Part shown: positions 1 through 64,000 of the stretch, in pieces | Numbering within the stretch: the first letter of the stretch is position 1 | Layout: each line of letters opens with the position of its first letter | Assembly: GCA_035449085.1 (NCBI GenBank) | Contig: DAOTKE010000001.1 | Coordinates: 1,232 to 65,231, forward strand | Length of the DNA stretch: 64,000 nucleotides | Reading direction: 5' to 3' | DNA from: Kiritimatiellia bacterium | GTDB taxonomy: Bacteria > Verrucomicrobiota > Kiritimatiellia > RFP12 > UBA1067 | Notes under the pieces: model-generated | What the model was told of the DNA's origin: nothing | Databases searched by the model: none | What the model saw: the letters and a program-made list of their open reading frames with translations, nothing else | Made by a program: the position numbers and the translations under genes

Positions 1-1888
1 GGTAACGCGAGTAGAGGTTATTTTCATCAATGACCTGCCACCACCAGAACATCGGGATGCCGGCCAGCGGCACGCAGGCGCCAGTCCAGATGGCGGCATG
101 TTGTTCGATCATCAGATTTTCCAAACCGGTCGCCATGGCTGATCCGCCGAACTCGGTGATCATGATCGGTTTGTTATAGGCCGCACCAGCCTTGGCGGTT
201 CCGACCACCAGATCAATGATGAACTCCGGCGTGTCGGGGTGACGGTTGTTGTAGGCGTCAAGCGGATTGAAGTCCATCTCCGCCATTTCGCAGAGTACGG
301 GGTTCAGCAGCCGGTAGTCGTTGGAGACGTGGGCCGAGACCAAATGGCCGTAAACATCAATGCTCTTCAGATAGGCGCCGAGAATCCGGCACCATTCGAC
401 GACGGTGGGCTCGAAGTGGGTCTTATGGTGGGTTTCATGTCCGGTCAGGTTCAACTCGCTGCACAGCTCATATCCGAACACTGCCGGTGCCCAACCCCAG
501 CGGGCGTGTGTGTAACGACAGAAGCGGCGCTGCATCTCGATGGCACGCGCATCGCTGAAAAATTCAAGCGGAGCCTCTAGCCAGCCGCCGGGTGTTTTCT
601 TGTTGTAGGGATGCAGATGCCACTCGGGATCGCTCCAGGTGCTGATGCGTCCGTGGTAGTTCAGCACCAGGTTGATGTAGATGCGGTGCTGCAAGGCCAG
701 ATCGATCACACGGTCCAACTCCCACGCGTTTCCCATGTGATAGTCATTGGCGCCATGGTAGCCACTGATCCCTTCTGTCCATTCAAGGCCCAGCGACCAG
801 GCGCTCATCCAGACTTCGGCCATGTTTTCGCCGGCATCCTGCATGCGTTGGAAGTAGCGGCGGTAGGCGGTCGTCCCCTCCTCCTGACGCAAGACCCAAG
901 GGAACTTGTCATCCATACGCGCGTCGGTCGCCGAGCGTGTGTTGTGTCCGATCGGATAGAAAAGCGTTCCGTCATCGAACTCAAAATAGCGGCGGTCGGT
1001 GCGTGAGACGCGCACGAAACGCAGGGCGTCGGGCGCGGCCGGTGCCGCATCGAAGCTCAGGGCATTGGTGACCACCGTTTGGCCGAGCGCATCGCGCGCA
1101 TAGAGCGTGACGGTGTGGACGCCCGGTTCGCGCGGGCAATAGCGCAGCCGCCACTCAGGCAGGCCGTCCGGTTCGACCGGTTGTCCGAGTTCATCCTCCA
1201 GGCGGTAGTGGGACAGGTAATAGAACGCATGGATCTCGTTGGTCGTGCCTGACGGGGTGACGATCCGTGCGCCGGCATCGATTTCCGTCGGATCAAACGG
1301 ATTGGCATAACGGTCGGGCAAGGTGAAACCGGCCTCGAACAGGGCATAGGCACGCGGCACACGGCTCAGGGCGCGGGCCTTCGTGATGCGCGGGGCGTCG
1401 GTGGGCGGCTGCGTGTCGAGCGTGGCCGACACGAAGACGCACTTGCCGGTAAAGGCGGCGTCTGCGAAGACGCGGAAGCCGACGGACTGCGGGTTCAATC
1501 GGACACGATGGTGCCAGCCTACCGAGTGTCCGGGAGTCTGCCATCCTTTTGCACCCGGTTGGAAGGGGATCGTTAGGTCATTGGTGGCACCGGGTTTGAG
1601 ATGCTCCGCGACCACATGTTGGTGCCAGAAGTCGTCGCGGTCTTTGAGCCAGACCAGTGCGCCGGAATAGGGTGGCGCGCCTTCCGGCCACACCAGGCTG
1701 ATCCGCAATGACACTGCGGGCAACCACTGGGTCGGATGGGCCGTCGACAACGAAAAACTGTGCTCGCCGGGGAATGCGAGAGCCTGTTCGCAGGGCAAGC
1801 TCAGCGGCGAACCGTCACTTCCGGAAAGGTTCAACGGCACAGATTCGGCCGCCCCGGCAAACGCGGAGCAGACCAATAAGGCCAACAT
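1..1888 (-). CDS. Secreted glycoside hydrolase, GH5-like TIM barrel (DUF4038/DUF5060-type architecture); partial, 3' end beyond window start
   Basis: Manual reverse-strand translation gives a continuous frame from ATG at 1888 to the window edge; absent from ORF track because it runs off the edge. N-terminal signal peptide MLALLVCSAFAGAAES. GH5-like motifs: NYHGR, YELCSELN (acid/base region), ITEFGG (nucleophile Glu). Confidence 0.6.
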   Translation of the reverse strand, partial: MLALLVCSAFAGAAESVPLNLSGSDGSPLSLPCEQALAFPGEHSFSLSTAHPTQWLPAVSLRISLVWPEGAPPYSGALVWLKDRDDFWHQHVVAEHLKPGATNDLTIPFQPGAKGWQTPGHSVGWHHRVRLNPQSVGFRVFADAAFTGKCVFVSATLDTQPPTDAPRITKARALSRVPRAYALFEAGFTLPDRYANPFDPTEIDAGARIVTPSGTTNEIHAFYYLSHYRLEDELGQPVEPDGLPEWRLRYCPREPGVHTVTLYARDALGQTVVTNALSFDAAPAAPDALRFVRVSRTDRRYFEFDDGTLFYPIGHNTRSATDARMDDKFPWVLRQEEGTTAYRRYFQRMQDAGENMAEVWMSAWSLGLEWTEGISGYHGANDYHMGNAWELDRVIDLALQHRIYINLVLNYHGRISTWSDPEWHLHPYNKKTPGGWLEAPLEFFSDARAIEMQRRFCRYTHARWGWAPAVFGYELCSELNLTGHETHHKTHFEPTVVEWCRILGAYLKSIDVYGHLVSAHVSNDYRLLNPVLCEMAEMDFNPLDAYNNRHPDTPEFIIDLVVGTAKAGAAYNKPIMITEFGGSAMATGLENLMIEQHAAIWTGACVPLAGIPMFWWWQVIDENNLYSRY

Positions 1889-1951
1889 CCCCCCCAAGAT
1901 GTTATTAGATTGGATTGGCATTTCTGTGACGGTCAACAATACGCGCCCGGG

Positions 1952-2845
1952 TTATCCGCGCGTGGCGTCCATGACGCCACGGAAATACCCGATCGATTCG
2001 GCGATCCCCAGCAGCGGATCGGCCATGTCTTTTTCGTATTCCAGGCTGCAGACGCCGCTGTACTTGACCTTGCGCAACGCACGCACAAACGCGGGCACGT
2101 CGATCTGGCCGCGCGGCATCTCAATGCCCCGGCCCTTCTTGGTCGGCTCGGTCACGTTCTTGATGTGAATGTCGTGGACACGGTCGGCATAATTCAGCAG
2201 GGCATGGACGGGATCCTTGCCGTCGCGAAGCTGGTGACCGATATCGAGGCAAAGCCCCACACGCACATCCATGTCCCTGATGATCTCCATCGCGCTTTCT
2301 GCGGTGGGGAACAGCTCCGGCATATCGGGGCCGTGGTTGTGGATCGCGTACTTGATATCGTACTCTTTGACCTTTTGATGGATGAGCGCCAGCAGTTCCG
2401 GCGAGGCGACTCGCTTTTTCTCAATCATCTTGAAAGGAACGCCGACCAACGTCTTAACGCCCACGCGTTTCGCGTAATCGAAGGCATTGTTGACTTCCTG
2501 CTCGCTGCCCATGTAGATCGGGCCTACGCCATATCCGGTGACGCCGGCGCTCTTGCAGGTCTCGTGGAAGGCCGCGATCTCCTCGTCGGTACTCTTCAGC
2601 GGCAGGTGGAAATCCTTGATGCACAGATAGTGGACATCGACGCGCTTCATCATCTCAAGCGTCTGGTCCAGCTTGAACTTGTGGAAAGTATATCCCGCGA
2701 TGCCGAGGCGGAAAGTGTCCCCCGGCTTGTCGGTCGCCGGAGCGGCGGCCTGCGCATGGGCACGTTCCGTCAACAACACCGGCGTGCCAGCCGCCGCAGC
2801 CAAACCAAGACCCGCCTGTTTGAAGAATGAACGCCGAGTTGTCAT
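1952..2845 (-). CDS. Sugar phosphate isomerase/epimerase (xylose-isomerase-like TIM barrel), Tat-exported
   Basis: 297 aa ORF. Twin-arginine signal MTTRRSFFKQAGLGLAAAAG. Motifs HNHG and LDIGH typical of xylose-isomerase-like TIM barrel family. Confidence 0.8.
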   Translation of the reverse strand: MTTRRSFFKQAGLGLAAAAGTPVLLTERAHAQAAAPATDKPGDTFRLGIAGYTFHKFKLDQTLEMMKRVDVHYLCIKDFHLPLKSTDEEIAAFHETCKSAGVTGYGVGPIYMGSEQEVNNAFDYAKRVGVKTLVGVPFKMIEKKRVASPELLALIHQKVKEYDIKYAIHNHGPDMPELFPTAESAMEIIRDMDVRVGLCLDIGHQLRDGKDPVHALLNYADRVHDIHIKNVTEPTKKGRGIEMPRGQIDVPAFVRALRKVKYSGVCSLEYEKDMADPLLGIAESIGYFRGVMDATRG

Positions 2846-2928
2846 CCGAAACCTCCCATATGGCTAGAACAGCCCAGAAAACAATGCCGCGTGCACCTTC
2901 CCCGGCGCACACCGTGTGCCTAAAAAAA

Positions 2929-3002
2929 TGGAGCGGGCGATGGGAATCGAACCCACGTAAGAAGCTTGGGAAGCTCCTATTCTGCCATTGAATTACGCCC
3001 GC
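2929..3002 (-). tRNA. tRNA-Gly (anticodon CCC)
   Basis: Reverse complement GCGGGCGTAATTCAATGGCAGAATAGGAGCTTCCCAAGCTTCTTACGTGGGTTCGATTCCCATCGCCCGCTCCA folds as a cloverleaf: 7-bp acceptor stem GCGGGCG/CGCCCGC, D-stem ATTC/GAAT, anticodon stem GGAGC/GCTTC with loop TTCCCAA (anticodon CCC), T-loop TTCGATT, encoded CCA. Confidence 0.85.
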
Positions 3003-3289
3003 AGAAATGATGAAGACAATGTACCAAATTTTTGCGGACGGTCAAAGGCGATTTTTCAAATAAGAAAAAGGCGCATCCCCAGTTCACTGATTTCTGTTTG
3101 CCGGCTTCGGGATGGGAAGGCCGGAAACCGGCGAATGCCGGCAAGCATCCCGATCAGCTTTCAAGTTATGGACGAGATGACGAAGACACCTGGCCGGACT
3201 AAATCATCATCCTGATCTTAATCGGCCCCGCAGGCAAAGGCCTGGCGTCATGCGTTAAATTTAAGATGCGTCGGCCCTGACGCGTCGGT

Positions 3290-3318
3290 TTGACCAAAGG
3301 TATGGGGCCGCGTATAAT
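3290..3318 (+). promoter_or_regulatory. Near-consensus sigma70 promoter (TTGACC-17 bp-TATAAT) for the giant surface-protein gene
   Basis: TTGACC at 3290-3295, 17-nt spacer, TATAAT at 3313-3318, in an AT-richer island ~140 nt upstream of ATG 3458. Confidence 0.5.
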
Positions 3319-3457
3319 GGGAGGCAAATGTTAGCGAGTGTTTGACCTAAGTGGATGGTCTGTTTTCCTGCGTAGAGTGACGAAGAGGGGCGGGCCGGGA
3401 AAAACGGCTCGCATCAACGGGATCATTCCCTCGTCTGAAAAGTGAAAGGTGCTTAAC

Positions 3458-4144
3458 ATGAGGAAGACGTTAGTTTTCGTGTGCGCGTGCATGGCGTGTT
3501 CTGCGGCGTTCGCAGATACGGTCGACCCGGAGTACCGGGTGCAGTGGCTGACCTCCGTGACGGAGGGTTATTACAATGCCGCCGAAAACTGGACGGGCGG
3601 AGAGGTGCCGGCAAACGGAATCGACGGGAAGTACGGCTACATCAACTTTCAGGCCAACGATGTGACGGTCAAAGCGCCCGCAGAGGGCCTCGTCGAGAAC
3701 TCGGGGTCGATCTTCCTTGGCACTGGCAGCGGTACGCATACGCTCACGCTTGATACGCGCGGCACCTACTGGGAGAAAACGGGCGTTCTACCAATGACTG
3801 GTGGGGGTCGCCGTTTGCCGCGAATCTCACGGGCGCGCATGTCTTTAACTTCGAGAGCCTTTCCAAGGAGGCGAACGCGGACCGCGTCTGGCGTTTCGAC
3901 GACGCGCTCTTCACATGGAAGTCGACGGGGACAACGAAACAGGAGTTCGACCTCTGGTGCGGGACACTTGATTTCGGCAAACCGCTTTACCTTGGGTCAA
4001 ATGGCGGCGCAGTCGACTTCACCATCCATCCGGAGGCGACGCTCAGCAGTACGGCCGCGTTCCAGCAGCGCGGTAATGCCGCCACGCACACCACGTTTCT
4101 GGGGGGGCACCACTCGCTCTATGGCATCTATCTCAAAGACTTGA
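3458..4144 (+). CDS. N-terminal fragment (signal peptide plus first ~105 aa) of a giant autotransporter-associated beta-strand-repeat (PATR) surface protein; frame is lost around 3772-3790
   Basis: ATG 3458 with RBS AAAGGTG. Signal peptide MRKTLVFVCACMACSAAFA. Translation is protein-like up to ...LDTRGTYWEKTG, then becomes Arg-rich nonsense. The continuing sense is in the frame of ORF 4141..7512, which is open from 3754. Confidence 0.55.
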   Translation: MRKTLVFVCACMACSAAFADTVDPEYRVQWLTSVTEGYYNAAENWTGGEVPANGIDGKYGYINFQANDVTVKAPAEGLVENSGSIFLGTGSGTHTLTLDTRGTYWEKTGVLPMTGGGRRLPRISRARMSLTSRAFPRRRTRTASGVSTTRSSHGSRRGQRNRSSTSGAGHLISANRFTLGQMAAQSTSPSIRRRRSAVRPRSSSAVMPPRTPRFWGGTTRSMASISKT

Positions 4145-7100
4145 ACGCCCACGACGGCCGCACCTGGATGCATATCACCAATGACGCGGTGGTTGTTTCG
4201 CGGAACGGGCTTTTTCTCGGACACCGCACCTATCAGAACAGCTTGGGACAGTCAGTCGGTCTATTGGATCTCACCTGTACCGCGCGCATGGAAGTCACGA
4301 ACAATGTGGTGCTCGGTGCGGGCCGCATGGGCGACACTTACGTCAATCTGTGCAACGAGGGCCGCATTGACATCCGCGACAACGCATCGTTCTATTCGCA
4401 CAATAACGTCAACTTCGGGAACACGCAATGCTCCACCGGCGTTGTGACGGTGGCTGGCCACGGCTCCTTCTCCGGCGCGGTCAATTTCTACATGGGGATG
4501 TCCTCGAACGCTGTGGGGCGTCTCGTGGTGCAGGACGATGCCTCAGTGTATTGCGGCGGTGTGCTCTACATGGGGAATGCGAAGCAGGCGCAGGGGTTTG
4601 TCATGCTCAAGGACCGCGCCACGCTTTCAATCAGTCCCGTCATCGGCAACTGGCTGTGTCTGGCGCCCAACCAACAGGACGCCCATGGCCGCTTTGAGGC
4701 GACGGACGACGCGGTGGTGACGCTCGGCAATGCGTCCTCGGTCGAGATGACGATGGGGGGCACCTCGCGCGCGGAACTCATCCTTTCGGGCAACGCGCAA
4801 TGGCTTGGCGGCACGGAAACAGCCGTCACGAACAAGAGCACGATCGTCGGGAACACGTCCGTCTCGCTTTCTTCCAACGCGCGTCTTTCCGTACGCGCCG
4901 TGTACGGCGGCTCGCCCGAGGATGGCTCGCCGGTGATGACGTTCACGGCGGACGGCGGCACGCTCACTTTTTCCGGCAATTCCATGCCGCCGGTTCCGTT
5001 CATGAGCGGGTGTGTGGCAAGGCTCGGCGCGAACGGCCTGACGGTCGATTCGAAGGGCTTTGCCATGACGTTCGATCAAGCGTTCACGGCGGTGGAAGGC
5101 GCCGCGTCCGCGACCTTCACGAAGACCGGTCATGGCACGCTCACGGTGACGCGTAACTCCTCGCACCCGCGGACCGTCCTCGCGCAGGGCGCGCTCGCAT
5201 TCGTGAATGCCGACTCGCGCTTCGGCAATGTGCTCGAAATCGCCGAAGGCGCGCGTCTTGTGCTCGCGGATCCCTCGGCGTCCATTGCGGCGGACGCGAT
5301 CACCTTTGAGGGTGACCTGCTGATCGACGTGCCGCCGGACTACACGCTCGATGCGATGCACGCAATCCTCGTGCTCGAGACGGCGCTTACAGCGGAGCAG
5401 TTGGCGAAAATTGCGGTGGGCAATCCGGCGAAAGGGCGGAACTATGCGTTCACCCTGAGCGAGGACGGGCGGACCGTGAGCGTGACGGTGACCGCGGCGA
5501 CCGCGGGTGCCTATACCTGGAGCGCCGGAACGGGGGCTTGGCATGTCTCCGACAACTGGACGCCGACGGGCGTGCCCACGCACAACGACGTGGCTACGGT
5601 GGCCTCGGGGGCCGAGATCGTGATGGACGCGGCGGGTATGGTGGGCTCGCTCGCCGTGGAGGGGACGGCCCCTGTGGCGGTCTCGGGCGATGAGACGCTT
5701 TACGTGGCGGAAAATATCTCCGTGGTTGCGGATGGTTCGCTCACGGTCTCCGCGCCGGTACGCAGCGCGTTGACGCTGGTGAAGGACGGCTCCGGCACGC
5801 TCACGTTGGCCGGCGCCAATCAGGCGACGATGTCCGGAGACTGGAGGCTCAACCGCGGCGTGACGGCGTTTGCCTCGGCTGCGGCGCTTGGCGCGGACTC
5901 TTCCAGCGACTCCGCGATCACGATCAGCAATTGCACGTTCCGCTACACGGGAGAGGCGGCGTCTATCCTGCGTCCGCTGCGCATCGCGGGCGACTACTGC
6001 GCGGTGCTGGACATCGTGGGCGACCTCACGTTCAACGGTGTGCAGGTCAACTATGACAACACGTCCGGCGGCGGCATCGTGAAGACGGGCGCGGGCACCC
6101 TGACGCTCAACGTGCCCGCAGGCACGACCTCCCTTTCCGTGCGCGGCGCGACGGGGCGCGGGAGCAATCAGGACGTGAGCGGTACGTTCGCGCCGTCGAA
6201 CGGCGAGGTCTCGAACTGGAATGGTTTGGGACAGTTCTCGGTCTTGGATGGCAAGGTGCTTATCCAGGGGAAAGGCAAGAGTGCCTCCACCGTGAGGCAG
6301 AAGCACCACGGTTCCGTTGGCGGTAGCGGCTGGAACACCACCGTGGCGCCGGAGCTTTACCTGAAGGATGTCACCTGCGAGATGGGTAGCGGCAGCGGGT
6401 TCCACACCCTCATGGACGTGCAGATCAAGCAGGGGAGCCCTGCCTCGAAGCTGATTCTTGACAACGCGAACCTCACGGCGAACGGCCTCTACGTCGGTCA
6501 CAGCAAACTGAGCGGCAACACCGACACGCCGAAACCGTTGCTCGCGATCACGAACAGTACACTGGACATCACTTGGCAGTTTACGGCGCCGAACAATAGC
6601 GGCATGGAGCCGGTGATTCGTATCGGCCCGGGGGGACTGTTGCGTCGCGCCAGCTCCACGGTGGCAGGCGGTGTGATGTTCAACCACAAGCTGGACGTGC
6701 GCGTGGAGGACGGCGGCGCGATCGAAGTGGCCTCGCCGCAGAACCTCTATCTGGGTAGTAGCGCTGCGGGCGATCTGGTTCTCGCAAACGGCGGGGGCAT
6801 GAAGGTGCACCGCTTCCTCGCGCGCAATGGCGGCACGACGGCGGCGGTCGCGTTCGATGGTGGCTATGCGCAGTTCACGCTGAACGGCGGCATCTCGACG
6901 GTGGTGAATCCCGCGACGACCTGTTTCCGCGCTGATGCGGGCGGTGGTGAACTTGTGGCCGCGGCGGGTGTTTCCCATGCCCTTGCGATTCCGCTACGTG
7001 GTACGGGCAGCTTCACAAAAACCGGGGCGGGCACACTCGTGTTCACAAATGACCTGAACGTTACAGTGGTGGACAATGTGCCTGTCTACTCGGAGTTGGA

Positions 7101-7512
7101 CTCGACGACGGTGAAGATCGCGAACGGTGGCGGTCTCAAGATCGCCGAGGGTACTGTGCGGTGTGTCGCGGGCACGACGGACGCCGCCAGCCGCTTTTCC
7201 GGCACGGGTACGCTCTCGGGCGCTTTCGGCACGCTCACACTCGATGTCGACGCAAACGCGACGAACGGCCTCACGTTCGCGGATCTCACGGCCGTGCAAG
7301 TGGTCGTCGACTTCGGGCGCACGGCCGCGAGCCCCGTTCCGGCAGGCGGCAGCGCGGTCGTCGCGAAGATCGGGGCAGGCACCTCGTTCACGGGTATGGG
7401 CTGGAAGGGTGTGAATCTCGGCTCCGACAGGGTGGCGGAGTTCCGGTGCGATGCGAATGGCGTCGTCACGGCGCATTTCCGCAGCACCGGCCTCGCGATG
7501 TATATCCGTTGA
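4141..7512 (+). CDS. Giant PATR (autotransporter-associated beta strand repeat) secreted protein, main body; continuation of 3458..4144 after an apparent frameshift
   Basis: 1123 aa. Repeated G-[ST]-G-T-L-T-L/V modules (TKTGHGTLTVT, VKDGSGTLTLAG, VKTGAGTLTLNV, TKTGAGTLVFTN). This frame is already open and protein-like from 3754 (STNDWWGSPFAANLTGAHVFNFES...) but has no start codon before the TTG at 4141. Confidence 0.7.
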   Translation: MNAHDGRTWMHITNDAVVVSRNGLFLGHRTYQNSLGQSVGLLDLTCTARMEVTNNVVLGAGRMGDTYVNLCNEGRIDIRDNASFYSHNNVNFGNTQCSTGVVTVAGHGSFSGAVNFYMGMSSNAVGRLVVQDDASVYCGGVLYMGNAKQAQGFVMLKDRATLSISPVIGNWLCLAPNQQDAHGRFEATDDAVVTLGNASSVEMTMGGTSRAELILSGNAQWLGGTETAVTNKSTIVGNTSVSLSSNARLSVRAVYGGSPEDGSPVMTFTADGGTLTFSGNSMPPVPFMSGCVARLGANGLTVDSKGFAMTFDQAFTAVEGAASATFTKTGHGTLTVTRNSSHPRTVLAQGALAFVNADSRFGNVLEIAEGARLVLADPSASIAADAITFEGDLLIDVPPDYTLDAMHAILVLETALTAEQLAKIAVGNPAKGRNYAFTLSEDGRTVSVTVTAATAGAYTWSAGTGAWHVSDNWTPTGVPTHNDVATVASGAEIVMDAAGMVGSLAVEGTAPVAVSGDETLYVAENISVVADGSLTVSAPVRSALTLVKDGSGTLTLAGANQATMSGDWRLNRGVTAFASAAALGADSSSDSAITISNCTFRYTGEAASILRPLRIAGDYCAVLDIVGDLTFNGVQVNYDNTSGGGIVKTGAGTLTLNVPAGTTSLSVRGATGRGSNQDVSGTFAPSNGEVSNWNGLGQFSVLDGKVLIQGKGKSASTVRQKHHGSVGGSGWNTTVAPELYLKDVTCEMGSGSGFHTLMDVQIKQGSPASKLILDNANLTANGLYVGHSKLSGNTDTPKPLLAITNSTLDITWQFTAPNNSGMEPVIRIGPGGLLRRASSTVAGGVMFNHKLDVRVEDGGAIEVASPQNLYLGSSAAGDLVLANGGGMKVHRFLARNGGTTAAVAFDGGYAQFTLNGGISTVVNPATTCFRADAGGGELVAAAGVSHALAIPLRGTGSFTKTGAGTLVFTNDLNVTVVDNVPVYSELDSTTVKIANGGGLKIAEGTVRCVAGTTDAASRFSGTGTLSGAFGTLTLDVDANATNGLTFADLTAVQVVVDFGRTAASPVPAGGSAVVAKIGAGTSFTGMGWKGVNLGSDRVAEFRCDANGVVTAHFRSTGLAMYIR

Positions 7513-7645
7513 GAAAAAGGCGCGTCATGGGCGGCTTGCCCATGCCGGGGGGTTGGTTCTTTCGGGTGAGTGGCAGGGGCGTCTTGCTCATGATGTTCAC
7601 AGGCGTGGCGCCCGGACATACACAAGACAATAGGCTCTGTGAGCG

Positions 7646-7690
7646 ACGGAGGGTGGATGGGGTTGCCGATCCACCCTCCGTATCTTTCTT
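7646..7690 (+). terminator. Rho-independent-like terminator downstream of giant surface-protein gene
   Basis: Perfect 13-bp stem ACGGAGGGTGGAT/ATCCACCCTCCGT with 10-nt loop (7646-7681), followed by T-rich TATCTTTCTT. A smaller hairpin CATGGGC-GGCTT-GCCCATG lies at 7526-7544. Confidence 0.5.
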
Positions 7691-7863
7691 CGCCCAACGG
7701 GTCCCCTTTTGAGATTTGGAGAGGTGCCCAGGCAAAAAAAGGCCGACCATAAACTATTTTTGGGGTGTTTTTTTCTGATGGCGGTCGGGAAAAATCTATG
7801 TAACATCTTGATAAAAGCCAATTTATGATTAATTTTCAGGGTGTGTCAAAACGTGATTTGCTA

Positions 7864-7892
7864 TTGACTTGTGGTGGGGAAAAGTGTTGAAT
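7864..7892 (+). promoter_or_regulatory. Candidate dcw-cluster promoter (Pmra) upstream of mraZ
   Basis: TTGACT (7864-7869), 17-bp spacer, TTGAAT (7887-7892), in a 250-bp AT-rich island. Direct repeats GTGTCAAAA at ~7843 and ~7895 could be MraZ operator repeats. Confidence 0.35.
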
Positions 7893-7913
7893 GGTGTCAA
7901 AAAGGGTCAAGGT

Positions 7914-8393
7914 ATGTCTTTTGCGGGTGGACAGAGTGTGGCGGCGGCCGCCGGACCGGGATTACTGGTCGGGCGGTTTGACCACGCTTTGGACCCCAAG
8001 AAGCGGTTGACCGTGCCCTCGGGCTGGCGCGACCTGATGGGGTCACCGGCCTACGTGTATGTGTTTCCCGACCCGAATGAGCGGTGTCTGAACCTGATCC
8101 CTCCGGCAGAGATGGAGGGGCGGCTGGAGAAGTTGCGGCAGCGGTCGCTCTTCGACAAGCGCGCGGGCGAGGCGCTGAGGGTGTTCGGCGAGAATGCCGA
8201 GCAGGCGGTGCTGGACGTGCAGGGGCGGATCCGTATCCGGGATCGGCTGCTCGCCTTTGCCGGGCTGAGCAGCAAGGTGGTGATGATCGGCGCGATGAAC
8301 CGTGTCCAGATCTGGTCGCCTGAATTGCGGCCGGAATCGGAGACGGTGGATCAGGCGGCATTGGCCGCCGCGTGCGAGACCCTGGAGTTCTAG
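7914..8393 (+). CDS. mraZ: Transcriptional regulator MraZ
   Basis: GRFDHALDPKKRLTVPSGWRDLMG matches the MraZ N-terminal DxxxR/KGR repeat; a second repeat VQGRIRIRDRLL follows. ~150 aa. First gene of the dcw cluster. Start taken at ATG 7914; the ORF is open from TTG 7869. Confidence 0.7.
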   Translation: MSFAGGQSVAAAAGPGLLVGRFDHALDPKKRLTVPSGWRDLMGSPAYVYVFPDPNERCLNLIPPAEMEGRLEKLRQRSLFDKRAGEALRVFGENAEQAVLDVQGRIRIRDRLLAFAGLSSKVVMIGAMNRVQIWSPELRPESETVDQAALAAACETLEF

Positions 8394-8537
8394 CGGCGTC
8401 CGGCGGATGCCGGCGTGTGTTGACAAGTGATTTGGATCGCGGGCATGGCGTACCCGTCCGGAGGACGGACGCGTGTTCCAGGCGGGGCCGTTCTGCCGCG
8501 CGATCATTGTTTGGAATGGATTCAGTCTGGAGGGACG

Positions 8538-9488
8538 ATGCACCTGCCGGTGTTGCTGCAGGAGACGATGGACGCCCTGGCGGTGGTTCCCGGCGGCAGC
8601 TACATCGACGGAACACTCGGCGGTGCGGGCCACGCGGCGGAGATCCTGAGACGCGCGGGACCGGCCGGACGGTTGCTGGGGATCGACAAGGACGTGTCGG
8701 CCCTGGAGCGTTCGGCGGCGCGGCTGTCGGTGTTGTCTGGCGAGAAGGTGTTGGCGCACGGGGCTCATGGCGAGCTGCGGCGCCTGGCCGAGGCGAACGG
8801 GTTTGCGGCAGTGGACGGCGTGCTGTTGGACCTGGGCGTGTCATCCGATCAGCTCGACACGCCCGGGCGGGGGTTCAGCTTCCGGTTTGACGGACCCCTG
8901 GACATGCGCATGGATACGACTCGGGGGGAGTCGGCGGCCGACCTGCTGGCAAGGCTGGACGTGCAGTCCCTTGCAGACGTTTTTTGGAGGCTCGGCGAGG
9001 AGTCGCGCGCGCGGCGCATCGCGCAGGCGATCGTACACGCGCAGCGTCAGTCGCCGATCATGACGACCGGTCGGCTGGCGCAGGTGGTGGCGGATGCCGT
9101 GGGCGGACGCAGCGGGCCGCGGCATCCGGCGACGCGCGTGTTTCAGGCGTTGCGCATGGCGGTGAACCGGGAGCTGGAGGATTTGGAACAGGCGCTGGAG
9201 GACGGGTTGCAGCTCCTCAAGCCGGGCGGACGCATGGCGGTGATCACGTTTGAGAGCATCACCGACCGCCTGGTCAAGCAGCGGTTTGCGGCGCATGCGG
9301 GGCGTTGGGTCTCCCTGCAGCAGGGCGGCGAGCGCTGGGAAGGCGAGGAGCCGGCTGTGACGCGGGTGACGCGACACCCGGTGGAGGCGGGGCCCGAAGA
9401 GTTGGCGGCCAATCCCCGGGCGCGCTCGGCGAAATTGAGGGTCGTGCAGCGTTGCGAGACGCCGGTGCGCGGCGGAACGAAAGTGTGA
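8538..9488 (+). CDS. rsmH: 16S rRNA (cytosine1402-N4)-methyltransferase RsmH (MraW)
   Basis: MHLPVLLQETMDAL..GGSYIDGTLGGAGHA is the hallmark RsmH N-terminus. Lies downstream of mraZ. ATG 8538 with RBS GGAGGGACG. Confidence 0.9.
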   Translation: MHLPVLLQETMDALAVVPGGSYIDGTLGGAGHAAEILRRAGPAGRLLGIDKDVSALERSAARLSVLSGEKVLAHGAHGELRRLAEANGFAAVDGVLLDLGVSSDQLDTPGRGFSFRFDGPLDMRMDTTRGESAADLLARLDVQSLADVFWRLGEESRARRIAQAIVHAQRQSPIMTTGRLAQVVADAVGGRSGPRHPATRVFQALRMAVNRELEDLEQALEDGLQLLKPGGRMAVITFESITDRLVKQRFAAHAGRWVSLQQGGERWEGEEPAVTRVTRHPVEAGPEELAANPRARSAKLRVVQRCETPVRGGTKV

Positions 9489-9537
9489 CGGACAAACGAT
9501 TGGATGGAATGAACCACAGCCCACAGGAGGGTGTGCG

Positions 9538-9930
9538 ATGAGAAGGAATCGAAAAAAACAGGTGCATACGAAGGTGGTCCCCCGTTCGGTGGTCGGCATT
9601 TTTGTGCTGATGATCGGGCTGGCGCTGCTGTATTGGATGATGGATTCTAAATGCGACATGGACGGTCAGGAGATCCGCAAATACGAGCAGAAGCTGCAGG
9701 CGCTGGAAGCCGAATACGTGCGTGAAGAGGCGCGCTGGAACGAAAGAAACACGCCGGAGAAATTGGAAGAGGCGATGTTGCAGCATGGGATTGCCATGTC
9801 CTACCCGACTGCGGATCAGATCGTACGGATGGACGCGTCGGGGGTGCCGGTTCCGGGCCAACTCTCGATCGCCCGTTTCAAGCGTAGCCAGAGTGCGACA
9901 GAGCGTGTGGTCAAAGCAGTGCCGAAATAG
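9538..9930 (+). CDS. ftsL: Cell division protein FtsL-like (small bitopic membrane protein with coiled coil)
   Basis: 130 aa. N-terminal basic stretch, one TM helix (VVGIFVLMIGLALLYWMM), then a coiled coil. Sits between rsmH and ftsI, which is the conserved FtsL slot. Confidence 0.5.
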   Translation: MRRNRKKQVHTKVVPRSVVGIFVLMIGLALLYWMMDSKCDMDGQEIRKYEQKLQALEAEYVREEARWNERNTPEKLEEAMLQHGIAMSYPTADQIVRMDASGVPVPGQLSIARFKRSQSATERVVKAVPK

Positions 9931-9954
9931 TGCGGCGGAAGGTGACGTCGCGCC

Positions 9955-11664
9955 ATGCATGACCGCGGCATACAGATTCGCATCTGGCTGATTGCCCTGT
10001 CGCTGTTTTTGGCGTTTTGTGGTCTCGGGGCCAAGCTCTGTTATTTGCACCTTTCGAACCACTCAAAGGTGACAGGACGCGAATACAAGCGCGTCCTGCT
10101 GGGCTTGCGCGGCGGGATTTACGACTGCAACGGCAAGCAGTACCCCATGGCGGTCAGTCTGCCGGCACGCCTCTTCTATCTGGACCCGAAAGCGGTCAAG
10201 AAAGAGCACGACGTGAACCACATCGCGCGGACGGTGGCACAGCAACTGGATCTCTCCGAAGAGCATGTGCTGGCCCAGTTCAAACGCACGGATTCGCGGT
10301 ATATCAAGCTCGGGATCAGCCTGGAAGACAGCGTGTTTGCGGCGCTGTCCGACGAGAAGACGATCAGTGGCGTCGCCTCTGAGGAGATTGTCATCCGCCG
10401 TTATCCTCAAGGCAGGCGCATGTCGCATGTGCTGGGCTTCGTGAACAACATGGGTGTGGGCGGTGCCGGCATCGAACAGCAGTTCAACAGCTACCTGACA
10501 GGGACGCCCGGTCTGATCGAGGGCGAGAAGGACGCCGGGCGCCGCGAGATTTTCAGCCGCCGCAAAATCTATGTGCCGCCCATTCCTGGCTCGGACATCT
10601 TTCTGACGCTCGATCACCGCATCCAGTATGAGGTGGAACGTGCCATCCAGGAGGTGGTCGAGAAGTTTGACGCGCTTTCGGCATGGGCCATCGTGCAGCA
10701 CGTCAGCACCGGTAAAATTCTGGCGATGGCCTCCTATCCGGATTTCGAACCCGAGAACTACACGGAAACCACGATGGACGTCTGGCGCAACAATGCGCTG
10801 GCGATCGTTTATGAGCCGGGCTCGATCATGAAAGCGGTGACGGTGTCGGCTATCCTCAATGAAAGGATTGCCACGCCAGAGTCCGAATATGAAGTCGGCG
10901 AGGGGGTGTGGTTCTATGCCGGCAAGCCGCTTCGCGATCATGTTTATGGCCGCGTGACAGTGAGCACGGCGCTCAAGAAATCCAGCAACATCGCCTGCGC
11001 GAAGATGGGCCTTCAGCTCGGCCCGCAAAGGCTGGAAAGTTATTTGCGGGCCTTCAACTTCGGCAGCAAGCTGGGCATCGAACTGCCGGGTGAAGAGAGC
11101 GGCATTCTGGGAAAGGCCAAGCACTGGGATAAGCTCAAGCCAACGCGTGTGCCGATCGGACAAGGCATCGCGGTGACAGGACTCCAGATGATCAATGCGT
11201 ACTCCACCCTGGCCAATGACGGTCGCATGATGCGGCCGTACGTGGTGGATCGGATCGTGTCGCCCAGCGGCGAGGTCGTCATGCAGGCCAAGCCAGAGGT
11301 CATTGGCCGGCCGATCCGTCCCGAGGTGGCGCGTGCCGTGCGTAAGATGCTGATGGGCGTCACCGAAGAAGGGGGCACAGGCAAACGTGCTGCGGTCAGA
11401 GGTTTCTCCATCGGCGGTAAAACCGGCACGGCGCAGAAGGCGGTGCCGGGAGGATATTCGAGCACCGACTATTACGCCTCTTTTGTGGGTTTCGTGCCGG
11501 CCAGCAAGCCGGTCTTCAGTGTTCTGGTCTCCGTCGAACGGCCGCGTCCTCAACATACCGGCGGCTTTGTGTCGGCGCCGGTCTTCGCGCGGATCGCCGC
11601 CGCCACCGCGCGGTATCTTGGGCTAGAGCCGGATCAGCCGACGGACGAGGATGAGCCCGAATGA
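9955..11664 (+). CDS. ftsI: Peptidoglycan D,D-transpeptidase FtsI (class B penicillin-binding protein)
   Basis: 569 aa. N-terminal TM anchor. Transpeptidase motifs SIMK (SxxK), KSSN (SxN), KTGT. dcw position. Confidence 0.85.
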   Translation: MHDRGIQIRIWLIALSLFLAFCGLGAKLCYLHLSNHSKVTGREYKRVLLGLRGGIYDCNGKQYPMAVSLPARLFYLDPKAVKKEHDVNHIARTVAQQLDLSEEHVLAQFKRTDSRYIKLGISLEDSVFAALSDEKTISGVASEEIVIRRYPQGRRMSHVLGFVNNMGVGGAGIEQQFNSYLTGTPGLIEGEKDAGRREIFSRRKIYVPPIPGSDIFLTLDHRIQYEVERAIQEVVEKFDALSAWAIVQHVSTGKILAMASYPDFEPENYTETTMDVWRNNALAIVYEPGSIMKAVTVSAILNERIATPESEYEVGEGVWFYAGKPLRDHVYGRVTVSTALKKSSNIACAKMGLQLGPQRLESYLRAFNFGSKLGIELPGEESGILGKAKHWDKLKPTRVPIGQGIAVTGLQMINAYSTLANDGRMMRPYVVDRIVSPSGEVVMQAKPEVIGRPIRPEVARAVRKMLMGVTEEGGTGKRAAVRGFSIGGKTGTAQKAVPGGYSSTDYYASFVGFVPASKPVFSVLVSVERPRPQHTGGFVSAPVFARIAAATARYLGLEPDQPTDEDEPE

Positions 11665-13206
11665 ATGGGCGCGGCCGTAACTCTGTCTGCAGAAGAAAGG
11701 CATTTGATGAACTTAATGGAAATCCGGGAGTTGCTCCCGTTTTTGAAGGGGAAGCCACCCGCGCTGGCCTTCAGCGGTGTGCAGTGCGATTCGCGGCGAA
11801 TCAGGCCGGGTGACCTTTTTGTCGCGCTGAGCGGAAGCCGCGACGATGGTGCGCGTTATGCCGCCGCCGCGTTGGCCAAGGGTGCCGTCGCGGTGTTGGC
11901 GCAGGCACCGCTGCGGGAGGTGCCCTCCAAACAGATGGTTGTGGTCAACGATGCCCGCGGCGCGTTGGCTGGCCTCGCGGCTGCGGTCAATGGCTACCCT
12001 TCTCGGGCGCTCCGCGTGTATGGCGTTACCGGCACGAACGGCAAGACCACCACAGTCTGGCTGCTGCGCGAACTGTTGCACGCCGCCGGCCACACGCCCG
12101 GCTTGCTCTCCACCGTGCAGGTCGAGTACGGCGGCCGCACGATCCCGGCCACGCGCACTACGCCCGACGCTTGCGAACTGCAAGGTCTGCTGGCCGCAAT
12201 GCGGAGCACCGGTTGCGACTCGGCGGTGATGGAGGTCTCTTCCCATGCGTTGGATCAGCAGCGCACGGCATGCCTGTGTTTTGAGGCCGCCGCCTTCACC
12301 AACCTCTCGCAGGATCACCTCGATTACCACGGCACGATGGAGGCCTATTTCCAGACCAAGCAGCGTCTGTTCGCGCAGCTTGCGCAAGATCATCCCGGCG
12401 CGGCCGCGGTCTGTTGCCTCGATGAGGGACCGGGCTACGGCGCGCGCATGGCCGCGTACATCGCGACGTTGCCGCTGCGTTTGGTCACCTGCGGCTTCCC
12501 GCCGGGAGCCGATCTGCGCGCCGAGGCGGTGTCGGTGACGCCGGACGGCAGCCGCTTCACGCTGGTCACGCCGGATGGCGCCCGCCGCGAGCTGTGCGTT
12601 CATCTGGCCGGCCGCTACAACATCGCCAACATGCTGTGCGCGGCGGGACTCGCGCTCGATGCGGGTGTCCCGCTCGACACGGTGGCCGCGACGCTGGAGC
12701 AGGCGCGCCCGCAGTGGGGTCGTCTCGAGCGCGTGCGCACGGATTGGCCCGCCGCTGTGTTCGTGGATTACGCGCACACTGACGACGCGCTGCGCAACGT
12801 GCTCACGACGTTGCGCGAAATCACGCGCGGGCGGCTGACCGTCGTCTTCGGGTGCGGCGGAAACCGCGACCGCACGAAACGTCCGTTGATGGGGCGCGTC
12901 TGCGCCGAACTCGCCGATCGGCTGGTGGTGACCTCCGACAACCCGCGCGGTGAGGAACCGATGGCGATCATCAACCAGATTCTGGAAGGGGTGCCGGCAG
13001 GGACGGCGATGGCTGTCGAGCCCGACCGCCGGGCGGCCATCCGGCTGGTGCTGGCCGAGGCCGGGCCTGACGACGTGGTGCTCGTCGCGGGCAAGGGTCA
13101 CGAACCGTTTCAGGAACTCGCGGATCGTACCGTGCCGTTCGACGACCGTCAGGTTGTGGCGGAGGAGGCGAGTCAGTTAGCCGCAGCGCATCGTCAGTCC
13201 CGGTAG
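11665..13206 (+). CDS. murE: UDP-N-acetylmuramoyl-L-alanyl-D-glutamate--2,6-diaminopimelate ligase MurE
   Basis: 513 aa Mur ligase. GVTGTNGKTTT P-loop, DNPR motif. Position after ftsI. Confidence 0.9.
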   Translation: MGAAVTLSAEERHLMNLMEIRELLPFLKGKPPALAFSGVQCDSRRIRPGDLFVALSGSRDDGARYAAAALAKGAVAVLAQAPLREVPSKQMVVVNDARGALAGLAAAVNGYPSRALRVYGVTGTNGKTTTVWLLRELLHAAGHTPGLLSTVQVEYGGRTIPATRTTPDACELQGLLAAMRSTGCDSAVMEVSSHALDQQRTACLCFEAAAFTNLSQDHLDYHGTMEAYFQTKQRLFAQLAQDHPGAAAVCCLDEGPGYGARMAAYIATLPLRLVTCGFPPGADLRAEAVSVTPDGSRFTLVTPDGARRELCVHLAGRYNIANMLCAAGLALDAGVPLDTVAATLEQARPQWGRLERVRTDWPAAVFVDYAHTDDALRNVLTTLREITRGRLTVVFGCGGNRDRTKRPLMGRVCAELADRLVVTSDNPRGEEPMAIINQILEGVPAGTAMAVEPDRRAAIRLVLAEAGPDDVVLVAGKGHEPFQELADRTVPFDDRQVVAEEASQLAAAHRQSR

Positions 13207-13242
13207 TACCGGCAGTTCCGGATATCCAAAGCGGGTGCAAGC

Positions 13243-14637
13243 ATGTCAAACAGTCAACCACAGGTCTTTGACGCGGCGGCCTTTGCGGCGTGGGCGGGCG
13301 GCGAGGCACAGGCGTTGCCGCCAACCTTTTGCGGCGTGACGCAGGACACGCGGCAGGTGACGCCGGGCTGTCTTTATGTCGCGCTGCGCGGTGAGCGTTT
13401 CGACGGCCACGATTTTGTCGCGCAGGGCTTTGAGAAGGGGGCGGCGGCGGCGCTGGTGGAGCGGGCCTGGCAGGCCCCGGCGGAGGCCGCCGGATGGCCG
13501 TTGATCCGCGTGGCCGACACGCGGCGCGCGCTGGCCGATGCGGCCCGCGCTTGGCGGCTGCGGCAGCAGGCGCGTGTTGTGGGGATCACCGGCAGTTCCG
13601 GCAAAACGACCGTCAAAGAGATGACGGCGGCGCTCTGCGGCGGCGGGGGTGCGGTCTGTGCCACACGCGGCAACTTGAACAACGACATTGGGCTGCCGTT
13701 GAGCCTGCTGACGTTGGGCGCCGGGACGATGTATGGCATTTTCGAGGCCGGCACCAACCATCCGGGTGAAATCGCGGCGTTGGCCGATGTGATGCGTCCC
13801 GACATCGCGCTGATCTCCAGCATCGGCTCCGCGCACATTGAGCATTTCGGCTCACAGGAGGCGATCGCGTTGGAAAAGGGCGAGTTGTTGCGTGCGTTGC
13901 CTGCCGACGGTGCGGCGGTGCTCAGTCTTGAGACCGCCTGCGCGGATCGGTTGATCGCCTGTTCGGCGGCGCCGGTCGTGACGACCTCGCTGGTGACGCG
14001 CGCGGCGGATTATTTTGGTGAACCGTTGGATCTGTGGACGGGTCGCGTCCGGATCACGGAGCGTGCGACCGGCGAACAGATCGAGCTGTGTTGCGGGTTG
14101 CCCGGTGAGCACAACGCCTCGAACCTGTTGCTCGCGTTCGCTGCGGCGCGCACGGCCGGTGTGCCGGCGGCCGCGGCGGCGGCGGGACTCGCCAATCTGG
14201 TTCTTCCCGGTATGCGTTGGTCCGTGAGTGAGCGGGGGGGCGTCACGGTGGTGAATGACGCCTACAACGCCAATCCGCAGAGCATGCGCGCCGTGCTGCG
14301 CACCTTCATGCAGATGCCGTGCAACGGCCGACGGATCGCGGTGCTGGGCGACATGCTGGAACTGGGTGAACATACCGAGACGCTGCATCGCGAACTGGGG
14401 CGTGAGGTTGCGGCGTTGGCACCGGACGAAGTGATCGGCGTCGGCCCTGACACGTCGCGCTATATGGCGGACGAGGCGGTGATGCATGGGTATCCGGCGG
14501 CACGGATGACGTGCTGTGCGGACGCTGTGGCGGCGGCGGCGGTCGTGAGGGCGCGGGTGCGCGTCGGGGATAGCGTGTTGCTGAAAGCGTCGCGCGGGAT
14601 GCGATTGGAGCAGGTGCTGGATGCATGGACCGTATGA
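13243..14637 (+). CDS. murF: UDP-N-acetylmuramoyl-tripeptide--D-alanyl-D-alanine ligase MurF
   Basis: 464 aa Mur ligase. GITGSSGKTT P-loop. Position after murE. Confidence 0.9.
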   Translation: MSNSQPQVFDAAAFAAWAGGEAQALPPTFCGVTQDTRQVTPGCLYVALRGERFDGHDFVAQGFEKGAAAALVERAWQAPAEAAGWPLIRVADTRRALADAARAWRLRQQARVVGITGSSGKTTVKEMTAALCGGGGAVCATRGNLNNDIGLPLSLLTLGAGTMYGIFEAGTNHPGEIAALADVMRPDIALISSIGSAHIEHFGSQEAIALEKGELLRALPADGAAVLSLETACADRLIACSAAPVVTTSLVTRAADYFGEPLDLWTGRVRITERATGEQIELCCGLPGEHNASNLLLAFAAARTAGVPAAAAAAGLANLVLPGMRWSVSERGGVTVVNDAYNANPQSMRAVLRTFMQMPCNGRRIAVLGDMLELGEHTETLHRELGREVAALAPDEVIGVGPDTSRYMADEAVMHGYPAARMTCCADAVAAAAVVRARVRVGDSVLLKASRGMRLEQVLDAWTV

Positions 14638-16012
14638 TCAGGTGAATGCGCTCGTATTGGGCGCCGGGGCCAGCGGCGAGGCGGCGGCGCGGTTGCTGGC
14701 CGCGCGCGGCGGACATGTGCAGGTGCTGGATGAGGGCGACGGCGTGGCTTGCGCTGATGCGGCAGGACGGTTACGCGATGCCGGGATCACCGTGCGCTTC
14801 GGTGCTGGCGAATTGCCGGACGGACCGTCTGACGTGTGCGTCACAAGTCCGGGATTTGCCATGCGGCACCCTTGGATCGCAGCGTGTCGCGTGCGCGGTA
14901 TTCCCGTGATCTCAGAGCTTGAACTGGGCGCATGCTATTGGCCGGGACGCATCTTGGCCGTGACCGGCAGTAAGGGCAAAAGCTCTCTGGTCAAGCTTTG
15001 CGCGGACACGTTCAACGGTGCGGGCGTGACGGCGTCACCGGCCGGCAACTACGGGATCCCGCTCAGCAGATTGGCGTTGGAGCGGCCAGAGTTGCGCTGG
15101 GCGGTGACGGAGGTCAGTTCGTTCCAGATGGAGCACACGCGGACGTTCAGTCCGGATCTTGCGGTTCTGCTGAATCTTCAGGCGGATCACCTCGACCGTC
15201 ATGCTGACATGGCTGAGTACAAGGCGCTCAAATTGGCGGTGTTTGCGGCGATGCGTCCGGGCGGAGTCGCGTTGCTGCCGGCAGGGCTGTGGCATGAAGG
15301 ACGCATTCCGGAGGGTGTCAAGCTGTTGCGCTTCGGGACGGACGCGGCCTGTGACTGGACCTACGAAGACCATATTGTGACGGGAACATTTGAGGGTCGG
15401 GTCTGCAAGGTCGGGTTGCGTGGGAGCTGGTTTGACAATCCCGTCTTGGGTGTGGCCGCTGCCGCCGGTGTGGCGGCGCTGCTCCACGCGGGATTGGACG
15501 GTGAGCAGATTGCGGCCGGCCTGGCCGGGTTCGAACCGCTGGCCCACCGCATGCAGACGGTTGCCGTCAGCAGTCGGGGGGTTCGGTATGTCGATGACTC
15601 CAAGGCCACCAGTCTTTCGGCAACCGCTGCTGCGCTGCGGATGGCGCAGGGGCCGGTGCGTCTGATCGCGGGCGGGCTTCTCAAAGAAAAAGAGCTGGGC
15701 TGGGTAAAAGAGTTACTGACACAAACAACAAAAAAAGTGTATCTTATTGGGCAAAGCGCTGAGCAGATGTTTCAGGCGTGGTCAACGTCGGTTCCCTGTG
15801 AAGTTTGCGGTACACTCGATCAGGCTGTCGATGCCGCCCAGCGGGAAGCGCTACCAGGGGAAATCGTGCTGCTGTCGCCGGGAACAGCCAGCTTTGATCA
15901 ATTTACCAGCTATCGGGAAAGAGGAGAACGTTTCACAGAACGGGTCCGTGCGGTTGCGGATCTTGATGTGCGTTTCTTTTCTGAGGGCAAGAAGGACAAG
16001 GAGACACAATGA
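14621..16012 (+). CDS. murD: UDP-N-acetylmuramoylalanine--D-glutamate ligase MurD
   Basis: 463 aa. N-terminal Rossmann LVLGAGASGEAAARLL, GSKGKSS P-loop, NLQADHLDRH. Overlaps murF by 17 nt. Confidence 0.85.
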   Translation: MHGPYDQVNALVLGAGASGEAAARLLAARGGHVQVLDEGDGVACADAAGRLRDAGITVRFGAGELPDGPSDVCVTSPGFAMRHPWIAACRVRGIPVISELELGACYWPGRILAVTGSKGKSSLVKLCADTFNGAGVTASPAGNYGIPLSRLALERPELRWAVTEVSSFQMEHTRTFSPDLAVLLNLQADHLDRHADMAEYKALKLAVFAAMRPGGVALLPAGLWHEGRIPEGVKLLRFGTDAACDWTYEDHIVTGTFEGRVCKVGLRGSWFDNPVLGVAAAAGVAALLHAGLDGEQIAAGLAGFEPLAHRMQTVAVSSRGVRYVDDSKATSLSATAAALRMAQGPVRLIAGGLLKEKELGWVKELLTQTTKKVYLIGQSAEQMFQAWSTSVPCEVCGTLDQAVDAAQREALPGEIVLLSPGTASFDQFTSYRERGERFTERVRAVADLDVRFFSEGKKDKETQ

Positions 16013-17043
16013 ATCGTCAAGTCATGCGTGTAGCAGCGGGTGCGAATTTGGTGGCGGGATGCCTCCTGCTGCAGGGGTGCGGTATGTTTGGGAAGCCCAA
16101 AGACCATACCGTGAGTGAAGTGCCGGACGGCGATCTGCCTCCGGTCGAGGTGCAGGCTTTAGAGCCGGTCGCGACGGTTGAACCGGCACCCGTGGTGGAA
16201 ACGGCTCCCGTCGCTCTGCCGACCGTGCCGAGCACGACGCCCTACACGATTCAGAAGGGCGACACGATTTCCGCGGTGGCCTACAAGTACAATCTGCGCT
16301 GGCAGGATGTGGTGGCCGTCAACCCCGGAATCTCGCCGAACCGCCTGCGTGTCGGACAAGTCATCCAGCTCCCGGGCCAGGTGGATCTGAGCCAGGTGCG
16401 CGCGCTGCCGTCGACGACGCCGAAAGCTCACCGCGTGAGCGCACCCAAGGTGTCCGCGCCGAAGACGGCGAAGAGTGAGGTGTCGGGCCCTGCTATCACC
16501 TACGTGGTCAAGCCGGGCGATTCGCTCTCCGTGATCGCCCACCGGCATGGCGTTAAGGTGGCCGACATTCGTGCGGCAAACGGATTGAAGGGGGATAAGA
16601 TTATTGTTGGTCAGAAACTGAAGATCGTGGGTGCGACCAAGACGCCCGCAGCGGCGCCTGCGACTGCGGCTTCCGCTGCCACCGCGCCGAAGATGGCTGC
16701 GCCCAAGGCCGCGACAAAGCCCCGTGCGGCCGTTGCGACGCCGCCGCCTGCTCCTGCTCCCGCGCCTGCGCCGGCCCCGGCTCCGGCTGTCACCGAAGCT
16801 GCCGCACCCGCCGCGCCGGTCGAGAGTGCGGCTGTGAAGGTGGAGACCGCAGCTCCCGCGCCGGTGCCTGCTCCGGCCGCCGAGCCGAATGTCCAGACCT
16901 ACACGGTCAAGGAGGGCGAGGATCTGTATGCGGTCGCGATCCGCTGGGGGGTGAGCCCGAGCGATCTGAAGGCGCTGAATAACCTGACCGGTTCGGAGCT
17001 GAAGGCGGGCACCGTCCTGAAGATTCCCGGTGGCGTGAAATAG
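16009..17043 (+). CDS. LysM-domain lipoprotein (3 LysM repeats, Pro/Ala-rich linker) embedded in the dcw cluster
   Basis: Lipobox LLLQGCG. Three LysM motifs (YTIQKGDTISAVA.., YVVKPGDSLSVIA.., YTVKEGEDLYAVA..). (PA)n linker encoded by CCNGCN hexamer repeats. ATGA overlap with murD stop. Confidence 0.8.
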   Translation: MNRQVMRVAAGANLVAGCLLLQGCGMFGKPKDHTVSEVPDGDLPPVEVQALEPVATVEPAPVVETAPVALPTVPSTTPYTIQKGDTISAVAYKYNLRWQDVVAVNPGISPNRLRVGQVIQLPGQVDLSQVRALPSTTPKAHRVSAPKVSAPKTAKSEVSGPAITYVVKPGDSLSVIAHRHGVKVADIRAANGLKGDKIIVGQKLKIVGATKTPAAAPATAASAATAPKMAAPKAATKPRAAVATPPPAPAPAPAPAPAPAVTEAAAPAAPVESAAVKVETAAPAPVPAPAAEPNVQTYTVKEGEDLYAVAIRWGVSPSDLKALNNLTGSELKAGTVLKIPGGVK

Positions 17044-17058
17044 CGAGAGGTCGAGGAC

Positions 17059-18207
17059 ATGCGTAAGACGTTGATGGCGTTGGCACTCATCGTCCTCTCG
17101 CTGCTCGGTTTCGGAATTGTTCTGCTGGCGACGGCCAGCGCAGTGCGGGCGCAAGGTCTTTACGGCGACCCGCACTTTTTTGTTAACCGCCAGTTGATGT
17201 GGATGGCTTTGGCGCTTGGCGTGGCGTGGCTTGCCGCCCGGTTTGACTACCATTGGTGGAAAGAGACGCCAGCGCTGAGCATCGGCTTCTATCTGCTGGT
17301 GGCGTTGGCACTGGTGCTGGTTTTCGCGCCGGTGATCGGCGTCAAAGTCAAGGGCAGTTACCGCTGGATCGGCCTGGGGCCGCTACGCGTGCAGCCGAGT
17401 GAGCTCGCCAAGATCATGACGGTGGTGGTGATGAGCGTCTGGATGGACCGGATCGGGCGCTGCGTGCGTCAGTTCTGGAAAGGCGCGGTCTTTCCGGTTC
17501 TTGGTCTCGGCGTGATTGCCGCCCTCCTCGTGGCCGAACCGGATTTCGGTGCGACGATTGTGGTCTGCGTGGTCGGCGGTCTGCTGATGTTCGTGGCCGG
17601 TGCCCGGTTGCTTTACCTGAGCTTGTTTGGCGCCGGCGGGGTTGCGCTGGTCGGCTGTTTCGTGCTCACCAATGCCAACCGTATGGAGCGTATCAGGGCC
17701 TGGTTACACGGCGAGGGAAGCGATTCGTCGGCCGCCTATCAGTTGAAGCAGGCGCTGATCGCCTTTGAGAACGGTGGGCCGTGGGGGGTGGGCTTCAACC
17801 AGAGCATCCAGAAGTACAACTATCTGCCGGAAGCGCACACCGATTTCATCTTCGCGATCGGTGGTGAAGAGTTCGGCTTCCTGTTTTCAATGGGCGTCTT
17901 GCTGGCCTTCGTAGGGATCCTCGCGTGCGGCATTTACATTAGCCTGCGCGCCCCGGACCGTCTCGGCCGCATGCTGGCCTTCGGCATGACGGTGCTGCTG
18001 GTCTTCCAGGCGGCATTCAACATCGGCGTGGTCACCGGGTGTCTGCCGACCAAAGGACTGGCCCTGCCTTTCATGAGTTACGGCGGCACGAACCTGGTCA
18101 CCGCGATGCTGGCGGTGGGCACCCTGATCAACATTGGGCGGCATGTCGATGTGTTCGACGAACGGCTGCACACGCAGGTCGTCAAAAATGCGACGATCAA
18201 GCTGTAG
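17059..18207 (+). CDS. ftsW: Peptidoglycan glycosyltransferase FtsW (SEDS family)
   Basis: 382 aa, ~10 TM helices. SEDS motifs QPSELAK, PEAHTDFIF, LPFMSYGG. Confidence 0.85.
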   Translation: MRKTLMALALIVLSLLGFGIVLLATASAVRAQGLYGDPHFFVNRQLMWMALALGVAWLAARFDYHWWKETPALSIGFYLLVALALVLVFAPVIGVKVKGSYRWIGLGPLRVQPSELAKIMTVVVMSVWMDRIGRCVRQFWKGAVFPVLGLGVIAALLVAEPDFGATIVVCVVGGLLMFVAGARLLYLSLFGAGGVALVGCFVLTNANRMERIRAWLHGEGSDSSAAYQLKQALIAFENGGPWGVGFNQSIQKYNYLPEAHTDFIFAIGGEEFGFLFSMGVLLAFVGILACGIYISLRAPDRLGRMLAFGMTVLLVFQAAFNIGVVTGCLPTKGLALPFMSYGGTNLVTAMLAVGTLINIGRHVDVFDERLHTQVVKNATIKL

Positions 18208-18359
18208 CGTTGCTTTTTAACGTGGAGACGGAGAGATGGAGAGACGCGGAGCAGGATGAAGGAGAGAACGCTGAACGTCGAACGCTGAACGCTGAACGTC
18301 GAACTCGGAAGTTGTGAGGGAGGGCGAGATCTCACACGAAGTGCACGAAGGCACGAAGG
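18204..18359. repeat. Copy 1 of a ~150-bp intergenic repeat element (contains a GAACGNN heptamer array 18266-18314 and CACGAAGG repeats)
   Basis: Aligns with 19175-19383. Shared TTTTTAACG..GAGACGG.GAG.., (GAACGYY)x5, GAACTCGGAAGTTGTGAGGG, CTCACACGAAG.GCACGAAGG.CACGAAGG. Starts exactly at the ftsW stop codon. Confidence 0.6.
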
Positions 18360-18480
18360 AAATAGCAGCGAGGGAAAAAACGAAGGTGCCCGATTCTCGC
18401 TTGACGAATGTGGTCACATGAGGCTACATTATGGCATGAAAAAGCAGAACCACAAGTATCCGCCGCAGAAAGCTGGAGCG

Positions 18481-18714
18481 ATGATTGCCGTTCGCGAGGC
18501 CAAGTCGCAGTTCTCGGCGTTGGTGGAGCGTGCGGCAGGGGGTGAGGAGATCATCATCACCTGGCATGGCCGTCCCAGGGCTCGGATGCTGCCTGTCGAT
18601 GAACCGCGAGGCAGGCTCCGTGTGGATCGGAGATGGCTCGAAAATATGCCAATAACCCATGCGACGAAAACGGTCGAAATTTTGGTGCGTGAGGATCGCG
18701 ATAATCGGGGGTAG
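18481..18714 (+). CDS. Type II antitoxin, Phd/YefM family
   Basis: MIAVREAKSQFSALVERAAGGEEIIITWHGRPRARMLP matches the Phd/YefM consensus. RBS GGAG 5 nt upstream. Stop 2 nt before the PIN toxin gene. Confidence 0.7.
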   Translation: MIAVREAKSQFSALVERAAGGEEIIITWHGRPRARMLPVDEPRGRLRVDRRWLENMPITHATKTVEILVREDRDNRG

Positions 18715-18716
18715 CG

Positions 18717-19178
18717 ATGTACGTGGACAGTGCCATCCTCGTCAAGTTGGTCGTACGGGAGCCCGACAGTCTTTTCTACGTCCAACTGCTGGAAAAATCT
18801 TCCGACCTGCGATCTTCGGAACTCGCCGTGACAGAGTGCCGCTCCGTTCTGGAGCGAAAGTGCCGCGAGGGAGAGCTGGGCGAAGCGACCCGAGATGGCG
18901 CTTGGCGTCGCCTCGGGACATATTGGCAGCGAGGCGGTGGGATTGTCCTTCACCCCGTTACACGTCTCGTCCTTGAAGAAGCTGGCGCGATGATCGCAGA
19001 ATGTATCGCCTCCGTGCCATTAAGGGCGCTCGATGCGATTCATCTCGCGACGTGTCGTCTTCACGGCGCGGTTCCGCTTGTCACCAGCGACCGGGTCATG
19101 CGGCAGGCGGCCCGTCATCTCGGCATTCCGTTGTCCGATCTTCCCGGCGCACCAGGGCTGCCCCTGATGACCCCGTAG
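18717..19178 (+). CDS. vapC: Type II toxin VapC (PIN-domain ribonuclease)
   Basis: 153 aa. PIN acidic residues (MYVDSAIL.., ..ELAVTE.., ..LDAIHLA.., ..TSD..). Immediately downstream of the antitoxin. Confidence 0.75.
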   Translation: MYVDSAILVKLVVREPDSLFYVQLLEKSSDLRSSELAVTECRSVLERKCREGELGEATRDGAWRRLGTYWQRGGGIVLHPVTRLVLEEAGAMIAECIASVPLRALDAIHLATCRLHGAVPLVTSDRVMRQAARHLGIPLSDLPGAPGLPLMTP

Positions 19179-19433
19179 TTTTTAACGCAGAGACGGGGAG
19201 ACGCGGAGAAGGAGGAAGGAAGAAGGAGGAAGGAGAGAACGCGGAATGTCGAACGTCGAACGCTGAACGCTGAACTCGGAAGTTGTGAGGGTGGGAGAGA
19301 CTGGGGGATTTAGTGCCTTGCGGCTCGACAAGCACAATAAAAAACAAGTTGTTTCTCACACGAAGCCACGAAGGGCACGAAGGTGGATGCCGTTTTAAAA
19401 GAAGCCTTTGTGGCCTTTGTGCCTTTGTGTGAG
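19175..19433 (+). repeat. Copy 2 of the intergenic repeat element, extended by a long strand-specific hairpin (19355-19433)
   Basis: Starts at the vapC stop. Carries a GA-rich heptamer run (GAGAAGG AGGAAGG AAGAAGG AGGAAGG) and a GAACGNN array (19237-19285). The 3' part folds into a 29-bp imperfect stem, CTCACACGAAGCCACGAAGGGCACGAAGG paired with CCTTTGTGGCCTTTGTGCCTTTGTGTGAG, with a 21-nt loop. The three G.U wobbles only form in the plus-strand transcript. Confidence 0.6.
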
Positions 19434-19462
19434 ATTGAATTGGGTTGCGGGCTACGCCCGCG

Positions 19463-19846
19463 TTAGTTTGACATTAGACATTTGTCGCTTTCAGCAGCCT
19501 TAACGCATGTGCGGCCGACCGATGCAAGGCTTTGTCGGTGTTCAGCCGAGCCGCCATCCTTTCGACCGCCTTTGCGACCGCAGGTACGGCCAGCCCGCCC
19601 GCCTGTTTTCCAATTGTCATAGACATTCACCGCATGCGGACCGTCTGCAAACGTCCCCTTCTCGGTCAGCAATGCACGCAAAGCCGTATACGGGACGTCC
19701 TTGAGCTCGCAACGCCTGTCGATCGAGACCTTCGCGGCCGCGGCGGCGGCAAAGCCGAGCATGCGCATGTGTGACTGCATCCTGAGTCCGCCCCCCGCAT
19801 CATGGGCAACGCCGTAGTGCTTGGCCGCGAGCAGGAGTTCCCGCAT
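19463..19846 (-). pseudogene. Short ORF, possible 5' remnant of a gene truncated by the repeat/TA insertion
   Basis: 127 aa. The first ~85 aa are protein-like (..LLAAKHYGVAHDAGGG..KVSIDRRCELKDVPYTALRALLTEKGTFADGPHAVNVYDNWKTG). The rest reads through the repeat hairpin as low-complexity nonsense. No homolog recognised with confidence. Confidence 0.25.
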
Positions 19847-20945
19847 ATTGCAGCCGTTGGGGCCGGGCGAGGTGGAGCCGCAGGGATGGCTGCGGGATCG
19901 TGCCGAGGCGATGGCGGCGGGTTATACCGGACACTCCCACGAGATGCATCAGGATTTTGCGCTGCCGTGGACGGCGACCTTCAAAGAGCCGCGCCCCGCG
20001 CCGCACTGCTGGCCCTACGAATGCGGCGCGTACTGGCTGGACGGTCTCGCCCGTCTCGCCTACCAGCTCGATGATCCCAAGCTGATCGAGCTCGTGAAGG
20101 CGCGCGTCGAGCCGGTGTTAAGCGATATCGACGAGAATACGCTGCTGTTCTACACCTGCATGAGTCGCACGAATGCCGTCGACCTTCAGAATTTTAAGAA
20201 GGAGCCGTTCTTCATCCGTGCCGCGGGACAGTACGCGCGCGGACTCTGGGCGTACTACCTTGCGACGAAGGACGAGCGGGGGCTGCGGGCGTTCCGTTAC
20301 GCATACAGTAGCGAGCCGGATTGGTTGAACGGCGTCCTCTCGATCAAGGGTGTGTCGTCGATCATGGACGCCTATGTTCAGGGCACCGCGTCCTGTAGCG
20401 GCGGCGCTCTCGCCGCCGCCCTCCAGGACTGGTCCCGCTTGGCGAAGATGTTCGACGCGCTCTTCGACCGAAAGCAGACGCGGCAGAAAGACTGGCCGTG
20501 GCACGACCACCTCGAACCGCCGAAGCCAGGTGACATGTCCTTTCTCGCGGGGAAGCAGGACGGCAATAACGGCTGGGGACGCTGGCATGGCGTGATGATG
20601 AGCGAGACGCTCGGCCCGCTCGTGATGGCGCTCAACCTTGAGGGCGCGGACGAGAACACGCATCGCGAAGGCGCCGCATGGCAGTTTGCGTATGATGCCT
20701 CCTCTTTCTCCGCCAAGGTGGTGCGCAAGCCGGTCAAGAGCGGTTTCGCCTGGGATGTGGACGCGCCGGTTGAAGTCGCGGCGGATCTGGTCGCCGCCAT
20801 GTGGGAGCACGATGCAAAAAATCCACGGCTTCCGAAATCGGTTACGCCTGGTGCGAAGCAGCAGGTCAAACTCGTCCCCTACGGCTGTTCGCGCATGCGC
20901 GTCTCTATGTTCCCATGTGCCGCACCGGAGCCGTCGGTGCACTAG
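19821..20945 (+). CDS. Six-hairpin (alpha/alpha)6 glycoside-hydrolase-like protein, possibly GH88/GH105 unsaturated glycuronyl hydrolase family; real start may be ATG 19911
   Basis: WPYECGAYWLDGLARLAYQLDDPKLIE resembles the W.YE.G....GL..LY..T.D..Y motif near the N-terminus of GH105/GH88 enzymes. ~345-375 aa fits that family. Uncertain. Confidence 0.4.
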   Translation: MAASRSSRILQPLGPGEVEPQGWLRDRAEAMAAGYTGHSHEMHQDFALPWTATFKEPRPAPHCWPYECGAYWLDGLARLAYQLDDPKLIELVKARVEPVLSDIDENTLLFYTCMSRTNAVDLQNFKKEPFFIRAAGQYARGLWAYYLATKDERGLRAFRYAYSSEPDWLNGVLSIKGVSSIMDAYVQGTASCSGGALAAALQDWSRLAKMFDALFDRKQTRQKDWPWHDHLEPPKPGDMSFLAGKQDGNNGWGRWHGVMMSETLGPLVMALNLEGADENTHREGAAWQFAYDASSFSAKVVRKPVKSGFAWDVDAPVEVAADLVAAMWEHDAKNPRLPKSVTPGAKQQVKLVPYGCSRMRVSMFPCAAPEPSVH

Positions 20946-20953
20946 CCCTTGGC

Positions 20954-22228
20954 CTATTCGTGCCGCAGGGCGGTGAGCGGATCGAGCTGGGCGGCTTTCC
21001 AGGCCGGATGCGTTCCGAAGGTGATGCCGGTGATCACGGAGACCGCCAGAGCGACGATCAGTGACTCGGAGGTCACCACCGCCTTGAGGCCGGCCTCGCC
21101 GCCCATGCGCGAGATCCACTCGGCGGTGGCAGCCGTCGCGATGCCCAGCCCCGCGCCGAGTCCGCCGCCGATCGAGGTCAGCAGGACCGATTCGGCGAGA
21201 AACTGCCACAGGATGTCGCGCTTACGCGCGCCTAGCGCCCGCCGCACGCCGATCTCGCGTGTCCGTTCGAAAATGTTGGCGAGCATGATGTTCATGATGC
21301 CGATGCCGCCCACCAGCAGGGAGATGGCGGCGATCGACGTCATCACCACGGTGAAGATGCGCTGCGTGCGGCGCGCGCTCTGCAAGAGTTCATAGGGGAC
21401 CTGCACCTCATAGTCAACCTGCGCGTGCGCCTCGCGCAGATAGGTGCGCAACCGGCCGGCCGTGCCGGGGATCGCGTCGATGTTTTTCGCCGCGAGATAG
21501 AGAAAGTCATAATCCACCTTTTCGGCCATGCCGCGACGCATCTGGACGGTGATGCCGCCCCACAGCGAAGTGGCCGTTTCGATCGGCATGCAGACGAGGT
21601 TGTTGAGCTCAAGCTGACCTCCGATACGGCCGCCTCCGGGGCTTTCCATCAAACCGACAACACGGAACGAAATGTTACCGATCACCACGGTCTGCCCGAG
21701 CGGGTCGCGGTGGCCGAAGAGCCGGCGCGCGGCCTTGACGCCGACCACGCAGACCGGATCCAGGATCTTGCCGTCGGTTGGCGCCAGAAAGCGGCTGCGA
21801 CGGTCCACCAGCCGACAGCGGGAGACTTCCAGAAACGCCGGGGTGGTGGCGACGGCCTTGATGTCGGTGGACATCTGTCCCAGAAAAATCTCGCGGCGCA
21901 CCTCCATGACCGGCACGATCAGCCGCACATTTTCAAAGACGCGCTCGATGTGTTCCACATCGCGTTGCGTGATGCCGTACCGCTGCGTGAAGGAGCGCGT
22001 GGTCTGCTGAGCGTTCCCTTCCGCGGGTTTGACCGAACGCAGGATGATGTTATCGACACCTTGTGATTCGATCTGACGCAAGGCCTCGCGCCGCCCGCCT
22101 TCACTGATGGCCAGCATGGCCACGACCGCCGCGATGCCCAGCACGATGCCGAGCGTGGCCAGCAGCGACCGCACCAGATGGCGCGTCAGGCTGGCGTAAA
22201 CGGTCCGGGCCATTTCCAGCGGATTCAT
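20954..22228 (-). CDS. ABC transporter permease, MacB/FtsX-like (4-TM with large periplasmic domain)
   Basis: 424 aa. N-terminal TM, ~250-aa periplasmic domain, C-terminal 3 TM FtsX-like module. Downstream of the ATPase 22225..22932. Confidence 0.8.
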   Translation of the reverse strand: MNPLEMARTVYASLTRHLVRSLLATLGIVLGIAAVVAMLAISEGGRREALRQIESQGVDNIILRSVKPAEGNAQQTTRSFTQRYGITQRDVEHIERVFENVRLIVPVMEVRREIFLGQMSTDIKAVATTPAFLEVSRCRLVDRRSRFLAPTDGKILDPVCVVGVKAARRLFGHRDPLGQTVVIGNISFRVVGLMESPGGGRIGGQLELNNLVCMPIETATSLWGGITVQMRRGMAEKVDYDFLYLAAKNIDAIPGTAGRLRTYLREAHAQVDYEVQVPYELLQSARRTQRIFTVVMTSIAAISLLVGGIGIMNIMLANIFERTREIGVRRALGARKRDILWQFLAESVLLTSIGGGLGAGLGIATAATAEWISRMGGEAGLKAVVTSESLIVALAVSVITGITFGTHPAWKAAQLDPLTALRHE

Positions 22229-22932
22229 GCTTCGCTGGCCCTCCCGTCATGGATCGTGACGGCCTGCGTGGCGTAGACGCGGTAGGCCGGATTATGCGTC
22301 ACCATGATGATGGTCTTGCCGCTGCGATGCAGCTCCTGGAAAATGCCCAGCACTTCCAGCCCGGTTTTCTCGTCGAGATTCCCGGTGGGCTCATCGGCCA
22401 GGATGACGGGCGGATCGTTGGCGAGCGCGCGCGCGATGGCGACGCGCTGGCACTGCCCGCCCGAGAGCTGGGTGGGGCGCGAGTGGTAACGGCCGCCCAG
22501 TCCGAAACGGTCTAACAGCTCTTTGGCCCGTTTACGCATGACCGAGCGCGGAATGCCCGCGTACTGCATCGGGACGCAGACGTTCTCCAGGATCGTCAGA
22601 TGAGACAGCAGATTGAAGGATTGAAAAACCATGCCGATCATCTTGCAGCGCACCGCCGACGTGGCGTCGTCGTTGAGTCTCGACACTTCACGGCCCTCCA
22701 ACAGGTAGGTTCCGGCGGTGGGGCGCATCAGCAGTCCGAAGAGATTCAGCAGGGTCGATTTGCCCGAGCCGGAAGGGCCCATCACGGTCAGGAATGCGCC
22801 GTGCCTGACGATGAGGTCAGTTGGACGCAAAGCATAGATCTGTGTGCCGCCGGCCTCGTACGTTTTGGCCAGCCCGCGCAGTTCGATCAACGGCGCTTGC
22901 GGTGGCGGCGAATGGGGGTGTGCGTCACTCAT
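22225..22932 (-). CDS. ABC transporter ATP-binding protein (MacB/LolD-like)
   Basis: Walker [10 protein letters not shown], signature [15 protein letters not shown], Walker [12 protein letters not shown]. Confidence 0.9.
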
Positions 22933-24773
22933 GGCGTGAGCGGCTCCACGATGCGGTTGGTTAAGAGATCCAGCACCGTCCGATCCAGCACGAACAGCAC
23001 ATCCAGCCCGCGCACGGCCGCGTAACGCTTACCGAAACCGGCCTCGCGCCCGATCTGGAGCGTCTTGCGTACGGCGTCCCGCGCATCGACATCGATGCTG
23101 ATCTCAAGCCAGGGCTCACGCAGGCCGAAGGTGGCGAATTGATCCGCATCCAGCCCCACACCCTCGATGCGGTCGGCTTGCAGGTTTTCGATGCAGGCGA
23201 GCAGGGCCTGCAACCGTTCATCAACAATGTGCCCGGCCGTTCCCTCGCCCAGATGCCACAACGCCTCGCTGCTTGCACGTTCCACGGCCATGGTCGGTGC
23301 CCCCTCGCGCGTGACCGCGATCCGCCGCACGCTGGCCCGCGGAAGACGCAGCACGCTCTTGTCGCGCAAACTGAACACGCCGGCCCTGTTGACCAAGGCC
23401 GGCGGCAGGTTGCTGGAGGCGACCTGGTACACCGTCGGCGCATTCGTGAATATCAGGTTGAAAACGGCGCCCTCCAGATCTCCGGGAACCACCAGGAAAC
23501 GCCATGCGACCTGTTCAGCCGTCAATTCAACGTGACTGATCGGCGAAGGGCGTTCATGAACCGCGGTCTTGGTATCCTCTCCGTTCTCAAAGATGGCGTC
23601 AGCGCGCAGACTCAATATCCGGTCGATGGTGTCGCGCACCGCAAACGGGTCCGCCTCGTCGGAAACAGGAGACTCAAATCTCCAGAAGCCATTGGTCTGG
23701 GTCAACACGAACAGCGTATCGCCCAGATGGATCTGTAGGCGCTGTATGTCGGCGGCAGGCCCGGAAAAGGGCCGCGGGTCACGCAGGTCGGCGACCGACA
23801 GCCGGAAGGCGTCAGCCACTGAATTTGAAACCGCACCGATCGCCTCGCCCCCCGGCAGGAGCGCGTAGCAGAGCGACGCGGCACCATCGAGCGTGTGCCC
23901 CAAAATGATTTTTTCGGGTGGCGTGCTGCCATTTTCCTGCACCGTGAGTTGAATGCCGGAATCGGGCCCCAGCCCGTAAAGCCCCATCCGTGTTTTGAGG
24001 GCAGAGTCGGTCTGGGCAACATCCATGACATTCGAGACGGTGGGCCAGACAAAATACGTGAGTCTTGCCGCATAAAGCGTGTCGAGAAGGGCGCTAACCC
24101 GTTCGTCATCCGCAGGGGCCGCCGTCGGTTGGATCAGTCGCCATGTGCCCGTTTCCTTTGACAGCGTAATGAACGGGCGGCCGGGCGCGCGCACTTCGAT
24201 CATACGGATTGCGTTGCGGGCGCTGTGCACGAGTTTGCGTGAACGGAGATCGTCGGCCGTGTGCGGGATCGCGTCGAACAATGCGGCCGGCACGACCAAA
24301 ATCTGGTCGGAGACGTCAACGCGCAGATACAGTTCGCTGCTGAGCGGGGTGAAGGCTCCTACGAGGAACGATTCGATGTGTTGCGGGCCTTCCAACGTCA
24401 CACGGATACGGGGCGGCGCCAGGCCAAAATCACGGAGCGAAAGCTCACGCTTGCGGAGCTCCTGAAATGCGATGGCATCCTTAACCTGTGCCGATTCAAA
24501 CGCATCGAGCAACCGTGCCACCGCGCCCTGTTCAACCTGCGCGGGGAAGGGGGCGGTCATGCGCCAACGTCCTCCCGTCAACTCGACACACATACGCGCC
24601 TCGCCGCGGTCAATGGTCAAGCGCTCCACGCGGCCCAGGGCTTCGTCGATCACACGGGAACGGGTGCTTTCCCGTCTGCCGAAAGCCTGTTGCTTCACAT
24701 GCAAGTGCCACAGCAGCAGCATGCAGACCGCGATGGCCGTTAACAAAAAAAGAATGACTCGCCGGTTACCCAT
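22929..24773 (-). CDS. DUF4340-like protein associated with GldG-type ABC systems
   Basis: 614 aa, N-terminal TM anchor. Sits directly downstream of the GldG-like gene with a 10-nt gap. Family assignment from context and general sequence character. Confidence 0.45.
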   Translation of the reverse strand: MGNRRVILFLLTAIAVCMLLLWHLHVKQQAFGRRESTRSRVIDEALGRVERLTIDRGEARMCVELTGGRWRMTAPFPAQVEQGAVARLLDAFESAQVKDAIAFQELRKRELSLRDFGLAPPRIRVTLEGPQHIESFLVGAFTPLSSELYLRVDVSDQILVVPAALFDAIPHTADDLRSRKLVHSARNAIRMIEVRAPGRPFITLSKETGTWRLIQPTAAPADDERVSALLDTLYAARLTYFVWPTVSNVMDVAQTDSALKTRMGLYGLGPDSGIQLTVQENGSTPPEKIILGHTLDGAASLCYALLPGGEAIGAVSNSVADAFRLSVADLRDPRPFSGPAADIQRLQIHLGDTLFVLTQTNGFWRFESPVSDEADPFAVRDTIDRILSLRADAIFENGEDTKTAVHERPSPISHVELTAEQVAWRFLVVPGDLEGAVFNLIFTNAPTVYQVASSNLPPALVNRAGVFSLRDKSVLRLPRASVRRIAVTREGAPTMAVERASSEALWHLGEGTAGHIVDERLQALLACIENLQADRIEGVGLDADQFATFGLREPWLEISIDVDARDAVRKTLQIGREAGFGKRYAAVRGLDVLFVLDRTVLDLLTNRIVEPLTP

Positions 24774-24782
24774 ATCCGTTTT

Positions 24783-26285
24783 CTACCGCCTCGTTCTCAC
24801 CGACGCCAGACAGAACACAAGGAAGACGCAGAACGGCACGACACCTGCGGCCCCCACCATGAAAAGAACCCACTCGCGTCGCGTAAAGCCGGTCACCAGC
24901 GTGGCGTCGCCTCCCAGCGAGGGGGCGGATCCCATGTCGATGCCGGCCAGCCAGGCGACGGCATTCACGAAAAAGTCTCGGTTGGCGCTCGCGCGCGAGG
25001 CGAGCATGCCGTTCATGACAAAATCGGTCTCGCCGATCACACACAGGCGTGTCGGCCGGAACGCCACGTCCTTCGCGACGCTACCGCCGCGCTCGGAGAC
25101 GGCCGCTACGGCCACCGGCCCCGGCAGTTCGGTCTGCGGGTCGAACTGCCGCGGAAACACGTCAGGCCGGCTTTCACCCCATCCGTCCGCATCGGTCGAA
25201 ACGAGCAGAGTGACCCTGGGCTGATCCGCGCTGGCCGGTGCGGAAATCTCGCTCAACGCCTGAAGGCAATGGGCATTGTTGAAGACCAGCGAGGCGTTCT
25301 TGAGTTCGCGCGTGATGACGTGGTCGGCAAAGCGCGACAGCACGATCTCTTGACCGGAGAGCGTCTGCGGGCCGGCGGCAAAAAAAGGCGACAGCTCGAT
25401 CCCCCATTTGGCAAGCAAGCCCTCCATTCCGGTTGCGGCACGTGCGGCCGCCAGATACAGCAAGCGGCCGCCGTTTTGCAGGAAACTGTCAAGCAGCGCG
25501 ATCTCCTCCGTGTTCAGTGCGTGGCGCGCGCCGGCCATGACCAGCACGTGGCAATCATCGGGAATGCGGCTCAGTCCGGGCAGCGCAAGGGACTTCAGTT
25601 CAAAACCTCCTCGCCGCAGTTCCCGGGCAATGTCCGAAAAACTGTGCAATTCATCGTAATCATCAAAACGCACTTCGCCGTGCCCTCGCAGCCAATAGAT
25701 GACCGCCCGTTCAGCAGGCAGAGTCAGACGCGCGACCGCCGCCGCGCACACGCTTTCACCCCGGAACACACCCAGTTCCCGGTCCCCACGCGTGTCGAGA
25801 TCCTCCTGCGTACGCAACAGGGAACGCTGCGCGATCATCTCGTCGAGGGTCACAATCAGTCGGCGGCGCTGACGCTCCAGCAGCAAGGCGTTCTCCGGCA
25901 CCTCCAGTGCAGCGAGTTGCCCCGCCCGTGCCAGATCCCACCGGGGATCGACATACTGGATGACGATATCGGCGCCGGCCACACTGCGCGAGGCTTGCCG
26001 CAACCCGCGCAACAGCCGCGAGACCGGCCTGAACATTGGGTGCCGGCGATCCATAAAGCAGGTGATGCGGATTGATCCTTGTGTGTCGGCCAAAATGTTC
26101 CGCGTGCGTTCTGAGACCCGCGTAACCTTGTCGACGTTGACCTCCCACGTCAACGCCGTGCGATAGGCCAGCGCCACAATCAGGAGACAGAGCACACCGC
26201 CCAGCGCAATGGCCATCAGCGTGGTACTCTGCAGGGCAAGGCGTCCCGATTTTGGTGTTTTGACTGGGGCAGGTTGTTTTCTCAC
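24783..26285 (-). CDS. GldG-like ABC-transporter auxiliary component (ABC-type uncharacterized transport system)
   Basis: Real start likely GTG at 26285, 4 nt after the permease stop. The first 71 codons of track ORF 24783..26498 are an antisense shadow of the permease gene. N-terminal and C-terminal TM helices flank a large periplasmic domain. Confidence 0.55.
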   Translation of the reverse strand: MRKQPAPVKTPKSGRLALQSTTLMAIALGGVLCLLIVALAYRTALTWEVNVDKVTRVSERTRNILADTQGSIRITCFMDRRHPMFRPVSRLLRGLRQASRSVAGADIVIQYVDPRWDLARAGQLAALEVPENALLLERQRRRLIVTLDEMIAQRSLLRTQEDLDTRGDRELGVFRGESVCAAAVARLTLPAERAVIYWLRGHGEVRFDDYDELHSFSDIARELRRGGFELKSLALPGLSRIPDDCHVLVMAGARHALNTEEIALLDSFLQNGGRLLYLAAARAATGMEGLLAKWGIELSPFFAAGPQTLSGQEIVLSRFADHVITRELKNASLVFNNAHCLQALSEISAPASADQPRVTLLVSTDADGWGESRPDVFPRQFDPQTELPGPVAVAAVSERGGSVAKDVAFRPTRLCVIGETDFVMNGMLASRASANRDFFVNAVAWLAGIDMGSAPSLGGDATLVTGFTRREWVLFMVGAAGVVPFCVFLVFCLASVRTRR

Positions 26286-26289
26286 GGCA

Positions 26290-27033
26290 TCATCCCCGCA
26301 GACGCAGCAGCGCCAGCAGTTTGGAACAGGCGAACAGGAAGAAAAGGGTCGTTGCGACGTAAAGTGTGATGACGGAGGTCGAGAAAAGCCCGGTCGAGAA
26401 GTCATAAACGTGTACCAGCAACGGCATCCACGCCACCGACGCGCGCACGTCAGGCATCCAGGCCAGGATCGCCGCATAAACGGCGATCGGCAAGGCACTG
26501 CACACGATCAGCGAGCTGACGGCGGCGGCGGCCTGGTTGCGGAAAAGCACCGAAATCATCGTGCCCGCTGCACACCAGGTCGAGGCCTGCAACAACAGGA
26601 TCAGGGCAGTCGCGGTGATCGCGGCAACACCGGGCGGCACAAGCGAAGGCGCGGATAACGCAGGCAAAAACAGCACGGGAACCACCAACGATACCCCCAG
26701 TGTTCCGGCAATGACCGTCATGGCAGAGAGGAATTTGCCGAGAACGAGGTCACGCTCGCGGATCGGCGAGGACATCAACAGGTCGATCATGCCGGTCGCG
26801 CGCTCTTCAGCGAAAAGGCGCATGGTCAGCACGGCGCTCAGGAACGGCAGCCAAGGCGCGGCCGACAGCCCCCAGATGCTTTGGATCTGCAGCACACTCC
26901 CCTCGTTGTTGCGCAGCATCATTACGAACGTCCACCCGTAAACCGCCAGAAACGCCGCCACCGGCACACCGCAGGAGAGGGCACCCCGGAAGGCACGGAC
27001 CTCGCGCAGCCAGATGACCTGGATTGCCTTCAT
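26290..27033 (-). CDS. ABC-2 family transporter permease (GldF-like)
   Basis: 247 aa, 6 predicted TM helices. ATGA overlap with the upstream ATPase. Confidence 0.7.
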   Translation of the reverse strand: MKAIQVIWLREVRAFRGALSCGVPVAAFLAVYGWTFVMMLRNNEGSVLQIQSIWGLSAAPWLPFLSAVLTMRLFAEERATGMIDLLMSSPIRERDLVLGKFLSAMTVIAGTLGVSLVVPVLFLPALSAPSLVPPGVAAITATALILLLQASTWCAAGTMISVLFRNQAAAAVSSLIVCSALPIAVYAAILAWMPDVRASVAWMPLLVHVYDFSTGLFSTSVITLYVATTLFFLFACSKLLALLRLRG

Positions 27034-27758
27034 GCCAAGTCCTCCTGTGCATCACTTTGTCCTGCAAGCATCCGGTCAATACGAGCCGTGAGTTCGGCGC
27101 GGTCGAAATCGCTGGTACGGAACATGGCTACGATGCGACCTCGGATCATCACCAGCACGCGCGTGCACCAGTTTAACATCTCGTCGATTTCGTGACCCGC
27201 CACAACGACAGCCGCGCGCGATGAGGCGGTCGATAACGCCGTGCCGCACGCCGTGCGTTGGGGCCGGTCCAGTCCGGCCAAGAGATCGTCCAGCAGCAGC
27301 AGCTTGGGATGCGTGCTCAAGGCGTCCGCCAGACTGACACGCTTGCGATACCCATGGGAAAGCAGGCGGATACGCGTATTGTGCATGCCGGAAAGACCGC
27401 TCACAGCCAAGGCCTCGCTGACGCGCCGCCGCACGCGCATGGTGCGCTCGCCTTTCAAACGTACGCGGTAAGTCAGATACTCCTGCACGGTCATGTCGTT
27501 GTAAAGCGGGACGTGCTCCGAGAGGTAGCCGATACTGTGTCGGTATTTGACGGGCCGCTGCAGCGTGTCGACTCCATGCAGCCGCACGGTTCCGGCGTCC
27601 TGCATCAGCAGGCAGGCCAGGATTTTCATCAGTGTCGTCTTGCCCGCTCCGTTGGAACCGGTCACCGCGACGATTTCGCCGGGGGCCACGTCAAACGAGA
27701 TGTCCGTCAGGATCCGGCGCGCGCCGTAGGAAAAAGAGATATGGTCCACATCCAGCAT
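27030..27758 (-). CDS. ABC transporter ATP-binding protein (GldA-like)
   Basis: Walker A GSNGAGKTT, signature LSHGYRKRVSLADAL, Walker B LLLDD. Confidence 0.85.
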   Translation of the reverse strand: MLDVDHISFSYGARRILTDISFDVAPGEIVAVTGSNGAGKTTLMKILACLLMQDAGTVRLHGVDTLQRPVKYRHSIGYLSEHVPLYNDMTVQEYLTYRVRLKGERTMRVRRRVSEALAVSGLSGMHNTRIRLLSHGYRKRVSLADALSTHPKLLLLDDLLAGLDRPQRTACGTALSTASSRAAVVVAGHEIDEMLNWCTRVLVMIRGRIVAMFRTSDFDRAELTARIDRMLAGQSDAQEDLA

Positions 27759-27772
27759 CGCAGGACAGTCCT

Positions 27773-29128
27773 CTACACGCTCATGTCCACAAAGGGCGCC
27801 AAGGCCGCTTCCAGCACAGCCAGCCGCTCGCGCAACAACGCCGCGTCGCGCGTTTCAACAATCAGCCGCAGATAGGGTTCAGTGTTTGACGGACGGACGC
27901 AGAGCCAGCCGTCGGCATCGTCGAGACGCACGCCGTCGATCTCGCAGCGGGTGCCACCGGCGCTCCAGGCTTCGGCGGCCACAAGCACCGCGGTGATCGC
28001 CTGGTCTTTCGCGGCGACGCGGTAATTCAGCTCGCCGGAGTTGGCATAGCGGCAGATCGGGGCCATCAGGGCACTGAAACTCATGCCTTGGCGTTTGGCG
28101 TCGGCCAGGGCGCCCAGCACCAGCAGGGCGGCCAGTTCACCGGAATCGCAGCAGAAAAAGTCACGGAAGTAGTAGTGGCCAGCCAGCTCGCCGCCACACA
28201 CCGCACCGGTCTCGCGCAGCAGCACTTTGGCGAAGGCGTGCCCGACCTTGCCGATGACGGTTCGCGCGCCGTCGGCCTGCAGCGCCTCGATCGCACCGCG
28301 CGAAGTCCGCACATCGTGGATGACGGTCGCGCCGGGTTCGTGCGCGAGAAAGGCGCGCGCGATGATTGGGATCAGGTAGTCCGGCTGCACGAAGGTACCG
28401 TTCTCATCCACGAACATCACACGGTCGGCATCGCCATCAAAGATCACGCCGGCGTCAAGCCCTTGGTCGCGCACCAGCCGGGCAAGCTGTTCACGGCTCG
28501 CCGCCTCCAGCGGATTGGGCGAGTGGTGGGGGAAAGTCCCGTCGGGCTGGTCGTTGAGATAGATCGGGGCGTCACCCAGCAGATCTCGGATGAACAGCCC
28601 CGCGACGCCGTCTGAACAGTCCACCGCATAACACAATCCGCTGAGGTCGGTGCGGAACGCGCAGAGCCACTTGACAAAAGCGTCGCGGTAGTTGACCTCG
28701 CGCCGTGCGCCCGGTTGAGACGCGGCAGGCGGCAGAACGCCGGATGAGACGCGCGCTTCAAGCTCGGCCAGGCCGGTCGCGTAGCCCACAGGCCGGGCAC
28801 CGGCGGTCGATACCTTCATGCCGTTGTGCGAGGACGGATTGTGTGAGGCCGTAATCTGTACCGAGGCGTCATAGCCTTCGCGCGCCGTGAAAAAGTAGAC
28901 CATCGGGGTGGTGGCCAGACCCATGTCGTCCACCGCGCAGCCGGCCTCAGTCAGGCCCCGGCAGAGCGCATCGCACACGGAGGGGGAGGAGAGACGCGCG
29001 TCGCGTCCGACCAGCCAGCGTTGCGCGCCCAGCACGAGCGGCAGCCAGCGCCCGATGCGGTACACGGTGTCGAGACCGAAGTCCCGGCCGAACTCGCCGC
29101 GCATGTCATAGGCTTTGAAAAAGGACAT
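27773..29128 (-). CDS. Phosphomannomutase/phosphoglucomutase (alpha-D-phosphohexomutase family)
   Basis: Active-site TASHNP (catalytic Ser), Mg-binding FDGDADR, GEE.G substrate loop. 451 aa. Confidence 0.85.
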   Translation of the reverse strand: MSFFKAYDMRGEFGRDFGLDTVYRIGRWLPLVLGAQRWLVGRDARLSSPSVCDALCRGLTEAGCAVDDMGLATTPMVYFFTAREGYDASVQITASHNPSSHNGMKVSTAGARPVGYATGLAELEARVSSGVLPPAASQPGARREVNYRDAFVKWLCAFRTDLSGLCYAVDCSDGVAGLFIRDLLGDAPIYLNDQPDGTFPHHSPNPLEAASREQLARLVRDQGLDAGVIFDGDADRVMFVDENGTFVQPDYLIPIIARAFLAHEPGATVIHDVRTSRGAIEALQADGARTVIGKVGHAFAKVLLRETGAVCGGELAGHYYFRDFFCCDSGELAALLVLGALADAKRQGMSFSALMAPICRYANSGELNYRVAAKDQAITAVLVAAEAWSAGGTRCEIDGVRLDDADGWLCVRPSNTEPYLRLIVETRDAALLRERLAVLEAALAPFVDMSV

Positions 29129-29146
29129 CGCCTCTCGCTCCGGTTT

Positions 29147-29611
29147 TCATTGGATCACGACCAGCGAAATGCCGGCGTGTGCGCCTCTCGGTTTCATGGC
29201 TTTCAGCCAAGCCGGCATTTCCGAACCGGCGGTCTCGGTGGCATTGGTGGTGACATCGATCACGGTGGGCGAGGAGGCGGCCAGTGTCTGCATGACCTCT
29301 TGCAGGCGCGCGGTGTTACGCCGGTCCAGATGCGTCGAGGTGGAGAGCGCCCCCAGAATGCCGCCGACCAGCGTACAGATGATCGAGACCAGGATCAGCG
29401 TTGAGAGCTTCACAGCGAGCCGCCCGTTCTGATCAGTGTGCAGGCCCTCCTGCGCACGCACACGCTCGCGAACCGATTCCAGACGCTCGCGCTCCAGCAA
29501 GATACGCTCGCGCTCCAGTTTCAGCTTCTCCTGTTCAATCTGCAGCTCCGTGCGCGACAAAGCTTCATCGCCGGTCGTTGACCCGAGCTGCAAGTGATCG
29601 GTCACATCCAT
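29147..29611 (-). CDS. Hypothetical membrane protein with N-terminal coiled coil
   Basis: 154 aa. EQEKLKLERERILLERERLESVRERV coiled coil, then one TM helix. In-operon spacing: 18-nt gaps on both sides. Confidence 0.4.
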   Translation of the reverse strand: MDVTDHLQLGSTTGDEALSRTELQIEQEKLKLERERILLERERLESVRERVRAQEGLHTDQNGRLAVKLSTLILVSIICTLVGGILGALSTSTHLDRRNTARLQEVMQTLAASSPTVIDVTTNATETAGSEMPAWLKAMKPRGAHAGISLVVIQ

Positions 29612-29629
29612 GCGAAGACCTCCTCTTGG

Positions 29630-30826
29630 TTACACGCGAAGCTGCGCGAAACGCGTGCAGACAGGCAACGGACCGACCAGCGGCCGTGCGTAGTCAACGA
29701 ACGCCTGCGTGACGTCGTTGCCGTCCTTGCTGATGAATTCCGCCGGCATACTGCGTGTGTCGCGCGCCACGTTGCGGAGCGGGACGACGGCGAACTCCAC
29801 TTTATACGCCTTGGTGTTGCGGCGTTTGATGGCGATCGAACCGCTGGAGATCTCATCCTCGACCGCAGCCTTGACCGCTGCGACGCCGACCAGCCGCGCC
29901 TCCATGGCGTCCGTGGCCGACGCGATGCCGGGGAAGGAGCGCTGCAGATAGCCGAACGTGTCGGCGCGCACCCGTTTGATCCCGGCCTTCTCTTTGAGCA
30001 CCTTGGCCAGCAGGTCGCCCAGCGCACCGGTGCCGCTGAGCTGCACGTTGCCGTGCGAGTCGGTCTCCTGCGTGTAGGCCGCGAGGATCGGCGTGCCGGT
30101 CCGGTCGGTGATGCCCTCGGAAACCGCCACCACACACCGTCCGTAACGCTTCATCGCGGCTTTCACATCTTTGACGAAACGATCCATGCTGAACGCGCGT
30201 TCCGGCAGATAGATCAGGTGCGGGCCGTCATCGGCTTCCGTGCGCGCCAAGGCGGCTGCGGCCGTCAGGAATCCCGCGTTGCGGCCCATGATGACGTCGA
30301 TCTTCACACCGCCCAGCGCACGGTTGTCCAGATCGTCGCCCTTTATCGCGCAGGCCACAAAGCGCGCGGCACTGCCATAGCCCGGCGTGTGGTCGTTCTC
30401 GCGCAAGTCGTTGTCGATGGTCTTGGGAATGTGGAAGCAACTGATGCCGTACTCGGCCTTCACCGCCTCTTCATTGATGATGTGTACGGTCTCGGCCGAA
30501 TCGTTGCCGCCGATGTAGAAAAAGTAGCGGATCTCCAGTTTCCGCAAAACCTTGAAAATGGCCTGGCAATCTTCCGGCGTCGGTTTGCGGCGCACCGATC
30601 CCAGTGCCGACGCGGGGGTATTGGCCACCGCCTCCAGCGTGGACCGGCTCTCTTTACGCAGGTCAATGAAACGCTCGTCGAGAATGCCCTGGATACCGTT
30701 CAGCGCCCCGAAAATCTTGCCGACGGCGCGGTTTTCCCGAGCGGCCAACACCGCACCGACCAGGCTCTGGTTGATCACCATCGAGGGACCGCCGCTCTGG
30801 GCGATCAGCATATTACCTTTTTTCAT
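29630..30826 (-). CDS. pfp: 6-phosphofructokinase, PPi-dependent type (diphosphate--fructose-6-phosphate 1-phosphotransferase)
   Basis: True start is ATG 30826 (MKKGNMLIAQSGGP) with RBS AGGAGG. Upstream ORF extension is antisense junk. GGNDS replaces the GGDGS of ATP-PFKs, and PKTIDNDL (Lys) is the PPi-PFK signature. MGR motif present. Confidence 0.75.
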   Translation of the reverse strand: MKKGNMLIAQSGGPSMVINQSLVGAVLAARENRAVGKIFGALNGIQGILDERFIDLRKESRSTLEAVANTPASALGSVRRKPTPEDCQAIFKVLRKLEIRYFFYIGGNDSAETVHIINEEAVKAEYGISCFHIPKTIDNDLRENDHTPGYGSAARFVACAIKGDDLDNRALGGVKIDVIMGRNAGFLTAAAALARTEADDGPHLIYLPERAFSMDRFVKDVKAAMKRYGRCVVAVSEGITDRTGTPILAAYTQETDSHGNVQLSGTGALGDLLAKVLKEKAGIKRVRADTFGYLQRSFPGIASATDAMEARLVGVAAVKAAVEDEISSGSIAIKRRNTKAYKVEFAVVPLRNVARDTRSMPAEFISKDGNDVTQAFVDYARPLVGPLPVCTRFAQLRV

Positions 30827-30868
30827 TCCGCGACCTCCTTTTTCAAAGCAGTATGATATACTTTCTGC

Positions 30869-31399
30869 ATGCGACAAGGCAAACCTCCGTTTGAAAAGCC
30901 CGGCGAATATCAGGATGTTCCCGAGCTGTTTGATTGCGCTCCCGATGAATCCGATTTTATCGTGCGGCCAAGAGGCGCACGTCGGACACTCACACCGCGC
31001 GATAAGGAACGTAACCGCCGTGTGGGCGAACTGTTCAGGCACGTGATTCCCGGATTGCCGATCGACGCTGATCCGCCCGAGACGCGAATGGAACCCGAAC
31101 CGCTCGCGGCGATGATCGAGCAAACACTCAAACGGCTGAAGATCAACGAGAGCCCTTGGCTGATTGATCTGAATCGCGCGTGGCCCACGCTGGTGCCGCC
31201 CGAAGTGGCGCGCGTGGCGCGCCCCGGCAAATGGGAGGACGGCATCCTCTTCGTCTATGTGACCTCGTCGATCAAACTTTTTGAACTCCGCCGTACGCAC
31301 CTGCGGCGCATCGAGGAGGCCGTGAAGGGTTTCGTCGGCGCCGGGCGCGTGCGTCAAGTGCGTCTGATGGTCAACACGGTCTCGCTCCCTTTTTCTTGA
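30869..31399 (+). CDS. DUF721 (DciA-like) protein
   Basis: 176 aa. C-terminal ..WPTLVPPEVARVARPGKWEDGILFVYVTSSIKLFELRRTHLRRIEEAV fits the DUF721 pattern. Confidence 0.55.
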   Translation: MRQGKPPFEKPGEYQDVPELFDCAPDESDFIVRPRGARRTLTPRDKERNRRVGELFRHVIPGLPIDADPPETRMEPEPLAAMIEQTLKRLKINESPWLIDLNRAWPTLVPPEVARVARPGKWEDGILFVYVTSSIKLFELRRTHLRRIEEAVKGFVGAGRVRQVRLMVNTVSLPFS

Positions 31400-31520
31400 G
31401 AGGTTCTGCCCCGAGTCCACCACGGCAGCTTGAGTTTCAGGTTGGACTGGATCTTGAAGGTGACGCCGGGAAAGGCGGAGGTGTCAAAAAGACGATTGCG
31501 CCGTGCAGGGTGGATGCCGC

Positions 31521-32849
31521 TCAGCTCCACTGACGGTCGTTGGCCCATTCGGCGTCCCACTGTTCGGTGGAGGCCCAGGGCTCGGGAAACTGCGGGTGGC
31601 ACTTCTCTTTGATGAGATCCTCATTCAGCGTCTCGATGCCAAGGCCAGGGGCGTTGGGAACCGCGATGAAACCGTCCTTAATGAGCGGCTTGGGCAGGCC
31701 GGTCACCAGATCCTCCCACCACGGCACGTCGACGGAATGCACCTCCAGCGCGGTGAAGTTGCGGGTGGCTGCGGCCACATGCACGGCGGCCATGCAGGCG
31801 ATCGGGCTTTCGGCCATATGGATGGCCATCGCAACGCCATGATCCTCGGCGAGGTCGCCGACTTTCTTCGTTTCCATGATGCCGCCTGCGGAGAGCACGT
31901 CGGGGTGGACCACCGCGATGCCGCCCGACTTGAGCAGCGGCATGAAGTTCTCTTTGAGGTAGATATCCTCGCCCGTGCCGATCGGCGTCGTGGTGGCGTT
32001 CGCGAGCCGGACATACTGGTCGGTCATCTGCCACGGCACCGGGTCTTCCATCCAGGCGAGGTTGAACTTCTCCAGGCGCCTGGCCAGCTTGATGCAGTCT
32101 TCCAGTGGGACGTGTCCGATGTGGTCGATGGCGAGCGGGATTTCATAGCCGATCTCGCTGCGCACGTCGGCCATGTACTGCTCGAGGAAATCGAGCCCCT
32201 GCTCGGTGATGTGGATGCCGGTGAAGGGGTGGGCCGTGCTGAAGAGATCGTACGCTTCGCCGCGCATGGCGCGCGGGTCGATCGAGCCGTGCGGCGTGCT
32301 GAAGACGGTTCTCTTGTAATGGCGCATGGTCTCGAGGAAGCCGCCGGGCGCGTTGAGGCAACCGGGCTTGTCCATGAGCAGCTCGATGCCGAGATCCATC
32401 TTCAGGTAGGTGAAGCCCTGCGCCATGCGTTCTTTAAGGGCCTTGCCCATGTCGCGGCCGCCGCCTTCGGAGTCGGTGTCGCAATAGATGCGCACGCTGT
32501 CGCGGAACTTGCCGCCGAGGAGCTGCCACACCGGCACGCCCCACGCCTTGCCCGCCAAGTCCCAGAGCGCCACTTCAACGCCGCAGACGCCGCCGGCCTG
32601 GCGCGAGTGCCCGCCGAACTGCTTGATGCGGCGGAATATCTTCTCCACGTTGCAGGGATTCTCGCCGAGGATGCGGCTCTTGAGCATCGCGGCATAGGTG
32701 CGGCTCGAAGCGTCGCGCACTTCGCCGTAGCCGATCAGCCCTTGGTTGGTGTAGACCTTGATGAGCGTGCAGCGTTTGGGCGCGCCGTCGATGTCGGCGA
32801 AGCGGATGTCGGTAATCTTCAGGTTGGAGGGATCGATTGTCGTGGCCAT
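31521..32849 (-). CDS. Enolase-superfamily enzyme (mandelate racemase/muconate lactonizing family; sugar-acid dehydratase-like)
   Basis: 442 aa. Capping and barrel-domain character throughout. Metal ligands in DxD..E..D arrangement (LAIDHIG, AWMEDP, GEDIY). Confidence 0.8.
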   Translation of the reverse strand: MATTIDPSNLKITDIRFADIDGAPKRCTLIKVYTNQGLIGYGEVRDASSRTYAAMLKSRILGENPCNVEKIFRRIKQFGGHSRQAGGVCGVEVALWDLAGKAWGVPVWQLLGGKFRDSVRIYCDTDSEGGGRDMGKALKERMAQGFTYLKMDLGIELLMDKPGCLNAPGGFLETMRHYKRTVFSTPHGSIDPRAMRGEAYDLFSTAHPFTGIHITEQGLDFLEQYMADVRSEIGYEIPLAIDHIGHVPLEDCIKLARRLEKFNLAWMEDPVPWQMTDQYVRLANATTTPIGTGEDIYLKENFMPLLKSGGIAVVHPDVLSAGGIMETKKVGDLAEDHGVAMAIHMAESPIACMAAVHVAAATRNFTALEVHSVDVPWWEDLVTGLPKPLIKDGFIAVPNAPGLGIETLNEDLIKEKCHPQFPEPWASTEQWDAEWANDRQWS

Positions 32850-33493
32850 GTTGTCTGTCCTTGGGTTAAACGGGCCGGGGACACCGGGCCCGTCGTCAGA
32901 GTATCGTAAAGTTTTACTCCGCGCCTGACCACCGTATTTTGCGCAAAATAATTAGCGGATTTGCGCATGCTGCTGATAAGGAACGCTAAACGCCGAACAT
33001 CGGGCGCCGGACATTGAACGTGGCAGGCATGCGAACCGGTCCTTGGTTCACTTGTCATGAGAAGTGAGATGGCCCGGCACGCATCGGGACTTGCGTCTCT
33101 GAGCCTCGAAGACCCTGCTCTTCTTCTCGCGCAGGACGACGAAAACGCCGCGCAGCGTGAGTCCGAACAGGAAGGCCAGACCGACGCAGGCCCTGTCCGC
33201 TGCCTTCTTCCCGCTGTGACGCGTCCAGTCGATGCTGTTCGGCGTGAGCAGGGGCGTGGTCGAGCCGATGGCGCAGATGTCGCGCTTCAGGCTGCCCGCG
33301 CGCACGGTCTGGCCGTAGAGCGGCGCCGACACGTGGCTGGCACGGGAGAACGCCCTGATGTCCGCTCCCGCCTCCCGCGCGAGCCTGTCCGGCAGTCCTT
33401 CGGGATCCACTGGGTGCTCTGCCTCAGTACGGTGCAGGCTGTCTCCGTTGGCCTCGTGGTTGCGCGTTTACGCGCCTTTGTTTTATTTTCATG

Positions 33494-33512
33494 CGCCTGT
33501 AGACTACAGGCG
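33494..33512. promoter_or_regulatory. Perfect 19-bp palindrome CGCCTGTAG-A-CTACAGGCG (candidate operator) in divergent AT-rich control region
   Basis: Exact inverted repeat. A second palindrome GCGCGT-TT-ACGCGC at 33462-33475. A candidate -35 TTGACT at 33559-33564. Lies upstream of surface-protein gene 33689. Confidence 0.3.
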
Positions 33513-33688
33513 GACGACCCCGGGGGCCGACACTTTTCTGAAATTTTTGTTTTTATGGTTGACTTTTTACCCTCACCCGCACAATGTGTACCTAAGAGGA
33601 TTGGAGTGCTGGTAAATTTCTCCGCTCTGCCTTATGGGGATGGTAGTGACCTGGTCCATGCCAAACCAAAACAGAAGGACGGATAACA

Positions 33689-35809
33689 ATGAGTGCACGC
33701 TGTTTGCCTGTTTGCCTGATCGGAATGACGGTGACCGCTTTCTCGCGCGACCTTGTGTGGCTCGGCACAGAGACCGACAACAACTGGGATCTCGTCACGG
33801 ACAACTGGTACGTGAAAGGCGACGAGACGAAAACGCGCGTCCGTTTTGAGTCAGGCGACAACGTCTTCTTTCTCGAAAACGAATGGGTGAATCCATCCAC
33901 GCAACTCGTCCGCACCAACACAACGACCTCGTGGACGAAGGAGTTCGACATCGGGGCGATTGTCATCAGCAACGAGACGTCGACCTTCACTTGGAAATGT
34001 AATGTGCTCGGCTATGTTGACTCTATTGTTTTTCAGGCGACGTCCATCGACAAATACGGCAACGGTGACTTGGCCACGCCGTTTTGTTTCGAGTGGAACT
34101 GTGACTTCAACATGCATGGCGGGCGGTTCATCTCCTCCAACGGATCGACCCATCCCAACGACTACCGTAACGACACGGGATCTATGAGAGTGCCGCGCAC
34201 AGTCAGATTTCTCACGGGGTCAACCTGGGACGTGATCAGCGGCACGGGGTTCGGCGGCGCCGGAAACGGAGCGCCGATCAACGTGATATTTTCCAACGCA
34301 ACGGTCAAGGTCTCACAGAATTCACAGTACGTGAATTTGCCGAAGGCGACTTTTTACGACACGGCTTTTAGCCTCGCCGGCAACACGGCTCCGGGGCGTG
34401 CGTTGCTCTTCACCGGTGACATTGTCGTTACCGGCACCAAGCCGACAACCATTCCATCCGGCCGCACATTGGTCCTCGGCCGGCGGGACAGGGTGCCCCT
34501 CACTGTGCGGGTCGACGACGTCACCGGTGATGACGACATCGACTTCACCGTGGCCGGTATACTCTGCAACATGAGCCTCACCGCCAATAACACCACTTAC
34601 ACGGGCTACGGAAACTTCAGGAAGACCGGCCCCGGCACGATGTCGATCACTTACAATAACAACACGTTCACCGGCAACGTCGAGATTGCCGAGGGCACGT
34701 TGCGGCTCGACAACGTTTCGCCGAGCATCGGGGTCGGATACAACTACCTGTGCGGTGCGCTTGGCGCCGTGGACGGCTGTGACCGGACGATCAGAGTCAG
34801 GAGTGGCGCCAAGCTGTGTAACGGGAACAATGGGGCCGCCTTCGGCCTCCTCAATACGCCGATGAGCATCAAAGTCGCGGTCGAAGACGGCAGTGCGCTC
34901 ATTCTGGGTGAGACGCAGAATAACTTTGGCCATCTGTCACTGGAAGGCGGCGATTTGCTCTATACGAACGGTTCCCAAATCACCTGGATCGAGTACGGGT
35001 TGATCTCCATCGGTAAGAAGCTGTCCTTCTCGGGGCCAAGGCCCTACGACCTGCAGATCCGCGGCACCCACAATGTCATGTACCTCGGCTTCACACTCGA
35101 GAGTCAGCTTGACACAGAGCCGATCAGTCCGAGTCAGCCGCACTTCACCAACCTTTGGAGCGTGGTGGAAATTGAGGTCGCCGACATCACGGGTGATTCC
35201 GGCATTGACGCCGCAATCGGCCTGCCGATGCGCGACATGGTCAACATGTGCTACCCAACCTACGGCGACTCGCCGAACAGCTATACATACATACCTGCGC
35301 CTTGGATCAACAGCTATTACCGCGACGGCATCCGCAAAACCGGCCCCGGCACGCTGCGGCTGAACGGCGCGAACACCTTCACGCACACGACGGAAGTCGC
35401 CGAGGGCACCTTGCTGGTGGACAGCACGGTTGCGCTGTCGAGCGGCGTGATTGTCGATCCCGGCGCTTTTCTGGGCGGGACGGGCACGGTTTCAGCGGTG
35501 ACGTTGAAGGACGGCGCCGGCATCGTCTGCACGGCAAACCGCGAACAGGAGCATGTCCTGAAGATGCCGTCACTGACGGTCGAGGGTGCGGTGACGGTAC
35601 GCGTGCTCAATCCCGGCGGTACCACAGCCAATGCGTTCAATCAGAACCTGCTACAGATCATCGGACGGCCCGTGTCCGTCGATTTACGGGATTGGCGTGT
35701 CTCGTTCGAGGGATCCGAGGAGACGGCGATGTTTGCCTTCAAGTACGACGCGACGACAGGCATCGTTTCGTCGCACTACGCGGGCGGCACGGCTATCTTC
35801 GTCCAGTGA
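33689..35809 (+). CDS. Giant PATR (autotransporter-associated beta strand repeat) secreted protein 2
   Basis: 706 aa. Signal peptide MSARCLPVCLIGMTVTAFS. Repeats ..RKTGPGTMSITYNNNTFTGNVEIAEGTLRLDN.. and ..RKTGPGTLRLNGANTFTHTTEVAEGTLLVDS.. Confidence 0.8.
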   Translation: MSARCLPVCLIGMTVTAFSRDLVWLGTETDNNWDLVTDNWYVKGDETKTRVRFESGDNVFFLENEWVNPSTQLVRTNTTTSWTKEFDIGAIVISNETSTFTWKCNVLGYVDSIVFQATSIDKYGNGDLATPFCFEWNCDFNMHGGRFISSNGSTHPNDYRNDTGSMRVPRTVRFLTGSTWDVISGTGFGGAGNGAPINVIFSNATVKVSQNSQYVNLPKATFYDTAFSLAGNTAPGRALLFTGDIVVTGTKPTTIPSGRTLVLGRRDRVPLTVRVDDVTGDDDIDFTVAGILCNMSLTANNTTYTGYGNFRKTGPGTMSITYNNNTFTGNVEIAEGTLRLDNVSPSIGVGYNYLCGALGAVDGCDRTIRVRSGAKLCNGNNGAAFGLLNTPMSIKVAVEDGSALILGETQNNFGHLSLEGGDLLYTNGSQITWIEYGLISIGKKLSFSGPRPYDLQIRGTHNVMYLGFTLESQLDTEPISPSQPHFTNLWSVVEIEVADITGDSGIDAAIGLPMRDMVNMCYPTYGDSPNSYTYIPAPWINSYYRDGIRKTGPGTLRLNGANTFTHTTEVAEGTLLVDSTVALSSGVIVDPGAFLGGTGTVSAVTLKDGAGIVCTANREQEHVLKMPSLTVEGAVTVRVLNPGGTTANAFNQNLLQIIGRPVSVDLRDWRVSFEGSEETAMFAFKYDATTGIVSSHYAGGTAIFVQ

Positions 35810-35914
35810 GACAGGGATGTGCGAAGTTCATGCGTTTCTGGAGAAAAGGGAGGCAGACGAGTCGGGCACGGGCAGCCTGCCCGCAACAACGTGTTGGGGA
35901 TTGGTTTCATCCCA

Positions 35915-35968
35915 ATCGCTATCGAAATCGGGATCGCTATCGAAATCGGGATCGGGATCGAAATCGAC
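35915..35968. repeat. (ATCGNN)9 hexamer tandem array; an inverted partner array (GATNNN)6 at 36142-36177
   Basis: ATCGCT ATCGAA ATCGGG repeated (18-bp unit x2 plus 3 more hexamers). The inverted copy flanks the other side of the 36039-36073 hairpin. Between convergent genes. Confidence 0.7.
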
Positions 35969-36038
35969 AGGGTTCTCGCCGTAGGGCTTCGCTCCCTCCC
36001 AAATCCGACAGCCTGTCACGAAGCCATGGATCCTTCGC

Positions 36039-36073
36039 CGAACGACGGCGGCCCGACAGGCCGCCGTCGTTCG
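36039..36073. terminator. Perfect 15-bp-stem hairpin (CGAACGACGGCGGCC-CGACA-GGCCGCCGTCGTTCG), probable bidirectional terminator between convergent genes
   Basis: Exact inverted repeat with 5-nt loop. Located 230 nt after the + strand gene stop and 130 nt after the - strand hydA stop. No U-tract. Confidence 0.5.
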
Positions 36074-36202
36074 CATAGACCCACGTGACGTGGCGATCGC
36101 GGAGGGGGAGACGTCGAATCGCGCGTGTCCCCGTGTTGTCCGATCCCGATGGCGATAGCGATTCCGATAGCGATGCCCCAACTAACGCACGAACGCGCAC
36201 AC

Positions 36203-37957
36203 TTACTTCGCGTAGATCTTCTTCGCGTGGTAGTGGTTGTGCAGCAGGTGGTGCGCCTTCTCGCTGAGCGGTGCGCCCAGGTACTCCGCGTACAGCTTCT
36301 GAACCTGCGGGTTCAGGTGCGACATGCGGATCACGCACTTCTCGTCATCCGTGTAGATGCCGGCCGTGCGGGCCTTGCGCACCTCGTCCGTGGCGCCGGT
36401 CGGCTGTCCGCCGCCGCCGACACAACCGCCGCGGCAGGCCATGACTTCGATGAAGTCGTAGCGCGGCTTGCGGCCGGCCTTGCGGTCTTCGCGGATGGCG
36501 TCCAGAACCTGCTCGACGTTGCCCATCTGGTGGGCGACCGCGATCTTGACCGGCGTCCCCTTGATGTCGATCGTCGCTTCCTTCACGCCTTCCATGCCGC
36601 GGACGGCCTCAAAATTGATCGACGGCGGCTGGGCGTCGCCGGTGATCAGGCAATAAGCGGTACGCAGGGCGGCTTCCATCACGCCGCCGGTGACGCCGAA
36701 GATCGTGCCAGCGCCGGTGTAATCGCCCAAGATCGAGTCGGCCTCTTCCTTCTCCAGCTTGGAGAAATCGATGCCGGCGCTCTTGAACATACGGGCCAGT
36801 TCGCGTGTGGTGAGCACCACGTCGACGTCCTGATGTCCGCTGGCGAACATGTTCTCGCTGCGCGAAATCTCGTACTTCTTGGCCGTGCACGGCATAATCG
36901 AGACCATGAAGATGCGGGCGGGGTCGATGCCCATTTTTTCCGCATAGTAAGTCTTGGCCAGCACACCCAGCATCTGCTGCGGCGACTTGGCGGTCGAGAA
37001 GTTGTCCATGAAATCCTGGGCATACTTCTCCATCCAGTCGGTCCACGCCGGGCAGCACGAGGTGATCAACGGCAACTTGCCGCCGCCGGTGAAGCGCTTG
37101 ATGAACTCGGAGCCTTCCTCCATGATGGTCACGTCGGCACTGTAGTTGGTGTCGAAGACCGCCTTGAAGCCGAGGCGCCGCAGGCCAGCATAGGTCTCGC
37201 CGGTCATCAGCGTGCCGGGCGGCAGGCCGAACGCCTCGCCGATCGCGACGCGCACGGCCGGGGCAATCTGCACCACGCAGTATTTGCTCTCGTCGCGCAA
37301 GGCGTTCCACACTTCACGGGTCTGGTCACGCTCATAGATCGCGCCGACCGGGCAGTGAGCCGAGCACTGGCCGCACTTGATGCAGGGCGACTCGTTGAGC
37401 GTGACATCGGCGGCGGGTGCCATGCGGGTTTTTTCGCCGCGGCCGATGAACTCCAGCGCCCAGACGTTCTGCATCTCTTGGCAGACGATGGCGCAGCGGC
37501 CGCACTTCACGCACTTCTCGGGATTCAGCACGATGGAGGGCGTGGAGGTGTCGACCGGGATATTCGGCACTTCGGCCGGGAAGGGATTTTCGCGGATGCC
37601 GAAATCCGCCGCGAGTTTCTGCAGCTCGCAGATCCCGCTACGCGGACACTGGAGACAGTCGTTCGGGTGGTTGGCCAGAATCAGCTCCAGAACCGTACGG
37701 CGCACACTCACGATGTCCGAGTCGTGCGTGGTGATCTTCATGCCCGGCGCGACTTCAGTACAACAGGCCCGGAGCAGTTTGGGAGACCCAGAGTTGCGGA
37801 CCACACAGATGCCGCACGCCGCCCACGGCTTGAGGTCAGGGTGGTGGCAAAGCGTGGGGATTTTGACATGCACCGCCTTGGCGGCATCCAGGATCGTGGT
37901 GCCGGCCGGGACCTCGACCGGGATCCCGTTGATTTCAAGTTGAACAAGGTTAGACAT
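36203..37957 (-). CDS. hydA: [FeFe]-hydrogenase catalytic subunit (HydA/HndD-like, group A3 multimeric)
   Basis: Start ATG 37957 (MSNLVQLEINGIPV). N-terminal 2Fe-2S domain, two 4Fe-4S ferredoxin motifs (CVKCGRCAIVC, CIKCGQCSAHCP). H-cluster motifs TSCCPAW, MPCTAKK, MACRGGCVGGGGQP. Confidence 0.9.
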   Translation of the reverse strand: MSNLVQLEINGIPVEVPAGTTILDAAKAVHVKIPTLCHHPDLKPWAACGICVVRNSGSPKLLRACCTEVAPGMKITTHDSDIVSVRRTVLELILANHPNDCLQCPRSGICELQKLAADFGIRENPFPAEVPNIPVDTSTPSIVLNPEKCVKCGRCAIVCQEMQNVWALEFIGRGEKTRMAPAADVTLNESPCIKCGQCSAHCPVGAIYERDQTREVWNALRDESKYCVVQIAPAVRVAIGEAFGLPPGTLMTGETYAGLRRLGFKAVFDTNYSADVTIMEEGSEFIKRFTGGGKLPLITSCCPAWTDWMEKYAQDFMDNFSTAKSPQQMLGVLAKTYYAEKMGIDPARIFMVSIMPCTAKKYEISRSENMFASGHQDVDVVLTTRELARMFKSAGIDFSKLEKEEADSILGDYTGAGTIFGVTGGVMEAALRTAYCLITGDAQPPSINFEAVRGMEGVKEATIDIKGTPVKIAVAHQMGNVEQVLDAIREDRKAGRKPRYDFIEVMACRGGCVGGGGQPTGATDEVRKARTAGIYTDDEKCVIRMSHLNPQVQKLYAEYLGAPLSEKAHHLLHNHYHAKKIYAK

Positions 37958-37977
37958 AGTGAAAAGCCCTTTCAGAA

Positions 37978-39765
37978 TTACGCGCGGTTCACGGCGTGGA
38001 ACTTGCAGACCTCGTAGCACTGGCCGCACTTGATACACTTCTCGCCGTCGATCGTGTGCGGTTGCTTGCGTTCACCGGCGATGGCATTGACCGGACAGAC
38101 ACGGGCGCAGGCTGTACAGCCGACGCACTTGTTCTTGTCGATTGTGTAACGCAGCAGGTTCTTGCACTTGCCGGCGCGGCACTTCTTCCCATCGATGTGC
38201 TCCTTATACTCGTCCATGAAGTAGCGGAGGCTCGACTGGACGGGGTTGGAGGCGGTCTGTCCGAGGCCGCACAACGAGGCGCGCGACATCGCCTCACTGA
38301 TCTCGCGCATGTTCTCGATGTCCTCGTGGGTGCCCTTGCCGTCGCAGATCTTGTCGAGGTAGTTGAGCAGCTTGCGTCCGCCGATACGGCACGGCGCGCA
38401 TTTGCCGCAGGACTCGTCGACGGTGAAGTCGAGGTAGAACTTCGCGATGTTCGGGATGCAGTCATCCTCGTCCATCACGATCAGGCCGCCCGAGCCCATG
38501 ATCGAGCCGATCTTCGCGAGGTTCTCGTAGTCGATCGGCGTGTCCAGGAACTGCGGCGGGATCATGCCGCCGGAAGGTCCGCCGGTCTGCGCCGCCTTGA
38601 AGGCCTTTCCGCCGCGGATGCCGCCGCCGATGTCGAAAATGATCTCGCGCAGAGTGGTGCCCATGGGGACTTCGATCAGGCCGGAATTGTTGATCTTGCC
38701 GGTGAGGGCGAAGACCTTGGTGCCCTTCGAGGTCGCGGTGCCGATCTTGCTGAACCAGAGTCCGCCTTTCAGGATGATGACCGGGATGTTCGCCAGCGTC
38801 TCGACGTTGTTGATGACGGTGGGGCGGTCCCAGAGGCCCTTGACCGCGGGGAAGGGCGGGCGGGGACGCGGCATGCCGCGCATGCCTTCGATCGAGGCGA
38901 GCAGCGCCGTCTCTTCACCGCAGACAAAGGCGCCGGCGCCGAGGCGGATCTCGATGTCAAAGGAGAATCCGCTGCCGAGGATGTCTTCGCCGAGCAGACC
39001 GTATTCGCGGGCCTGGGCGATTGCGTTTTCCAGGCGCTGGATCGCGAGCGGGTACTCCGCGCGGATGTAGATGAAGCCCTTGCTGGCACCGATGGCATAG
39101 CCGGCGATGGCCATCGCCTCAAGCACCGAGTGGGGGTCGCCCTCAAGCGTCGAGCGATCCATGTAGGCGCCGGGATCCCCTTCGTCGGCGTTGCAGACCA
39201 TGTACTTCTGACCGGCGGGCTGCAGGGCCGCAAACGACCACTTTTTGCCGGTGGGGAAGCCCGCGCCGCCGCGGCCGCGCAGGCCGGACTTCGAGACTTC
39301 GTCGATCACGTCCTGCGGCTTCATGTCAAAAAGCACCTTTTCCAGTGCCTTGTAGCCGTCACGGGCGATGTATTCGTCGATCTTGTCGGGGTCGATCACG
39401 CCGCAGTTGCGCAGCACGATGCGGAACTGCTTCTGGTAGAAGTCGATGCCCTCGATGCCGACGTTGATCTTGCTCTGGTTCTTGTCGTAGAGCAGGCGGG
39501 AGACCACGCGGCCCTTGATGATGTGCTCTTTGACGATGACTTCAGCGTCCTCGGGTGTAACCTCGACGTAGAAGGTGTCCTGATGCAGGATTTTGACGAT
39601 CGGCCCTTTTTCGCAGAAGCCCAGGCAGCCGGTGCGCACGACCTGCACGTCGTTGACCAGACCGTTCTCTGCGACCGCCTTTTTCAGCGCGTCGAACAGC
39701 GCGATGCCGCGGTTGGACTCGCAGGCCGTTCCGCCGCATACCAAGATGTACTGTTTGTAAGCCAT
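37978..39765 (-). CDS. NADH-binding flavoprotein subunit of bifurcating hydrogenase (NuoF-like; HndC/HydB)
   Basis: Start ATG 39765 (MAYKQYILVCGGTACES, thioredoxin-like 2Fe-2S). GRGGAGFPTG FMN/NADH site. SLBB domain. C-terminal CGKCAPCR plus two 4Fe-4S motifs. Confidence 0.9.
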   Translation of the reverse strand: MAYKQYILVCGGTACESNRGIALFDALKKAVAENGLVNDVQVVRTGCLGFCEKGPIVKILHQDTFYVEVTPEDAEVIVKEHIIKGRVVSRLLYDKNQSKINVGIEGIDFYQKQFRIVLRNCGVIDPDKIDEYIARDGYKALEKVLFDMKPQDVIDEVSKSGLRGRGGAGFPTGKKWSFAALQPAGQKYMVCNADEGDPGAYMDRSTLEGDPHSVLEAMAIAGYAIGASKGFIYIRAEYPLAIQRLENAIAQAREYGLLGEDILGSGFSFDIEIRLGAGAFVCGEETALLASIEGMRGMPRPRPPFPAVKGLWDRPTVINNVETLANIPVIILKGGLWFSKIGTATSKGTKVFALTGKINNSGLIEVPMGTTLREIIFDIGGGIRGGKAFKAAQTGGPSGGMIPPQFLDTPIDYENLAKIGSIMGSGGLIVMDEDDCIPNIAKFYLDFTVDESCGKCAPCRIGGRKLLNYLDKICDGKGTHEDIENMREISEAMSRASLCGLGQTASNPVQSSLRYFMDEYKEHIDGKKCRAGKCKNLLRYTIDKNKCVGCTACARVCPVNAIAGERKQPHTIDGEKCIKCGQCYEVCKFHAVNRA

Positions 39766-39781
39766 GTTGTGTAATCCCCGC

Positions 39782-40171
39782 TTAGCGAACAATGTCCATT
39801 GCCGGCTTGTCGCAGATGTGGTTGTCGATGAGGTGCTTGTTGACGATATGGTCGTTGACGATCTGTTTGCCGACCTCGGCGTTGACATTGCCGTAGATCA
39901 CGACGGGCATGTTGGGGACGATCACCTCCACGGTGGGCTCGGAGTGGCACAGACCCATGCAGCCGGTTTGGCGCACCAGCACATGCGAAATGCCTTTGGC
40001 GTCGAGTTCGTCGATGATCGCGTTGAACGTCTCTTTCGCGCCGGCGGCGATGCCGCAGGTGCCCATGCCGACGATGATCTGCGCGTCCTTGTTGGAGGGG
40101 TCGCGCTTTTCGATCGCCTTTTGTTTCTCATCACGCAGCTTGCGTAAATCATCCAGCGTCAGCTTAGCCAT
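39782..40171 (-). CDS. Thioredoxin-like [2Fe-2S] ferredoxin (HndB-like small subunit)
   Basis: 129 aa. IIVGMGTCGIAAGA...VRQTGCMGLCHSEP cysteine pattern typical of NuoE/HndB-type 2Fe-2S ferredoxins. Confidence 0.65.
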   Translation of the reverse strand: MAKLTLDDLRKLRDEKQKAIEKRDPSNKDAQIIVGMGTCGIAAGAKETFNAIIDELDAKGISHVLVRQTGCMGLCHSEPTVEVIVPNMPVVIYGNVNAEVGKQIVNDHIVNKHLIDNHICDKPAMDIVR

Positions 40172-40188
40172 CGTTCAGTTTCCTTCTT

Positions 40189-40731
40189 TTACGAGTTCAG
40201 ATTCTCTTCTTGGGAACGCACATAGTCGCGGGCCAGGATCAGGTTGTCGATCTCTTCGAGGTTTCCGAGCGCCTCAATCAGTTCGCCGCGCGAGACCCTG
40301 TACCGGTCATTGGGCGTGGTGCGTGTCAGGATCAAGTCGTAGGCCCCGCCGAAGGTCATCAGCCCAAGCAGGGTTTCCGGCAGGTCGCCGAAAGGCGGGG
40401 TATCCAGATGGCGCGCGTCGAGCGTGAAGGCCACGCGGGTTCCCTTGCCCGGTGTCGACTGGATATCCACCGTACCGTTCACTGCGGCGGTTGTCTGCAT
40501 GAGCAGGGGAATGCCCAATCCCACGCGACGTTTGGCGTGTTTGCCCGGCTCGCTGTAAAAGGGATCCTTGGCTTTCGCCAGCGTGCGTGCGTCCATACCC
40601 TTGCCATTGTCCTGAATGCAGACCCGTATCTCTGCGGGATCCGTCGCTACGTCAACCTCGATCCGTGTCGCGTCCGCCTCAATCGCATTCTGCACCAGGT
40701 CGGCGATGATGTCGCAGACAGACGCGTGCAC
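40189..40731 (-). CDS. Histidine-kinase-like ATPase (HATPase_c) domain protein embedded in hydrogenase operon
   Basis: 180 aa. N-box-like DLVQNAIEA, IRVCIQDNGKGMD (G1), GLGIPL (G2). Confidence 0.6.
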   Translation of the reverse strand: MHASVCDIIADLVQNAIEADATRIEVDVATDPAEIRVCIQDNGKGMDARTLAKAKDPFYSEPGKHAKRRVGLGIPLLMQTTAAVNGTVDIQSTPGKGTRVAFTLDARHLDTPPFGDLPETLLGLMTFGGAYDLILTRTTPNDRYRVSRGELIEALGNLEEIDNLILARDYVRSQEENLNS

Positions 40732-40734
40732 GGA

Positions 40735-41229
40735 TCAGCCTTCCCTGAATTTCGCGATGATCCCCTGCAGCGATTCGGTCTTCACCTTGCCGAACACTTC
40801 GCCGTTGATCACCATCACCGGCGCCAAACCGCAACATCCGAGGCAGCGGACCGCCTCCACCGAAAACTCGCCGTCCGGCGTGACGGTGTTGAGGCCAACG
40901 CCCAGGATGCCTTCCAGCTCAGCGATGATGTCATCGCCGCCCTTCAGATAGCAGGCGGTGCCCATGCAAACCTGGATCTGGTTGCGTCCCGGTTTCTTCA
41001 GCTTGAAGAAGTTGTAGAACGTTATGACGCCGTAAATTTTGGCGAGAGGCACGTCGATCAGATCGGCAACCTCAAACGCCACTTCTCGGGGGACAAACCC
41101 AAAATGCTGCTGCACACGGTGCAGGATCATGATCAGGTTGCCTGGCTTCTCTTTCCATTCGGCAATGAAAGCTTTCAGTTCTGGGGTCAGCTTCTGAACG
41201 CCTTGCGCCGTCGTCGGTGCGGTGCTCAC
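40735..41229 (-). CDS. NuoE-like [2Fe-2S] subunit of bifurcating hydrogenase (HndA/HydC)
   Basis: GTG start 41229 with RBS GGAGGTG. CMGTACYLKGG...CLGCCGLAP cysteine motif of NuoE/24-kDa family. Confidence 0.85.
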   Translation of the reverse strand: MSTAPTTAQGVQKLTPELKAFIAEWKEKPGNLIMILHRVQQHFGFVPREVAFEVADLIDVPLAKIYGVITFYNFFKLKKPGRNQIQVCMGTACYLKGGDDIIAELEGILGVGLNTVTPDGEFSVEAVRCLGCCGLAPVMVINGEVFGKVKTESLQGIIAKFREG

Positions 41230-41256
41230 GGTGTTTCACCTCCGCATTACCCGGGA

Positions 41257-41272
41257 CCTGTACCGCTACAGG
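41257..41272. promoter_or_regulatory. Inverted repeat CCTGTA-CCGC-TACAGG in hydrogenase-operon leader (candidate operator)
   Basis: 28-43 nt upstream of the operon's first start codon. Shares the CCTGTA/TACAGG half-sites with the 33494 palindrome. Confidence 0.25.
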
Positions 41273-41380
41273 ACACGGGGGGGTTACTCAAAAAAGATCG
41301 CGTGAGTATCTCAAAAACGGCCTGAACTTGCCAAGCTGAAATAGAACCTTTTTTATCGAACCAAAAATATCGATATGCCG

Positions 41381-42427
41381 TCACGCCATCGGGCAGCTTG
41401 TCTCGGCGGCCATGTAGTCACCGGTGGCGGCATAGGCGCGCGCCCGGCAGCCGCCGCATCCGTGGCGGAAAGCGCACCGACCGCACGCGCCGCGGTAACA
41501 GTCGGGCTGCCGCAGATCATTGAAGACCGGCGAGGTCTCGTAGGCGCGGCGGAAATCGAACCCATGCTCGCGCAGGTCGCCGCTGGGCACGTCGAGGAAT
41601 CCGCACGGCTGCAGGATGCCGGTGTGGGAGATGAAGACAAAACCGCGGCCGCCCATGCAGCCGGCAGGCGGCTGTCCGGGCTTGCCCAGCGCGTGCCAGA
41701 TCCGCACGGCTTGCGGCGCACACGTCTCACGCACGCGGATCGGGCCTTGGCGGTCCATTTCGAAGGCCCAGCGCAGGACGGCCTCTGCCTCGTCCGCAGG
41801 TAACGCGAGATCGCGCAGGCCGGCACCGCGCCCGACCGGCACCAGGAAGAAAAGGTCGAGCGTGCGCGCGCCGCGCGCGATCGCCTGTTCGCGGATGGCC
41901 GGCAGCGCGTCGCGGTTGAGCCGTGAGACGGTGGTGTTCACCTGGAAGGGCATGCCGATCTCTTGCGCGATGGACATGGCGCGCGTGACGTTGTCGAACG
42001 CGCCGGCTACGCCGCGGAAGGCGTCGTGATCTGCGGCGCAAGCGCCGTCGAGGCTGAAGCTGCATGCCATGACGCCGGCCTCTTGCAGGGCCAGCAGTCG
42101 GTCGCGGGTGACCAGCGTGCCGCACGGCGCCATGACCGAGCGCAAGCCGCGCGTCGCGGCGGCGCGCACGAGGTCGAGGATGTCGGGCCGTGCCATCGGC
42201 TCACCGCCGGTCCAGATGATCATCGGCCGGCAGAACGCGGCGAGGGAGTCCAGCACGCGCAGGCATTCGCCGGTCGTCAGCTCATGGTCATAGGCGCGGT
42301 CCTGGGCGCCGGCGCGGCAGTGGCGGCAGGCCAGCGGACAGCGGCGCGTGACTTCCCATGCGATCACGCGGGGCGTACCGGCGGGCGCTTCAGCGGCGGT
42401 GTGTCCATGGGGGGGGCGTGCGTTCAT
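41381..42427 (-). CDS. Radical SAM/SPASM-domain enzyme, NirJ/AhbC-AhbD-like (copy 2)
   Basis: 348 aa. CPLACRHC (CxxxCxxC), GGEPM SAM motif. C-terminal SPASM cysteines CGRCAFRHGCGGC..C. Confidence 0.75.
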   Translation of the reverse strand: MNARPPHGHTAAEAPAGTPRVIAWEVTRRCPLACRHCRAGAQDRAYDHELTTGECLRVLDSLAAFCRPMIIWTGGEPMARPDILDLVRAAATRGLRSVMAPCGTLVTRDRLLALQEAGVMACSFSLDGACAADHDAFRGVAGAFDNVTRAMSIAQEIGMPFQVNTTVSRLNRDALPAIREQAIARGARTLDLFFLVPVGRGAGLRDLALPADEAEAVLRWAFEMDRQGPIRVRETCAPQAVRIWHALGKPGQPPAGCMGGRGFVFISHTGILQPCGFLDVPSGDLREHGFDFRRAYETSPVFNDLRQPDCYRGACGRCAFRHGCGGCRARAYAATGDYMAAETSCPMA

Positions 42428-43611
42428 GAGCGGGCAGGCGCGATTTCTTCGTCTGTCAAATAACAGGCCGGATCCACGCCCCAGATGTCGCCGGTGGCGG
42501 CCTCGGCGCGCGCGCGGAAGTTGCCGCCGCAGACATCGAGAAAACGGCAGGCCACGCAGCGTCCTGTGACGTGCTGCTTTTTGGCGCGCAACTGAGCGAG
42601 CAGGCTGTCCGGCGCGGGCTCACCCCAGATTTTGCTGAAGGGGGTTTGGCGCACGTTCCCGAGCGGCTTGTTGCGCCAGAACTGATCCGGGTAAACGGTG
42701 CCGTCCCAGCTGATGCATCCGATGCCGTGGCCGGTGCTGTTGCCGCCGTTCATGCGCAGCAGTGTCATCACTTCGTCGGCGCGCGGATTCTGTTCGCGCA
42801 GCATGCGCAGATAGAGGTAGGGGCCGTCGCAATGGTTGTCCACGGTGAGCACCTCCACCGGGAAACCGCGCCTGTGCAGCCGTGCGGTGCGGTCGATGAT
42901 CAGATCCAGTGTGGCGCGGCGCTGCTCCGGCGCGAGGTCGTGCGACGCGATGTCGGCGCCGCGGCCGCAGTAGACCAGATGGTAGAGGCAGATGCGCGGA
43001 ATGCGTTCGGCCTCCATCAAATCAAAGATCGCCGGAATGTCGGCGACGTTGTCGCGGGTCATGGTGACGCGCAGACCGACCTTGATACCGGCCTCACGGC
43101 AGGCGCGGATGCCGGCCACGGAACGCTGGAACGCGCCGGGGCAAACGCGGAAACGGTCGTGCGTGGCCTCGCTGCCGTCGATGCTGATACCGACATACGA
43201 GACGCCGATCGCCTGAATCTGCGCGGCGAGCGCGGCGTCGATCAGGGTGCCGTTCGTCGAAAAGACCACACGCAGGCCCTTGCCGACGGCGTGGCGCGCG
43301 AGATCCAGAATGTCAGGCCGGATGAAGGGCTCGCCGCCCGAAAAGAGCAGGACGGGGCAGCCGAAGGCGGCCAGATCATCGATCAGGGCAAACGCCTCTT
43401 CAGTGGTCAGTTCGTCGGAGCTGCCTTGGGCTGCGGCATAGCAGTGGGTGCAGGCCAGGTTGCATGCAGAGGTGACGTTCCAGACGGCCACCGGCTTCTT
43501 GTCGGCGGAAAACTGCAGCAGATGGCTGGGCAGCTTAGAGGAATGACGGCCGTAACGCAGGGGGTCGGACACTTCGACCTGGCCCATGTAGAGCTTGGAA
43601 ATCCCGATCAT
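42424..43611 (-). CDS. Radical SAM/SPASM-domain enzyme, NirJ/AhbC-AhbD-like (copy 1)
   Basis: True start ATG 43611 (MIGISKLYMGQVEVSDPLRYGR). CNLACTHC, SGGEPF, C-terminal CVACRFLDVCGG..C. ATGA overlaps at both ends. Confidence 0.75.
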   Translation of the reverse strand: MIGISKLYMGQVEVSDPLRYGRHSSKLPSHLLQFSADKKPVAVWNVTSACNLACTHCYAAAQGSSDELTTEEAFALIDDLAAFGCPVLLFSGGEPFIRPDILDLARHAVGKGLRVVFSTNGTLIDAALAAQIQAIGVSYVGISIDGSEATHDRFRVCPGAFQRSVAGIRACREAGIKVGLRVTMTRDNVADIPAIFDLMEAERIPRICLYHLVYCGRGADIASHDLAPEQRRATLDLIIDRTARLHRRGFPVEVLTVDNHCDGPYLYLRMLREQNPRADEVMTLLRMNGGNSTGHGIGCISWDGTVYPDQFWRNKPLGNVRQTPFSKIWGEPAPDSLLAQLRAKKQHVTGRCVACRFLDVCGGNFRARAEAATGDIWGVDPACYLTDEEIAPARS

Positions 43612-46061
43612 GGATTCACCTTGTTTTCGTGGGTGGTTGGGAGGGGCGGCACAGCGGCGGTTGCAGCGGGCATGTCGCTGGTCAAGGGCTCGCGCACCGA
43701 AAAGGTGACTGGCGCGGAACCCACGACGAGACCGTTGGTGGTGGCGGCGGCGGCCCAGAGCGTGTAACGGCCGGTGCCGAGGCGCGACTGCGGCGGGCCT
43801 TTCTCGACGGTGGCCGAGCAGACGGGGGTCGCGGAGCAACCGAGACGCTTGTGGTCGAGAAACAGCGCGAGGAGACTGATGCCGACAGACGCATCGGCCT
43901 CGGCGCGCGCGGTCACAAAGGCGGGGCCGTCGATCACGCTGTCCGGAGCCGGCAACGTCACACGCACTTGCGGGATTGGGGCGCCGTCGGTCGAAACGCG
44001 GAATGTGACAGATATGTTTTTTTCGTGAAAGCGGCGATCGGCCGAGGTGGTCGTCACGACGACCGGCAAGATGCCTTTGGCGTAGTCGGCGGCGGTCGGC
44101 GCGAGTTGGACAGGGCTGCCGCTGTCGTTGTCGGGTGAGAAATAGATCTCTTGTGTGAATCGGCCGTTCTGCGCGATGCGGGCGCACACGATTTCACTGG
44201 GGCGCGTGGTCGGACGCAGCAGCACGGTATAACCGGTACTGGGCGAAACCGCTGTGCGGTCAAAAACCAATGATCCCGGCGAATGATCGTCGAGATTGAG
44301 CAGGAAGGGACGCAGATCGTTTGCGCCATCGATCCCTTTGTCTTCGGACTGGACGCTGGCCATCATATGGAAAAAAAGCGAGGGCGTGTTCGTGGCAGGC
44401 AAGACACGGATGGTTTGTTCGATGTCGAAGTTGTCCGGTGTGAAGACCAGCGACTCGCGCGAGAGTTGGGCGACACCCGGGATGTCGGTGGCGCAGAAGA
44501 CACGGGCCTCGCGTGTGGGGCGATCCCGTAACCGGATGCCGACGAACCCGGGCCTGTCGGTGTCGATGCGGTAGGTGCCGCTGCTCATGAGGATGGCGTT
44601 GACCGGTTCACGCAGTGTGGCGAGTTGGCGCATGGTGTCGAAGCCGATGCGGGCGCAGCGGTCATGCAGGCCGAGCGGGTGGTCGGCGTTGGCGTGCCGC
44701 GGCTTCGCCTTTTCGGGAGGCGGCACATAACGGTCCGTCACCGTGGTGTAGAGCATGTTGGCGAGCATGTAGGTCAACCAGTCGTTGACGCGTCCGGGGT
44801 GGGGCGGCCGGACAAGAGAGGCGTCGGTCTGGTAGGCGCGGGCCCAGGCGAGCGGATAGGGGATAAAGGCCATGCCGCGTGCTTTGGCGAATTCATAACC
44901 TTCGATCAGGATGGTTTCAAGGCGGCGCAGGGTGGCGAGTCCGTCCGGGTCGTCTGCCGGTGTGCGGCAGAAGACGGCCGTGCAGGGGGGCGGCTGATTG
45001 GTAGGGGGCTGGCTCAGCGATGTGTAGAGCTGGGGATCGGCGTAAAGGCTCATCTGTTGCATGTCGCCGTACACGAGGTCAAAGGCCGAAGCATAACGGT
45101 CAAAACCGTCGGAATACCAGTCGGCGGGCGTTTTCCAGAACCACTCCTGGAAAGCGGAGTCCAGGATGAACAGAAGGTTTTGGCGCAGGGGATCATCGGA
45201 GACGGTGTTGGGCACATAGATTTTGAGCCGGTGTTTGATGCGCGGCTCGATGCGCACGACACCCGAAAAGGGGCCGCTGTAGTGACGGGTCGTGCGCGCG
45301 ATCGAGACCGCATCGCGCGCGGAGAGTGCGAGCGCTTCGGTGGTGCGCCGGGTGGTCCAGTAGGTTTCGAGTGCTCCCTTGGGGATGCGCCCGCCCACGA
45401 GTTGGATATAGACGGTGGCGGCGGTCAGGTAGGCGCAGGCGCGGGCGCGTACCGGCGAGGTGCCGGGCAGACGGTTGCGGGCCAGGGTTTCTTGCCAAGC
45501 AAAGGCGGCAGGCACCACTTCCACGCCGCAACCGTCACCGACACGGTAGACCGTCTCTGCGATGGCGGGCAGGCGTTTATCGCGGAATGAGGTGCCGGGT
45601 TTGCTCATGACGGCCAGTGCCGTGCGCAGTCCGGCCGTGCGCGCCTGCGCATTGATCGCGCGGACGCCCTCGAAAAAGAACTCGGGATAGTCACTGACGC
45701 AAGCCTCGTGTTCCGCGAGCACGAGCAGGTCATACCCGCCGCTGAAAAGTTGCGCACGCTCGGCCTGGGTGTCCGGATGGTACCACCAGCCCATCAATGT
45801 GCGGGTGAGTGTGACCGGTACGAACGCGACCCGCACCGGCTTGCCGGGCTTGGCGGCTTTGAGCATGCTTTCGAGATCGGAACAGATATCGGCGGCGTCA
45901 ATCCCGCCGGCCTGCTGCGGCGTGGAGAGCCATGCCACGCGGATGAAGCCGTCGGCGTTGCGGTCGAGGTCAGACACTGATGCCTGTGACGGGCGCGGAG
46001 CAACCGTAGCCGCCAGCGCGGCCAGCCATCCGATGATCGGTATCCACAGCCGCTGGGTCAT
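43608..46061 (-). CDS. Secreted hypothetical protein (817 aa) with C-terminal Ig-like region
   Basis: True start ATG 46061 (MTQRLWIPIIGWLAALAATVA signal peptide) with RBS AGGAG. The upstream ORF extension is an antisense shadow. No recognisable catalytic motif. Confidence 0.55.
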   Translation of the reverse strand: MTQRLWIPIIGWLAALAATVAPRPSQASVSDLDRNADGFIRVAWLSTPQQAGGIDAADICSDLESMLKAAKPGKPVRVAFVPVTLTRTLMGWWYHPDTQAERAQLFSGGYDLLVLAEHEACVSDYPEFFFEGVRAINAQARTAGLRTALAVMSKPGTSFRDKRLPAIAETVYRVGDGCGVEVVPAAFAWQETLARNRLPGTSPVRARACAYLTAATVYIQLVGGRIPKGALETYWTTRRTTEALALSARDAVSIARTTRHYSGPFSGVVRIEPRIKHRLKIYVPNTVSDDPLRQNLLFILDSAFQEWFWKTPADWYSDGFDRYASAFDLVYGDMQQMSLYADPQLYTSLSQPPTNQPPPCTAVFCRTPADDPDGLATLRRLETILIEGYEFAKARGMAFIPYPLAWARAYQTDASLVRPPHPGRVNDWLTYMLANMLYTTVTDRYVPPPEKAKPRHANADHPLGLHDRCARIGFDTMRQLATLREPVNAILMSSGTYRIDTDRPGFVGIRLRDRPTREARVFCATDIPGVAQLSRESLVFTPDNFDIEQTIRVLPATNTPSLFFHMMASVQSEDKGIDGANDLRPFLLNLDDHSPGSLVFDRTAVSPSTGYTVLLRPTTRPSEIVCARIAQNGRFTQEIYFSPDNDSGSPVQLAPTAADYAKGILPVVVTTTSADRRFHEKNISVTFRVSTDGAPIPQVRVTLPAPDSVIDGPAFVTARAEADASVGISLLALFLDHKRLGCSATPVCSATVEKGPPQSRLGTGRYTLWAAAATTNGLVVGSAPVTFSVREPLTSDMPAATAAVPPLPTTHENKVNP

Positions 46062-47197
46062 CGTGCTCCTGCCGCAGCCGGACGCACGGGGCCGGCCTTC
46101 GAAAGGGGTTTGCCGATAATCCGCAGCAGGGTGGTTTCCAGAAGAAACATTTCGGGCAGCGCGCACGACACGAGCTTTTCGCGCAGATCCAAGATGCGGT
46201 AGCGCGCCACGCGGAGTTCCTGAAGCGTAAAGTTGAGGGCGTGGGGCAGCTTCTTCTTCAACGCCCACGTCCCGGTTGCGGTCGGGTTGACCGGCAACGC
46301 CTGCAGCAGCGCGGCCGCTTCGGGCGGCAGGTTCTTGCTCCAGCCGCAAGCGCCGCCCGTGCCGCCATAGACCCATTTGCGGTCATGGGCCTCGCGCAGA
46401 ATCAGCAGATCGCGCACCGTTTTTTCAAGCATCGAGGCGAGCATGACGCCGATGCCGCGCTGGCCGCTCAAGCGCTTGAGGGTCGTGAGGACGCCCAAGG
46501 CGTTGCGTTCGCCAAAGGCGTCGAGTAGATCCCAGGCCTCCGCCTCGCGGCCGATGGAGGTGATCTCGCGCACGTCGTTCACGGTGACACGCTGATTGGC
46601 CCCCACGTAGAGCCGCAGCTTCTCGATCTCGCTCACCAAGAGCCGCGTGTCGCAGCCGACGCGCGTCAGAAATTCGGTGCGTGCGGCCGCATCAACGGTG
46701 AGTCCCGCCTGAGCGAACAGGTCGTCTGCACGTTTCCCGGCCAGTTCTTCAAGTTCCCATGCCTTGAGGCCGTTCCCGAAGTCCTGCACCACGCCGTGCT
46801 GCTGGCAGGTTTTGAAAAAAATGGAGCTACGCAACACTTTGGTCGTCGTGATGATCAAAGACTGTCCTTCGAGCAGGCCGCCTTTCAGCCAGGCGACGAG
46901 CTTCTGGACGGCCTCTTTGGCGGCGATCGATTCGGAGCTGCGTCCGTTGCCAGGAAGAAAGGTCACATCGCGGAACCAGGTGACTTTGGTGGATCCGAAA
47001 AAGCCGGGTGTCTGCACCGATTCCAGACAGGCGTCCACGGCCTTGCTGATCTCATCGGAAGTGTCGCGGTGGCCATCCACGGTCTCGACGCCAAACGCGC
47101 GATCTGACTCCGGTACGAGTTGGTTGATCCTCTCGCGCGCAGCCATATCGACGAGATAATCGTCGTCACCGCAAATAAGACACAGTTTCCCTTCCAT
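46058..47197 (-). CDS. holA: DNA polymerase III subunit delta (HolA)
   Basis: 379 aa. Conserved pattern ..LICGDDDYL.., EIEKLRLYVG, WDLLDAF. Confidence 0.7.
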   Translation of the reverse strand: MEGKLCLICGDDDYLVDMAARERINQLVPESDRAFGVETVDGHRDTSDEISKAVDACLESVQTPGFFGSTKVTWFRDVTFLPGNGRSSESIAAKEAVQKLVAWLKGGLLEGQSLIITTTKVLRSSIFFKTCQQHGVVQDFGNGLKAWELEELAGKRADDLFAQAGLTVDAAARTEFLTRVGCDTRLLVSEIEKLRLYVGANQRVTVNDVREITSIGREAEAWDLLDAFGERNALGVLTTLKRLSGQRGIGVMLASMLEKTVRDLLILREAHDRKWVYGGTGGACGWSKNLPPEAAALLQALPVNPTATGTWALKKKLPHALNFTLQELRVARYRILDLREKLVSCALPEMFLLETTLLRIIGKPLSKAGPVRPAAAGAR

Positions 47198-47245
47198 AGG
47201 CCCACCAGTATAGTGAATGCCGTCGCGGTTGGCGAGACGCCAATC

Positions 47246-48178
47246 TCATTTTCGCGGGGATATTCGCACGGCCATTGGGATGACGAAAGGCAGGCGGGCG
47301 TCTTTGACAAACCAGCGCGTGCCTTCGATGGTGACCTCGGCACCGATGTGCGGCCCGTAGGCGAGTTCCGGAGCCAACAGGTTGCAGAGGGGGACGGCAT
47401 CGCCGTCCGGCTCACGGGCCACGAGACAGAAGGGGGCGGAGATCGGGTCGATCCCGCCCCAGTCCAAGGTGCCGCGCAAGGTGACACGTTCGCCTTGGAC
47501 GGCGGTCTCATCCAGCACGAACCCGGCCAGTTCCGGAGGACGATGCACGACTCGGGGCGGTGTTGCAGGAGGCATGGGATCGGGGAAGCCCGGATCGGAC
47601 GGTGCGGCGGGATCAGACGGTTGCGCAGGCGGCTCGGACAATGCATTGAGCAGTGCGCGGTAAAGGTCGGTCGATGCCTGCGGCGCATCGGGCTCGCGGG
47701 GCCATTCAGCCAGCGGCTCGACCTGGTCGCGCAAGACCCAAAATGTCATGTTGGTGGGCGGGGCGATCTTGAGCCAGTCACCATACATGCCGCGTACCTG
47801 AACGGCCGTGCCGCGGTCAAGACTGGCAAGCGGGCGGAAGGCCGGGCCCGCGCCGGAGCGCACCAGACTCTTGTCGGCCAGCACCTTGCCGTCGCGGACG
47901 AGATCGCGGTAGATCCACACCGCGACCGAGGAAGGCGCCTCGACCGGTGTCCAGGGGGCGTCAGTCAACTCGCCGACAACGGCGAGCACCGACCCGGCGG
48001 GCAGCCAGGCAACCGCCTCGAGCGGTGAGTTGGTCGAGGCATAGAGCGCGAGACGCCCTTGGATGCCGCGCACGCTGCTGCCGCCAACCGCTTCGGCAAA
48101 GACCATCGTTCCGGCGGCCAACGCCGGCAAAAGCAACGGCAGGAACGCATGCCGTGAACGGGACGTGCGGAGTACCAC
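47246..48178 (-). CDS. Secreted bacterial SH3-like (SH3b) domain protein
   Basis: Signal peptide. VRSGAGPAFRPLASLDRGTAVQVRGMYGDWLKI matches the SH3b consensus. Pro-rich linker. Confidence 0.5.
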   Translation of the reverse strand: MVLRTSRSRHAFLPLLLPALAAGTMVFAEAVGGSSVRGIQGRLALYASTNSPLEAVAWLPAGSVLAVVGELTDAPWTPVEAPSSVAVWIYRDLVRDGKVLADKSLVRSGAGPAFRPLASLDRGTAVQVRGMYGDWLKIAPPTNMTFWVLRDQVEPLAEWPREPDAPQASTDLYRALLNALSEPPAQPSDPAAPSDPGFPDPMPPATPPRVVHRPPELAGFVLDETAVQGERVTLRGTLDWGGIDPISAPFCLVAREPDGDAVPLCNLLAPELAYGPHIGAEVTIEGTRWFVKDARLPFVIPMAVRISPRK

Positions 48179-48220
48179 GGTTCTCTCCCAAAGACCACGT
48201 TGCGATCAGCCTTTAAATCA

Positions 48221-48257
48221 AAACAGAAAAACCGCCCGCGTACGAATCCCCCGCGGG
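48221..48257 (-). terminator. Rho-independent terminator (minus strand) after the small basic-protein gene
   Basis: Minus-strand transcript CCCGCG-loop-CGCGGG followed by GGTTTTTCTGTTTTG U-tract. Confidence 0.5.
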
Positions 48258-48310
48258 ATGCCGGTACACAAGCGGTTGCAGACAAAAAAACGTGAAATCC
48301 GTTGGCGCGC

Positions 48311-48466
48311 TTACGCTTCCGGTTTGGTCTTGCGCAGACCCAACCCGCGATCGCCGTCTTTCCACTGGCCGCGCTTTTTCAGCAGGTTGACCCGCTCGAA
48401 GCGTTTCAACACATTGCGCTTTGCCGTAATCTTGCCCGAACCCTTCAAGCTGCTATGCTGACTCAT
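48311..48466 (-). CDS. Small basic protein (51 aa), unassigned
   Basis: MSQHSSLKGSGKITAKRNVLKRFERVNLLKKRGQWKDGDRGLGLRKTKPEA. RBS GGAGAAGAAGG upstream, own terminator downstream. Below the ORF-track size cutoff. Confidence 0.4.
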   Translation of the reverse strand: MSQHSSLKGSGKITAKRNVLKRFERVNLLKKRGQWKDGDRGLGLRKTKPEA

Positions 48467-48646
48467 GTGACCTTCTTCTCCTCTTCGCGACCGCTCTGGT
48501 CTGCCGGATGTGAGGGAATCACAATAGCAAAACCGGGCGGCTTTTCAACCGCAAATTTTTTGGTCAAGCGGGCCTCAAACTGACAAGCTCAAACTTGTCC
48601 TTGCCGCAAAGGCGGCACAAAGGTAAATTGATCGCTCACCGAATGA

Positions 48647-51600
48647 ATGATTTTGGGAAGACTCCTTATGATCAATAAGCTGTTTTTGGGCGACTCCCGT
48701 GAGGGTGCTTTTTTCCGTCGGGTGGATTGGACGGCCTTCTGGACCGCAACGCTGATTTCGTTTTTGGTTTACTTCTTTACGTTGGGGCCGTCGGTGACGC
48801 TGGAGGACTCCGGCGAGCTGGCGGTTGCGGGCGATCATCTGGGTGTGCCGCATCCGCCCGGCTATCCGATCTGGACGATGTGTGCCTTTGTGTTTGCGCG
48901 CCTCTTCAGTTGGGTGACCTATCAGGGGCAGCCGACGCCAGCGTGGAGCATCTCGCTGATGTCGGCGTTCTTTGCCGCGCTGGCGGCCGGCTTCACGGCG
49001 ATGTTGATCACGCGTTCGGCAACCGACATGCTGCGTGACGCGCATGACGGTGAGGAGGATTTCGATCCGGCTCAGAGCAATGTGCTGTGCTGGGTGGGCG
49101 GCGTCGGCGGCAGTCTGGTCTTTGCCTTCAGCCCGGTCATGTGGTCGCAGGCCACGATCGTGGAGGTGTACACGCTGAACGCCTTCTTCCTGATGTGGAT
49201 CTTCCTGTTGACCTATCGCTGGATGCGGCGTCCATCTGACAAAATTTTGTGGTTGACCGCCTTTGTTTTCGGGCTTGGCCTCACCAACTATCAGGTGCTG
49301 TTGCTGGCGGCGCTGCCGCTGGTGGTCATGATCTTCCTGCGTGACCTCGCCCTGTTCCGCGATTTCCTCATGGTCGGCATTCCGATCTTGCTGAGTGCGC
49401 ATGTGTTGCAGATAGGCGCGATGATGCCCGCTCAGCCCGGCATGGCGGGGCCCGCCTACGCGAAGGTGACGCCAGGCGCGTTGAATGCGGTAATGGTGCC
49501 CTCTCTGTCGCTGCTGGTGGCGGGCGCGGTGTGTGTGTTCTTGGGATTGATCGCGGCGCTGTTCCTGAAGGGCTGCGCGACCGGCGGAGCAACGAAAGGG
49601 CGTTTCGCGTTTCTCAAGAGTGTGGCGCCGCAAGGCGGCGCGATCGGCGCGGGTCTGACGGCCTTCGGCGCGTTACTGGTCTTCTTCTCGATGGGGGCGG
49701 CGAAGACCGGCGTGAAGGCGGCGACCGACCTGCCGCTGTTTGAGTCCTCGGTCTACACCAGTGTGGCGGGGCTGATCCTGTTGGTGCTCGCGCTCTGCAT
49801 CGGTGGCGCGTATGCGTACCGTGACCGGCTCAACGATAAGGCGGTGCTGGCCTGGTTGATCCCGGCGTGCGCGATGCTGCTGATCCTCTTTTTCAGGCTT
49901 TCCGCCATCAAAGGCACTGTGTTGCCACCAGGCTACATGGGACAGCCATTTGATTGGGCGCTGCCGTCGGTTGCGCTGATGGGTGGGCTGGCGGTGCTCT
50001 TTCTGCTGGGGGCGACCGTGCCGCGGGGCCTCTTCTACGCGATTCCCGTGGCGGCGGTGCAGATCTCCGTGTTTGTGCTGTTGCGCAAGGGCGGCATGAA
50101 CGGTCTGACGCACCCGACCTCCTGGTGGTTCTGGTGGGGCGCACTCTGGAATTTCGTCATCATCGGGCTGGCGTGGCTGACCCTGCCGCACGGGCGCAGC
50201 GTCGCGCTGACCACGCTCTGCGCCGAGTTGGGCGTGTCGTTCTACATTTACATGCCGATTGTCTCGGACCTGCGCAATCCGCCCATGAACTGGGGCTACC
50301 CGCGCACGTGGGAAGGGTTCAAGCACGCCATCACGCGCGGCCAGTATGAGAAGCTGGCGCCCTCCGATGTTTTCACCAAGAAGTTCCTCTTCCAGCTCGG
50401 CACCTACTTTACCGACCTGCGCGTGCAGTTCACCCTGATCGCGGCCACGCTGGGCTTCATCCCCTTCACGCTCTGGAGCTTCAAAATCGGCGGACGACGT
50501 ATCCGCGCCTTGTATGTGGCGAGTGCGTTCTATCTGCTGACCTGTGTGGTGGTGCTGCTTTCCGAAGTTATGGGCGGCGAGCCGGTGTTGCGTCTCGACA
50601 AACTCTTTATCGCGGCCATCCTGCTACTGTTACTGGTCGGCACCACTACGATCATGTTCCGCCAGATCGAAGAGTTCGCGCGCCGTACTTGGCGGGCGCA
50701 CAATCTTTCGGAGGGGCTGACAGCCGGCATCACGCTGGCGGGCATAGCGGCGGGCGTCGGACTTTTCGTGGCCAAAGGCATCCTCAGCATGATGAGCGGG
50801 CCGGGCATTGTGCCGGGTATCGGCGCCAAGGTCGGTGCGCTGGCTTTGGCGCTGGTTATCCTGGCGGCGGTCGGCACCGGCTGGTTCTTTTTCCGCCGGT
50901 GGGCCGAACGGCAGGTCGACTTCCGCTCGGACATGGATATGGTCACACAGCAGTGGCTCATCTCCACGACAGCCGGTTTCTTGGTCATGAGCGTGTTGCT
51001 CGTGGTGCTCGCCAACATCAAGGGCGACCTGCAGGACATGTTCATCCAGAAAGTGAAGTTCATCAGCTCGCACGGCCTCTTTGCGATCTGGATCGGTTAC
51101 GGCCTCGTTTTCGGTCTGTCGGTCGGCAACCGCCTGCTGAAGACTTTGGTCAAGCGCGGTACGTTGCCTGCGGCTTTGCTGAAGCCGTTGCGCACCGGCA
51201 TGCTGTGCGCGGGACTGTTGGTCGCGGCCATCCCGATCTACGAGAACTACACCAACGAGTATCTGGTCTTTTCGATGAGCGGCGCGGAACAGAACGGCCA
51301 CGATTTCGGCTGGCAGTTCGGCAATTACCAGTTGCGCGGCGCGGACGCGATCACGGAGGAGCTGGATGCCGACGAGGAGCCGCTGCCCAACCCGCTCTAC
51401 CCGCCAGAAATGGAGCCCAACGCCATCTTTTTCGGCGGCACGGATCCCGGGCGCTTTGTGCCCACCTACATGATCTACTCGGCGCGGGTGCGGCCCGACG
51501 TTTTCCTGATCACGCAGAACGCGCTGGCCGACAACACCTACATGAACACCATGCGCGACCTGTACGGCAATCCTATCTGGATTCCGACGCCGGACGACAG

Positions 51601-52813
51601 CGCGCGCGCCTTTCAGATTTATGTCGATGAGGTGCAGGCAGGCAAGCGCCCCAAGAACGCCGATCTGACGATCGAGAACGGCCGCGTGCAGGTGAGCGGT
51701 GCGCTGGGCGTGATGGAGATCAACGGCATCCTGTGCGACATGATCTTCCAGAAGAACAAGGCGCGTCACGCTTTCTATATCGAAGAGAGCTACGTCATCA
51801 ACTGGATGTTCCCGTATCTCACGCCGCACGGGCTGATCATGAAGATCAACTCCGAGCGGACGCCGATCGAGCGTACGAACATGCAGGACGATATGATGTT
51901 CTGGGATTGGTACACGCGCCACCTGCTGCGCTCTCCGATGTTCCGGCGCGACCTGCCGGCCCAGAAGTCGTTCTCCAAGTTGCGCAGCGCGATCGCCGGT
52001 CTTTATGCGGCACGCGGCATGCTGGTCGAAAGCGAGCGGGCGTTCCAGGAGGCGCGGACGCTCTATCCGGTCAGCCCGGAGGCCAATTTCCGCCTGGTCC
52101 AAGAGGTGTTGCTGCGCCAGGCGCGCTACGACGAGGCGATCGACATTCTCGATGAGTACAACCGGCGCGACCCGAACAACGGGCGCGGCTTCGATTTCGT
52201 CTCGTTCATTCGCCGCGTGCGCGCGACCGAGGCCAAAGTGCGCGACCTGACCGCCAAAGCGCAGGCCAACAAGCAGCTCTCACCGGAAGACGCCTTTGAA
52301 CTGGCCATGGCCTACCGCGAGCTGGGGCAAAACGAACCGGCCGCTTCCTATCTCAACCAACTGGCGGTCCTGCCCAATCTCCCGGTCGAGCGGCTGCTCG
52401 AAATCGGCGCGTTGCTCGGCAGCCTCAAGAAGCATGAAGATGCTGCCAAGGTGATGGATAACGTGATGGCGCGCCTGCCGGCCAACCTCCCGCCTGAACA
52501 GCTCATGGAGATCGTGCGGGTGTACGGCGATGCTGGCCAGCCGGACAAGATGATCGTACCGCTTTCGCGTTATCTGCAGATCCGCCCGAATGATTGGAAC
52601 GCATGGATCGACATGGCGACACTCAGCGCGTTGCGCCAGCAGCAGCAACAGATGCAATACGCGTTGCGTAAGGCGCTGGAACTGGGCAAAGGGCAGGCGA
52701 TGCAGCGGATTCAGGAGAACGGTGTGCTGCGTCAGGTTGCAGGGCCGATTTTGCAGCAGATGATGCAGCAGGGGCCGGTCGGGCTGCCGGGCCTGGGGCC
52801 GCGAGGGCAGTGA
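48647..52813 (+). CDS. DUF2723 (TMEM260-like GT-C glycosyltransferase fold) membrane protein with C-terminal TPR repeats
   Basis: 1388 aa, more than 20 TM helices. DSGELAVAGDHLGVPHPPGYP is the DUF2723 hallmark. C-terminal 400 aa are TPR-like. Confidence 0.7.
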   Translation: MILGRLLMINKLFLGDSREGAFFRRVDWTAFWTATLISFLVYFFTLGPSVTLEDSGELAVAGDHLGVPHPPGYPIWTMCAFVFARLFSWVTYQGQPTPAWSISLMSAFFAALAAGFTAMLITRSATDMLRDAHDGEEDFDPAQSNVLCWVGGVGGSLVFAFSPVMWSQATIVEVYTLNAFFLMWIFLLTYRWMRRPSDKILWLTAFVFGLGLTNYQVLLLAALPLVVMIFLRDLALFRDFLMVGIPILLSAHVLQIGAMMPAQPGMAGPAYAKVTPGALNAVMVPSLSLLVAGAVCVFLGLIAALFLKGCATGGATKGRFAFLKSVAPQGGAIGAGLTAFGALLVFFSMGAAKTGVKAATDLPLFESSVYTSVAGLILLVLALCIGGAYAYRDRLNDKAVLAWLIPACAMLLILFFRLSAIKGTVLPPGYMGQPFDWALPSVALMGGLAVLFLLGATVPRGLFYAIPVAAVQISVFVLLRKGGMNGLTHPTSWWFWWGALWNFVIIGLAWLTLPHGRSVALTTLCAELGVSFYIYMPIVSDLRNPPMNWGYPRTWEGFKHAITRGQYEKLAPSDVFTKKFLFQLGTYFTDLRVQFTLIAATLGFIPFTLWSFKIGGRRIRALYVASAFYLLTCVVVLLSEVMGGEPVLRLDKLFIAAILLLLLVGTTTIMFRQIEEFARRTWRAHNLSEGLTAGITLAGIAAGVGLFVAKGILSMMSGPGIVPGIGAKVGALALALVILAAVGTGWFFFRRWAERQVDFRSDMDMVTQQWLISTTAGFLVMSVLLVVLANIKGDLQDMFIQKVKFISSHGLFAIWIGYGLVFGLSVGNRLLKTLVKRGTLPAALLKPLRTGMLCAGLLVAAIPIYENYTNEYLVFSMSGAEQNGHDFGWQFGNYQLRGADAITEELDADEEPLPNPLYPPEMEPNAIFFGGTDPGRFVPTYMIYSARVRPDVFLITQNALADNTYMNTMRDLYGNPIWIPTPDDSARAFQIYVDEVQAGKRPKNADLTIENGRVQVSGALGVMEINGILCDMIFQKNKARHAFYIEESYVINWMFPYLTPHGLIMKINSERTPIERTNMQDDMMFWDWYTRHLLRSPMFRRDLPAQKSFSKLRSAIAGLYAARGMLVESERAFQEARTLYPVSPEANFRLVQEVLLRQARYDEAIDILDEYNRRDPNNGRGFDFVSFIRRVRATEAKVRDLTAKAQANKQLSPEDAFELAMAYRELGQNEPAASYLNQLAVLPNLPVERLLEIGALLGSLKKHEDAAKVMDNVMARLPANLPPEQLMEIVRVYGDAGQPDKMIVPLSRYLQIRPNDWNAWIDMATLSALRQQQQQMQYALRKALELGKGQAMQRIQENGVLRQVAGPILQQMMQQGPVGLPGLGPRGQ

Positions 52814-52814
52814 G

Positions 52815-54488
52815 ATGACGCATACCCTGTCACGCGCGTTGGGCTGGTCCGTCGCCGCTGCGATCATTGCCGGTGCCGCTGTGCTGCGACTGCCGCGCCT
52901 CGACCAGCGTCCAATGCACGGTGACGAGGCCAACCAGGCGGTAAGGACGGGGCTGCTGCTGGACCAGGGCTTTTACCACTACGATCCTGCCGATCATCAC
53001 GGTCCAACGCTCTATTTCGCGGCCTGGCCGTTCTGCCGCGTGACGGCGCGAACTTTCGCTGAAACAACCGAATGGAACTACCGTCTGGTGCCGGTGACGT
53101 TCAGCCTGCTCACACTGCTGATGATGCTGGGGCTGGGTTCACGTGAGAGCGGCCACGGTCTGTTCGCCAGCCGGGCAGGAATCTACAGCGCTGCGCTCCT
53201 CACCGCCGCATCACCGGCGATGACCTACTATAGTCGCTTCTTCATTCAGGAATCGATGCTGCTCACCTTCCTGACCGGCATGCTGCTGTGCGCCATGCGC
53301 TACGCCGCCGCGCACAGCAGCCTAGAGGCCAGAGGTCAGAGGTCAGAGGTCAGCAACCAGCAACCAGCAACCAGGAACCAGCAACCTGTAACCCTCCTCT
53401 GGGCTGCTGGCTTCGGCGCGTTTGCGGGGCTGGCCGCCGCGACCAAAGAGACGGCGGTGCTTTCGTTCGCCGCGGCGGCGGTGGCGCTGGTCGTGGCTTG
53501 CGGCTTCGGTCGTTTGTGGCGCATGTGGCGTACCCGCGACGCGCTGGTGGCGGTCGGTGCGGCCGCGTTCGTGGCCGTGCTCTTCTACTCCTCGTTCTTC
53601 ACTTACTGGTGCGGCGTTTACGACGCGCTCTTTTCAACTTTCCAGACCTATCACACGCGGGCCACGGCGGTGCCTGAACATCAGCATCCCTGGGATTTTT
53701 ATCTCAAGATCATCTTCTGGTTCAAGTACGGGCGCGGCCCCGTGTGGAGCGAAGCCGGCTTGCTGCTGCCGGCCGCGCTGGCGGTCGGTCTTGCCTTCCT
53801 GCCGTTCCGGCGACCAAGCGCGGTGGACGCGGGAACCCGGACGCGCCGGCGCTGGTTGCGTTTTCTGTCGGTCTATACGCTGGCCCTGACGGCGCTCTAC
53901 AGTGCGATCCCCTACAAGACACCATGGTGTGCGCTCTCGTTCCTGCACGGTTTCATCCTGCTCGCCGGAGCGGGTGTCGACGCATGCTGGATGGCCTGCT
54001 CGCGGAGGACAGACACCGCAGGATCTGAATCGGTCTTCGCGCCGTTGCGCCTGTGCGGGAAGCTGGCTGTCGTGCTGCTCGTCGCCGCACTGGTCTGGCG
54101 GCATGCGGCGCAGGCGCGCCGCGCCTGTTTCAAAATGCCGGCCGATCCGCGCAACCCATACGTCTACGCGCATACCGGCAGCGACGCGATGAACCTGGTG
54201 GCCGAGATCGAACGTGCCGCGCGGCACGCAGAGGGAACCGACACCCTGATCGCGCTGGCGGTGCCCACGCCCGACACCTGGCCGCTGCCGTGGTATCTGC
54301 GCAAATACCGCAACGTAGGATATTGGACTCGCGTCGTCGATATCCCGGCCGATCTGCAGCCGACCGTGGTGGTTGCCGCCGCCGATCAGGGTGATGCGGC
54401 TGACGAGCGTTTCGGGCGCGGCAAGCGTGCTTCCTTTTTCGGTATCCGCCCCGGTGTGCTTCTGAACCTGTTTGTGCCTGAAAAGTGA
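52815..54488 (+). CDS. GT-C fold glycosyltransferase, PMT_2/ArnT-like (TIGR03663 family)
   Basis: 557 aa, multi-TM. N-terminal loop MHGDEANQA (DE motif of PMT/ArnT family). Starts 1 nt after the DUF2723 stop. Confidence 0.65.
   Translation: MTHTLSRALGWSVAAAIIAGAAVLRLPRLDQRPMHGDEANQAVRTGLLLDQGFYHYDPADHHGPTLYFAAWPFCRVTARTFAETTEWNYRLVPVTFSLLTLLMMLGLGSRESGHGLFASRAGIYSAALLTAASPAMTYYSRFFIQESMLLTFLTGMLLCAMRYAAAHSSLEARGQRSEVSNQQPATRNQQPVTLLWAAGFGAFAGLAAATKETAVLSFAAAAVALVVACGFGRLWRMWRTRDALVAVGAAAFVAVLFYSSFFTYWCGVYDALFSTFQTYHTRATAVPEHQHPWDFYLKIIFWFKYGRGPVWSEAGLLLPAALAVGLAFLPFRRPSAVDAGTRTRRRWLRFLSVYTLALTALYSAIPYKTPWCALSFLHGFILLAGAGVDACWMACSRRTDTAGSESVFAPLRLCGKLAVVLLVAALVWRHAAQARRACFKMPADPRNPYVYAHTGSDAMNLVAEIERAARHAEGTDTLIALAVPTPDTWPLPWYLRKYRNVGYWTRVVDIPADLQPTVVVAAADQGDAADERFGRGKRASFFGIRPGVLLNLFVPEK
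53324..53393 (+). repeat. In-frame heptanucleotide tandem array (AGAGGYC)x4-(AGCAACC)x3-AGGAACC-AGCAACC-TGTAACC inside the TIGR03663 gene
   Basis: 10 consecutive 7-nt units. Encodes the low-complexity loop EARGQRSEVSNQQPATRNQQPVT. Confidence 0.75.
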
Positions 54489-54570
54489 CGATGTTTGGGT
54501 TGATGGGGGAAGGCGCGGGAATAGACGTGTACGGATAATGCCGGAGAAACGAGACTGGATCTTCTGAAAG

Positions 54571-55803
54571 GTGAAATGGGGTTGTATGATGTTGTTTAAT
54601 CAGTCTGGGTCAGGTGTCAGGGGGAAAAAGCGTTTTCAGCTCGGCATGTTCGGCAAGGTCGTCTTAGCGATTCTCTGCGGTGTGATACTCGGTTTGGCGC
54701 TATGCGGTGCGGGGGTTTACGGTACGGTCGGTTTGCGCCTGATGAAGACCTTCAACATCCTGTTCGCGCAGGTGTTGAAGTTCATCGTGCCGCTCTTGAT
54801 TCTCGGACTCGTGACACCCTCCATTGCCAGCGCGGGTCGGGGAGCGGGACGGCTGTTGCTGATCGTTATGGTTTTTTCCTATCTTTCGACGTGTGCGGCT
54901 GCGTTTTTCGGCTATCTAGCGGGCGGGTGTCTGTTGCCGAATTATGTCGTGCAGGGATCTGTTGCCGCCGTTGAGAAGGGTTCCGAGATCCTGCCCTACG
55001 TCGAGATCAAGATCCCGCCGCTGTGCGATGTCCTGACGGCTCTGGCATTGGCGTTCATGATCGGAGTGGGTACGGTCGTGACCGGCTCGGATACGCTGAG
55101 ACGGGGGTTCGAGGAGTTCGGTGAGATTGTCAAACTCACGATCATGAAGGTCATCATCCCGGGACTGCCGCTCTATATCATGACGATGATCGCCGAGATG
55201 GCAGCATCGGGGAAGATCGGCACGATGGCCGGGACGATGTTCAAGGTCATTGGAACAGGCTGGGCGTTAACGATTGTCTTTCTTGCGCTTCTTTATACGT
55301 TGGCGGGGATTGTCGCAAAGAAGAACCCCTTCGTGTGTCTCTGGAACATGGGGCCGGCTTACCTGACGGCACTCTCGGTTGCATCCTCATCGGCGGTGAT
55401 TCCCGTGACTCTGGAGTGTTGCGGAAAGATTGGTATCTCACGAAACATCCGTGATTTTGTCATTCCCCTGTGCGCGAACGTACACATGGTGGGCAGCGCG
55501 ATCAAGTTGATGGTCAGCACCCTCGCCGTCGTCATTATCTACGACCTTGACCTGTCCGTCGCCCAGGTCATTCATTTTATCCCCCTGTTCGCGATTGCGG
55601 CCGTGGCGGCACCAGGCGTGATGTGTGGGGTCTTGATGGCCTCGGTTGGCTTTGTGGAGTCTATCATGGGACTGACGCCCGAGCAGATTTCCGTGATGAT
55701 GACGTTTTATATGGCGCTTGACGGATATGGCCCTGCGGCCAATGTGACCGGAGACGGTGCCATTGCGCTGGTCGCTGACCGTTTCTTCGGGGAGAAGGCG
55801 TGA
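54571..55803 (+). CDS. Dicarboxylate/amino acid:cation symporter (DAACS family; GltP/SstT-like)
   Basis: 410 aa, about 8 TM helices plus hairpins. C-terminal NVTGDGAIALVADRF motif. Start may be a later Met (54586 or 54643). Confidence 0.8.
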   Translation: MKWGCMMLFNQSGSGVRGKKRFQLGMFGKVVLAILCGVILGLALCGAGVYGTVGLRLMKTFNILFAQVLKFIVPLLILGLVTPSIASAGRGAGRLLLIVMVFSYLSTCAAAFFGYLAGGCLLPNYVVQGSVAAVEKGSEILPYVEIKIPPLCDVLTALALAFMIGVGTVVTGSDTLRRGFEEFGEIVKLTIMKVIIPGLPLYIMTMIAEMAASGKIGTMAGTMFKVIGTGWALTIVFLALLYTLAGIVAKKNPFVCLWNMGPAYLTALSVASSSAVIPVTLECCGKIGISRNIRDFVIPLCANVHMVGSAIKLMVSTLAVVIIYDLDLSVAQVIHFIPLFAIAAVAAPGVMCGVLMASVGFVESIMGLTPEQISVMMTFYMALDGYGPAANVTGDGAIALVADRFFGEKA

Positions 55804-56010
55804 GAAGGAGGCGACGCTGCCCGTATTCAATCTCACACACGAAGGACACCACGTAAGTGGTTGCCGGGTTCCGTGGCGTCGTCAGCGCGGTCCGTCAAAT
55901 AGAAAAGACACCGTAGGTTTTTTTGAGGCGGTCAGATTTCCAGTGCCCGAAATTAAGTTGCGCGAAAGCCGGAATTCGGTATTCTATCTTCTGTGGAAGG
56001 GATTATTGCT

Positions 56011-56445
56011 ATGAAATCTATAGTTGCGCCAATCGCTGTTCTGGGAACTGTTGCTGTTCTGGCTGATCCTGTAGGCGGGGCCGGCGAGTGGGAGTTCACC
56101 GGTGAAGCCCCCGACCAGCAGCTTACAGTGTTGTCCGGCGAGTGTACGATCGATGAAGCCATTGATGGCTGCAGCCAGGTGTACATCCTGGAAGGTGCGA
56201 AACTGACGCTGAATGTCGACGAACCATTTATCTCCCAGCCGGAACTGCACAACTTCGGCACCTTGGAGTTGAACGGATACTCCATTTCGGTCAGGAGGTT
56301 CGACAACACGATCGAGAGTAGCGCCATCCGGGGGAAGTTGCCGATGGTGGTCAATTCCTCCGAGGAACCTGTTTCCTTGCGGGTGACGGGCGGGGCAAGC
56401 TCTTGCTATTATACGGATCCATTCGCGAGAACCCTGGCAGGATAG
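56011..56445 (+). CDS. N-terminal fragment (signal peptide plus ~110 aa) of giant PATR/discoidin surface protein 3; frame lost between 56322 and 56445
   Basis: ATG 56011 with RBS GGAAGG. Signal peptide MKSIVAPIAVLGTVAVLA. PATR-like strands. Reading frame of 56403..59228 is open from 56322. Confidence 0.55.
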   Translation: MKSIVAPIAVLGTVAVLADPVGGAGEWEFTGEAPDQQLTVLSGECTIDEAIDGCSQVYILEGAKLTLNVDEPFISQPELHNFGTLELNGYSISVRRFDNTIESSAIRGKLPMVVNSSEEPVSLRVTGGASSCYYTDPFARTLAG

Positions 56446-59228
56446 ACGTCGATTGTAAGCCCAGCCTGCGTCTGGTGGGGCCTGAAGGTTCATGCGCGGT
56501 TTCGTCGGTGACCAACGGAACCAGCGGGCAAATGCTCGCGCATTCGCGTCCTACGAACATAAGATTCGCGTTTCAGCCTCCCTCTGACCCAAGCTTGACA
56601 CTGCGTGTTGCGGAAATTACCCTGACGTACAAGGGAGTGCCCATCCCGCATCAGGGTGACGTGGGTGTGTCCTCCTCCTATGGTTCCAATAATGGCGCCA
56701 AAGTGATAGATGGGCGCGCCGATACCTTCTGGCAGGCTGCCGATACTGGGGTTCAGGCAGCGACCCTATACGAGTTGAATTTTTATCCTGTGGATGGTTA
56801 CAGAATCACGCCGACCAAGGTGGCCGACGGTCAGGATTTCAACCCAACGGGATGGGACGTCTATGTCTATCGTGCGCAGGAAGTCGGCTGGGTGAGGGTG
56901 GACTCGCAGCGCGATGTGGTCTGGCCAAGGGCGACGGTTGAAGGTAAAGATTCCCACGCCACAACCAATTTCTTCTTCTCTCGGGAACTGATGCCGGGGA
57001 GTGTGTTCGGCCCGGAAACAGATTTGGCGGTTCTCGGTACCGGGGCGCAATCTTTGCGTGTGACGACGGCCGAACCGTTGGTCGTAGGCCATCTCACGGC
57101 CAAAGGGAGCGTATCGCTTGAAAATGGCAGTACGCTTTCCGTGAAGTCTCTGAAGGATTTTAGCGGCCAGTTTGTGACAACTGCGGATGCGGGGTATCTC
57201 AAGCAGGCGAAGGTCGCGATCCGTGCCGAAGGGGGCGAGGAACAGGCCGTGCCGGTCACAGCCATCGCCACTAACCTCGCGGTCGTCAATGGCGGCACGG
57301 CGCCGGTCTCGCTGCTCCTGAACGATGGGGACCGCCAGTTCGGCCGTCTCGCAGACGGCGATTTCGGGGGCAAGCTCGGTGTCGTGAAACGCGGCTCGGG
57401 GACGTCGTGTCTGGCAACGGAAGACGCCGGCTACACGGGGCCGACGCGCGTCGAGGAAGGTACGCTCATGGTCGTTGGCGGGGGCTTGTCGGTCGGCACC
57501 GTCACGGCCAAGTACATACGGGTACGCCCGTTGGCGACTTATGGCACTTTGACGAGAGGGAGTGATTTTGTCGATCAGTACGGATTCAACTGGGCGATCG
57601 GCTATTTCCAGCTTTTGGATGAGGGCGGGAACCAGGTGAACATCTCTGCCGCCAGTGTGAGCGCGCCTTATGGGTTTATTAATAACGACAGTATAGCTGC
57701 CATGTGCGGTGATACAACCAAACGGTGCCTCATTAAAAACGGGGGAGATGTTGCGTCTGCTTTGCATCCCGTGACCATCTACTTGAGCACGGGGATCACC
57801 TTTGCCGGATATCTGTGGTGCCCGGATCTGAATAGCCCCAGCGCGGTGGAGACGCGCAACCCGGTGGAACTGGAGATCGCGGTTTCCGATGACAATGAGA
57901 ATTGGACGGTGGTCGACGTGTCATACTTCCCGCACTCCGGCGGCGATTGGCATACGGTCGAAAAATCGATCGTTCGTGGCCCCGCTGCGCTTTCGGGCTT
58001 GCGTCCCGCACGGGCTGGCTCCATTCTCAAAACGCTTCCTCAGTCGCTTCTGGCCGATCCGCCCAATCCCCGCCAGACGTTTGCCAAGCTGAAGTCAAAG
58101 ATCTTCCAGTTCGAAGTCTTTGAGACGAACAACCCGGAAGCGAGCGAAGATAGCTATGGATGGCACATTGCGGAGCTGTCGCTATACAGGGATGGCCAGA
58201 GAATGGAGTGGCCGGCGGGAACGACTATTACCTGCGCCGGCGCGACGGTGAATGTGAACAACAATTCAAGGCTGACGAACATCTGCAACAATGTGGTCTG
58301 GGAACCCAGTGAGGGTGGGGACACAACAATGCGTGAGGGGTGCTTCGTTCAGGGCTATCCCAGCTATGTGACCATCACCACGCCGGAGGAGATCGCGTTC
58401 GACGCCTATTCGTTCCATTCGTCGGCCAATACAGTATTTTGCAGGGCCCGTATCCCCAGTTGCTGGCGTCTGCGGATCAGGAGCTCTCCGTCTGCCGACT
58501 GGTACATTGCCGATGCGCATACGGATTTCCGTGAAGGCAAGGAATATCCTGTCATCACCAAAGCCTATCAGGAAATCGGCCCGTTCTATGTCGGGGATAA
58601 ATTCCCGCTACTGGACATGGGGGCCTGCAATGTGTTGGGCGACGAGTCTCCGGTCACCATCGCCGCTGGTGCGACTTTGAAGATTGCCTCCGCTTATGAA
58701 AAGATGGGGCCGATCTCGGGTGCCGGAACGCTCGTGCTGGATTGGGCTACGACCGCCGAGATCAATGCCTGCGCTCCCGCGACTTTCTCGGGAAAGGTCG
58801 AGCACTACGGCAGGAAGGGCACCTTGGCCGTGACGGGGGCCGCTGTCCAAACCTTTGACAATGTCGACCTCTCGGGTGTGGCGACGCTCGAGCTGAATGG
58901 CGGTGCGCTCGTGGGGACGGCTTCCGCCGGTGGCGACCTCGCCGTACAGTTCAATGGCGGCGCGTATAACGGCACGATAACGGTGCCTGGTGCGCTGTCG
59001 GTGACTGGCACGATGAAGATTGCCGTACCGGAGAATGTGGTGAGTGGATATCGCCGCACGCTCTTCACTTACGAGTCGATAGACGATGCTTCGAAGGAAA
59101 TCCTGCGGTCGGCATCAGCCGATAATCCCGAATCGCTTCCCCAAGGCTTCAGGATGCTTGTGACGGCCAAAGAGACCGAATGCACCGTCTCCATCGCCGC
59201 TCTGGGCACGCTCGTCATCTTCCGCTAG
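56403..59228 (+). CDS. Giant surface protein 3 main body: F5/8 type C (discoidin) domains plus PATR beta-strand repeats; lacks its own signal peptide
   Basis: 941 aa. Discoidin-like segments (..NPVELEIAVSDDNENWTVVD.., ..GWHIAELSLYRDGQRMEW..). PATR modules (VKRGSGTSCLATEDAGYTGPTRVEEGTLMV.., ISGAGTLVLDW..). Confidence 0.7.
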   Translation: MLLYGSIRENPGRIDVDCKPSLRLVGPEGSCAVSSVTNGTSGQMLAHSRPTNIRFAFQPPSDPSLTLRVAEITLTYKGVPIPHQGDVGVSSSYGSNNGAKVIDGRADTFWQAADTGVQAATLYELNFYPVDGYRITPTKVADGQDFNPTGWDVYVYRAQEVGWVRVDSQRDVVWPRATVEGKDSHATTNFFFSRELMPGSVFGPETDLAVLGTGAQSLRVTTAEPLVVGHLTAKGSVSLENGSTLSVKSLKDFSGQFVTTADAGYLKQAKVAIRAEGGEEQAVPVTAIATNLAVVNGGTAPVSLLLNDGDRQFGRLADGDFGGKLGVVKRGSGTSCLATEDAGYTGPTRVEEGTLMVVGGGLSVGTVTAKYIRVRPLATYGTLTRGSDFVDQYGFNWAIGYFQLLDEGGNQVNISAASVSAPYGFINNDSIAAMCGDTTKRCLIKNGGDVASALHPVTIYLSTGITFAGYLWCPDLNSPSAVETRNPVELEIAVSDDNENWTVVDVSYFPHSGGDWHTVEKSIVRGPAALSGLRPARAGSILKTLPQSLLADPPNPRQTFAKLKSKIFQFEVFETNNPEASEDSYGWHIAELSLYRDGQRMEWPAGTTITCAGATVNVNNNSRLTNICNNVVWEPSEGGDTTMREGCFVQGYPSYVTITTPEEIAFDAYSFHSSANTVFCRARIPSCWRLRIRSSPSADWYIADAHTDFREGKEYPVITKAYQEIGPFYVGDKFPLLDMGACNVLGDESPVTIAAGATLKIASAYEKMGPISGAGTLVLDWATTAEINACAPATFSGKVEHYGRKGTLAVTGAAVQTFDNVDLSGVATLELNGGALVGTASAGGDLAVQFNGGAYNGTITVPGALSVTGTMKIAVPENVVSGYRRTLFTYESIDDASKEILRSASADNPESLPQGFRMLVTAKETECTVSIAALGTLVIFR

Positions 59229-59336
59229 AGCTTGACCCCTGCCGATCCCTCTCCCCAAAGAGTCCCCACTTGCGGCTCGATCCCTTTCGATCTGATTCGG
59301 CCTTCGACGTTCTGCGCCGAGATCAGGGATTGATCG

Positions 59337-59365
59337 TTCACTCCGGGGGGCTGATCTGCTACAAT
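59337..59365 (+). promoter_or_regulatory. Candidate ileS promoter (TTCACT-17-TACAAT)
   Basis: -10 TACAAT at 59360-59365 is 29 nt before ATG 59394. Confidence 0.3.
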
Positions 59366-59393
59366 CGCGGGCATTTACGGAGAAAGGCGCATC

Positions 59394-62300
59394 ATGTTTC
59401 AACCGGTTTCCAACAAGTCAGATTTTCCCGCGATGGAGCGCGAGATCCTCGCGTTTTGGGAGGCGAACGGCACATTTAAGAAGAGTCTTGCCAAGAACCG
59501 CGGGAAGGACGATTACGTGTTTTATGACGGGCCGCCCTTCGCGACTGGCCTGCCGCATTATGGGCATCTGCTGGCGGGCACCATCAAAGATATCGTGCCG
59601 CGCTACCAGACGATGCGCGGCCACCATGTGGAGCGGCGCTTCGGCTGGGATTGCCACGGGCTGCCGATCGAGGCGCTGGCCCAGGAGGCGCTGGGGGTCA
59701 GCGGTGCGCATGAGATCCGCCAACTCGGCGTGGCCAAGTTTAACGAGCAGTGCCGCTCGATGGTGCTCACCTACGTCAACGAGTGGCGCAAGACAGTCAC
59801 GCGCATGGGACGCTGGGTGGATTTCGATAACGACTACAAGACCATGGACCCCTCGTTCATGGAGAGCATCTGGTGGGTCTTCAAACAACTGTGGGATCAA
59901 GGCCGCGTCTACAAGTCCTACCGCATCATGCCCTACAGTTGGAAGCTCAGCACCCCGCTCAGCAATTTCGAGGCGGGCAGCAACTACAAGGATGTGCAGG
60001 ATCCCGCGATCACGGTCCGCGCCAAGGTGCTGACCGGCGCCGATCCGGCCTGGGGCGAAACCAGTCTGCTGATCTGGACCACCACGCCGTGGACATTGCC
60101 CGAAAACCTGGCGATCTGCGCCGGCCCGGACATCGATTACGTGGCGGTGCGCGATGTCGCCGGCGGCATGTGTTTTGTGATGGCCGAGGCGCGCCTCTCC
60201 GCCTACTACAAGAAGGCGGAGGAGTATCAGGTGCTGGCGCGGCTCAAGGGGAGCGGCCTGAAGGGCTGGACCTACGAGCCGCTCTTCCCGTATTTTTCGG
60301 AATGTGCGTCCGAAGGGGCCTTCCGTGTGCTCAATGACGGCTTTGTCAGCACCGAGGACGGCACCGGCTTGGTCCACATTGCGCCGGCCTACGGCGAGGA
60401 CGACTTCCGCGTCTGCCAAGAGGCGGGCATCACGGTCATCGCCGACCCGCTCGATGCCTCCTGTAATTTTACCGACAAGTTGCCTGAATATCAGGGCCGC
60501 TTCTGCAAGGATTGCGACAAGGATCTGATCAAACGCCTGAAACAAGAAGGCAAGCTGATTCATCAGACCACCATCGTGCACAGCTATCCGTTCTGCGACC
60601 GCACGGATACACCGCTGATCTATCGCGCGATCGAAGCGTGGTACGTCCGTGTCGAGGATCTGCACGAGCGGCTCACGCGCAACAACAGCACGGTGCACTG
60701 GATGCCGGATTATGTCGGCGACAAGCGGTTCGGCAATTGGCTGAACGAGGCGCGCGACTGGAACATCAGCCGCAACCGCTTCTGGGGGTCGTGTATCCCG
60801 GTCTGGATCAACGAGCAGGATCCGTCAGACATGATCTGCGTGGGTTCTGTCGCCGAGCTGGAGGCGCTGTCCGGGCAGCGCGTGACTGATCTGCATAAGC
60901 ACTTCGTGGACGAGGTGGTGATCCGTCGCGACGGCAAAACCTACCGCCGCACACCTGAGGTGCTGGACTGCTGGTTCGAGTCGGGATCCATGCCGTACGC
61001 GCAGCAGCACTACCCCTTTGGGAAGTTAGGAGTGAGGAGTGAGGAGTCAGGAGTTAAGGAGGAGGGAGAAGGGAAGCAGCAGGAGATCTCCAAGTTTTTC
61101 CCGGCGGACTTCATTGCGGAGGGGTTGGATCAGACGCGTGGCTGGTTCTACACGCTGATGGTGCTGGGCACCTGTCTCTTCGACCGCTCGCCGTTCAAGA
61201 ATGTGGTGGTGAATGGTCTGGTGCTGGCCGAGGACGGCAAGAAGATGTCCAAGCGCCTGAAGAACTATCCGGATCCCACGCATATTCTCGATGTTTACGG
61301 AGCGGACGCGCTACGCCTCTACATGATCTATTCGCCGGTGGTGCGCGCCGAAAACCTGCGCTTTTCCGAAAACGGCGTGAAGCAGATTCTGCGCGACCTG
61401 CTGATCCCCTGGTGGAACGCCTACAGCTTTTTTGTGACCTACGCCAATGTGGACGGCTTCCACGACGAGGAGCTGGTGACGCCGTCGAGCCCGAATGTGC
61501 TCGACCGCTGGATCGTCAGCTCGCTGGAGACGCTGGTGCAGGACGTGACCGACGCGATGGACAACTATGACCTGCAGCGCTCGGTGCGTCCCTTTGTGAG
61601 TTTTGTGGAGGATCTGACCAACTGGTACATCCGCCGCAGCCGCCGGCGTTTCTGGAAATCGCAGAATGACGATGACAAGACGCACGCCTACCGCACGCTG
61701 CGGTATGTGCTGGTGCAGCTCTGCAAAGTGGCCGCGCCCTTCACGCCGTTCATCAGCGAGGCTATCTACCGTAACCTCAAAGGCGCGTCGATGCCGGAAT
61801 CGGTGCATCTGTGCGACTTCCCGACCGCCAACGCGTCGGCGCGTGACGCGGCGCTCGAGCGCAGCATGGCGCTGGTGCAGACCGTGGTGAAGCTCGGTCG
61901 CCAGCTCCGCACAGAGAACGACCTCAAGGTGCGTCAGCCGCTGGCGGTGCTCCACATCGTGTCGGCCAATCCCGAGATCCGCACGATGCTGGAAGGCTTC
62001 GAGGATCTGATCACGGACGAGCTCAACATCAAGACGGTCGCGTTCGGCAGCGATGAAACAGCCATGGCCGACGTGTCGGTCAAAGCCGATTTCCGCAAGC
62101 TCGGCCCGAAGTTCGGCCCGGCCATGAAGACGGTGGCGGCGGAAATCGCGCGCCTCTCATCGGCGCGGGCGGCGGCTCTGGCCGCGAATCGTCCGGTGGC
62201 CATCGAGGTGGACGGCAAGCCCGTCGAACTGAGCGCCGACGATGTGGTCGTGCAGCGCACGCCCAAGGCCGGCATGGTGGTGGCGTCCGAGGGCGATGTG

Positions 62301-62612
62301 ATCGTGGGCATCGAGACCGCGCTGACGCCGGCGCTCGTGCAGGAGGGCTTGGCACGCGAATTTGTCAGCCGTGTGCAGAACCTGCGCAAAGAGGCGGACT
62401 TCGAGGTGACGCAACGCATCGCGGTGACGGTCGCGTGCGACGATGAGGTCCGCGCAGCCATTGACGCCTTTGCCGATTATGCCAAGGCCGAGACGCTGTG
62501 CGAGTGCTTGACCTTCGGTACTGTCGAGGGTGAAGCCTGCGATCTCAACGGCCGTGCTGTACGGATTGCGGTGGAGGCGATCGAACAAAGCCCGGGCGGA
62601 GTGAGTTTTTAG
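59394..62612 (+). CDS. ileS: Isoleucine--tRNA ligase, type 2 (long eukaryote/archaeal-like form)
   Basis: 1072 aa. HIGH-region PHYGH, KMSKRL (KMSKS), FPADFIAEGLDQTRGWFYT, CP1 editing domain. Confidence 0.95.
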   Translation: MFQPVSNKSDFPAMEREILAFWEANGTFKKSLAKNRGKDDYVFYDGPPFATGLPHYGHLLAGTIKDIVPRYQTMRGHHVERRFGWDCHGLPIEALAQEALGVSGAHEIRQLGVAKFNEQCRSMVLTYVNEWRKTVTRMGRWVDFDNDYKTMDPSFMESIWWVFKQLWDQGRVYKSYRIMPYSWKLSTPLSNFEAGSNYKDVQDPAITVRAKVLTGADPAWGETSLLIWTTTPWTLPENLAICAGPDIDYVAVRDVAGGMCFVMAEARLSAYYKKAEEYQVLARLKGSGLKGWTYEPLFPYFSECASEGAFRVLNDGFVSTEDGTGLVHIAPAYGEDDFRVCQEAGITVIADPLDASCNFTDKLPEYQGRFCKDCDKDLIKRLKQEGKLIHQTTIVHSYPFCDRTDTPLIYRAIEAWYVRVEDLHERLTRNNSTVHWMPDYVGDKRFGNWLNEARDWNISRNRFWGSCIPVWINEQDPSDMICVGSVAELEALSGQRVTDLHKHFVDEVVIRRDGKTYRRTPEVLDCWFESGSMPYAQQHYPFGKLGVRSEESGVKEEGEGKQQEISKFFPADFIAEGLDQTRGWFYTLMVLGTCLFDRSPFKNVVVNGLVLAEDGKKMSKRLKNYPDPTHILDVYGADALRLYMIYSPVVRAENLRFSENGVKQILRDLLIPWWNAYSFFVTYANVDGFHDEELVTPSSPNVLDRWIVSSLETLVQDVTDAMDNYDLQRSVRPFVSFVEDLTNWYIRRSRRRFWKSQNDDDKTHAYRTLRYVLVQLCKVAAPFTPFISEAIYRNLKGASMPESVHLCDFPTANASARDAALERSMALVQTVVKLGRQLRTENDLKVRQPLAVLHIVSANPEIRTMLEGFEDLITDELNIKTVAFGSDETAMADVSVKADFRKLGPKFGPAMKTVAAEIARLSSARAAALAANRPVAIEVDGKPVELSADDVVVQRTPKAGMVVASEGDVIVGIETALTPALVQEGLAREFVSRVQNLRKEADFEVTQRIAVTVACDDEVRAAIDAFADYAKAETLCECLTFGTVEGEACDLNGRAVRIAVEAIEQSPGGVSF
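61028..61076 (+). repeat. In-frame heptanucleotide array (AGGAGTN)x4-AAGGAGG-AGGGAGA-AGGGAAG inside ileS
   Basis: Encodes the insert ..GKLGVRSEESGVKEEGEGKQQE.. between HYPFG and FPADFI. Purine-rich heptamers resemble the AGGAAGG units of the intergenic repeat copy 2. Confidence 0.75.
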
Positions 62613-62627
62613 CCAGGATTACAGGAT

Positions 62628-63992
62628 TTACTGGATTATTTGGAGCGAAGCGCAGAGTGCGCATGCGTCGCATCCAGGCTTGGCGGAGAGACAGAAGTCG
62701 AGGTGGATCTGCAGCAGACCTTGCTGCAAGAGTCCGTTGTCGGCGTAAAGCGCGGGATTGTGGTCGCGTCCGAACAGATGCAGGGCGGTCAGGCGCATGG
62801 GTGCCGAAAGATCTTCGGGCGGCAGGTGGTCGAACACCCCGTCCGGCAGTGACTCCTCGGCTGCCGCAAAGGGCAGCAGCACGTTCGTGACGATGGCGGC
62901 CGCGCGCGAAGCGCCTAGCAGCGCGGTCTCTTTGGACTCCGGTGCCGACGTGAGGGTCAGGCGGCGATTCCAAAAAGGCCAGTCGCAGCGCGCGGTCAGG
63001 CAGTCGAGGGCCTGGGTGTGCCATGCTCTGCCGTCGGCGGCGGGCAGGCGGTCGAGCTCGTGGCGCACGGTGAACATGCCGCTGAAGAGGCTGGCGGCCG
63101 CCGCCAGGCGGCGCACCGGGGCGTTCTGCGGACGCAGATTGTGAAGACGCCACGTCACGTCTTCCGGCAGTTCGGCGGACGCCTCGCGCCACCAGAGATC
63201 CCACAGCGTGCGGATGAAGCGTTGGCTGTCGGGATCGGACGCGTCTTCGGGTTGCGGCAGCAGCCGGGCCGCGCCGAGCAGGCGGGCGTAGGCGGCCTCA
63301 CGTGACACGCCGAGCGAGGCGACGGGCAACAGGCGCGCAAGCACACGGAAGGGCGTCTGGTTGTGCTTGTAGCCCAGCGCGGTCATGACCTCCTCATAAA
63401 AGATTTGATGGCGGTCGCCGGTCTGCGCCAGCCGGGCGCGCAGGCGCACCGCCTTGAGCTGGAGCCGGTAGTGGCCCGCGGCGGCGAGCAGGGCTCGGGC
63501 ACGGTCAGGATCGTTCTTGAGCCGATCTTCGCACGGTCGCGGCGTGGCCGGCAGCGCGGCGTGCGGGTAGGCCTTCAGGTCGATGTCATCCAGCGAGAGG
63601 CCGGGCATGGCAGCGACCGGTTCCGCGAGCGCGAGCGGCAGGACGTGAGCGGGCAGGGAGCGGGGTGGTGGGCCGGCAAACCAGGTGACATGCGCCACGA
63701 CGCGGTCATAGGCGGGGTCGTCCTGATGGCCGTGTGCGTCCCAGTCTGAGGGATGCACATGTACCTCGATGTCACCGCGCAGCCAGCGGTCGCCCGGCTG
63801 GACCAGGAGCGTGGCGTTGAGAAAGTCCGGCCCGGCCTCCAGATTCCACTCGCCCGGGCTGAGGACTCGGACCGTTTCACCGCCAGGCAAAGGGAAGCAA
63901 ACCGGACGGTAGTGCTCGTCATACCAGAGGCACTGCAGGTGGCGCTCGGTCCAGTGGAAGCCGGAACGGTAGGGAACGCCGGCCTCGATCAC
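62628..63992 (-). CDS. DUF2851 family protein
   Basis: 454 aa. GDIEVHVHPSDWDAHGHQDDPAYDRVVAHV matches the DUF2851 core. C-terminal CDACALC. Confidence 0.6.
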   Translation of the reverse strand: MIEAGVPYRSGFHWTERHLQCLWYDEHYRPVCFPLPGGETVRVLSPGEWNLEAGPDFLNATLLVQPGDRWLRGDIEVHVHPSDWDAHGHQDDPAYDRVVAHVTWFAGPPPRSLPAHVLPLALAEPVAAMPGLSLDDIDLKAYPHAALPATPRPCEDRLKNDPDRARALLAAAGHYRLQLKAVRLRARLAQTGDRHQIFYEEVMTALGYKHNQTPFRVLARLLPVASLGVSREAAYARLLGAARLLPQPEDASDPDSQRFIRTLWDLWWREASAELPEDVTWRLHNLRPQNAPVRRLAAAASLFSGMFTVRHELDRLPAADGRAWHTQALDCLTARCDWPFWNRRLTLTSAPESKETALLGASRAAAIVTNVLLPFAAAEESLPDGVFDHLPPEDLSAPMRLTALHLFGRDHNPALYADNGLLQQGLLQIHLDFCLSAKPGCDACALCASLQIIQ

Positions 63993-64000
63993 AGCGGACG

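Follow-up and report, generated by a model that had tools for sequence, protein, structure and literature searches.

A secreted beta-helical surface-protein gene of a Kiritimatiellia strain, very probably inactivated by a recent 4-nt deletion

In frameshift pseudogenes of bacterial surface and adhesin genes, a small out-of-frame deletion is found in a gene that is otherwise intact, the orthologues of sister lineages are intact, and annotation pipelines mistake what remains for a shorter protein. Phase-variable contingency loci (Neisseria opa and pilC; the tetranucleotide-repeat genes of Haemophilus) also feature a surface gene that is turned OFF by a frameshift in its early coding region. In such loci, the switch resides in a homopolymer or tandem repeat, and ON and OFF length variants are seen within populations. 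Among the proteins, the PATR or “autotransporter-associated beta strand repeat” proteins (PF12951, TIGR02601) of the PVC superphylum are large and secreted, carry repeats of the G-x-G-T-L-x-L type, and are predicted to form a long right-handed beta-helix. The passengers of type Va autotransporters (Ag43, Hbp, EspP, pertactin, TibA) and the TpsA domain of two-partner secretion (HxuA) are long, three-faced right-handed beta-helices that follow an N-terminal Sec signal.

The locus described here was found in a stretch of 64,000 nt (the window) from an uncultured Kiritimatiellia strain. It shares the listed traits of the frameshift pseudogenes and differs from them in nothing of principle; its own particulars are the host and the fixation of the allele in all available samples. 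In all likelihood, positions 3458-7512 of the window hold the gene for a secreted beta-helical surface protein (ca. 1,352 aa) that was inactivated by a 4-nt deletion and is now a recent frameshift pseudogene. The features that are referred to below are as follows:

3290..3318, plus strand: sigma-70-like promoter, TTGACC-17 nt-TATAAT, matching the consensus at 11 of 12 positions (0.5 such sites would be expected in shuffled sequence)
3444..3449, plus strand: ribosome-binding site GAAAGG, 8 nt before ATG 3458
3458..3514, plus strand: putative signal peptide MRKTLVFVCACMACSAAFA, cleavage predicted before DTVDP, as judged from the sequence
3458..3786, plus strand: 5' part of the ancestral CDS in its original frame (codons 1-109 plus the GT of codon 110)
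3786..3787, plus strand: deletion junction; 4 nt missing (third base of a Val/Leu codon and a Lys/Arg-type codon)
3787..4144, plus strand: out-of-frame tail of the truncated product, 119 nonsense codons, rich in Arg, Ser and Pro, ending in TGA 4142-4144
3787..7512, plus strand: residual 1,241 codons of the ancestral CDS, now in the -1 frame; open, with neither a signal peptide nor a ribosome-binding site of its own
4101..4107, plus strand: G7 run, in which G_GGG_GGC at 4102 is the only X_XXY_YYZ heptamer in the overlap of both frames

Translation in frame 1 from ATG 3458 gives MRKTLVFVCACMACSAAFA, then DTVDP...LTLDTRGTYWEKTG, after which only Arg/Ser/Pro-rich nonsense is read up to the TGA. 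Frame 3 is open from 3754, reads ...STNDWWGSPFAANLTGAHVFNFESL... and stops at 7510-7512; its earliest start codons are TTG 4141 and ATG 4168. When the two translations were joined across 3784, the stitched protein aligned with more than 60 homologues of 1,313-1,374 aa over 98-100% of the length, and the ORFs beginning at 3458 and 4141 are therefore the halves of one gene. Its ancestral length was 1,352 codons, with the deletion near codon 110. The 5' part is 76-80% identical to the N-termini of seven of these homologues (P0002-P0008). No similarity to the homologues was found in the out-of-frame tail; over the same stretch, they match the other frame. The frameshift that the first-pass annotation had placed near 3772-3790 is real and was correctly positioned.

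The near-consensus promoter that had been noted in front of the gene was recovered at 3290-3318. A TTGAC-17-TATAAT arrangement also lies upstream of one orthologue (L018); the upstream regions of the other orthologues could not be aligned. The sole well-conserved upstream block in six aligned orthologues, GAAAG(G/A)GG followed by ATGA(A/G)(A/G)AA, supports ATG 3458 rather than GTG 3449 as the predicted start. In the putative signal peptide, a basic N-terminus precedes a hydrophobic core, and AFA stands before the D; complete homologues have an equivalent hydrophobic stretch at the N-terminus that leads into A-D-T/P. Homologues without a signal peptide, starting near 4141, had been contemplated earlier; the complete homologues begin with a signal peptide.

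The missing bases were located by alignment to orthologues, as had been proposed in the first-pass annotation. At the junction, the window reads GGCGT/TCTACC, compared to GGCGT-AAAG-TCGATC in orthologue L009 and GGTGT-GAAG-GCTATC in L011. The extra tetranucleotide, of the N+AAG/AGR type, is present in 13 of 13 homologous DNAs (these two and 11 more). L009 and L011 are syntenic with the window in that mraZ-rsmH also comes next after the gene. In all 63 full-length homologues examined (1,313-1,374 aa, all bearing a signal peptide), exactly 8 residues separate W-x-K from WW; this interval occupies 20 nt in the window versus 24 in the homologues. The reading frame is disrupted relative to the intact orthologues, i.e. 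the 13 DNAs and 63 proteins. A scan of GTDB genomes yielded 17 related loci, the window's own species not being among them, and the 16 that cover the lesion site are all open across it. The deletion is flanked by an A4 run (3776-3779) and a G5 run (3803-3807), to which the switch of frame had previously been assigned. Homopolymer slippage at either run was rejected because the gap falls between them, in neither, and both align ungapped with the orthologues.

Nineteen contigs encode exactly the 228-aa frameshift product, and 23 encode the strain's MraZ. Fifteen contig stretches were fetched, and all 15 were 100% identical to the window. About a dozen accessions, of samples or assemblies, are represented among them, and the contig names follow at least two assembler styles (NODE_..., k141_...) in addition to Logan and JGI. 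The lesion-spanning stretches L001-L008 are from ENA (ERZ795052, ERZ795047, ERZ27257469), JGI (3300010347) and Logan (SRR5007117, SRR5007134, SRR5007140, SRR5007457); L031 (JGI 3300009667) also includes the lesion site. Because the identical broken allele recurs in about a dozen accessions and with several assemblers, it is not an assembly error. The contigs, with 0 differences over as much as 12.5 kb, represent one clone; they vouch for the accuracy of the sequence, yet count as a single evolutionary observation. The source is a metagenome-assembled genome, which lends something to the notion that the gene is intact in the organism and the missing bases are artefactual. Given the recurrence of the sequence among samples, runs and assemblers, and given a 4-nt loss in repeat-free sequence that is not a homopolymer miscount, this notion is improbable in the extreme. 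The homopolymer sequencing error that had been suggested is likewise untenable, as the lesion is outside the homopolymers and the allele was independently sequenced and assembled in many samples.

No intact allele of the strain was found among about 15 billion public proteins, and the next-best match to the stitched protein is just 80% identical. The 90% cluster of the 3' remnant comprises only proteins of 1,114, 1,123 and 278 aa, with no intact member. Nor was an intact allele present on the 19-23 contigs of the strain, which are consensus assemblies in which minority alleles would be invisible. When the contig index was queried for exact copies of the remnants (1,114 aa and 1,123 aa), there was no match; the 228-aa product and MraZ did give matches. 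A scan of metagenome_contigs with a junction pattern allowing 0-9 nt returned 0 matches. The pattern does match the window, so the strain is absent from that collection and the scan is uninformative on intact alleles. Regarding the earlier suggestion that an intact gene be sought elsewhere, intact orthologues were thus obtained, but no intact allele of this strain.

These results bear on whether the gene could be a phase-variable contingency locus, i.e. one in which reversible slippage toggles an adhesin-like protein, with this genome in the OFF state. The surface protein is fast-evolving (80% identity to orthologues whose MraZ is 95.6% identical), a strong promoter stands in front of it, and such genes are typical targets of switching. 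However, no homopolymer, tandem or simple repeat was detected at the deletion site by TRF and a regular-expression scan, and the orthologues carry no repeat tract at that position. Of the runs nearby, the longest (A4, G5) are as long as their reading frames would predict, and the loss of 4 nt from unique sequence is not easily undone. Unlike the described contingency loci, this one has neither a repeat nor ON/OFF length variants (19 contigs, 90% cluster), and no ON allele was encountered on the 19-23 contigs or in that cluster. The slippage-based switch raised in the first-pass annotation is therefore not upheld, and phase variation is judged highly improbable.

A full-length protein might still be made by recoding, through programmed -1 ribosomal frameshifting or transcriptional slippage. 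The shift needed is indeed -1, and the -1 frame is open from 3754, which gives a 390-nt overlap that contains the G_GGG_GGC heptamer. This heptamer is 315 nt downstream of the lesion; it was dismissed as a recoding site because a shift there would leave ca. 105 conserved residues of the N-terminal beta-helix as nonsense and would not restore the protein. There is no slippery X_XXY_YYZ heptamer at the frame junction and none placed to spare the conserved residues. No unusual stimulatory RNA structure was found at the site, nor a stable one downstream (fold z-score +0.34). All complete orthologues are single-frame, and the two-frame layout is not conserved. Recoding is thus scarcely credible. 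With repeats, slippery heptamers and unusual RNA structure all absent from the site, phase variation and programmed frameshifting are both unsupported.

The intact protein is predicted to be a long right-handed beta-helix resembling autotransporter passengers. In AlphaFold models, the 5' part forms the first turns of the helix, residues 110-227 form confident turns (pLDDT 88), and the translation of 4141-7509 forms a continuous beta-helix (pLDDT 91.8). The top fold matches of both modelled parts were autotransporter passengers, the type Va and TpsA proteins named above being the best; these matches are weak (E of 2e-3 or worse, TM of 0.33 or lower for the top ones). Searching the PDB sequences with a profile of the N-terminal part yielded nothing meaningful. 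As in type Va autotransporters, a signal-peptide-like N-terminus precedes the modelled beta-helix. In contrast to them, no C-terminal beta-barrel translocator (PF03797) was detected in the stitched protein or five homologues, even at E up to 1. The C-terminus is modelled as ordinary beta-strands (from the secondary-structure string only), and the family has its own C-terminal tail, S/T-G-(5 hydrophobic)-R/K. The locus also differs from two-partner secretion in that a TPS motif was not identified. With the PATR proteins, the gene product has in common its large size, its predicted secretion, the G-x-G-T-L-x-L repeat type and the predicted beta-helix. The PATR identity given in the first-pass annotation is nevertheless borderline. 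One repeat only was found in the stitched protein, and it passes TIGR02601 (20.6 versus a cut-off of 19.85) but falls short of Pfam PF12951 (24.4 bits versus a cut-off of 27); known PATR proteins differ from it in this respect, although NCBI names the remnant as one of them. Among family members, PATR scores range from no match to 27.2 bits, several scoring nothing, and no curated family was matched over most of the 1,350 aa. The family is uncharacterised and occurs in Kiritimatiellia and related bacteria.

It may also be asked whether the two products are used separately, i.e. a secreted N-terminal protein of 228 aa and/or a C-terminal protein of 1,114-1,123 aa. The downstream ORF is intact, and both ORFs are called as genes by public pipelines, the 3' part being annotated only as 4168-7512 (1,114 aa) or 4141-7512 (1,123 aa). 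The TGA at 4142-4144 overlaps TTG 4141 (TTGA), an arrangement that could couple translation and allow a cytoplasmic fragment of 1,123 aa to be made by some re-initiation. Against such a split, over half the residues of the 228-aa product are out-of-frame nonsense, and no Shine-Dalgarno-like sequence was found upstream of 4141 or 4168. The downstream product lacks a signal peptide and 227 conserved residues of a continuous beta-helix. Residues 110-227 include many invariant positions, which, together with the confident model turns in this region, suggests that the missing part matters. The only homologue that starts there is P0023, itself another damaged copy. Separate use of the two products is accordingly considered very unlikely.

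Under the preferred reading of a frameshift pseudogene, translation from ATG 3458 would yield the signal peptide and 109-110 native residues. After the deletion, the frame would shift, and 119 nonsense residues would follow before termination at 4144. The downstream 1,241 codons, with no signal peptide or recognisable translation start, would not give rise to an exported full-length protein, and the deletion would have become fixed in the single clonal strain sampled. That the 3' part has no signal peptide and that recoding signals are absent both point to a loss of function.

The deletion is probably recent, because no secondary lesions have accumulated in the remainder of the gene and dN/dS is not raised. 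No additional stops occur in the 1,241 downstream codons, and dN/dS was 0.22-0.24 for the window against the orthologues, compared to 0.35 between the two orthologues. The recent pseudogene that the first-pass annotation had listed among its options is therefore the one retained: a 4-nt out-of-frame deletion relative to every orthologue, with an open downstream frame and no elevation of dN/dS. An open frame with a low dN/dS is what a very recent deletion would leave; it is no less what would be expected if the downstream part were still in use. It is accordingly conceivable, if unlikely, that the gene is not simply dead. Loss of the surface beta-helix may have been selected (e.g. because it let cells evade a phage or predator for which the helix serves as receptor) and have swept the digester population, or the 1,123-aa remnant may be translated via TTGA in a new role that does not involve export. 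The fixation of the allele in every sample, the lack of secondary lesions and the low dN/dS are compatible with either. No compensating paralogue was found within the window, its other PATR-like protein (56403-59228) not being significantly similar.

A search of the literature on the sample accessions and on Kiritimatiellia pseudogenes in digesters returned nothing useful. No new mechanism is implied, this being an ordinary frameshift pseudogene of a kind already known. The main value of the finding concerns annotation. In the public records HRR32524.1 and HRU69441.1, the 3' remnant is listed as a 1,114-aa [quoted passage not shown]; this remnant and the largely nonsensical 228-aa ORF should become one pseudogene. 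At least one, and possibly two, members of the family have been independently damaged elsewhere, which fits the frequent loss that is usual in families of surface proteins. The strain would thus be without one member of a conserved, uncharacterised family of beta-helix surface proteins of ca. 1,350 aa.

Translation of both frames of the secreted beta-helix surface-protein gene (3458-7512) agreed with the first-pass annotation, whose coordinates and description of the frames are therefore correct. Read from ATG 3458, frame 1 opens with a typical signal peptide (MRKTLVFVCACMACSAAFA/D) and is protein-like until ...LTLDTRGTYWEKTG; Arg/Ser/Pro-rich nonsense follows to the stop. The downstream frame translates as ...STNDWWGSPFAANLTGAHVFNFESL... 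once open, and its earliest possible starts are TTG 4141 and ATG 4168. A GAAAGG ribosome-binding site, conserved among the orthologues, precedes ATG 3458. The features concerned are as follows:

3290-3318, + strand: promoter-like site, TTGACC-17-TATAAT, 11/12 matches
3458..4144, + strand: frame 1 ORF, ATG at 3458, stop TGA at 4142-4144
3754 to stop 7510-7512, + strand: open part of the downstream frame (begins 3460), closed before by TGA 3751-3753
between 3786 and 3787, + strand: deletion gap, from nucleotide alignment against the homologous DNAs L009 and L011

For homology searching, frame 1 (3458-3784) and frame 3 (3784-7509) were stitched into a single query, which was compared with 5.8 billion protein clusters. 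The top match was the 3' remnant itself (P0001; 1,114 aa, 100% identity, 82% coverage), named by NCBI as a Kiritimatiellia MAG protein. More than 60 further homologues of 1,313-1,374 aa covered 98-100% of the query at 50-80% identity; the complete ones have a signal-peptide-like segment at the N-terminus and continue uninterrupted through the junction. The two closest homologues with DNA, L009 (P0003) and L011 (P0002), are syntenic with the window: in all three, mraZ, rsmH and the cell-division/cell-wall (dcw) cluster come after the gene. These comparisons indicate that 3458-7512 is one gene, not two.

The lesion was located by nucleotide alignment at the junction, where the window reads GGCGT----TCTACC, L009 reads GGCGTAAAGTCGATC and L011 reads GGTGTGAAGGCTATC. 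The W-x-K to WW spacing is exactly 8 residues in 63/63 full-length homologues, i.e. 24 nt, versus 20 nt in the window. The four additional bases, which are present in all 13 homologous DNAs (contigs and GTDB genomes), comprise the third base of a Val/Leu codon plus one codon, Lys/Arg in most of them; the 16 GTDB loci covering the site are all open across it. It follows that the ancestral gene was 1,352 codons long and that 4 nt of codons 110-111 are now missing. The runs suspected in the first pass, A4 (3776-3779) and G5 (3803-3807), both align without gaps; the lesion lies between them in unique sequence, with no tandem or simple-sequence repeat at the site. In the AlphaFold model, it falls in the loop following strand 104-108, in the first helix turns, and the exported product loses everything past it (>90% of the protein).

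A sequencing error would account for the broken frame, but the same 4-nt loss was seen by different libraries and assemblers, and this explanation is accordingly rejected, within the limits of consensus sequences. Nineteen public contigs encode the frameshift product (228 aa) exactly, and 23 carry the MraZ of the strain. None of the 15 stretches fetched differed from the window (100% identity, alignments of up to 12.5 kb); their sources were ENA (ERZ795052, ERZ795047, ERZ27257469), JGI (3300010347, 3300009667, 3300009704, 3300009714, 3300025629) and Logan assemblies (SRR5007117, SRR5007134, SRR5007140, SRR5007457). Nine of the 15, namely L001-L008 and L031, cover the site of the deletion. The sampled contigs show one clone only, and are therefore sequence replicates, not independent evolutionary events.

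Slippage-based phase variation, also proposed in the first pass, is rejected to the same extent, given neither a repeat tract nor an intact allele. No repeat tract was present at the site in the window genome or the orthologues, and no intact allele occurred among the strain's contigs or in the remnant's 90%-identity cluster, whose members are only 1,114, 1,123 and 278 aa; beyond the remnant, the stitched protein has no relative closer than 80% identity. As for recoding, the sole X_XXY_YYZ heptamer in the 390-nt two-frame overlap is G_GGG_GGC at 4102, within a G7 run (4101-4107) and 315 nt 3' of the lesion. Frameshifting there would replace a conserved segment having many invariant positions with ca. 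105 nonsense residues. RNA 3' of the lesion was not more stably folded than shuffled sequence (z = +0.34). All orthologues use a single frame, and the two-frame arrangement is thus not conserved. The evidence supports neither a switch nor a recoding site. The G7 run sits 35 nt ahead of a TTGA (4141-4144) in which the truncated-frame stop overlaps the downstream-frame TTG; both features are probably coincidental, and they are the only ones that could permit residual expression of the remnant.

No other stop interrupts the 1,241 codons 3' of the deletion. With the missing 4 nt restored as N, dN/dS (NG86) was 0.22-0.24 between the window and the two orthologues and 0.35 between the orthologues, and no segment stood out. 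The open frame and unraised dN/dS mark the deletion as young relative to the orthologue divergence (dS ~0.5). The main residual uncertainty is that these ratios fit both a “very recent pseudogene” and a gene “still used”, which they cannot separate.

Curated libraries recognized almost nothing in the intact protein: one PATR repeat (24.4 bits in Pfam, cut-off 27; 20.6 bits in TIGR02601, cut-off 19.85) and a sub-threshold G8 match. Other family members ranged from no PATR hit up to 27.2 bits, and those examined had no autotransporter barrel domain; placing the intact protein among the classical autotransporters is not supported. AlphaFold models were built on family alignments for stitched residues 1-420 (pLDDT 88, pTM 0.88) and the 1,123-aa remnant (pLDDT 91.8), and both have regular three-strand right-handed beta-helix periodicity over nearly their full length. 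Foldseek matches in the PDB were all weak (E 2e-3 or worse) and fell consistently on the HxuA two-partner-secretion domain, tapirins, tailspikes, polysaccharide lyases and the autotransporter passengers Ag43, Hbp, EspC, EspP, IgA1 protease, TibA and pertactin. As far as fold class goes, the models and these matches support describing it as a “secreted beta-helical, adhesin-like surface protein”. The C-terminal tail (window 7486-7509) comprises S/T-G, five hydrophobic residues and a terminal R/K (e.g. STGLAMYIR, SGGTMLILR, SGFLLIIK). It occurs in 65 of 66 homologues (P0001-P0066; terminal R in 59, K in 6), i.e. all with a complete C-terminus; P0064 is cut by its contig end. Model confidence is low for the last five residues. 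The tail, which matched no curated family, has the look of a C-terminal signal for sorting or anchoring that is specific to this family.

A second family member, P0023, is independently damaged in two NCBI assemblies (GCA_965339875.1, GCA_965340275.1; DNAs L012 and L013). Its N-terminal 180 codons, with the signal peptide, are in one frame and the remainder (called as 1,149 aa) in another; the gene has a different genomic context, not adjoining mraZ.

L012 ~3514-4001 and L013 ~2300-2789: out-of-frame deletion of ca. 45 codons in P0023, after ...FGKDLY
L028 (RUG572, a rumen Lentisphaerae MAG) ~3625-3631: frame break and 12-residue gap near the C-terminus

Given the damage in P0023 and L028, sporadic decay seems common in this fast-evolving family. 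In L017 (1,582 aa) and L026 (1,992 aa), the ORF extends beyond the usual tail; for these anomalies and that of L028, additional lesions, fusions and assembly errors are all possible explanations. Three loci with the Kiritimatiellia-type gene bear the GTDB titles “uncultured Akkermansia sp.” (L015), “Clostridiales bacterium CCNA10” (L023) and “Azospirillum sp. 51_20” (L029) and are probably mislabelled or contaminated bins. The surface protein is 80% identical to its orthologues, versus 95.6% for MraZ and 90-91% for RsmH (window 7914-9488 against L009 and L011), and thus evolves much faster than its neighbours. The upstream region differs wholly, with an AP_endonuc_2-family gene in the window, RHS-repeat genes in L009, and SASA and amidohydrolase genes in L011, so that synteny stops just upstream of the gene. 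Four Logan contigs begin inside a nearby tRNA gene, at window 2954 or 2973. Other features of the neighbourhood were:

2929-3002, - strand: tRNA-Gly(CCC), ca. 290 nt upstream of the promoter
48647-52813, + strand: protein of 1,388 aa combining TPR repeats with a TMEM260-like protein O-mannosyltransferase domain (E 7e-33)
56403-59228, + strand: large protein showing no sequence relationship to the 3458-7512 gene; PATR repeat (below threshold) and F5/8 type C match (weak)

The remaining first-pass proposal, a recent pseudogene, is supported by the 4-nt gap against all orthologues, the open downstream frame and the unraised dN/dS. On this evidence, 3458-7512 is best described as an ordinary, recent frameshift pseudogene arising from a 4-nt deletion, for which the one strain sampled is fixed. 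In public annotation, the pseudogene wrongly appears as a 228-aa ORF and a 1,114-1,123-aa protein.

Follow-up and report, generated by a model that had tools for sequence, protein, structure and literature searches.

We report that a gene for a lipoprotein with three LysM domains, located between murD and ftsW, is supported by sequence comparison as a conserved and tightly packed member of the dcw operon in Kiritimatiellia, and that the loss of mraY from this operon looks like a single derived event defining a large clade. The overall explanation that we favour, with slightly better than even confidence, is a derived, shortened dcw operon together with a LysM adaptor that would bind new (septal) peptidoglycan.

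The organism belongs to Kiritimatiellia in the PVC group, and its homologues carry the names Kiritimatiellia or Kiritimatiellae. In the 64-kb window, i.e. the whole stretch of DNA analysed, open reading frames (ORFs) and family profile assignments agree on the + strand order mraZ-rsmH-ftsL-ftsI-murE-murF-murD-LysM-ftsW (Table 1), which is the order that an earlier note on this DNA had claimed. The mraZ ORF is open from 7869, and identical public contigs call a protein of 159 aa from 7914. rsmH is called as 316 aa in public contigs, and its true start is likely 8538. The small FtsL-like gene keeps the same position in relatives. The murD stop and the start of the LysM gene overlap in an ATGA at 16009-16012 preceded by AAGGAG, and a 15-nt spacer with a GAGG motif leads from the LysM stop to ftsW. 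The cluster ends at ftsW and a Phd/PIN toxin-antitoxin pair is next. Searches by tblastn with the E. coli proteins revealed none of murG, murC, ddl and ftsQAZ in the window or in any related locus. Compared to the canonical E. coli dcw cluster (mraZ to ftsZ), the first six genes have the same order and orientation and murD precedes ftsW, whereas mraY is missing between murF and murD, a LysM gene is added and no murG-murC-(murB)-ddl-ftsQ-ftsA-ftsZ follows ftsW.

Table 1. Features of the dcw cluster and of the LysM lipoprotein gene (positions in the 64-kb window).
Feature	Position	Strand	Evidence
Candidate Pmra, sigma-70-like match upstream of mraZ	7800..7829	+	consensus scan 9/12, pattern match only
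mraZ	7914..8393	+	PF02381, TIGR00242
rsmH (mraW)	8427..9488	+	TIGR00006, 303 bits
FtsL-like small protein	9538..9930	+	PF19579 FtsL_2, weak, 20 bits, below cut-off
ftsI (class B PBP)	9955..11664	+	PBP_dimer and Transpeptidase domains
murE	11665..13206	+	NF001124, 520 bits, above cut-off
murF	13243..14637	+	TIGR01143, 410 bits, full length, model positions 2-417 of 418
murF/murD overlap, 17 nt, usual mraY slot	14621..14637	+	sequence read directly
murD	14621..16012	+	TIGR01087, 313 bits, full length, model positions 2-440 of 441
LysM x3 lipoprotein gene, 344 aa	16009..17043	+	PF01476 x3, 143 bits
Signal peptide and predicted lipobox L-L-Q-G-C24	16009..16080	+	orthologue conservation, AlphaFold2 helix residues 3-21
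LysM domain 1, residues 76-122	16234..16374	+	Pfam; AlphaFold2 beta-alpha-alpha-beta, pLDDT about 90
LysM domain 2, residues 162-207	16492..16629	+	Pfam, AlphaFold2
(PA)7 run, residues 247-260, linker between LysM 2 and 3	16747..16788	+	sequence; pLDDT below 50
LysM domain 3, residues 295-340	16891..17028	+	Pfam, AlphaFold2
ftsW (SEDS glycan polymerase), last cluster gene	17059..18207	+	TIGR02614, 342 bits, above cut-off

By sequence the LysM protein is a bacterial lipoprotein, with a signal peptide (Arg3/Arg7 in the n-region, hydrophobic helix at residues 3-21) ending in an invariant lipobox Cys. G23 and C24 are shared by all of 59 diverse orthologues and Q22 by at least 90% of them, and Cys18 is not invariant. 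The protein would thus be exported and lipid-modified at Cys24. Due to Gly at residue +2 it is probably located in the outer membrane, a prediction that uses the E. coli sorting rule, which may not be that of this phylum. PF01476 matches in three stretches with 143 bits against a cut-off of 20.9, which places the protein in the LysM family, and AlphaFold2 predicts three beta-alpha-alpha-beta LysM folds (pLDDT about 90) joined by disordered Pro/Ala linkers (pTM 0.27). The third LysM domain is the most conserved part. Outside the LysM domains and the lipobox no conservation was found among orthologues, linkers included, and therefore no obvious protein-protein interaction surface is apparent. 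Neither M23, NlpC/P60 nor another catalytic domain was detected with Pfam, NCBIfam or AlphaFold2, no peptidase family matched in Pfam, NCBIfam or PDB, and a SPOR domain was not found with Pfam or NCBIfam. Matches in PDB comprise LysM modules only, the best being LytE (8i2e, E = 3.5e-24). The earlier note had described a 344-aa lipoprotein with three LysM domains, a (PA)n linker, an ATGA overlap with murD and no peptidase domain, and each of these points was borne out.

The LysM lipoprotein gene follows murD in about 160 loci, collected in three independent samplings conditioned on different proteins (MurD, LysM or MraY). As the same order recurs in so many independent loci, it is not due to chance. 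In the MurD-conditioned scan, with one genome per GTDB species, an ORF with three LysM domains lies directly 3' of murD in 73 of the 77 loci that could be assessed; these span 40 to 87% in MurD identity and 39 to 72% in GC, and they have different flanking genes. In all 80 loci of the LysM-conditioned metagenome scan, murD precedes the LysM gene and ftsW follows it as far as the contig extends. The earlier note had proposed comparative synteny as a check, and both scans find the LysM gene in the dcw clusters of relatives. At the murD/LysM junction the genes overlap or abut, with the ATGA overlap in 20 loci, and the spacer to ftsW has a median of about 18 nt. The slot just upstream of ftsW is retained in about 150 loci despite erosion of other cluster genes, and the murD-LysM-ftsW triplet persists at loci whose upstream genes are gone. 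The linkage can break, as four species have murD alone (L060-62, L065), and one locus (L063) has a histidine kinase in place of ftsW after murD-LysM. Orthologues form at least 120 clusters at 90% identity and about 26 full-length clusters at 50% identity. Among the matches listed by LysM profile searches, those of full length are of Kiritimatiellota type only.

Concerning mraY, the murF stop TGA (14635-14637) falls within the murD ORF, whose ATG is at 14621. The sole other murD start is a GTG at 14642, so there is no space for a 1.1-kb mraY. No MraY-like sequence was detected in the window by tblastn with E. coli MraY and seven Kiritimatiellota MraY proteins, queries that do recover mraY in the E. 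coli locus; the direct murF/murD overlap that had been noted is confirmed. Among 47 related loci none has space for mraY, and the projected -17 nt junction recurs in 33 of them. Basal relatives retain the canonical murF-mraY-murD and also have LysM-ftsW. Of seven lineages looked up by MraY, six show murF-mraY-murD-LysM-ftsW (L156, L172, L176, L178, L182, L183), and the seventh (L174) is consistent, its contig ending within murD before LysM and ftsW. In a neighbour-joining tree of MurD rooted with E. coli, the loci containing mraY are basal and every locus lacking it falls into one clade. Because basal relatives hold both mraY and LysM-ftsW, the LysM gene predates the loss of mraY and is found more widely than that loss. 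The two features, named side by side in the earlier note, are therefore not one event. The ancestral order would have been mraZ-rsmH-ftsL-ftsI-murE-murF-mraY-murD-LysM-ftsW, with the murG-to-ftsZ half located elsewhere and the LysM gene a long-standing operon member. mraY would have been removed once, in a large clade including the source organism, giving rise to the 17-nt overlap, and in this clade it is presumably encoded elsewhere in the genome.

The LysM family is known to bind peptidoglycan through its glycan backbone, which contains GlcNAc, and the three modules of the lipoprotein would be expected to do likewise. Given the translational coupling of its gene to murD and the distance of only 15 nt to ftsW, synthesis of the protein would keep pace with that of lipid II and of the septal glycan polymerase FtsW-FtsI. 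We infer that the gene is co-transcribed with the operon and that its product acts at the septum. In analogy to the job of the LysM modules in NlpD, DipM and the LysM-only chlamydial "NlpD", we propose as the most likely role a multivalent adaptor on new (septal) peptidoglycan, which could keep the outer membrane attached to the wall as it grows inward and/or concentrate wall-remodelling partners there. The description as a "septal PG tether", put forward in the earlier note, is plausible on these grounds. The amidase activator named beside it finds no support. The activator module of NlpD, EnvC and DipM is the LytM domain, which is absent here, the AlphaFold2 model comprises only LysM folds and linkers, and the NCBIfam models of NlpD, ActS and DipM match through LysM only and far below their cut-offs (NlpD model NF008123, 35.9 bits vs 311; DipM models, 46-70 bits vs 740-900). 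E. coli NlpD resembles the Kiritimatiellia protein in being a lipoprotein whose N-terminal LysM directs it to the septum and precedes low-complexity linkers, but this outer-membrane AmiC activator carries a degenerate LytM and its gene lies outside the dcw cluster. Caulobacter DipM (four LysM and LytM) shares the several LysM repeats and is a periplasmic factor sent to the division site, yet it has a C-terminal LytM and is not a lipoprotein. B. subtilis LytE and E. faecalis AtlA have tandem LysM modules with low-complexity linkers, but neither is a lipoprotein, and both possess a catalytic domain, of NlpC/P60 or glucosaminidase type. Two general points count against a division role: LysM lipoproteins bind the wall in a generic way, and genes such as rsmH, which have no direct part in division, also occur in dcw clusters.

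Several other explanations have to be weighed. That the arrangement is an artefact, either a mis-assembly that removed mraY or a LysM ORF that is not a real gene, is practically excluded. The junction without mraY recurs across 47 independent assemblies, 33 of them with the identical -17 nt, identical contigs come from JGI, ENA and NCBI samples, and the LysM ORF has normal GC3 and hundreds of conserved orthologues. The synteny scans and the recurrent junction had refuted this reading, including the assembly loss of mraY considered in the earlier note, and nothing was found in its favour. A genuine possibility, if not a likely one, is a general envelope tether that joins the outer membrane to the sacculus cell-wide, like Lpp, Pal and OmpA; the dcw location would then mean that dosage must track wall synthesis and nothing more. 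Such a tether fits an architecture reduced to a lipid anchor and a multivalent set of peptidoglycan-binding modules on long flexible linkers, in which no motif outside LysM is conserved, and it also fits the LysM gene that remained with murD after ftsW had moved away (L063). Retention of the slot before ftsW in an otherwise eroded cluster speaks against it, and so does the use of LysM as a septal-targeting device in NlpD, DipM and chlamydial NlpD (PMC4083446).

Closer to the synthase, an FtsN-like trigger, in which LysM replaces SPOR in sensing septal peptidoglycan and activates FtsW-FtsI, appears unlikely. In most loci only 15-20 nt separate the LysM gene from the adjacent ftsW, and Pfam and NCBIfam revealed no SPOR or FtsN-type gene in the cluster. 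However, no conserved short motif outside LysM resembles the essential FtsN segment, the SPOR domain of FtsN, DedD and DamX is not found in the LysM protein, and outer-membrane sorting of the lipoprotein, if it occurs, would leave it remote from the synthase in the inner membrane. More improbable still is a cryptic wall-modifying enzyme with carboxypeptidase or endopeptidase activity like C. pneumoniae Cpn0902. It is suggested by the DD-carboxypeptidase activity of Cpn0902 in vitro and by peptidase-type effects of Waddlia NlpD in E. coli (PMC4083426, PMC4083446), but the likeness to the chlamydial protein rests on LysM domains, no peptidase family matches, and all sequence beyond the three LysM folds is predicted to be disordered and is unconserved.

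Judged by analogy, the closest precedent for the Kiritimatiellia protein is the LysM-only chlamydial "NlpD". Its gene order is presumably murF-mraY-murD-nlpD-ftsW, the same slot as in basal Kiritimatiellota; the chlamydial cluster goes on with murG, whereas that of Kiritimatiellia stops at ftsW. The name covers Waddlia chondrophila NlpD, C. pneumoniae Cpn0902 and C. trachomatis CT759. These secreted proteins consist of LysM without LytM (PMC4083426), are encoded within a cell-wall/division gene cluster (PMC4083446), localize to the septum dependent on wall synthesis and bind sacculi by LysM (PMC4083446, PMC4083426), and cleavage of the terminal D-Ala from lipid II was reported for Cpn0902 (PMC4083426, PMC4083446). 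Compared by description, both proteins are LysM-only, devoid of LytM, placed in a cell-wall/division cluster and from PVC members. In contrast, chlamydial NlpD has two C-terminal LysM behind a signal/TM segment and a reported enzymatic activity, while the Kiritimatiellia protein is a lipobox lipoprotein with three LysM. The earlier claim of a lineage-specific component thus stands by detectable sequence homology, but not by type of protein, given that a septal LysM-only cluster protein already exists in Chlamydiae (PMC4083446, PMC4083426). The parallel suggests that the LysM gene may predate the class.

A further-reaching reading, which we consider rather doubtful, takes the LysM protein as a divisome component ancestral to the PVC superphylum, perhaps an essential one, and orthologous to the septal chlamydial "NlpD". 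It might then also correspond to Verrucomicrobium spinosum VSP_RS19445. The latter is an unnamed essential gene with a locus-tag number between mraY and murG. If true, it would be the LysM protein that links outer membrane or wall remodelling with FtsW-FtsI in lineages without LytM activators, and Kiritimatiellota would have kept the protein's free-living lipoprotein form.

How members of the PVC group came to divide with different machinery is an open question: some lack FtsZ, some have eroded dcw clusters and some unusual walls. The LysM gene goes unmentioned in published surveys, which record whether each classical gene is present, and in the library searched we found no paper joining Kiritimatiellota with LysM, or LysM with murD, ftsW and the dcw cluster. 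As a synapomorphy-like character, the loss of mraY cleanly marks a large Kiritimatiellia clade; taken alone, it is a minor genomic curiosity. The LysM protein is a candidate cell division factor: held between murD and ftsW class-wide amid cluster decay, its gene can be put to the test as a concrete candidate for a division or envelope factor typical of the lineage.

On the forward strand, the dcw cluster comprises nine closely packed genes between 7.9 and 18.2 kb, identified with Pfam and NCBIfam (see table). The murF stop codon (14635-14637) falls within murD and the sole other murD start is a GTG at 14642, so no gene can be encoded between the two. The ATG of the LysM gene overlaps the murD stop codon in an ATGA, an AAGGAG motif lies six bases before this start, and 15 nt separate the end of the LysM gene from the start of ftsW. 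In tblastn searches, E. coli MraY, MurG, MurC, DdlB, FtsQ, FtsA and FtsZ had no match in the 64-kb window; at the E. coli control locus these queries recovered every one of the genes. The earlier note had described murF and murD as overlapping without mraY, with a LysM gene inserted before ftsW, and the Pfam and NCBIfam matches, the junction sequence and tblastn confirm this in every detail. To this we add that, besides mraY, the murG-to-ftsZ half is wholly missing from the cluster. Several anaerobic-digester metagenomes and NCBI assembly GCA_035452385.1 contain contigs identical to the window, and the gene arrangement is therefore not peculiar to one assembly.

Features of the window and of compared loci (locus numbers denote genome or metagenome loci; all other positions are window positions)
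Feature	Position	Strand	Remarks
tRNA-Gly (CCC)	2929-3002	-	sole RNA gene in window (ARAGORN; Rfam at gathering thresholds)
Large secreted proteins with PATR/autotransporter-type beta-strand repeats	4141-7512; 33689-35809	+	
mraZ, rsmH, small FtsL-like protein gene, ftsI	5' part of cluster	+	Pfam and NCBIfam
murE		+	NF001124, 520 bits
murF		+	TIGR01143, 410 bits, whole model covered
murD	ATG 14621	+	TIGR01087, 313 bits, whole model covered
Promoter-like hexamer pair	15716-15745	+	within murD 3' end; consensus match only
LysM gene, 344 aa, three LysM domains	16009-17043	+	PF01476, 143 bits
ftsW		+	TIGR02614, 342 bits
Promoter-like match	18401-18430		pattern match, ahead of Phd/YefM-PIN pair
Phd/YefM antitoxin and PIN toxin pair	18418-19178	+	PF02604, PF01850
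Two putative ABC export systems	20954-27758	-	
TMEM260_N protein, 1388 aa	48647-52813	+	TPR repeats
Second small LysM gene, termite-gut loci	L041 2411-3028; L052 6418-6990		also L131, L132
Small ORF between murF and mraY	L174 9768-9971; L178 7039-7233		also L180, L181
Orthologues with Cys-rich linker motif, gut lineages	L082 6836-7888; L085 3119-4111		

The hexamer pair in the 3' end of murD lies about 265 nt before the LysM start and could act as an internal promoter for the LysM gene. Directly 3' of ftsW, where the dcw operon ends, follows the Phd/YefM-PIN pair, and one of the PATR-repeat protein genes is located directly upstream of mraZ. Elsewhere in the window lie what appear to be two ABC export systems: a MacB-type permease and ATPase, followed by DUF4340, a GldG-like ABC_transp_aux gene and an ATPase of ABC type. 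The TMEM260_N domain of the 1388-aa protein is related to protein O-mannosyltransferases; the next gene encodes a 557-aa protein without family match.

Concerning the LysM protein itself, the N-terminus MNRQVMRVAAGANLVAGCLLLQGC-GMFGK is strongly conserved. G23 and C24 are present in every one of 59 diverse orthologues and Q22 in nearly all, whereas Cys18 varies; Cys24 is therefore the predicted lipidated residue. From an alignment of 45 sequences, AlphaFold2 predicted a signal helix (residues 3-21) and beta-alpha-alpha-beta LysM folds at 76-122, 162-207 and 295-340 with pLDDT about 90. Outside the helix and these folds pLDDT is below 50, and a pTM of 0.27 indicates domains without fixed arrangement. 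Conservation follows the same pattern: the LysM domains, the third above all, hardly differ among orthologues, and the linkers, which are rich in Pro/Ala and include a (PA)7 run, are free to vary. Neither orthologue conservation nor AlphaFold2 revealed a conserved motif or hidden domain outside LysM. Searches of Pfam, NCBIfam and PDB sequences bear out the claim of three LysM domains without a peptidase domain, and detected no LytM, NlpC/P60, SPOR or other domain. HMMER against 1.84 billion representative proteins yielded full-length colinear matches of 300-370 aa, which form about 26 clusters at 50% identity. The remaining high scores belong to unrelated proteins that have 6-15 LysM repeats; these were rejected, only single-stretch matches of 300-370 aa being accepted as orthologues. 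Homologues with source names come from Kiritimatiellia or Kiritimatiellae, some of the MAGs being loosely tagged "Verrucomicrobia" or "Lentisphaerae"; by these names the source of the window is assigned to Kiritimatiellota, a phylum of the PVC group. Gut-lineage orthologues (L082, L085) carry a Cys-rich motif (e.g. CTCPAGAKHTEPCACGAADCRCE) in the linker ahead of the first LysM domain, a motif missing from other family members.

The position of the gene in relatives was examined in three independent samplings. An alignment of MurD searched against one genome per GTDB species returned Kiritimatiellota-type MurD only, in 79 loci with MurD 40-87% identical to that of the window and GC contents of 39-72%. 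Of the 77 loci with contigs that are long enough, 73 have a three-LysM ORF directly after murD. Upstream genes are variable: the series from mraZ to murF is complete in about 35 loci, some others have murF only and many have unrelated genes, and the murD-LysM-ftsW triplet is kept across all three kinds. The second sampling, a metagenome scan conditioned on the LysM protein, yielded 80 loci; as far as their contigs extend, all have murD before and ftsW after the LysM gene, and there is no counter-example. The third was conditioned on MraY and is described below. The murD/LysM ATGA overlap is found in 20 loci, most others abut or leave a gap of less than 50 nt, and the spacer to ftsW has a median of about 18 nt; the packing is operon-like throughout. 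The gene order is real, conserved far beyond chance and no assembly artefact, and the LysM gene, which the earlier note had placed in the dcw cluster, is a member of it in relatives as well.

The four exceptions (L060, L061, L062, L065) form a sub-lineage with a solitary murD, which is preceded by a TPR protein gene and followed by the genes for an aminotransferase and Maf. In a neighbour of this sub-lineage (L063), the place of ftsW after murD-LysM is taken by a gene for a CHASE/PAS hybrid histidine kinase. Both arrangements show further erosion of the cluster. In a few lineages an extra ORF lies between the LysM gene and ftsW. Termite-gut Kiritimatiellota have there a second, smaller gene of about 200 aa, whose product has an N-terminal hydrophobic segment and two C-terminal LysM domains and resembles chlamydial NlpD, as described, in architecture.

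To follow the absence of mraY, the MraY of E. coli and seven such proteins from Kiritimatiellota served as tblastn queries, which had no match in the 64-kb window nor within 10 kb of murD in the 79 species. The gene was not found either in the 10 kb left of the window covered by identical public contigs, which stop about 1.6 kb to its right. An apparent MraY on a 3.1-kb co-assembly contig (L021 2263-3132) joins ftsW codons 1-195 in frame with a WecA/MraY-like GT4 fragment (FNFPPAKIFMGDSGSL); a real fusion was rejected, the contig being most likely chimeric.

One metagenome locus of the LysM-conditioned scan (L156) reads mraY-murD-LysM-ftsW. Its MraY as query retrieved 120 close MraY clusters, and all six genomic contexts inspected have the order mraZ-rsmH-ftsL-ftsI-murE-murF-(small ORF)-mraY-murD. 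Five go on with LysM-ftsW, the cluster again ending at ftsW, and the sixth contig (L174) ends within murD. The small ORF of these lineages encodes 64-67 aa without Pfam match. LysM proteins of mraY-containing loci share the architecture of that in the window, with a lipobox xQGC-GTT and three LysM domains (two in L176). In a MurD neighbour-joining tree rooted with E. coli, coarse yet with a clear signal, the mraY-containing loci are basal, and all loci without mraY, those of the window and of the solitary-murD lineages among them, form a single clade. A projected murF/murD junction of -17 nt is common to 33 of the 47 mraY-less loci having murF and murD, the widest gap in any being 132 nt. In the simplest history, the absence of mraY is a later event, separate from the arrival of the LysM gene: the latter would already have been present in the cluster of the common ancestor, and mraY would have been excised from the operon a single time at the base of the large clade. 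Published surveys report that every PVC genome probably encodes MraY (PMC5147048) and that Kiritimatiellota show high conservation of dcw genes (PMC12283558); relocation of mraY is therefore much more likely than outright loss.

Taken together, our data show a secreted lipoprotein-type precursor with only three peptidoglycan-binding modules on flexible tethers, whose gene holds, class-wide, a translationally coupled place between the gene for a lipid II precursor ligase and that for a septal glycan polymerase. We consider it rather probable that the protein is a lipidated, probably outer-membrane, multivalent binder of new peptidoglycan acting at the FtsW-FtsI septum. Gly at +2 would point to outer-membrane sorting by the E. 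coli rule, which may not be the rule of this phylum. The three modules would bind newly made peptidoglycan by its glycan backbone at the site of septum synthesis by FtsW-FtsI, where the protein may either link the outer membrane with the ingrowing wall or concentrate remodelling enzymes.

A general tether between outer membrane and wall with no division role is a possible but more doubtful reading of the same protein. An FtsN-like activator is improbable, its case being weakened by the lack of a conserved motif outside the LysM domains among the orthologues. Still less probable is a cryptic carboxypeptidase like that reported for chlamydial Cpn0902, against which speaks the lack of any folded or conserved region beyond these domains. 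The amidase activator suggested in the earlier note finds no support, since the activating LytM domain is missing according to Pfam and NCBIfam.

For the septal peptidoglycan binder that we favour, the closest functional precedent is the chlamydial protein annotated NlpD. We take the chlamydial order to be murF-mraY-murD-nlpD-ftsW-murG; if so, nlpD would sit in the LysM slot of basal Kiritimatiellota. Chlamydial NlpD is septal, with a localisation that depends on wall synthesis, and binds sacculi via LysM (PMC4083446). However, it has two LysM domains behind a signal/transmembrane segment and a claimed enzymatic activity, whereas the window protein is a lipoprotein with three LysM domains. Its LysM targeting module also occurs in E. 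coli NlpD and Caulobacter DipM, but these are defined by the LytM domain that the window protein lacks, and it therefore belongs to neither family. In Verrucomicrobium spinosum, the unnamed gene VSP_RS19445 is essential by TraDIS (PMC12283558, Data S5), and its tag number falls between mraY (VSP_RS19455) and murG (VSP_RS19435), beside re-tagged murD and ftsW (PMC12283558); it may occupy the murD-ftsW slot of this species.

In the literature library searched, no paper treats LysM in connection with Kiritimatiellota, or in connection with the dcw cluster, murD and ftsW. The most fitting description of the locus is that of a dcw operon in which a LysM-only lipoprotein gene resides, as in the analogous chlamydial cluster, and from which mraY was removed in a clade-specific way. 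This overturns nothing by itself and the function is one that we infer, yet with the LysM gene PVC cell biology has a concrete candidate.

Follow-up and report, generated by a model that had tools for sequence, protein, structure and literature searches.

Arrays of head-to-tail seven-nucleotide units are a repeat class found throughout a lineage of Kiritimatiellia, usually with about 4–5 copies of a unit and often with different units abutting each other. The arrays are probably heptanucleotide simple-sequence repeats generated by strand slippage and copying, which are filtered within genes by reading frame, stop codons and the tolerance of protein loops. Period 7 is the dominant tandem-repeat period of the lineage, and the arrays are the most indel-prone sites between near-identical strains.

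Heptanucleotide arrays in the window

The DNA analysed here (the window) is a 64 kb stretch from an uncultured Kiritimatiellia bacterium of anaerobic digesters. Units of 7 nt, in 4.0–5.6 copies, occur at six places in it, as detected by TRF and read directly from the sequence, and all the period-7 arrays listed in the initial annotation were recovered at their positions in both ways (Table 1). A stricter in-house detector returned three period-7 arrays in the window and none in 30 dinucleotide shuffles. Both coding arrays are in frame within intact open reading frames, one in ileS and the other in the TIGR03663 gene, as had been proposed. The window was taken from a metagenome assembly, which is the sole point in favour of chance matches or assembly artefacts. 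That reading is refuted and has next to no probability, as the same arrays are present in independent JGI, ENA and Logan assemblies, the shuffles contain none and the reading frames are uninterrupted.

Table 1. Coordinates of arrays and associated features in the window.
Feature	Position	Strand	Details
Composite element, left copy	18215–18248	+	TTTTTAACG just past the ftsW stop codon, then 8-mer array GAGACGGA/GAGATGGA/GAGACGCG
GAACGNN array, left	18266–18307	+	6 units: GAACGCT GAACGTC GAACGCT GAACGCT GAACGTC GAACTCG; TRF: 18266–18304, GAACGCT/GAACGTC, 4.7–5.6 copies
Element core	18301–18329	+	Non-repetitive GAACTCGGAAGTTGTGAGGGAGGGCGAGA, common to both copies
8-mer array	18335–18359	+	CACGAAGN ×3, one arm only
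Promoter-like site of the toxin-antitoxin pair	18401–18430		3′ of the CACGAAGN array
Phd-family antitoxin	18418–18714	+	Between the two element copies
PIN-domain toxin	18717–19178	+	Between the two element copies
Composite element, right copy	19181–19209	+	TTTTTAACG just past the PIN stop codon, then 8-mer array ACGCRGAG ×3
GAAGGAG array	19206–19240	+	About 4–5 units; TRF: 19208–19235, 4.0 copies
GAACGNN array, right	19237–19278	+	6 units; TRF: 19244–19275, GAACGYY
Hairpin of inverted 8-mer arrays	19354–19440	+	CACGAAGG ×3 / CCTTTGTG ×3
TIGR03663/Agl23-family membrane protein gene	52815–54488	+	Two arrays inside
AGAGGCC/AGAGGTC array	53324–53351	+	4 units, in frame, encodes EARGQRSEV; TRF: 53324–53353, 4.3 copies, 95% match
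AGCAACC array	53352–53393	+	6 units, in frame, SNQQPATRNQQPV; TRF: 53351–53393, CAGCAAC, 5–6 copies
ileS	59394–62612	+	Array host, eukaryote-like type
AGGAGTN array in ileS	61024–61056	+	In frame, TTAGGAG TGAGGAG TGAGGAG TCAGGAG TTA; TRF: 61024–61054, 4.4 copies
Degenerate GGAGGAG/GGAGAAG/GGAAG units in ileS	61057–61076	+	Follow the AGGAGTN array

Arrays inside conserved genes

The IleS protein carries the precomputed Pfam domains tRNA-synt_1, Anticodon_1 and DUF5915, and its best match among solved structures is a cytoplasmic IleRS (9w01; E = 0). The spacer between its HYPF and FPADF motifs comprises 9 residues in most Kiritimatiellia relatives and in the aligned human IleRS, which, judging from the alignment, is the ancestral length. 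It comprises 26 residues in the window and 13–40 residues in close relatives, where it reads as translated heptamers; the insert between HYPFG and FPADFI is thus lineage-specific, as the initial annotation had anticipated. Of the AGGAGTN/AGGGAGA array described there, the AGGAGTN part holds, while the “AGGGAGA” portion is degenerate. The two AGGAGTN units that place T at codon position 1 have TTA or TCA instead of TGA. The DNA of the ancestral loop reads AAG GGA GGA GAT in relative L089 and AAG GGC GAA GAG in relative L014. A mechanism common to the purine-rich units of ileS and of the intergenic element had also been suggested. The shared GAAGGAG likeness is weak evidence on its own, because the ancestral K-G-G/K-G-E-E codons AAGGGAGGAG offer a local seed that can explain the ileS units.

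The gene ileS is essential, and tolerance of an array in it had been considered unusual. It is not exceptional in this lineage, where heptamer arrays are found at four IleS loops in different relatives. The hot spots near residues 215, 692 and 922 are located between secondary-structure elements in confidently modelled regions of the structure prediction. Arrays occur at 0.083 per kb in IleS and 0.048 per kb in flanking DNA.

The second host gene matches the TIGR03663 profile with 154.4 bits against the curated NCBIfam cut-off of 126.25. The earlier family assignment therefore stands, but the NCBIfam name is “flippase activity-associated protein Agl23”, and the protein is not a proven glycosyltransferase. 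The array-bearing loop is approximately 14–19 residues long in most of 120 homologs, 35 in the window and 23–63 in its close clade, in agreement with the proposal of a lineage-specific insert. The insert is hydrophilic (mean Kyte-Doolittle −1.47), with hydrophobic segments on both sides. Its AGAGGTC array is missing from the L009 and L017 orthologs, and has four and seven units, respectively, in the sister-species strains L091 and L092; the homologous AGCAACC arrays of relatives consist of the diverged units CCCGAAA and GCAACCC.

Length variation between strains

Among strains that are 98.9–99.7% identical, the coding arrays differ by exactly 21 or 42 nt (three or six units). Over 13.2 kb, strains L091 and L092 share 98.9% identity, and the only real indels between them are a 21-nt gap in each of the two coding arrays. 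L090 and L091, whose IleS proteins are 99.5% identical outside the insert, differ by a 42-nt deletion that has the direct repeat GGAGGAGGGAG at its boundaries. Sister strains carry an additional 42 nt, arranged as 21-nt super-repeats, at the degenerate ileS units of the window. The IleS inserts measure 40, 33 or 26 residues among sister strains, and the TIGR03663 loops form the series 35/42/49/56/63 and 23/37/51 residues. The intergenic right-hand GAACGNN array, which is free of frame constraint, differs by two units (six in the window, four in sister species L096). Array indels are thus whole units flanked by direct repeats, as strand slippage or unequal exchange predicts, and the earlier suggestion of slipped-strand change gains support. 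The one very recent pair with and without an array, L088 and L089 (99.5% identical), differs by the replacement of 24 nt with 39 nt of barely similar sequence. This looks like allele exchange by recombination and is uninformative on how arrays first arose.

The coding arrays bear signs of a stop-codon filter: all six would-be in-frame stop codons are broken by substitutions, and deviations from the unit consensus are about tenfold enriched at would-be stop positions (Fisher p = 2.5e-4). Gain or loss of a single unit shifts the frame, and the coding arrays could accordingly be read as contingency loci that turn their genes on and off. The neuO gene shows that a coding heptamer array can switch (PMC13001214), and the TIGR03663 product belongs to the cell envelope, whose proteins are typical targets of phase variation. 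However, no out-of-frame allele was found in the consensus assemblies of the 28 IleS-cluster members covering the site, the fetched contigs or the 120 TIGR03663 homologs, and phase variation is therefore unsupported. Moreover, one host gene is the essential ileS, the arrays have 4–7 mostly imperfect units compared with 3–53 perfect units in neuO, and six contigs from different samples are 99.95–100% identical to the window with no indel. Switching is thus very improbable, and of the “hotspot” initially proposed it is the in-frame change of length that holds, not the on/off switch.

Period-7 excess across the lineage

Repeat statistics for the lineage were drawn from 1.13 Mb of related contigs, as this genome itself is represented by 64 kb. 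These contigs contain 63 merged arrays of period 7, compared with two of period 6 and 16 of period 8. Arrays with at least four copies number 78, 38, 12 and six for periods 7, 6, 8 and 9, respectively. TRF returned 82 period-7 rows compared with none in three shuffles. The period-7 enrichment expected from the window is thereby established in related contigs (63 merged arrays, none in shuffles), and such arrays are present in all bins of IleS identity from 57 to 100%.

Three further regularities concern the units. The histogram of copy numbers shows a plateau at four units rather than a steady fall. Arrays of one locus share a unit approximately 12 times more often than arrays of different loci. 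The heptamers AGAGGTC/GACCTCY and GAACGYY recur at unrelated loci, in both orientations, in relatives down to 63% IleS identity; the TIGR03663 loop itself contains AGAGGTC in the clade of the window and the opposite-orientation GACCTCY (translated as TSDLRPP) in many relatives at 64–70% identity.

A composite element flanking a toxin-antitoxin pair

The two intergenic GAACGNN arrays had been reported as separate occurrences. Both are present, but they are not independent of each other, because they are parts of two copies of one composite element, 88% identical over 80 nt, that flank a Phd/PIN toxin-antitoxin pair. The element also holds 8-mer arrays (GAGACGSR and CACGAAGG). The strongly palindromic hairpin downstream has a predicted folding energy of −46.1 kcal/mol as plus-strand RNA and −32 kcal/mol as the opposite strand, a difference due to systematic G·U pairs.

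One rival reading takes the arrays to be very small mobile palindromes, or sequences spread by them, akin to Rickettsia palindromic elements, REP/BIME elements or the small dispersed repeats of cyanobacteria. Such elements would insert between genes and in frame into protein loops, and slippage would remodel them only afterwards. The right arm of the 8-mer hairpin and the GC hairpin that follows it are found again at another locus of L097, three assemblies of one strain terminate inside the hairpin element, and the toxin-antitoxin cassette, arrays included, shares 97.8% identity with its counterpart in a sister species, against 84% for the core genes. The sharing of units within loci and the two orientations of heptamers in one TIGR03663 loop of distant relatives also fit this reading, as do the IleS inserts of L011 and L013, which consist of a forward array, a loop and a near-reverse-complement array, and the inverted array pairs present in L042, L056, L059 and L091. 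The window's own coding arrays are not palindromic. Against this reading, no full-length consensus is conserved among the coding inserts, neither terminal inverted repeats nor target-site duplications accompany them, and they vary continuously in length and unit content even between close relatives; a local seed is available at the IleS loop. The window encodes neither a Y1 transposase nor any other, a Y1 transposase is lacking in most loci too, and the Y1_Tnp gene of L096 belongs to a separate 1.1-kb IS insertion. When 185,579 species genomes were searched for an exact 20-mer from the core of the element, a chance match was the only hit and no real copy emerged. Mobile elements are thus an unlikely source of the arrays.

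The arrays could alternatively be selected cis-elements, either bound by a protein or RNA that reads 7-nt units or acting as 3′-UTR, terminator or RNA-stability elements, with the coding copies as spill-over. Arrays start right after the stop codons of ftsW, the PIN gene and ileS, the hairpin is far more stable on the transcribed strand, and a limited set of heptamers recurs in distant relatives. The four-unit plateau also resembles that of Xanthomonas GGGAATC (PMC4692102) and Geobacter GGACCGG (PMC2700814). Yet orthologous sites in close relatives have different units or no array, and the left intergenic block is missing from the sister species. The heptamer part of the element shows no predicted structure (z = +1.8), the element gave no Rfam match at curated thresholds, and no candidate binding factor was found. 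A regulatory function is accordingly improbable.

Origin and meaning of the arrays

The preferred reading, slippage and copying filtered by selection, involves several steps. Arrays would begin from short local proto-repeats; in the IleS loop, the seed would be GGAGGAG of the ancestral Lys-Gly-Gly/Glu codons. They may also be copied between sites, in either orientation, via template switching or ectopic conversion. Between genes, any number of units would survive. Within genes, an array would persist if it lies in a loop that tolerates added residues, loses its in-frame stop codons and grows or shrinks in steps of three units (21 nt, 7 residues). The expected outcome would be hydrophilic loop insertions with a 7-residue period, as in IleS (HYPF-FPADF) and in TIGR03663/Agl23 (between hydrophobic segments). 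The coding arrays look like tolerated mutational by-products, with no sign of serving their proteins or of switching.

Slippage alone does not account for the period length of 7 nt, nor for the sharing of units within a locus, the recurring heptamers, the forward and reverse-complement IleS inserts or the plateau at four units. A speculative and quite unlikely explanation is a dedicated lineage-wide process by which a few conserved heptamers, among them AGAGGTC/GACCTCY, GAACGYY and GGAGTNA, are written into DNA. The writing could be done by an enzyme with single-stranded or hairpin DNA as its substrate, or by a pathway of templated repair. Blocks of approximately four units would be placed, in one orientation or the other, both in intergenic DNA and in protein loops. 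If such a process exists, the arrays would represent a novel class of mobile repeats of very small size, and it would be a mechanistic answer to the bacterial preference for 7-nt tandem repeats.

The heptanucleotide excess of some bacteria has been known since 2007, and that of cyanobacteria since 1990, without an accepted cause. This lineage is a convenient natural experiment, as one repeat class occurs both in unconstrained DNA and in a highly conserved essential enzyme. In IleS, selection exposes the underlying mutation process as 21-nt steps, and the same few loops are remodelled repeatedly. Lineage-specific low-complexity loops derived from arrays can mislead alignments, gene callers and assemblers, and the arrays can serve as fine-scale strain markers for Kiritimatiellia of anaerobic digesters.

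Comparison with known heptanucleotide repeats

The Kiritimatiellia arrays are another example of a known repeat class and not a new kind of system. Cyanobacteria, Xanthomonas, Geobacter and Beggiatoaceae were already known to have a heptamer excess, and neuO to follow the multiple-of-three rule. What goes beyond earlier reports is that the same protein loops are hit repeatedly and that the same heptamers occur in distant relatives in both orientations; the mobile-element and functional readings therefore retain a low probability.

Rickettsia palindromic elements (RPEs) are conserved palindromic elements of about 100–150 bp, reportedly described by Ogata et al. in 2000 as inserted in frame in protein genes. 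Like the arrays in this study, they are selfish-looking repeats that housekeeping proteins tolerate in frame within their surface loops, while the present inserts are 12–100 nt of tandem heptamers without a conserved consensus.

The heptamer repeats of cyanobacteria are named STRRs. A heptamer excess in prokaryotes, together with a proposed origin by polymerase slippage, was put forward by Mrazek et al. (2007), as summarised in PMC4679880, and heptamer repeats of Calothrix are mentioned in PMC4692102. The heptanucleotide LSSRs/STRRs share with the present arrays an over-representation of 7-nt units relative to other periods, several coexisting unit families, a high-GC non-pathogenic host, a location mostly near gene ends and a proposed slippage origin. 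The present arrays differ in belonging to a new phylum (Kiritimatiellota), in being often in frame within conserved genes, and in their repeated hits on the same protein loops, abutting different units and inverted pairs.

The GGACCGG element of Geobacter metallireducens, four heptamers in tandem, is present in 49 copies, both inside genes and in the DNA separating them (PMC2700814). Blocks of approximately four heptamers in genic and intergenic DNA are common to both systems, but Geobacter has one dominant unit in a conserved element matched by BLAST, whereas many families without a conserved full-length element are found here, with 21-nt polymorphism demonstrated at strain level. Arrays of the GGGAATC type in Xanthomonas and Nostoc likewise prefer four units and positions near stop or start codons (PMC4692102). 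They form G-quadruplexes and show under-representation in coding regions (PMC4692102), while the units described here have no G-tracts and show no depletion from IleS.

The AAGACTC coding array of neuO in E. coli K1 yields protein only at unit multiples of three (PMC13001214), and three units likewise form a 7-residue repeat. The neuO array is long, perfect and 5′-terminal, with ON/OFF behaviour and most genomes OFF (PMC13001214); the arrays in this study are short, internal, present in an essential gene and always in frame. Finally, the TAACTGA direct repeats of Beggiatoaceae consist of just one unit, placed upstream of start codons, for which translational regulation has been proposed (PMC4679880). 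Both systems comprise short sets (2–6) of one heptamer, mostly intergenic and adjoining genes, and in both the stop codons within units restrict placement in genes, but in Kiritimatiellia there are many units, often placed past stop codons or inside genes.

Period-7 arrays in the window and its relatives

Heptanucleotide tandem arrays occur in the window both between and within genes (see table), and direct reading of the sequence matches the period-7 calls of Tandem Repeats Finder (TRF). A stricter, purpose-made detector returns three period-7 arrays in the window and none in 30 dinucleotide-preserving shuffles. The arrays are present where the initial annotation had placed them. Its claim that the coding arrays are in frame also holds, since they lie inside two intact ORFs: ileS (59394–62612, 1072 aa) and the gene at 52815–54488, whose 557-aa product is above the NCBIfam cut-off for TIGR03663 ("flippase activity-associated protein Agl23"). 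One further TRF row (17772–17793), within ftsW, is weak (73% match) and probably reflects chance.

Period-7 tandem arrays called in the window
Unit	Position	Location	Method
GAACGCT/GAACGTC	18266–18304	intergenic	TRF
GAAGGAG	19208–19235	intergenic	TRF
GAACGYY	19244–19275	intergenic	TRF
AGAGGTC	53324–53353	TIGR03663 gene	TRF
CAGCAAC	53351–53393	TIGR03663 gene	TRF
AGGAGTN	61024–61054	ileS	TRF

The window IleS is identical to GenBank isoleucine–tRNA ligases (HRR33371.1, HRU69484.1) assigned to a Kiritimatiellia bacterium. Its nearest relatives are all Kiritimatiellia MAGs, and the exact protein is encoded on 20 metagenome contigs, most of them from anaerobic-digester samples. Digester metagenomes containing the strain include JGI 3300010347, 3300009704 and 3300009714 and ENA ERZ27257460. 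Six of these contigs were compared with the window and are 99.95–100% identical to it over 9–15 kb with zero gaps; the arrays are thus real and stable in this strain.

In a 1.13-Mb set made up of the window and 80 related metagenome loci (designated by L numbers), 7 is the commonest TRF period, with 63 merged arrays; periods 12 and 15 have 56 and 47, and periods 8 and 6 only 16 and 2. Three shuffles of the set contain no period-7 array, and period 7 is therefore enriched in the related contigs. Arrays with at least four copies number 78 for period 7, 38 for period 6, 12 for period 8 and 6 for period 9. The period-7 copy-number histogram plateaus at four units (three copies, 44; four, 42; five, 17). 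Histograms of the other periods in this set drop steeply. Arrays are present in all IleS-identity bins from 57 to 100%, at a density of 0.03–0.08 per kb.

Loop insertions in IleS and the TIGR03663 protein

The ileS array lies between the HYPF and FPADF motifs. In most of the best 120 IleS homologs with both motifs located, this spacer is 9 residues long, compared with 26 in the window and 13–40 in relatives at least 80% identical, and an alignment with human cytoplasmic IleRS leaves a 17-residue gap facing the insert. The segment is therefore lineage-specific and non-ancestral, as had been supposed. The insert peptides RSEELGV, RSEVRGQ and TSDLRPP are translations of (AGGAGTK)3, (AGAGGTC)3 and (GACCTCY)3, respectively, while QKSEVG and RSEIGN come from related units; this heptamer origin is confirmed in the DNA of the 80 related loci. 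Insert-bearing and insert-free sequences are intermingled in an IleS distance tree, and some near-identical sequences differ solely at the HYPF–FPADF insert site. The ileS array is lineage-specific and was inserted in a hot-spot loop.

Across the 80 loci, period-7 arrays fall at four IleS sites (residues ~215–218, 540–558, 692–697 and 922–924, window numbering) with units that vary by lineage, and their density in IleS (0.083 per kb) is not lower than in flanking DNA (0.048 per kb). In an AlphaFold2 model (mean pLDDT 71.8), the hot spots near 215, 692 and 922 sit in well-modelled regions, in the gaps between secondary-structure elements. The main insert (541–564) is modelled as coil with low confidence, which is not specific to it because the whole catalytic core is poorly modelled; its coil state is therefore weak evidence. 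In one MAG, ileS is split across two contigs (P0126 and P0128 of the IleS cluster) that overlap the heptamer insert at their ends, which hints at an array that disrupts assembly or varies within that sample.

The insert in the TIGR03663 protein (residues 168–192) is hydrophilic (mean Kyte-Doolittle −1.47) and sits between hydrophobic segments 142–166 and 191–235. This segment is also lineage-specific, the loop being mostly 14–19 residues long among 120 homologs compared with 35 in the window and 23–63 in its close clade. Within the related loci, the loop carries a perfect CCCGAAA array of 5.4 copies (L009), GCAACCC-like units (L017), CCGACCT, of the reverse-complement family of the window's AGAGGTC (L013), or (AGAGGTC)4–7 followed by AGCAATC and TGTAACC arrays (L091 and L092). 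The array is absent from the loop in L012, L014, L022 and L030.

Length change, reading frame and stop codons

Loci L091 and L092 share 98.9% identity over 13.2 kb and have just two real indels, both of 21 nt: one changes the TIGR03663 array (four vs. seven AGAGGTC units), the other the ileS array. Between L090 and L091, IleS is 99.5% identical outside the insert, and a 42-nt deletion is bounded by the direct repeat GGAGGAGGGAG. These strain indels at coding arrays support the proposal that the arrays change length by slipped-strand events. Sister strains have IleS inserts of 40, 33 and 26 residues, and TIGR03663 loop lengths form the series 35/42/49/56/63 and 23/37/51, with steps of 7 or 14 residues. 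Phase variation by the coding arrays is very improbable.

Read in any phase, the units of 17 of the 22 coding arrays are free of stop triplets; the other five arrays have six would-be in-frame stops, all destroyed by substitution. Departures from the unit consensus are concentrated about ten-fold at would-be stop positions (Fisher p = 2.5e-4). The window ileS array, for instance, has TGAGGAG units but reads TTA or TCA wherever T is codon position 1. Reading frame and stop codons probably act as a filter on arrays inside genes.

The intergenic composite element and its toxin-antitoxin cassette

Both GAACGNN arrays of the initial annotation are present but not independent: each belongs to one copy of a duplicated composite element (88% identity between the copies across 80 nt), and between the two copies lie a Phd-family antitoxin and a PIN toxin. 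Each copy begins directly after a stop codon with TTTTTAACG, followed by an 8-mer array (GAGACGSR), GAAGGAG heptamers (expanded in the right copy), six GAACGNN units, the unique core GAACTCGGAAGTTGTGAGGG (two exact copies) and a CACGAAGG 8-mer array. The CACGAAGG array of the right copy and an inverted CCTTTGTG array form a long predicted hairpin of −46.1 kcal/mol (z = −8.4) as plus-strand RNA and −32 kcal/mol on the other strand, the former being more stable because of one G.U pair per unit. Against Rfam, the element matched just a plant miRNA below threshold, taken as chance, and a species-genome collection that evidently does not include the source genome gave only a chance match to the core, inside an Actinomycetes gene.

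The core genes of the sister species (L096) share 84% DNA identity with those of the window, compared with 97.8% for the toxin-antitoxin cassette and array element; the cassette has thus been exchanged recently. L096 lacks the left-side array block (~100 nt) and the 8-mer hairpin, and its right-hand GAACGNN array has four units vs. six in the window. From this comparison, intergenic arrays vary by non-multiples of three units, and whole array blocks can be copied across a short distance. In a third species (L097), the toxin-antitoxin pair is missing at this site and ftsW is followed by other heptamers (GGTTTCA, CAAATCC); a GAACKNN array and a copy of the right hairpin arm are found elsewhere in L097.

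The surrounding region (18208–20946), from ftsW to a MacB/FtsX-type gene, is a variable island with a Calx-beta gene in its place in L097. The Phd/PIN cassette and a FAD_oxidored gene fragment (19463–19846, minus strand) are 95–99.5% identical to L096, which carries an additional 1.1-kb IS200-like insertion (Y1_Tnp) at window position 19613/19614. This Y1_Tnp, which adjoins the element in L096, was considered as a transposase lead and rejected, as it belongs to the IS insertion missing from the window, where tblastn found no copy of it. Three independent same-strain assemblies stop within the right-hand element or the 8-mer hairpin (19338, 19363 and 19431), which suggests a multi-copy or hard-to-assemble repeat.

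Tandem arrays of other periods also occur. A hexamer array (ATCGNN, 18-nt super-period; 35909–35966) and its reverse complement (36140–36177) flank a GC-rich hairpin (~36040–36075) between convergent genes 33689–35809 (+) and 36203–38038 (−), the same architecture as the 8-mer hairpin at 19354–19440. An imperfect hexamer array of ~7 copies (GCTCCG/CCTGCT; 16747–16788) lies just upstream of ftsW where ORFs 16009–17043 (+) and 16159–17253 (−) overlap. Directly after the ileS stop, three copies of CAGGATTA/CAGGATTTA (62614–62638) overlap the convergent DUF2851 gene at its end. The ileS–DUF2851 spacer of the sister species holds an 8-mer array of GTCTCCGC (L091, 13442–13475), the reverse complement of the window's GAGACGSG units. 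GGAATAWT 8-mer arrays lie up- and downstream of ileS in L088 (1450–1607 and 4845–4883) and likewise in L089; with their inverted partner TTCCAATA, they are further inverted tandem arrays around a gene.

Recurrence, orientation and origin of the arrays

Single-linkage clustering of units (at most one mismatch) was too permissive to define families, and exact canonical units were compared within and between loci instead. Two arrays have the same canonical unit in 7 of 72 pairs within a locus and in 15 of 1881 pairs between loci, a 12-fold difference (p = 8e-6). Unrelated loci and distant relatives also have identical heptamers: in L060 (IleS 63% identical), AGAGGTC forms a 17-unit intergenic array and recurs inside IleS, and GAACKNN arrays occur in L008, L017, L091, L092, L096 and L097. 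Inverted array pairs are present in L042, L056, L059 and L091, and in the IleS loop of L011 and L013 a forward array is followed by a near-reverse-complement array. The intergenic array of L060 (8672–8790; AGAGGTC/AGAGGCC) has a 21-nt super-period, and GGTCAGA, ACCGACC and CCCCCCT arrays lie inside IleS at the same locus (12038–12131).

Slippage does not explain the shared units, the recurrence or the inverted pairs, which suggest either selection for particular units or the copying of arrays from site to site, whether through template switching, ectopic conversion or a mobile agent. A small mobile element could account for same-unit sharing within a locus, distant recurrence and inverted pairs. 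However, the coding inserts lack a conserved full-length consensus, as well as terminal repeats and target duplications, no transposase is encoded in the window, and the ancestral AAG GGA GGA GAT at the IleS loop is a plausible local seed for its array; such an element is unlikely. That the arrays are functional cis-elements, with selection for particular units behind the same heptamers at unrelated loci and in distant relatives, is less likely still. The arrays are probably explained by strand slippage together with inter-site copying of heptanucleotide units, with the reading frame and stop codons filtering those in genes. The interpretation in the initial annotation is thus supported along with its observation.

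L088 and L089 (99.5% identical) were considered as an example of array gain and set aside. Their alleles have hardly any similarity in the replaced patch and their SNPs lie in recombination-like tracts, so the pair is uninformative on array origin; the presence/absence difference looks like allele replacement by recombination.

Comparison with known heptanucleotide repeats

A full-text literature search returned no report of tandem repeats in Kiritimatiellia; only one paper, a general Baltic Sea review, contains both terms, each of them once. As recounted in PMC4679880 and PMC4692102, an over-representation of heptanucleotide repeats in many bacterial genomes was published in 2007, with the proposal that 7 nt mirrors the contact of the polymerase with DNA. 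Known examples include GGGAATC heptamers with a four-unit preference in cyanobacteria and Xanthomonas (PMC4692102), the TAACTGA family of Beggiatoaceae (PMC4679880) and, in Geobacter metallireducens, 49 elements of four GGACCGG units inside and between genes (PMC2700814). The four-unit plateau found here resembles the preference published for the Xanthomonas and Geobacter elements, and a multiple-of-three rule for a coding array of heptamers is already established from neuO (PMC13001214). The Kiritimatiellia arrays belong to this already known class. Compared with these papers, they add an essential enzyme in which the same loops are remodelled repeatedly, a clean 21-nt polymorphism and units that recur in both orientations.
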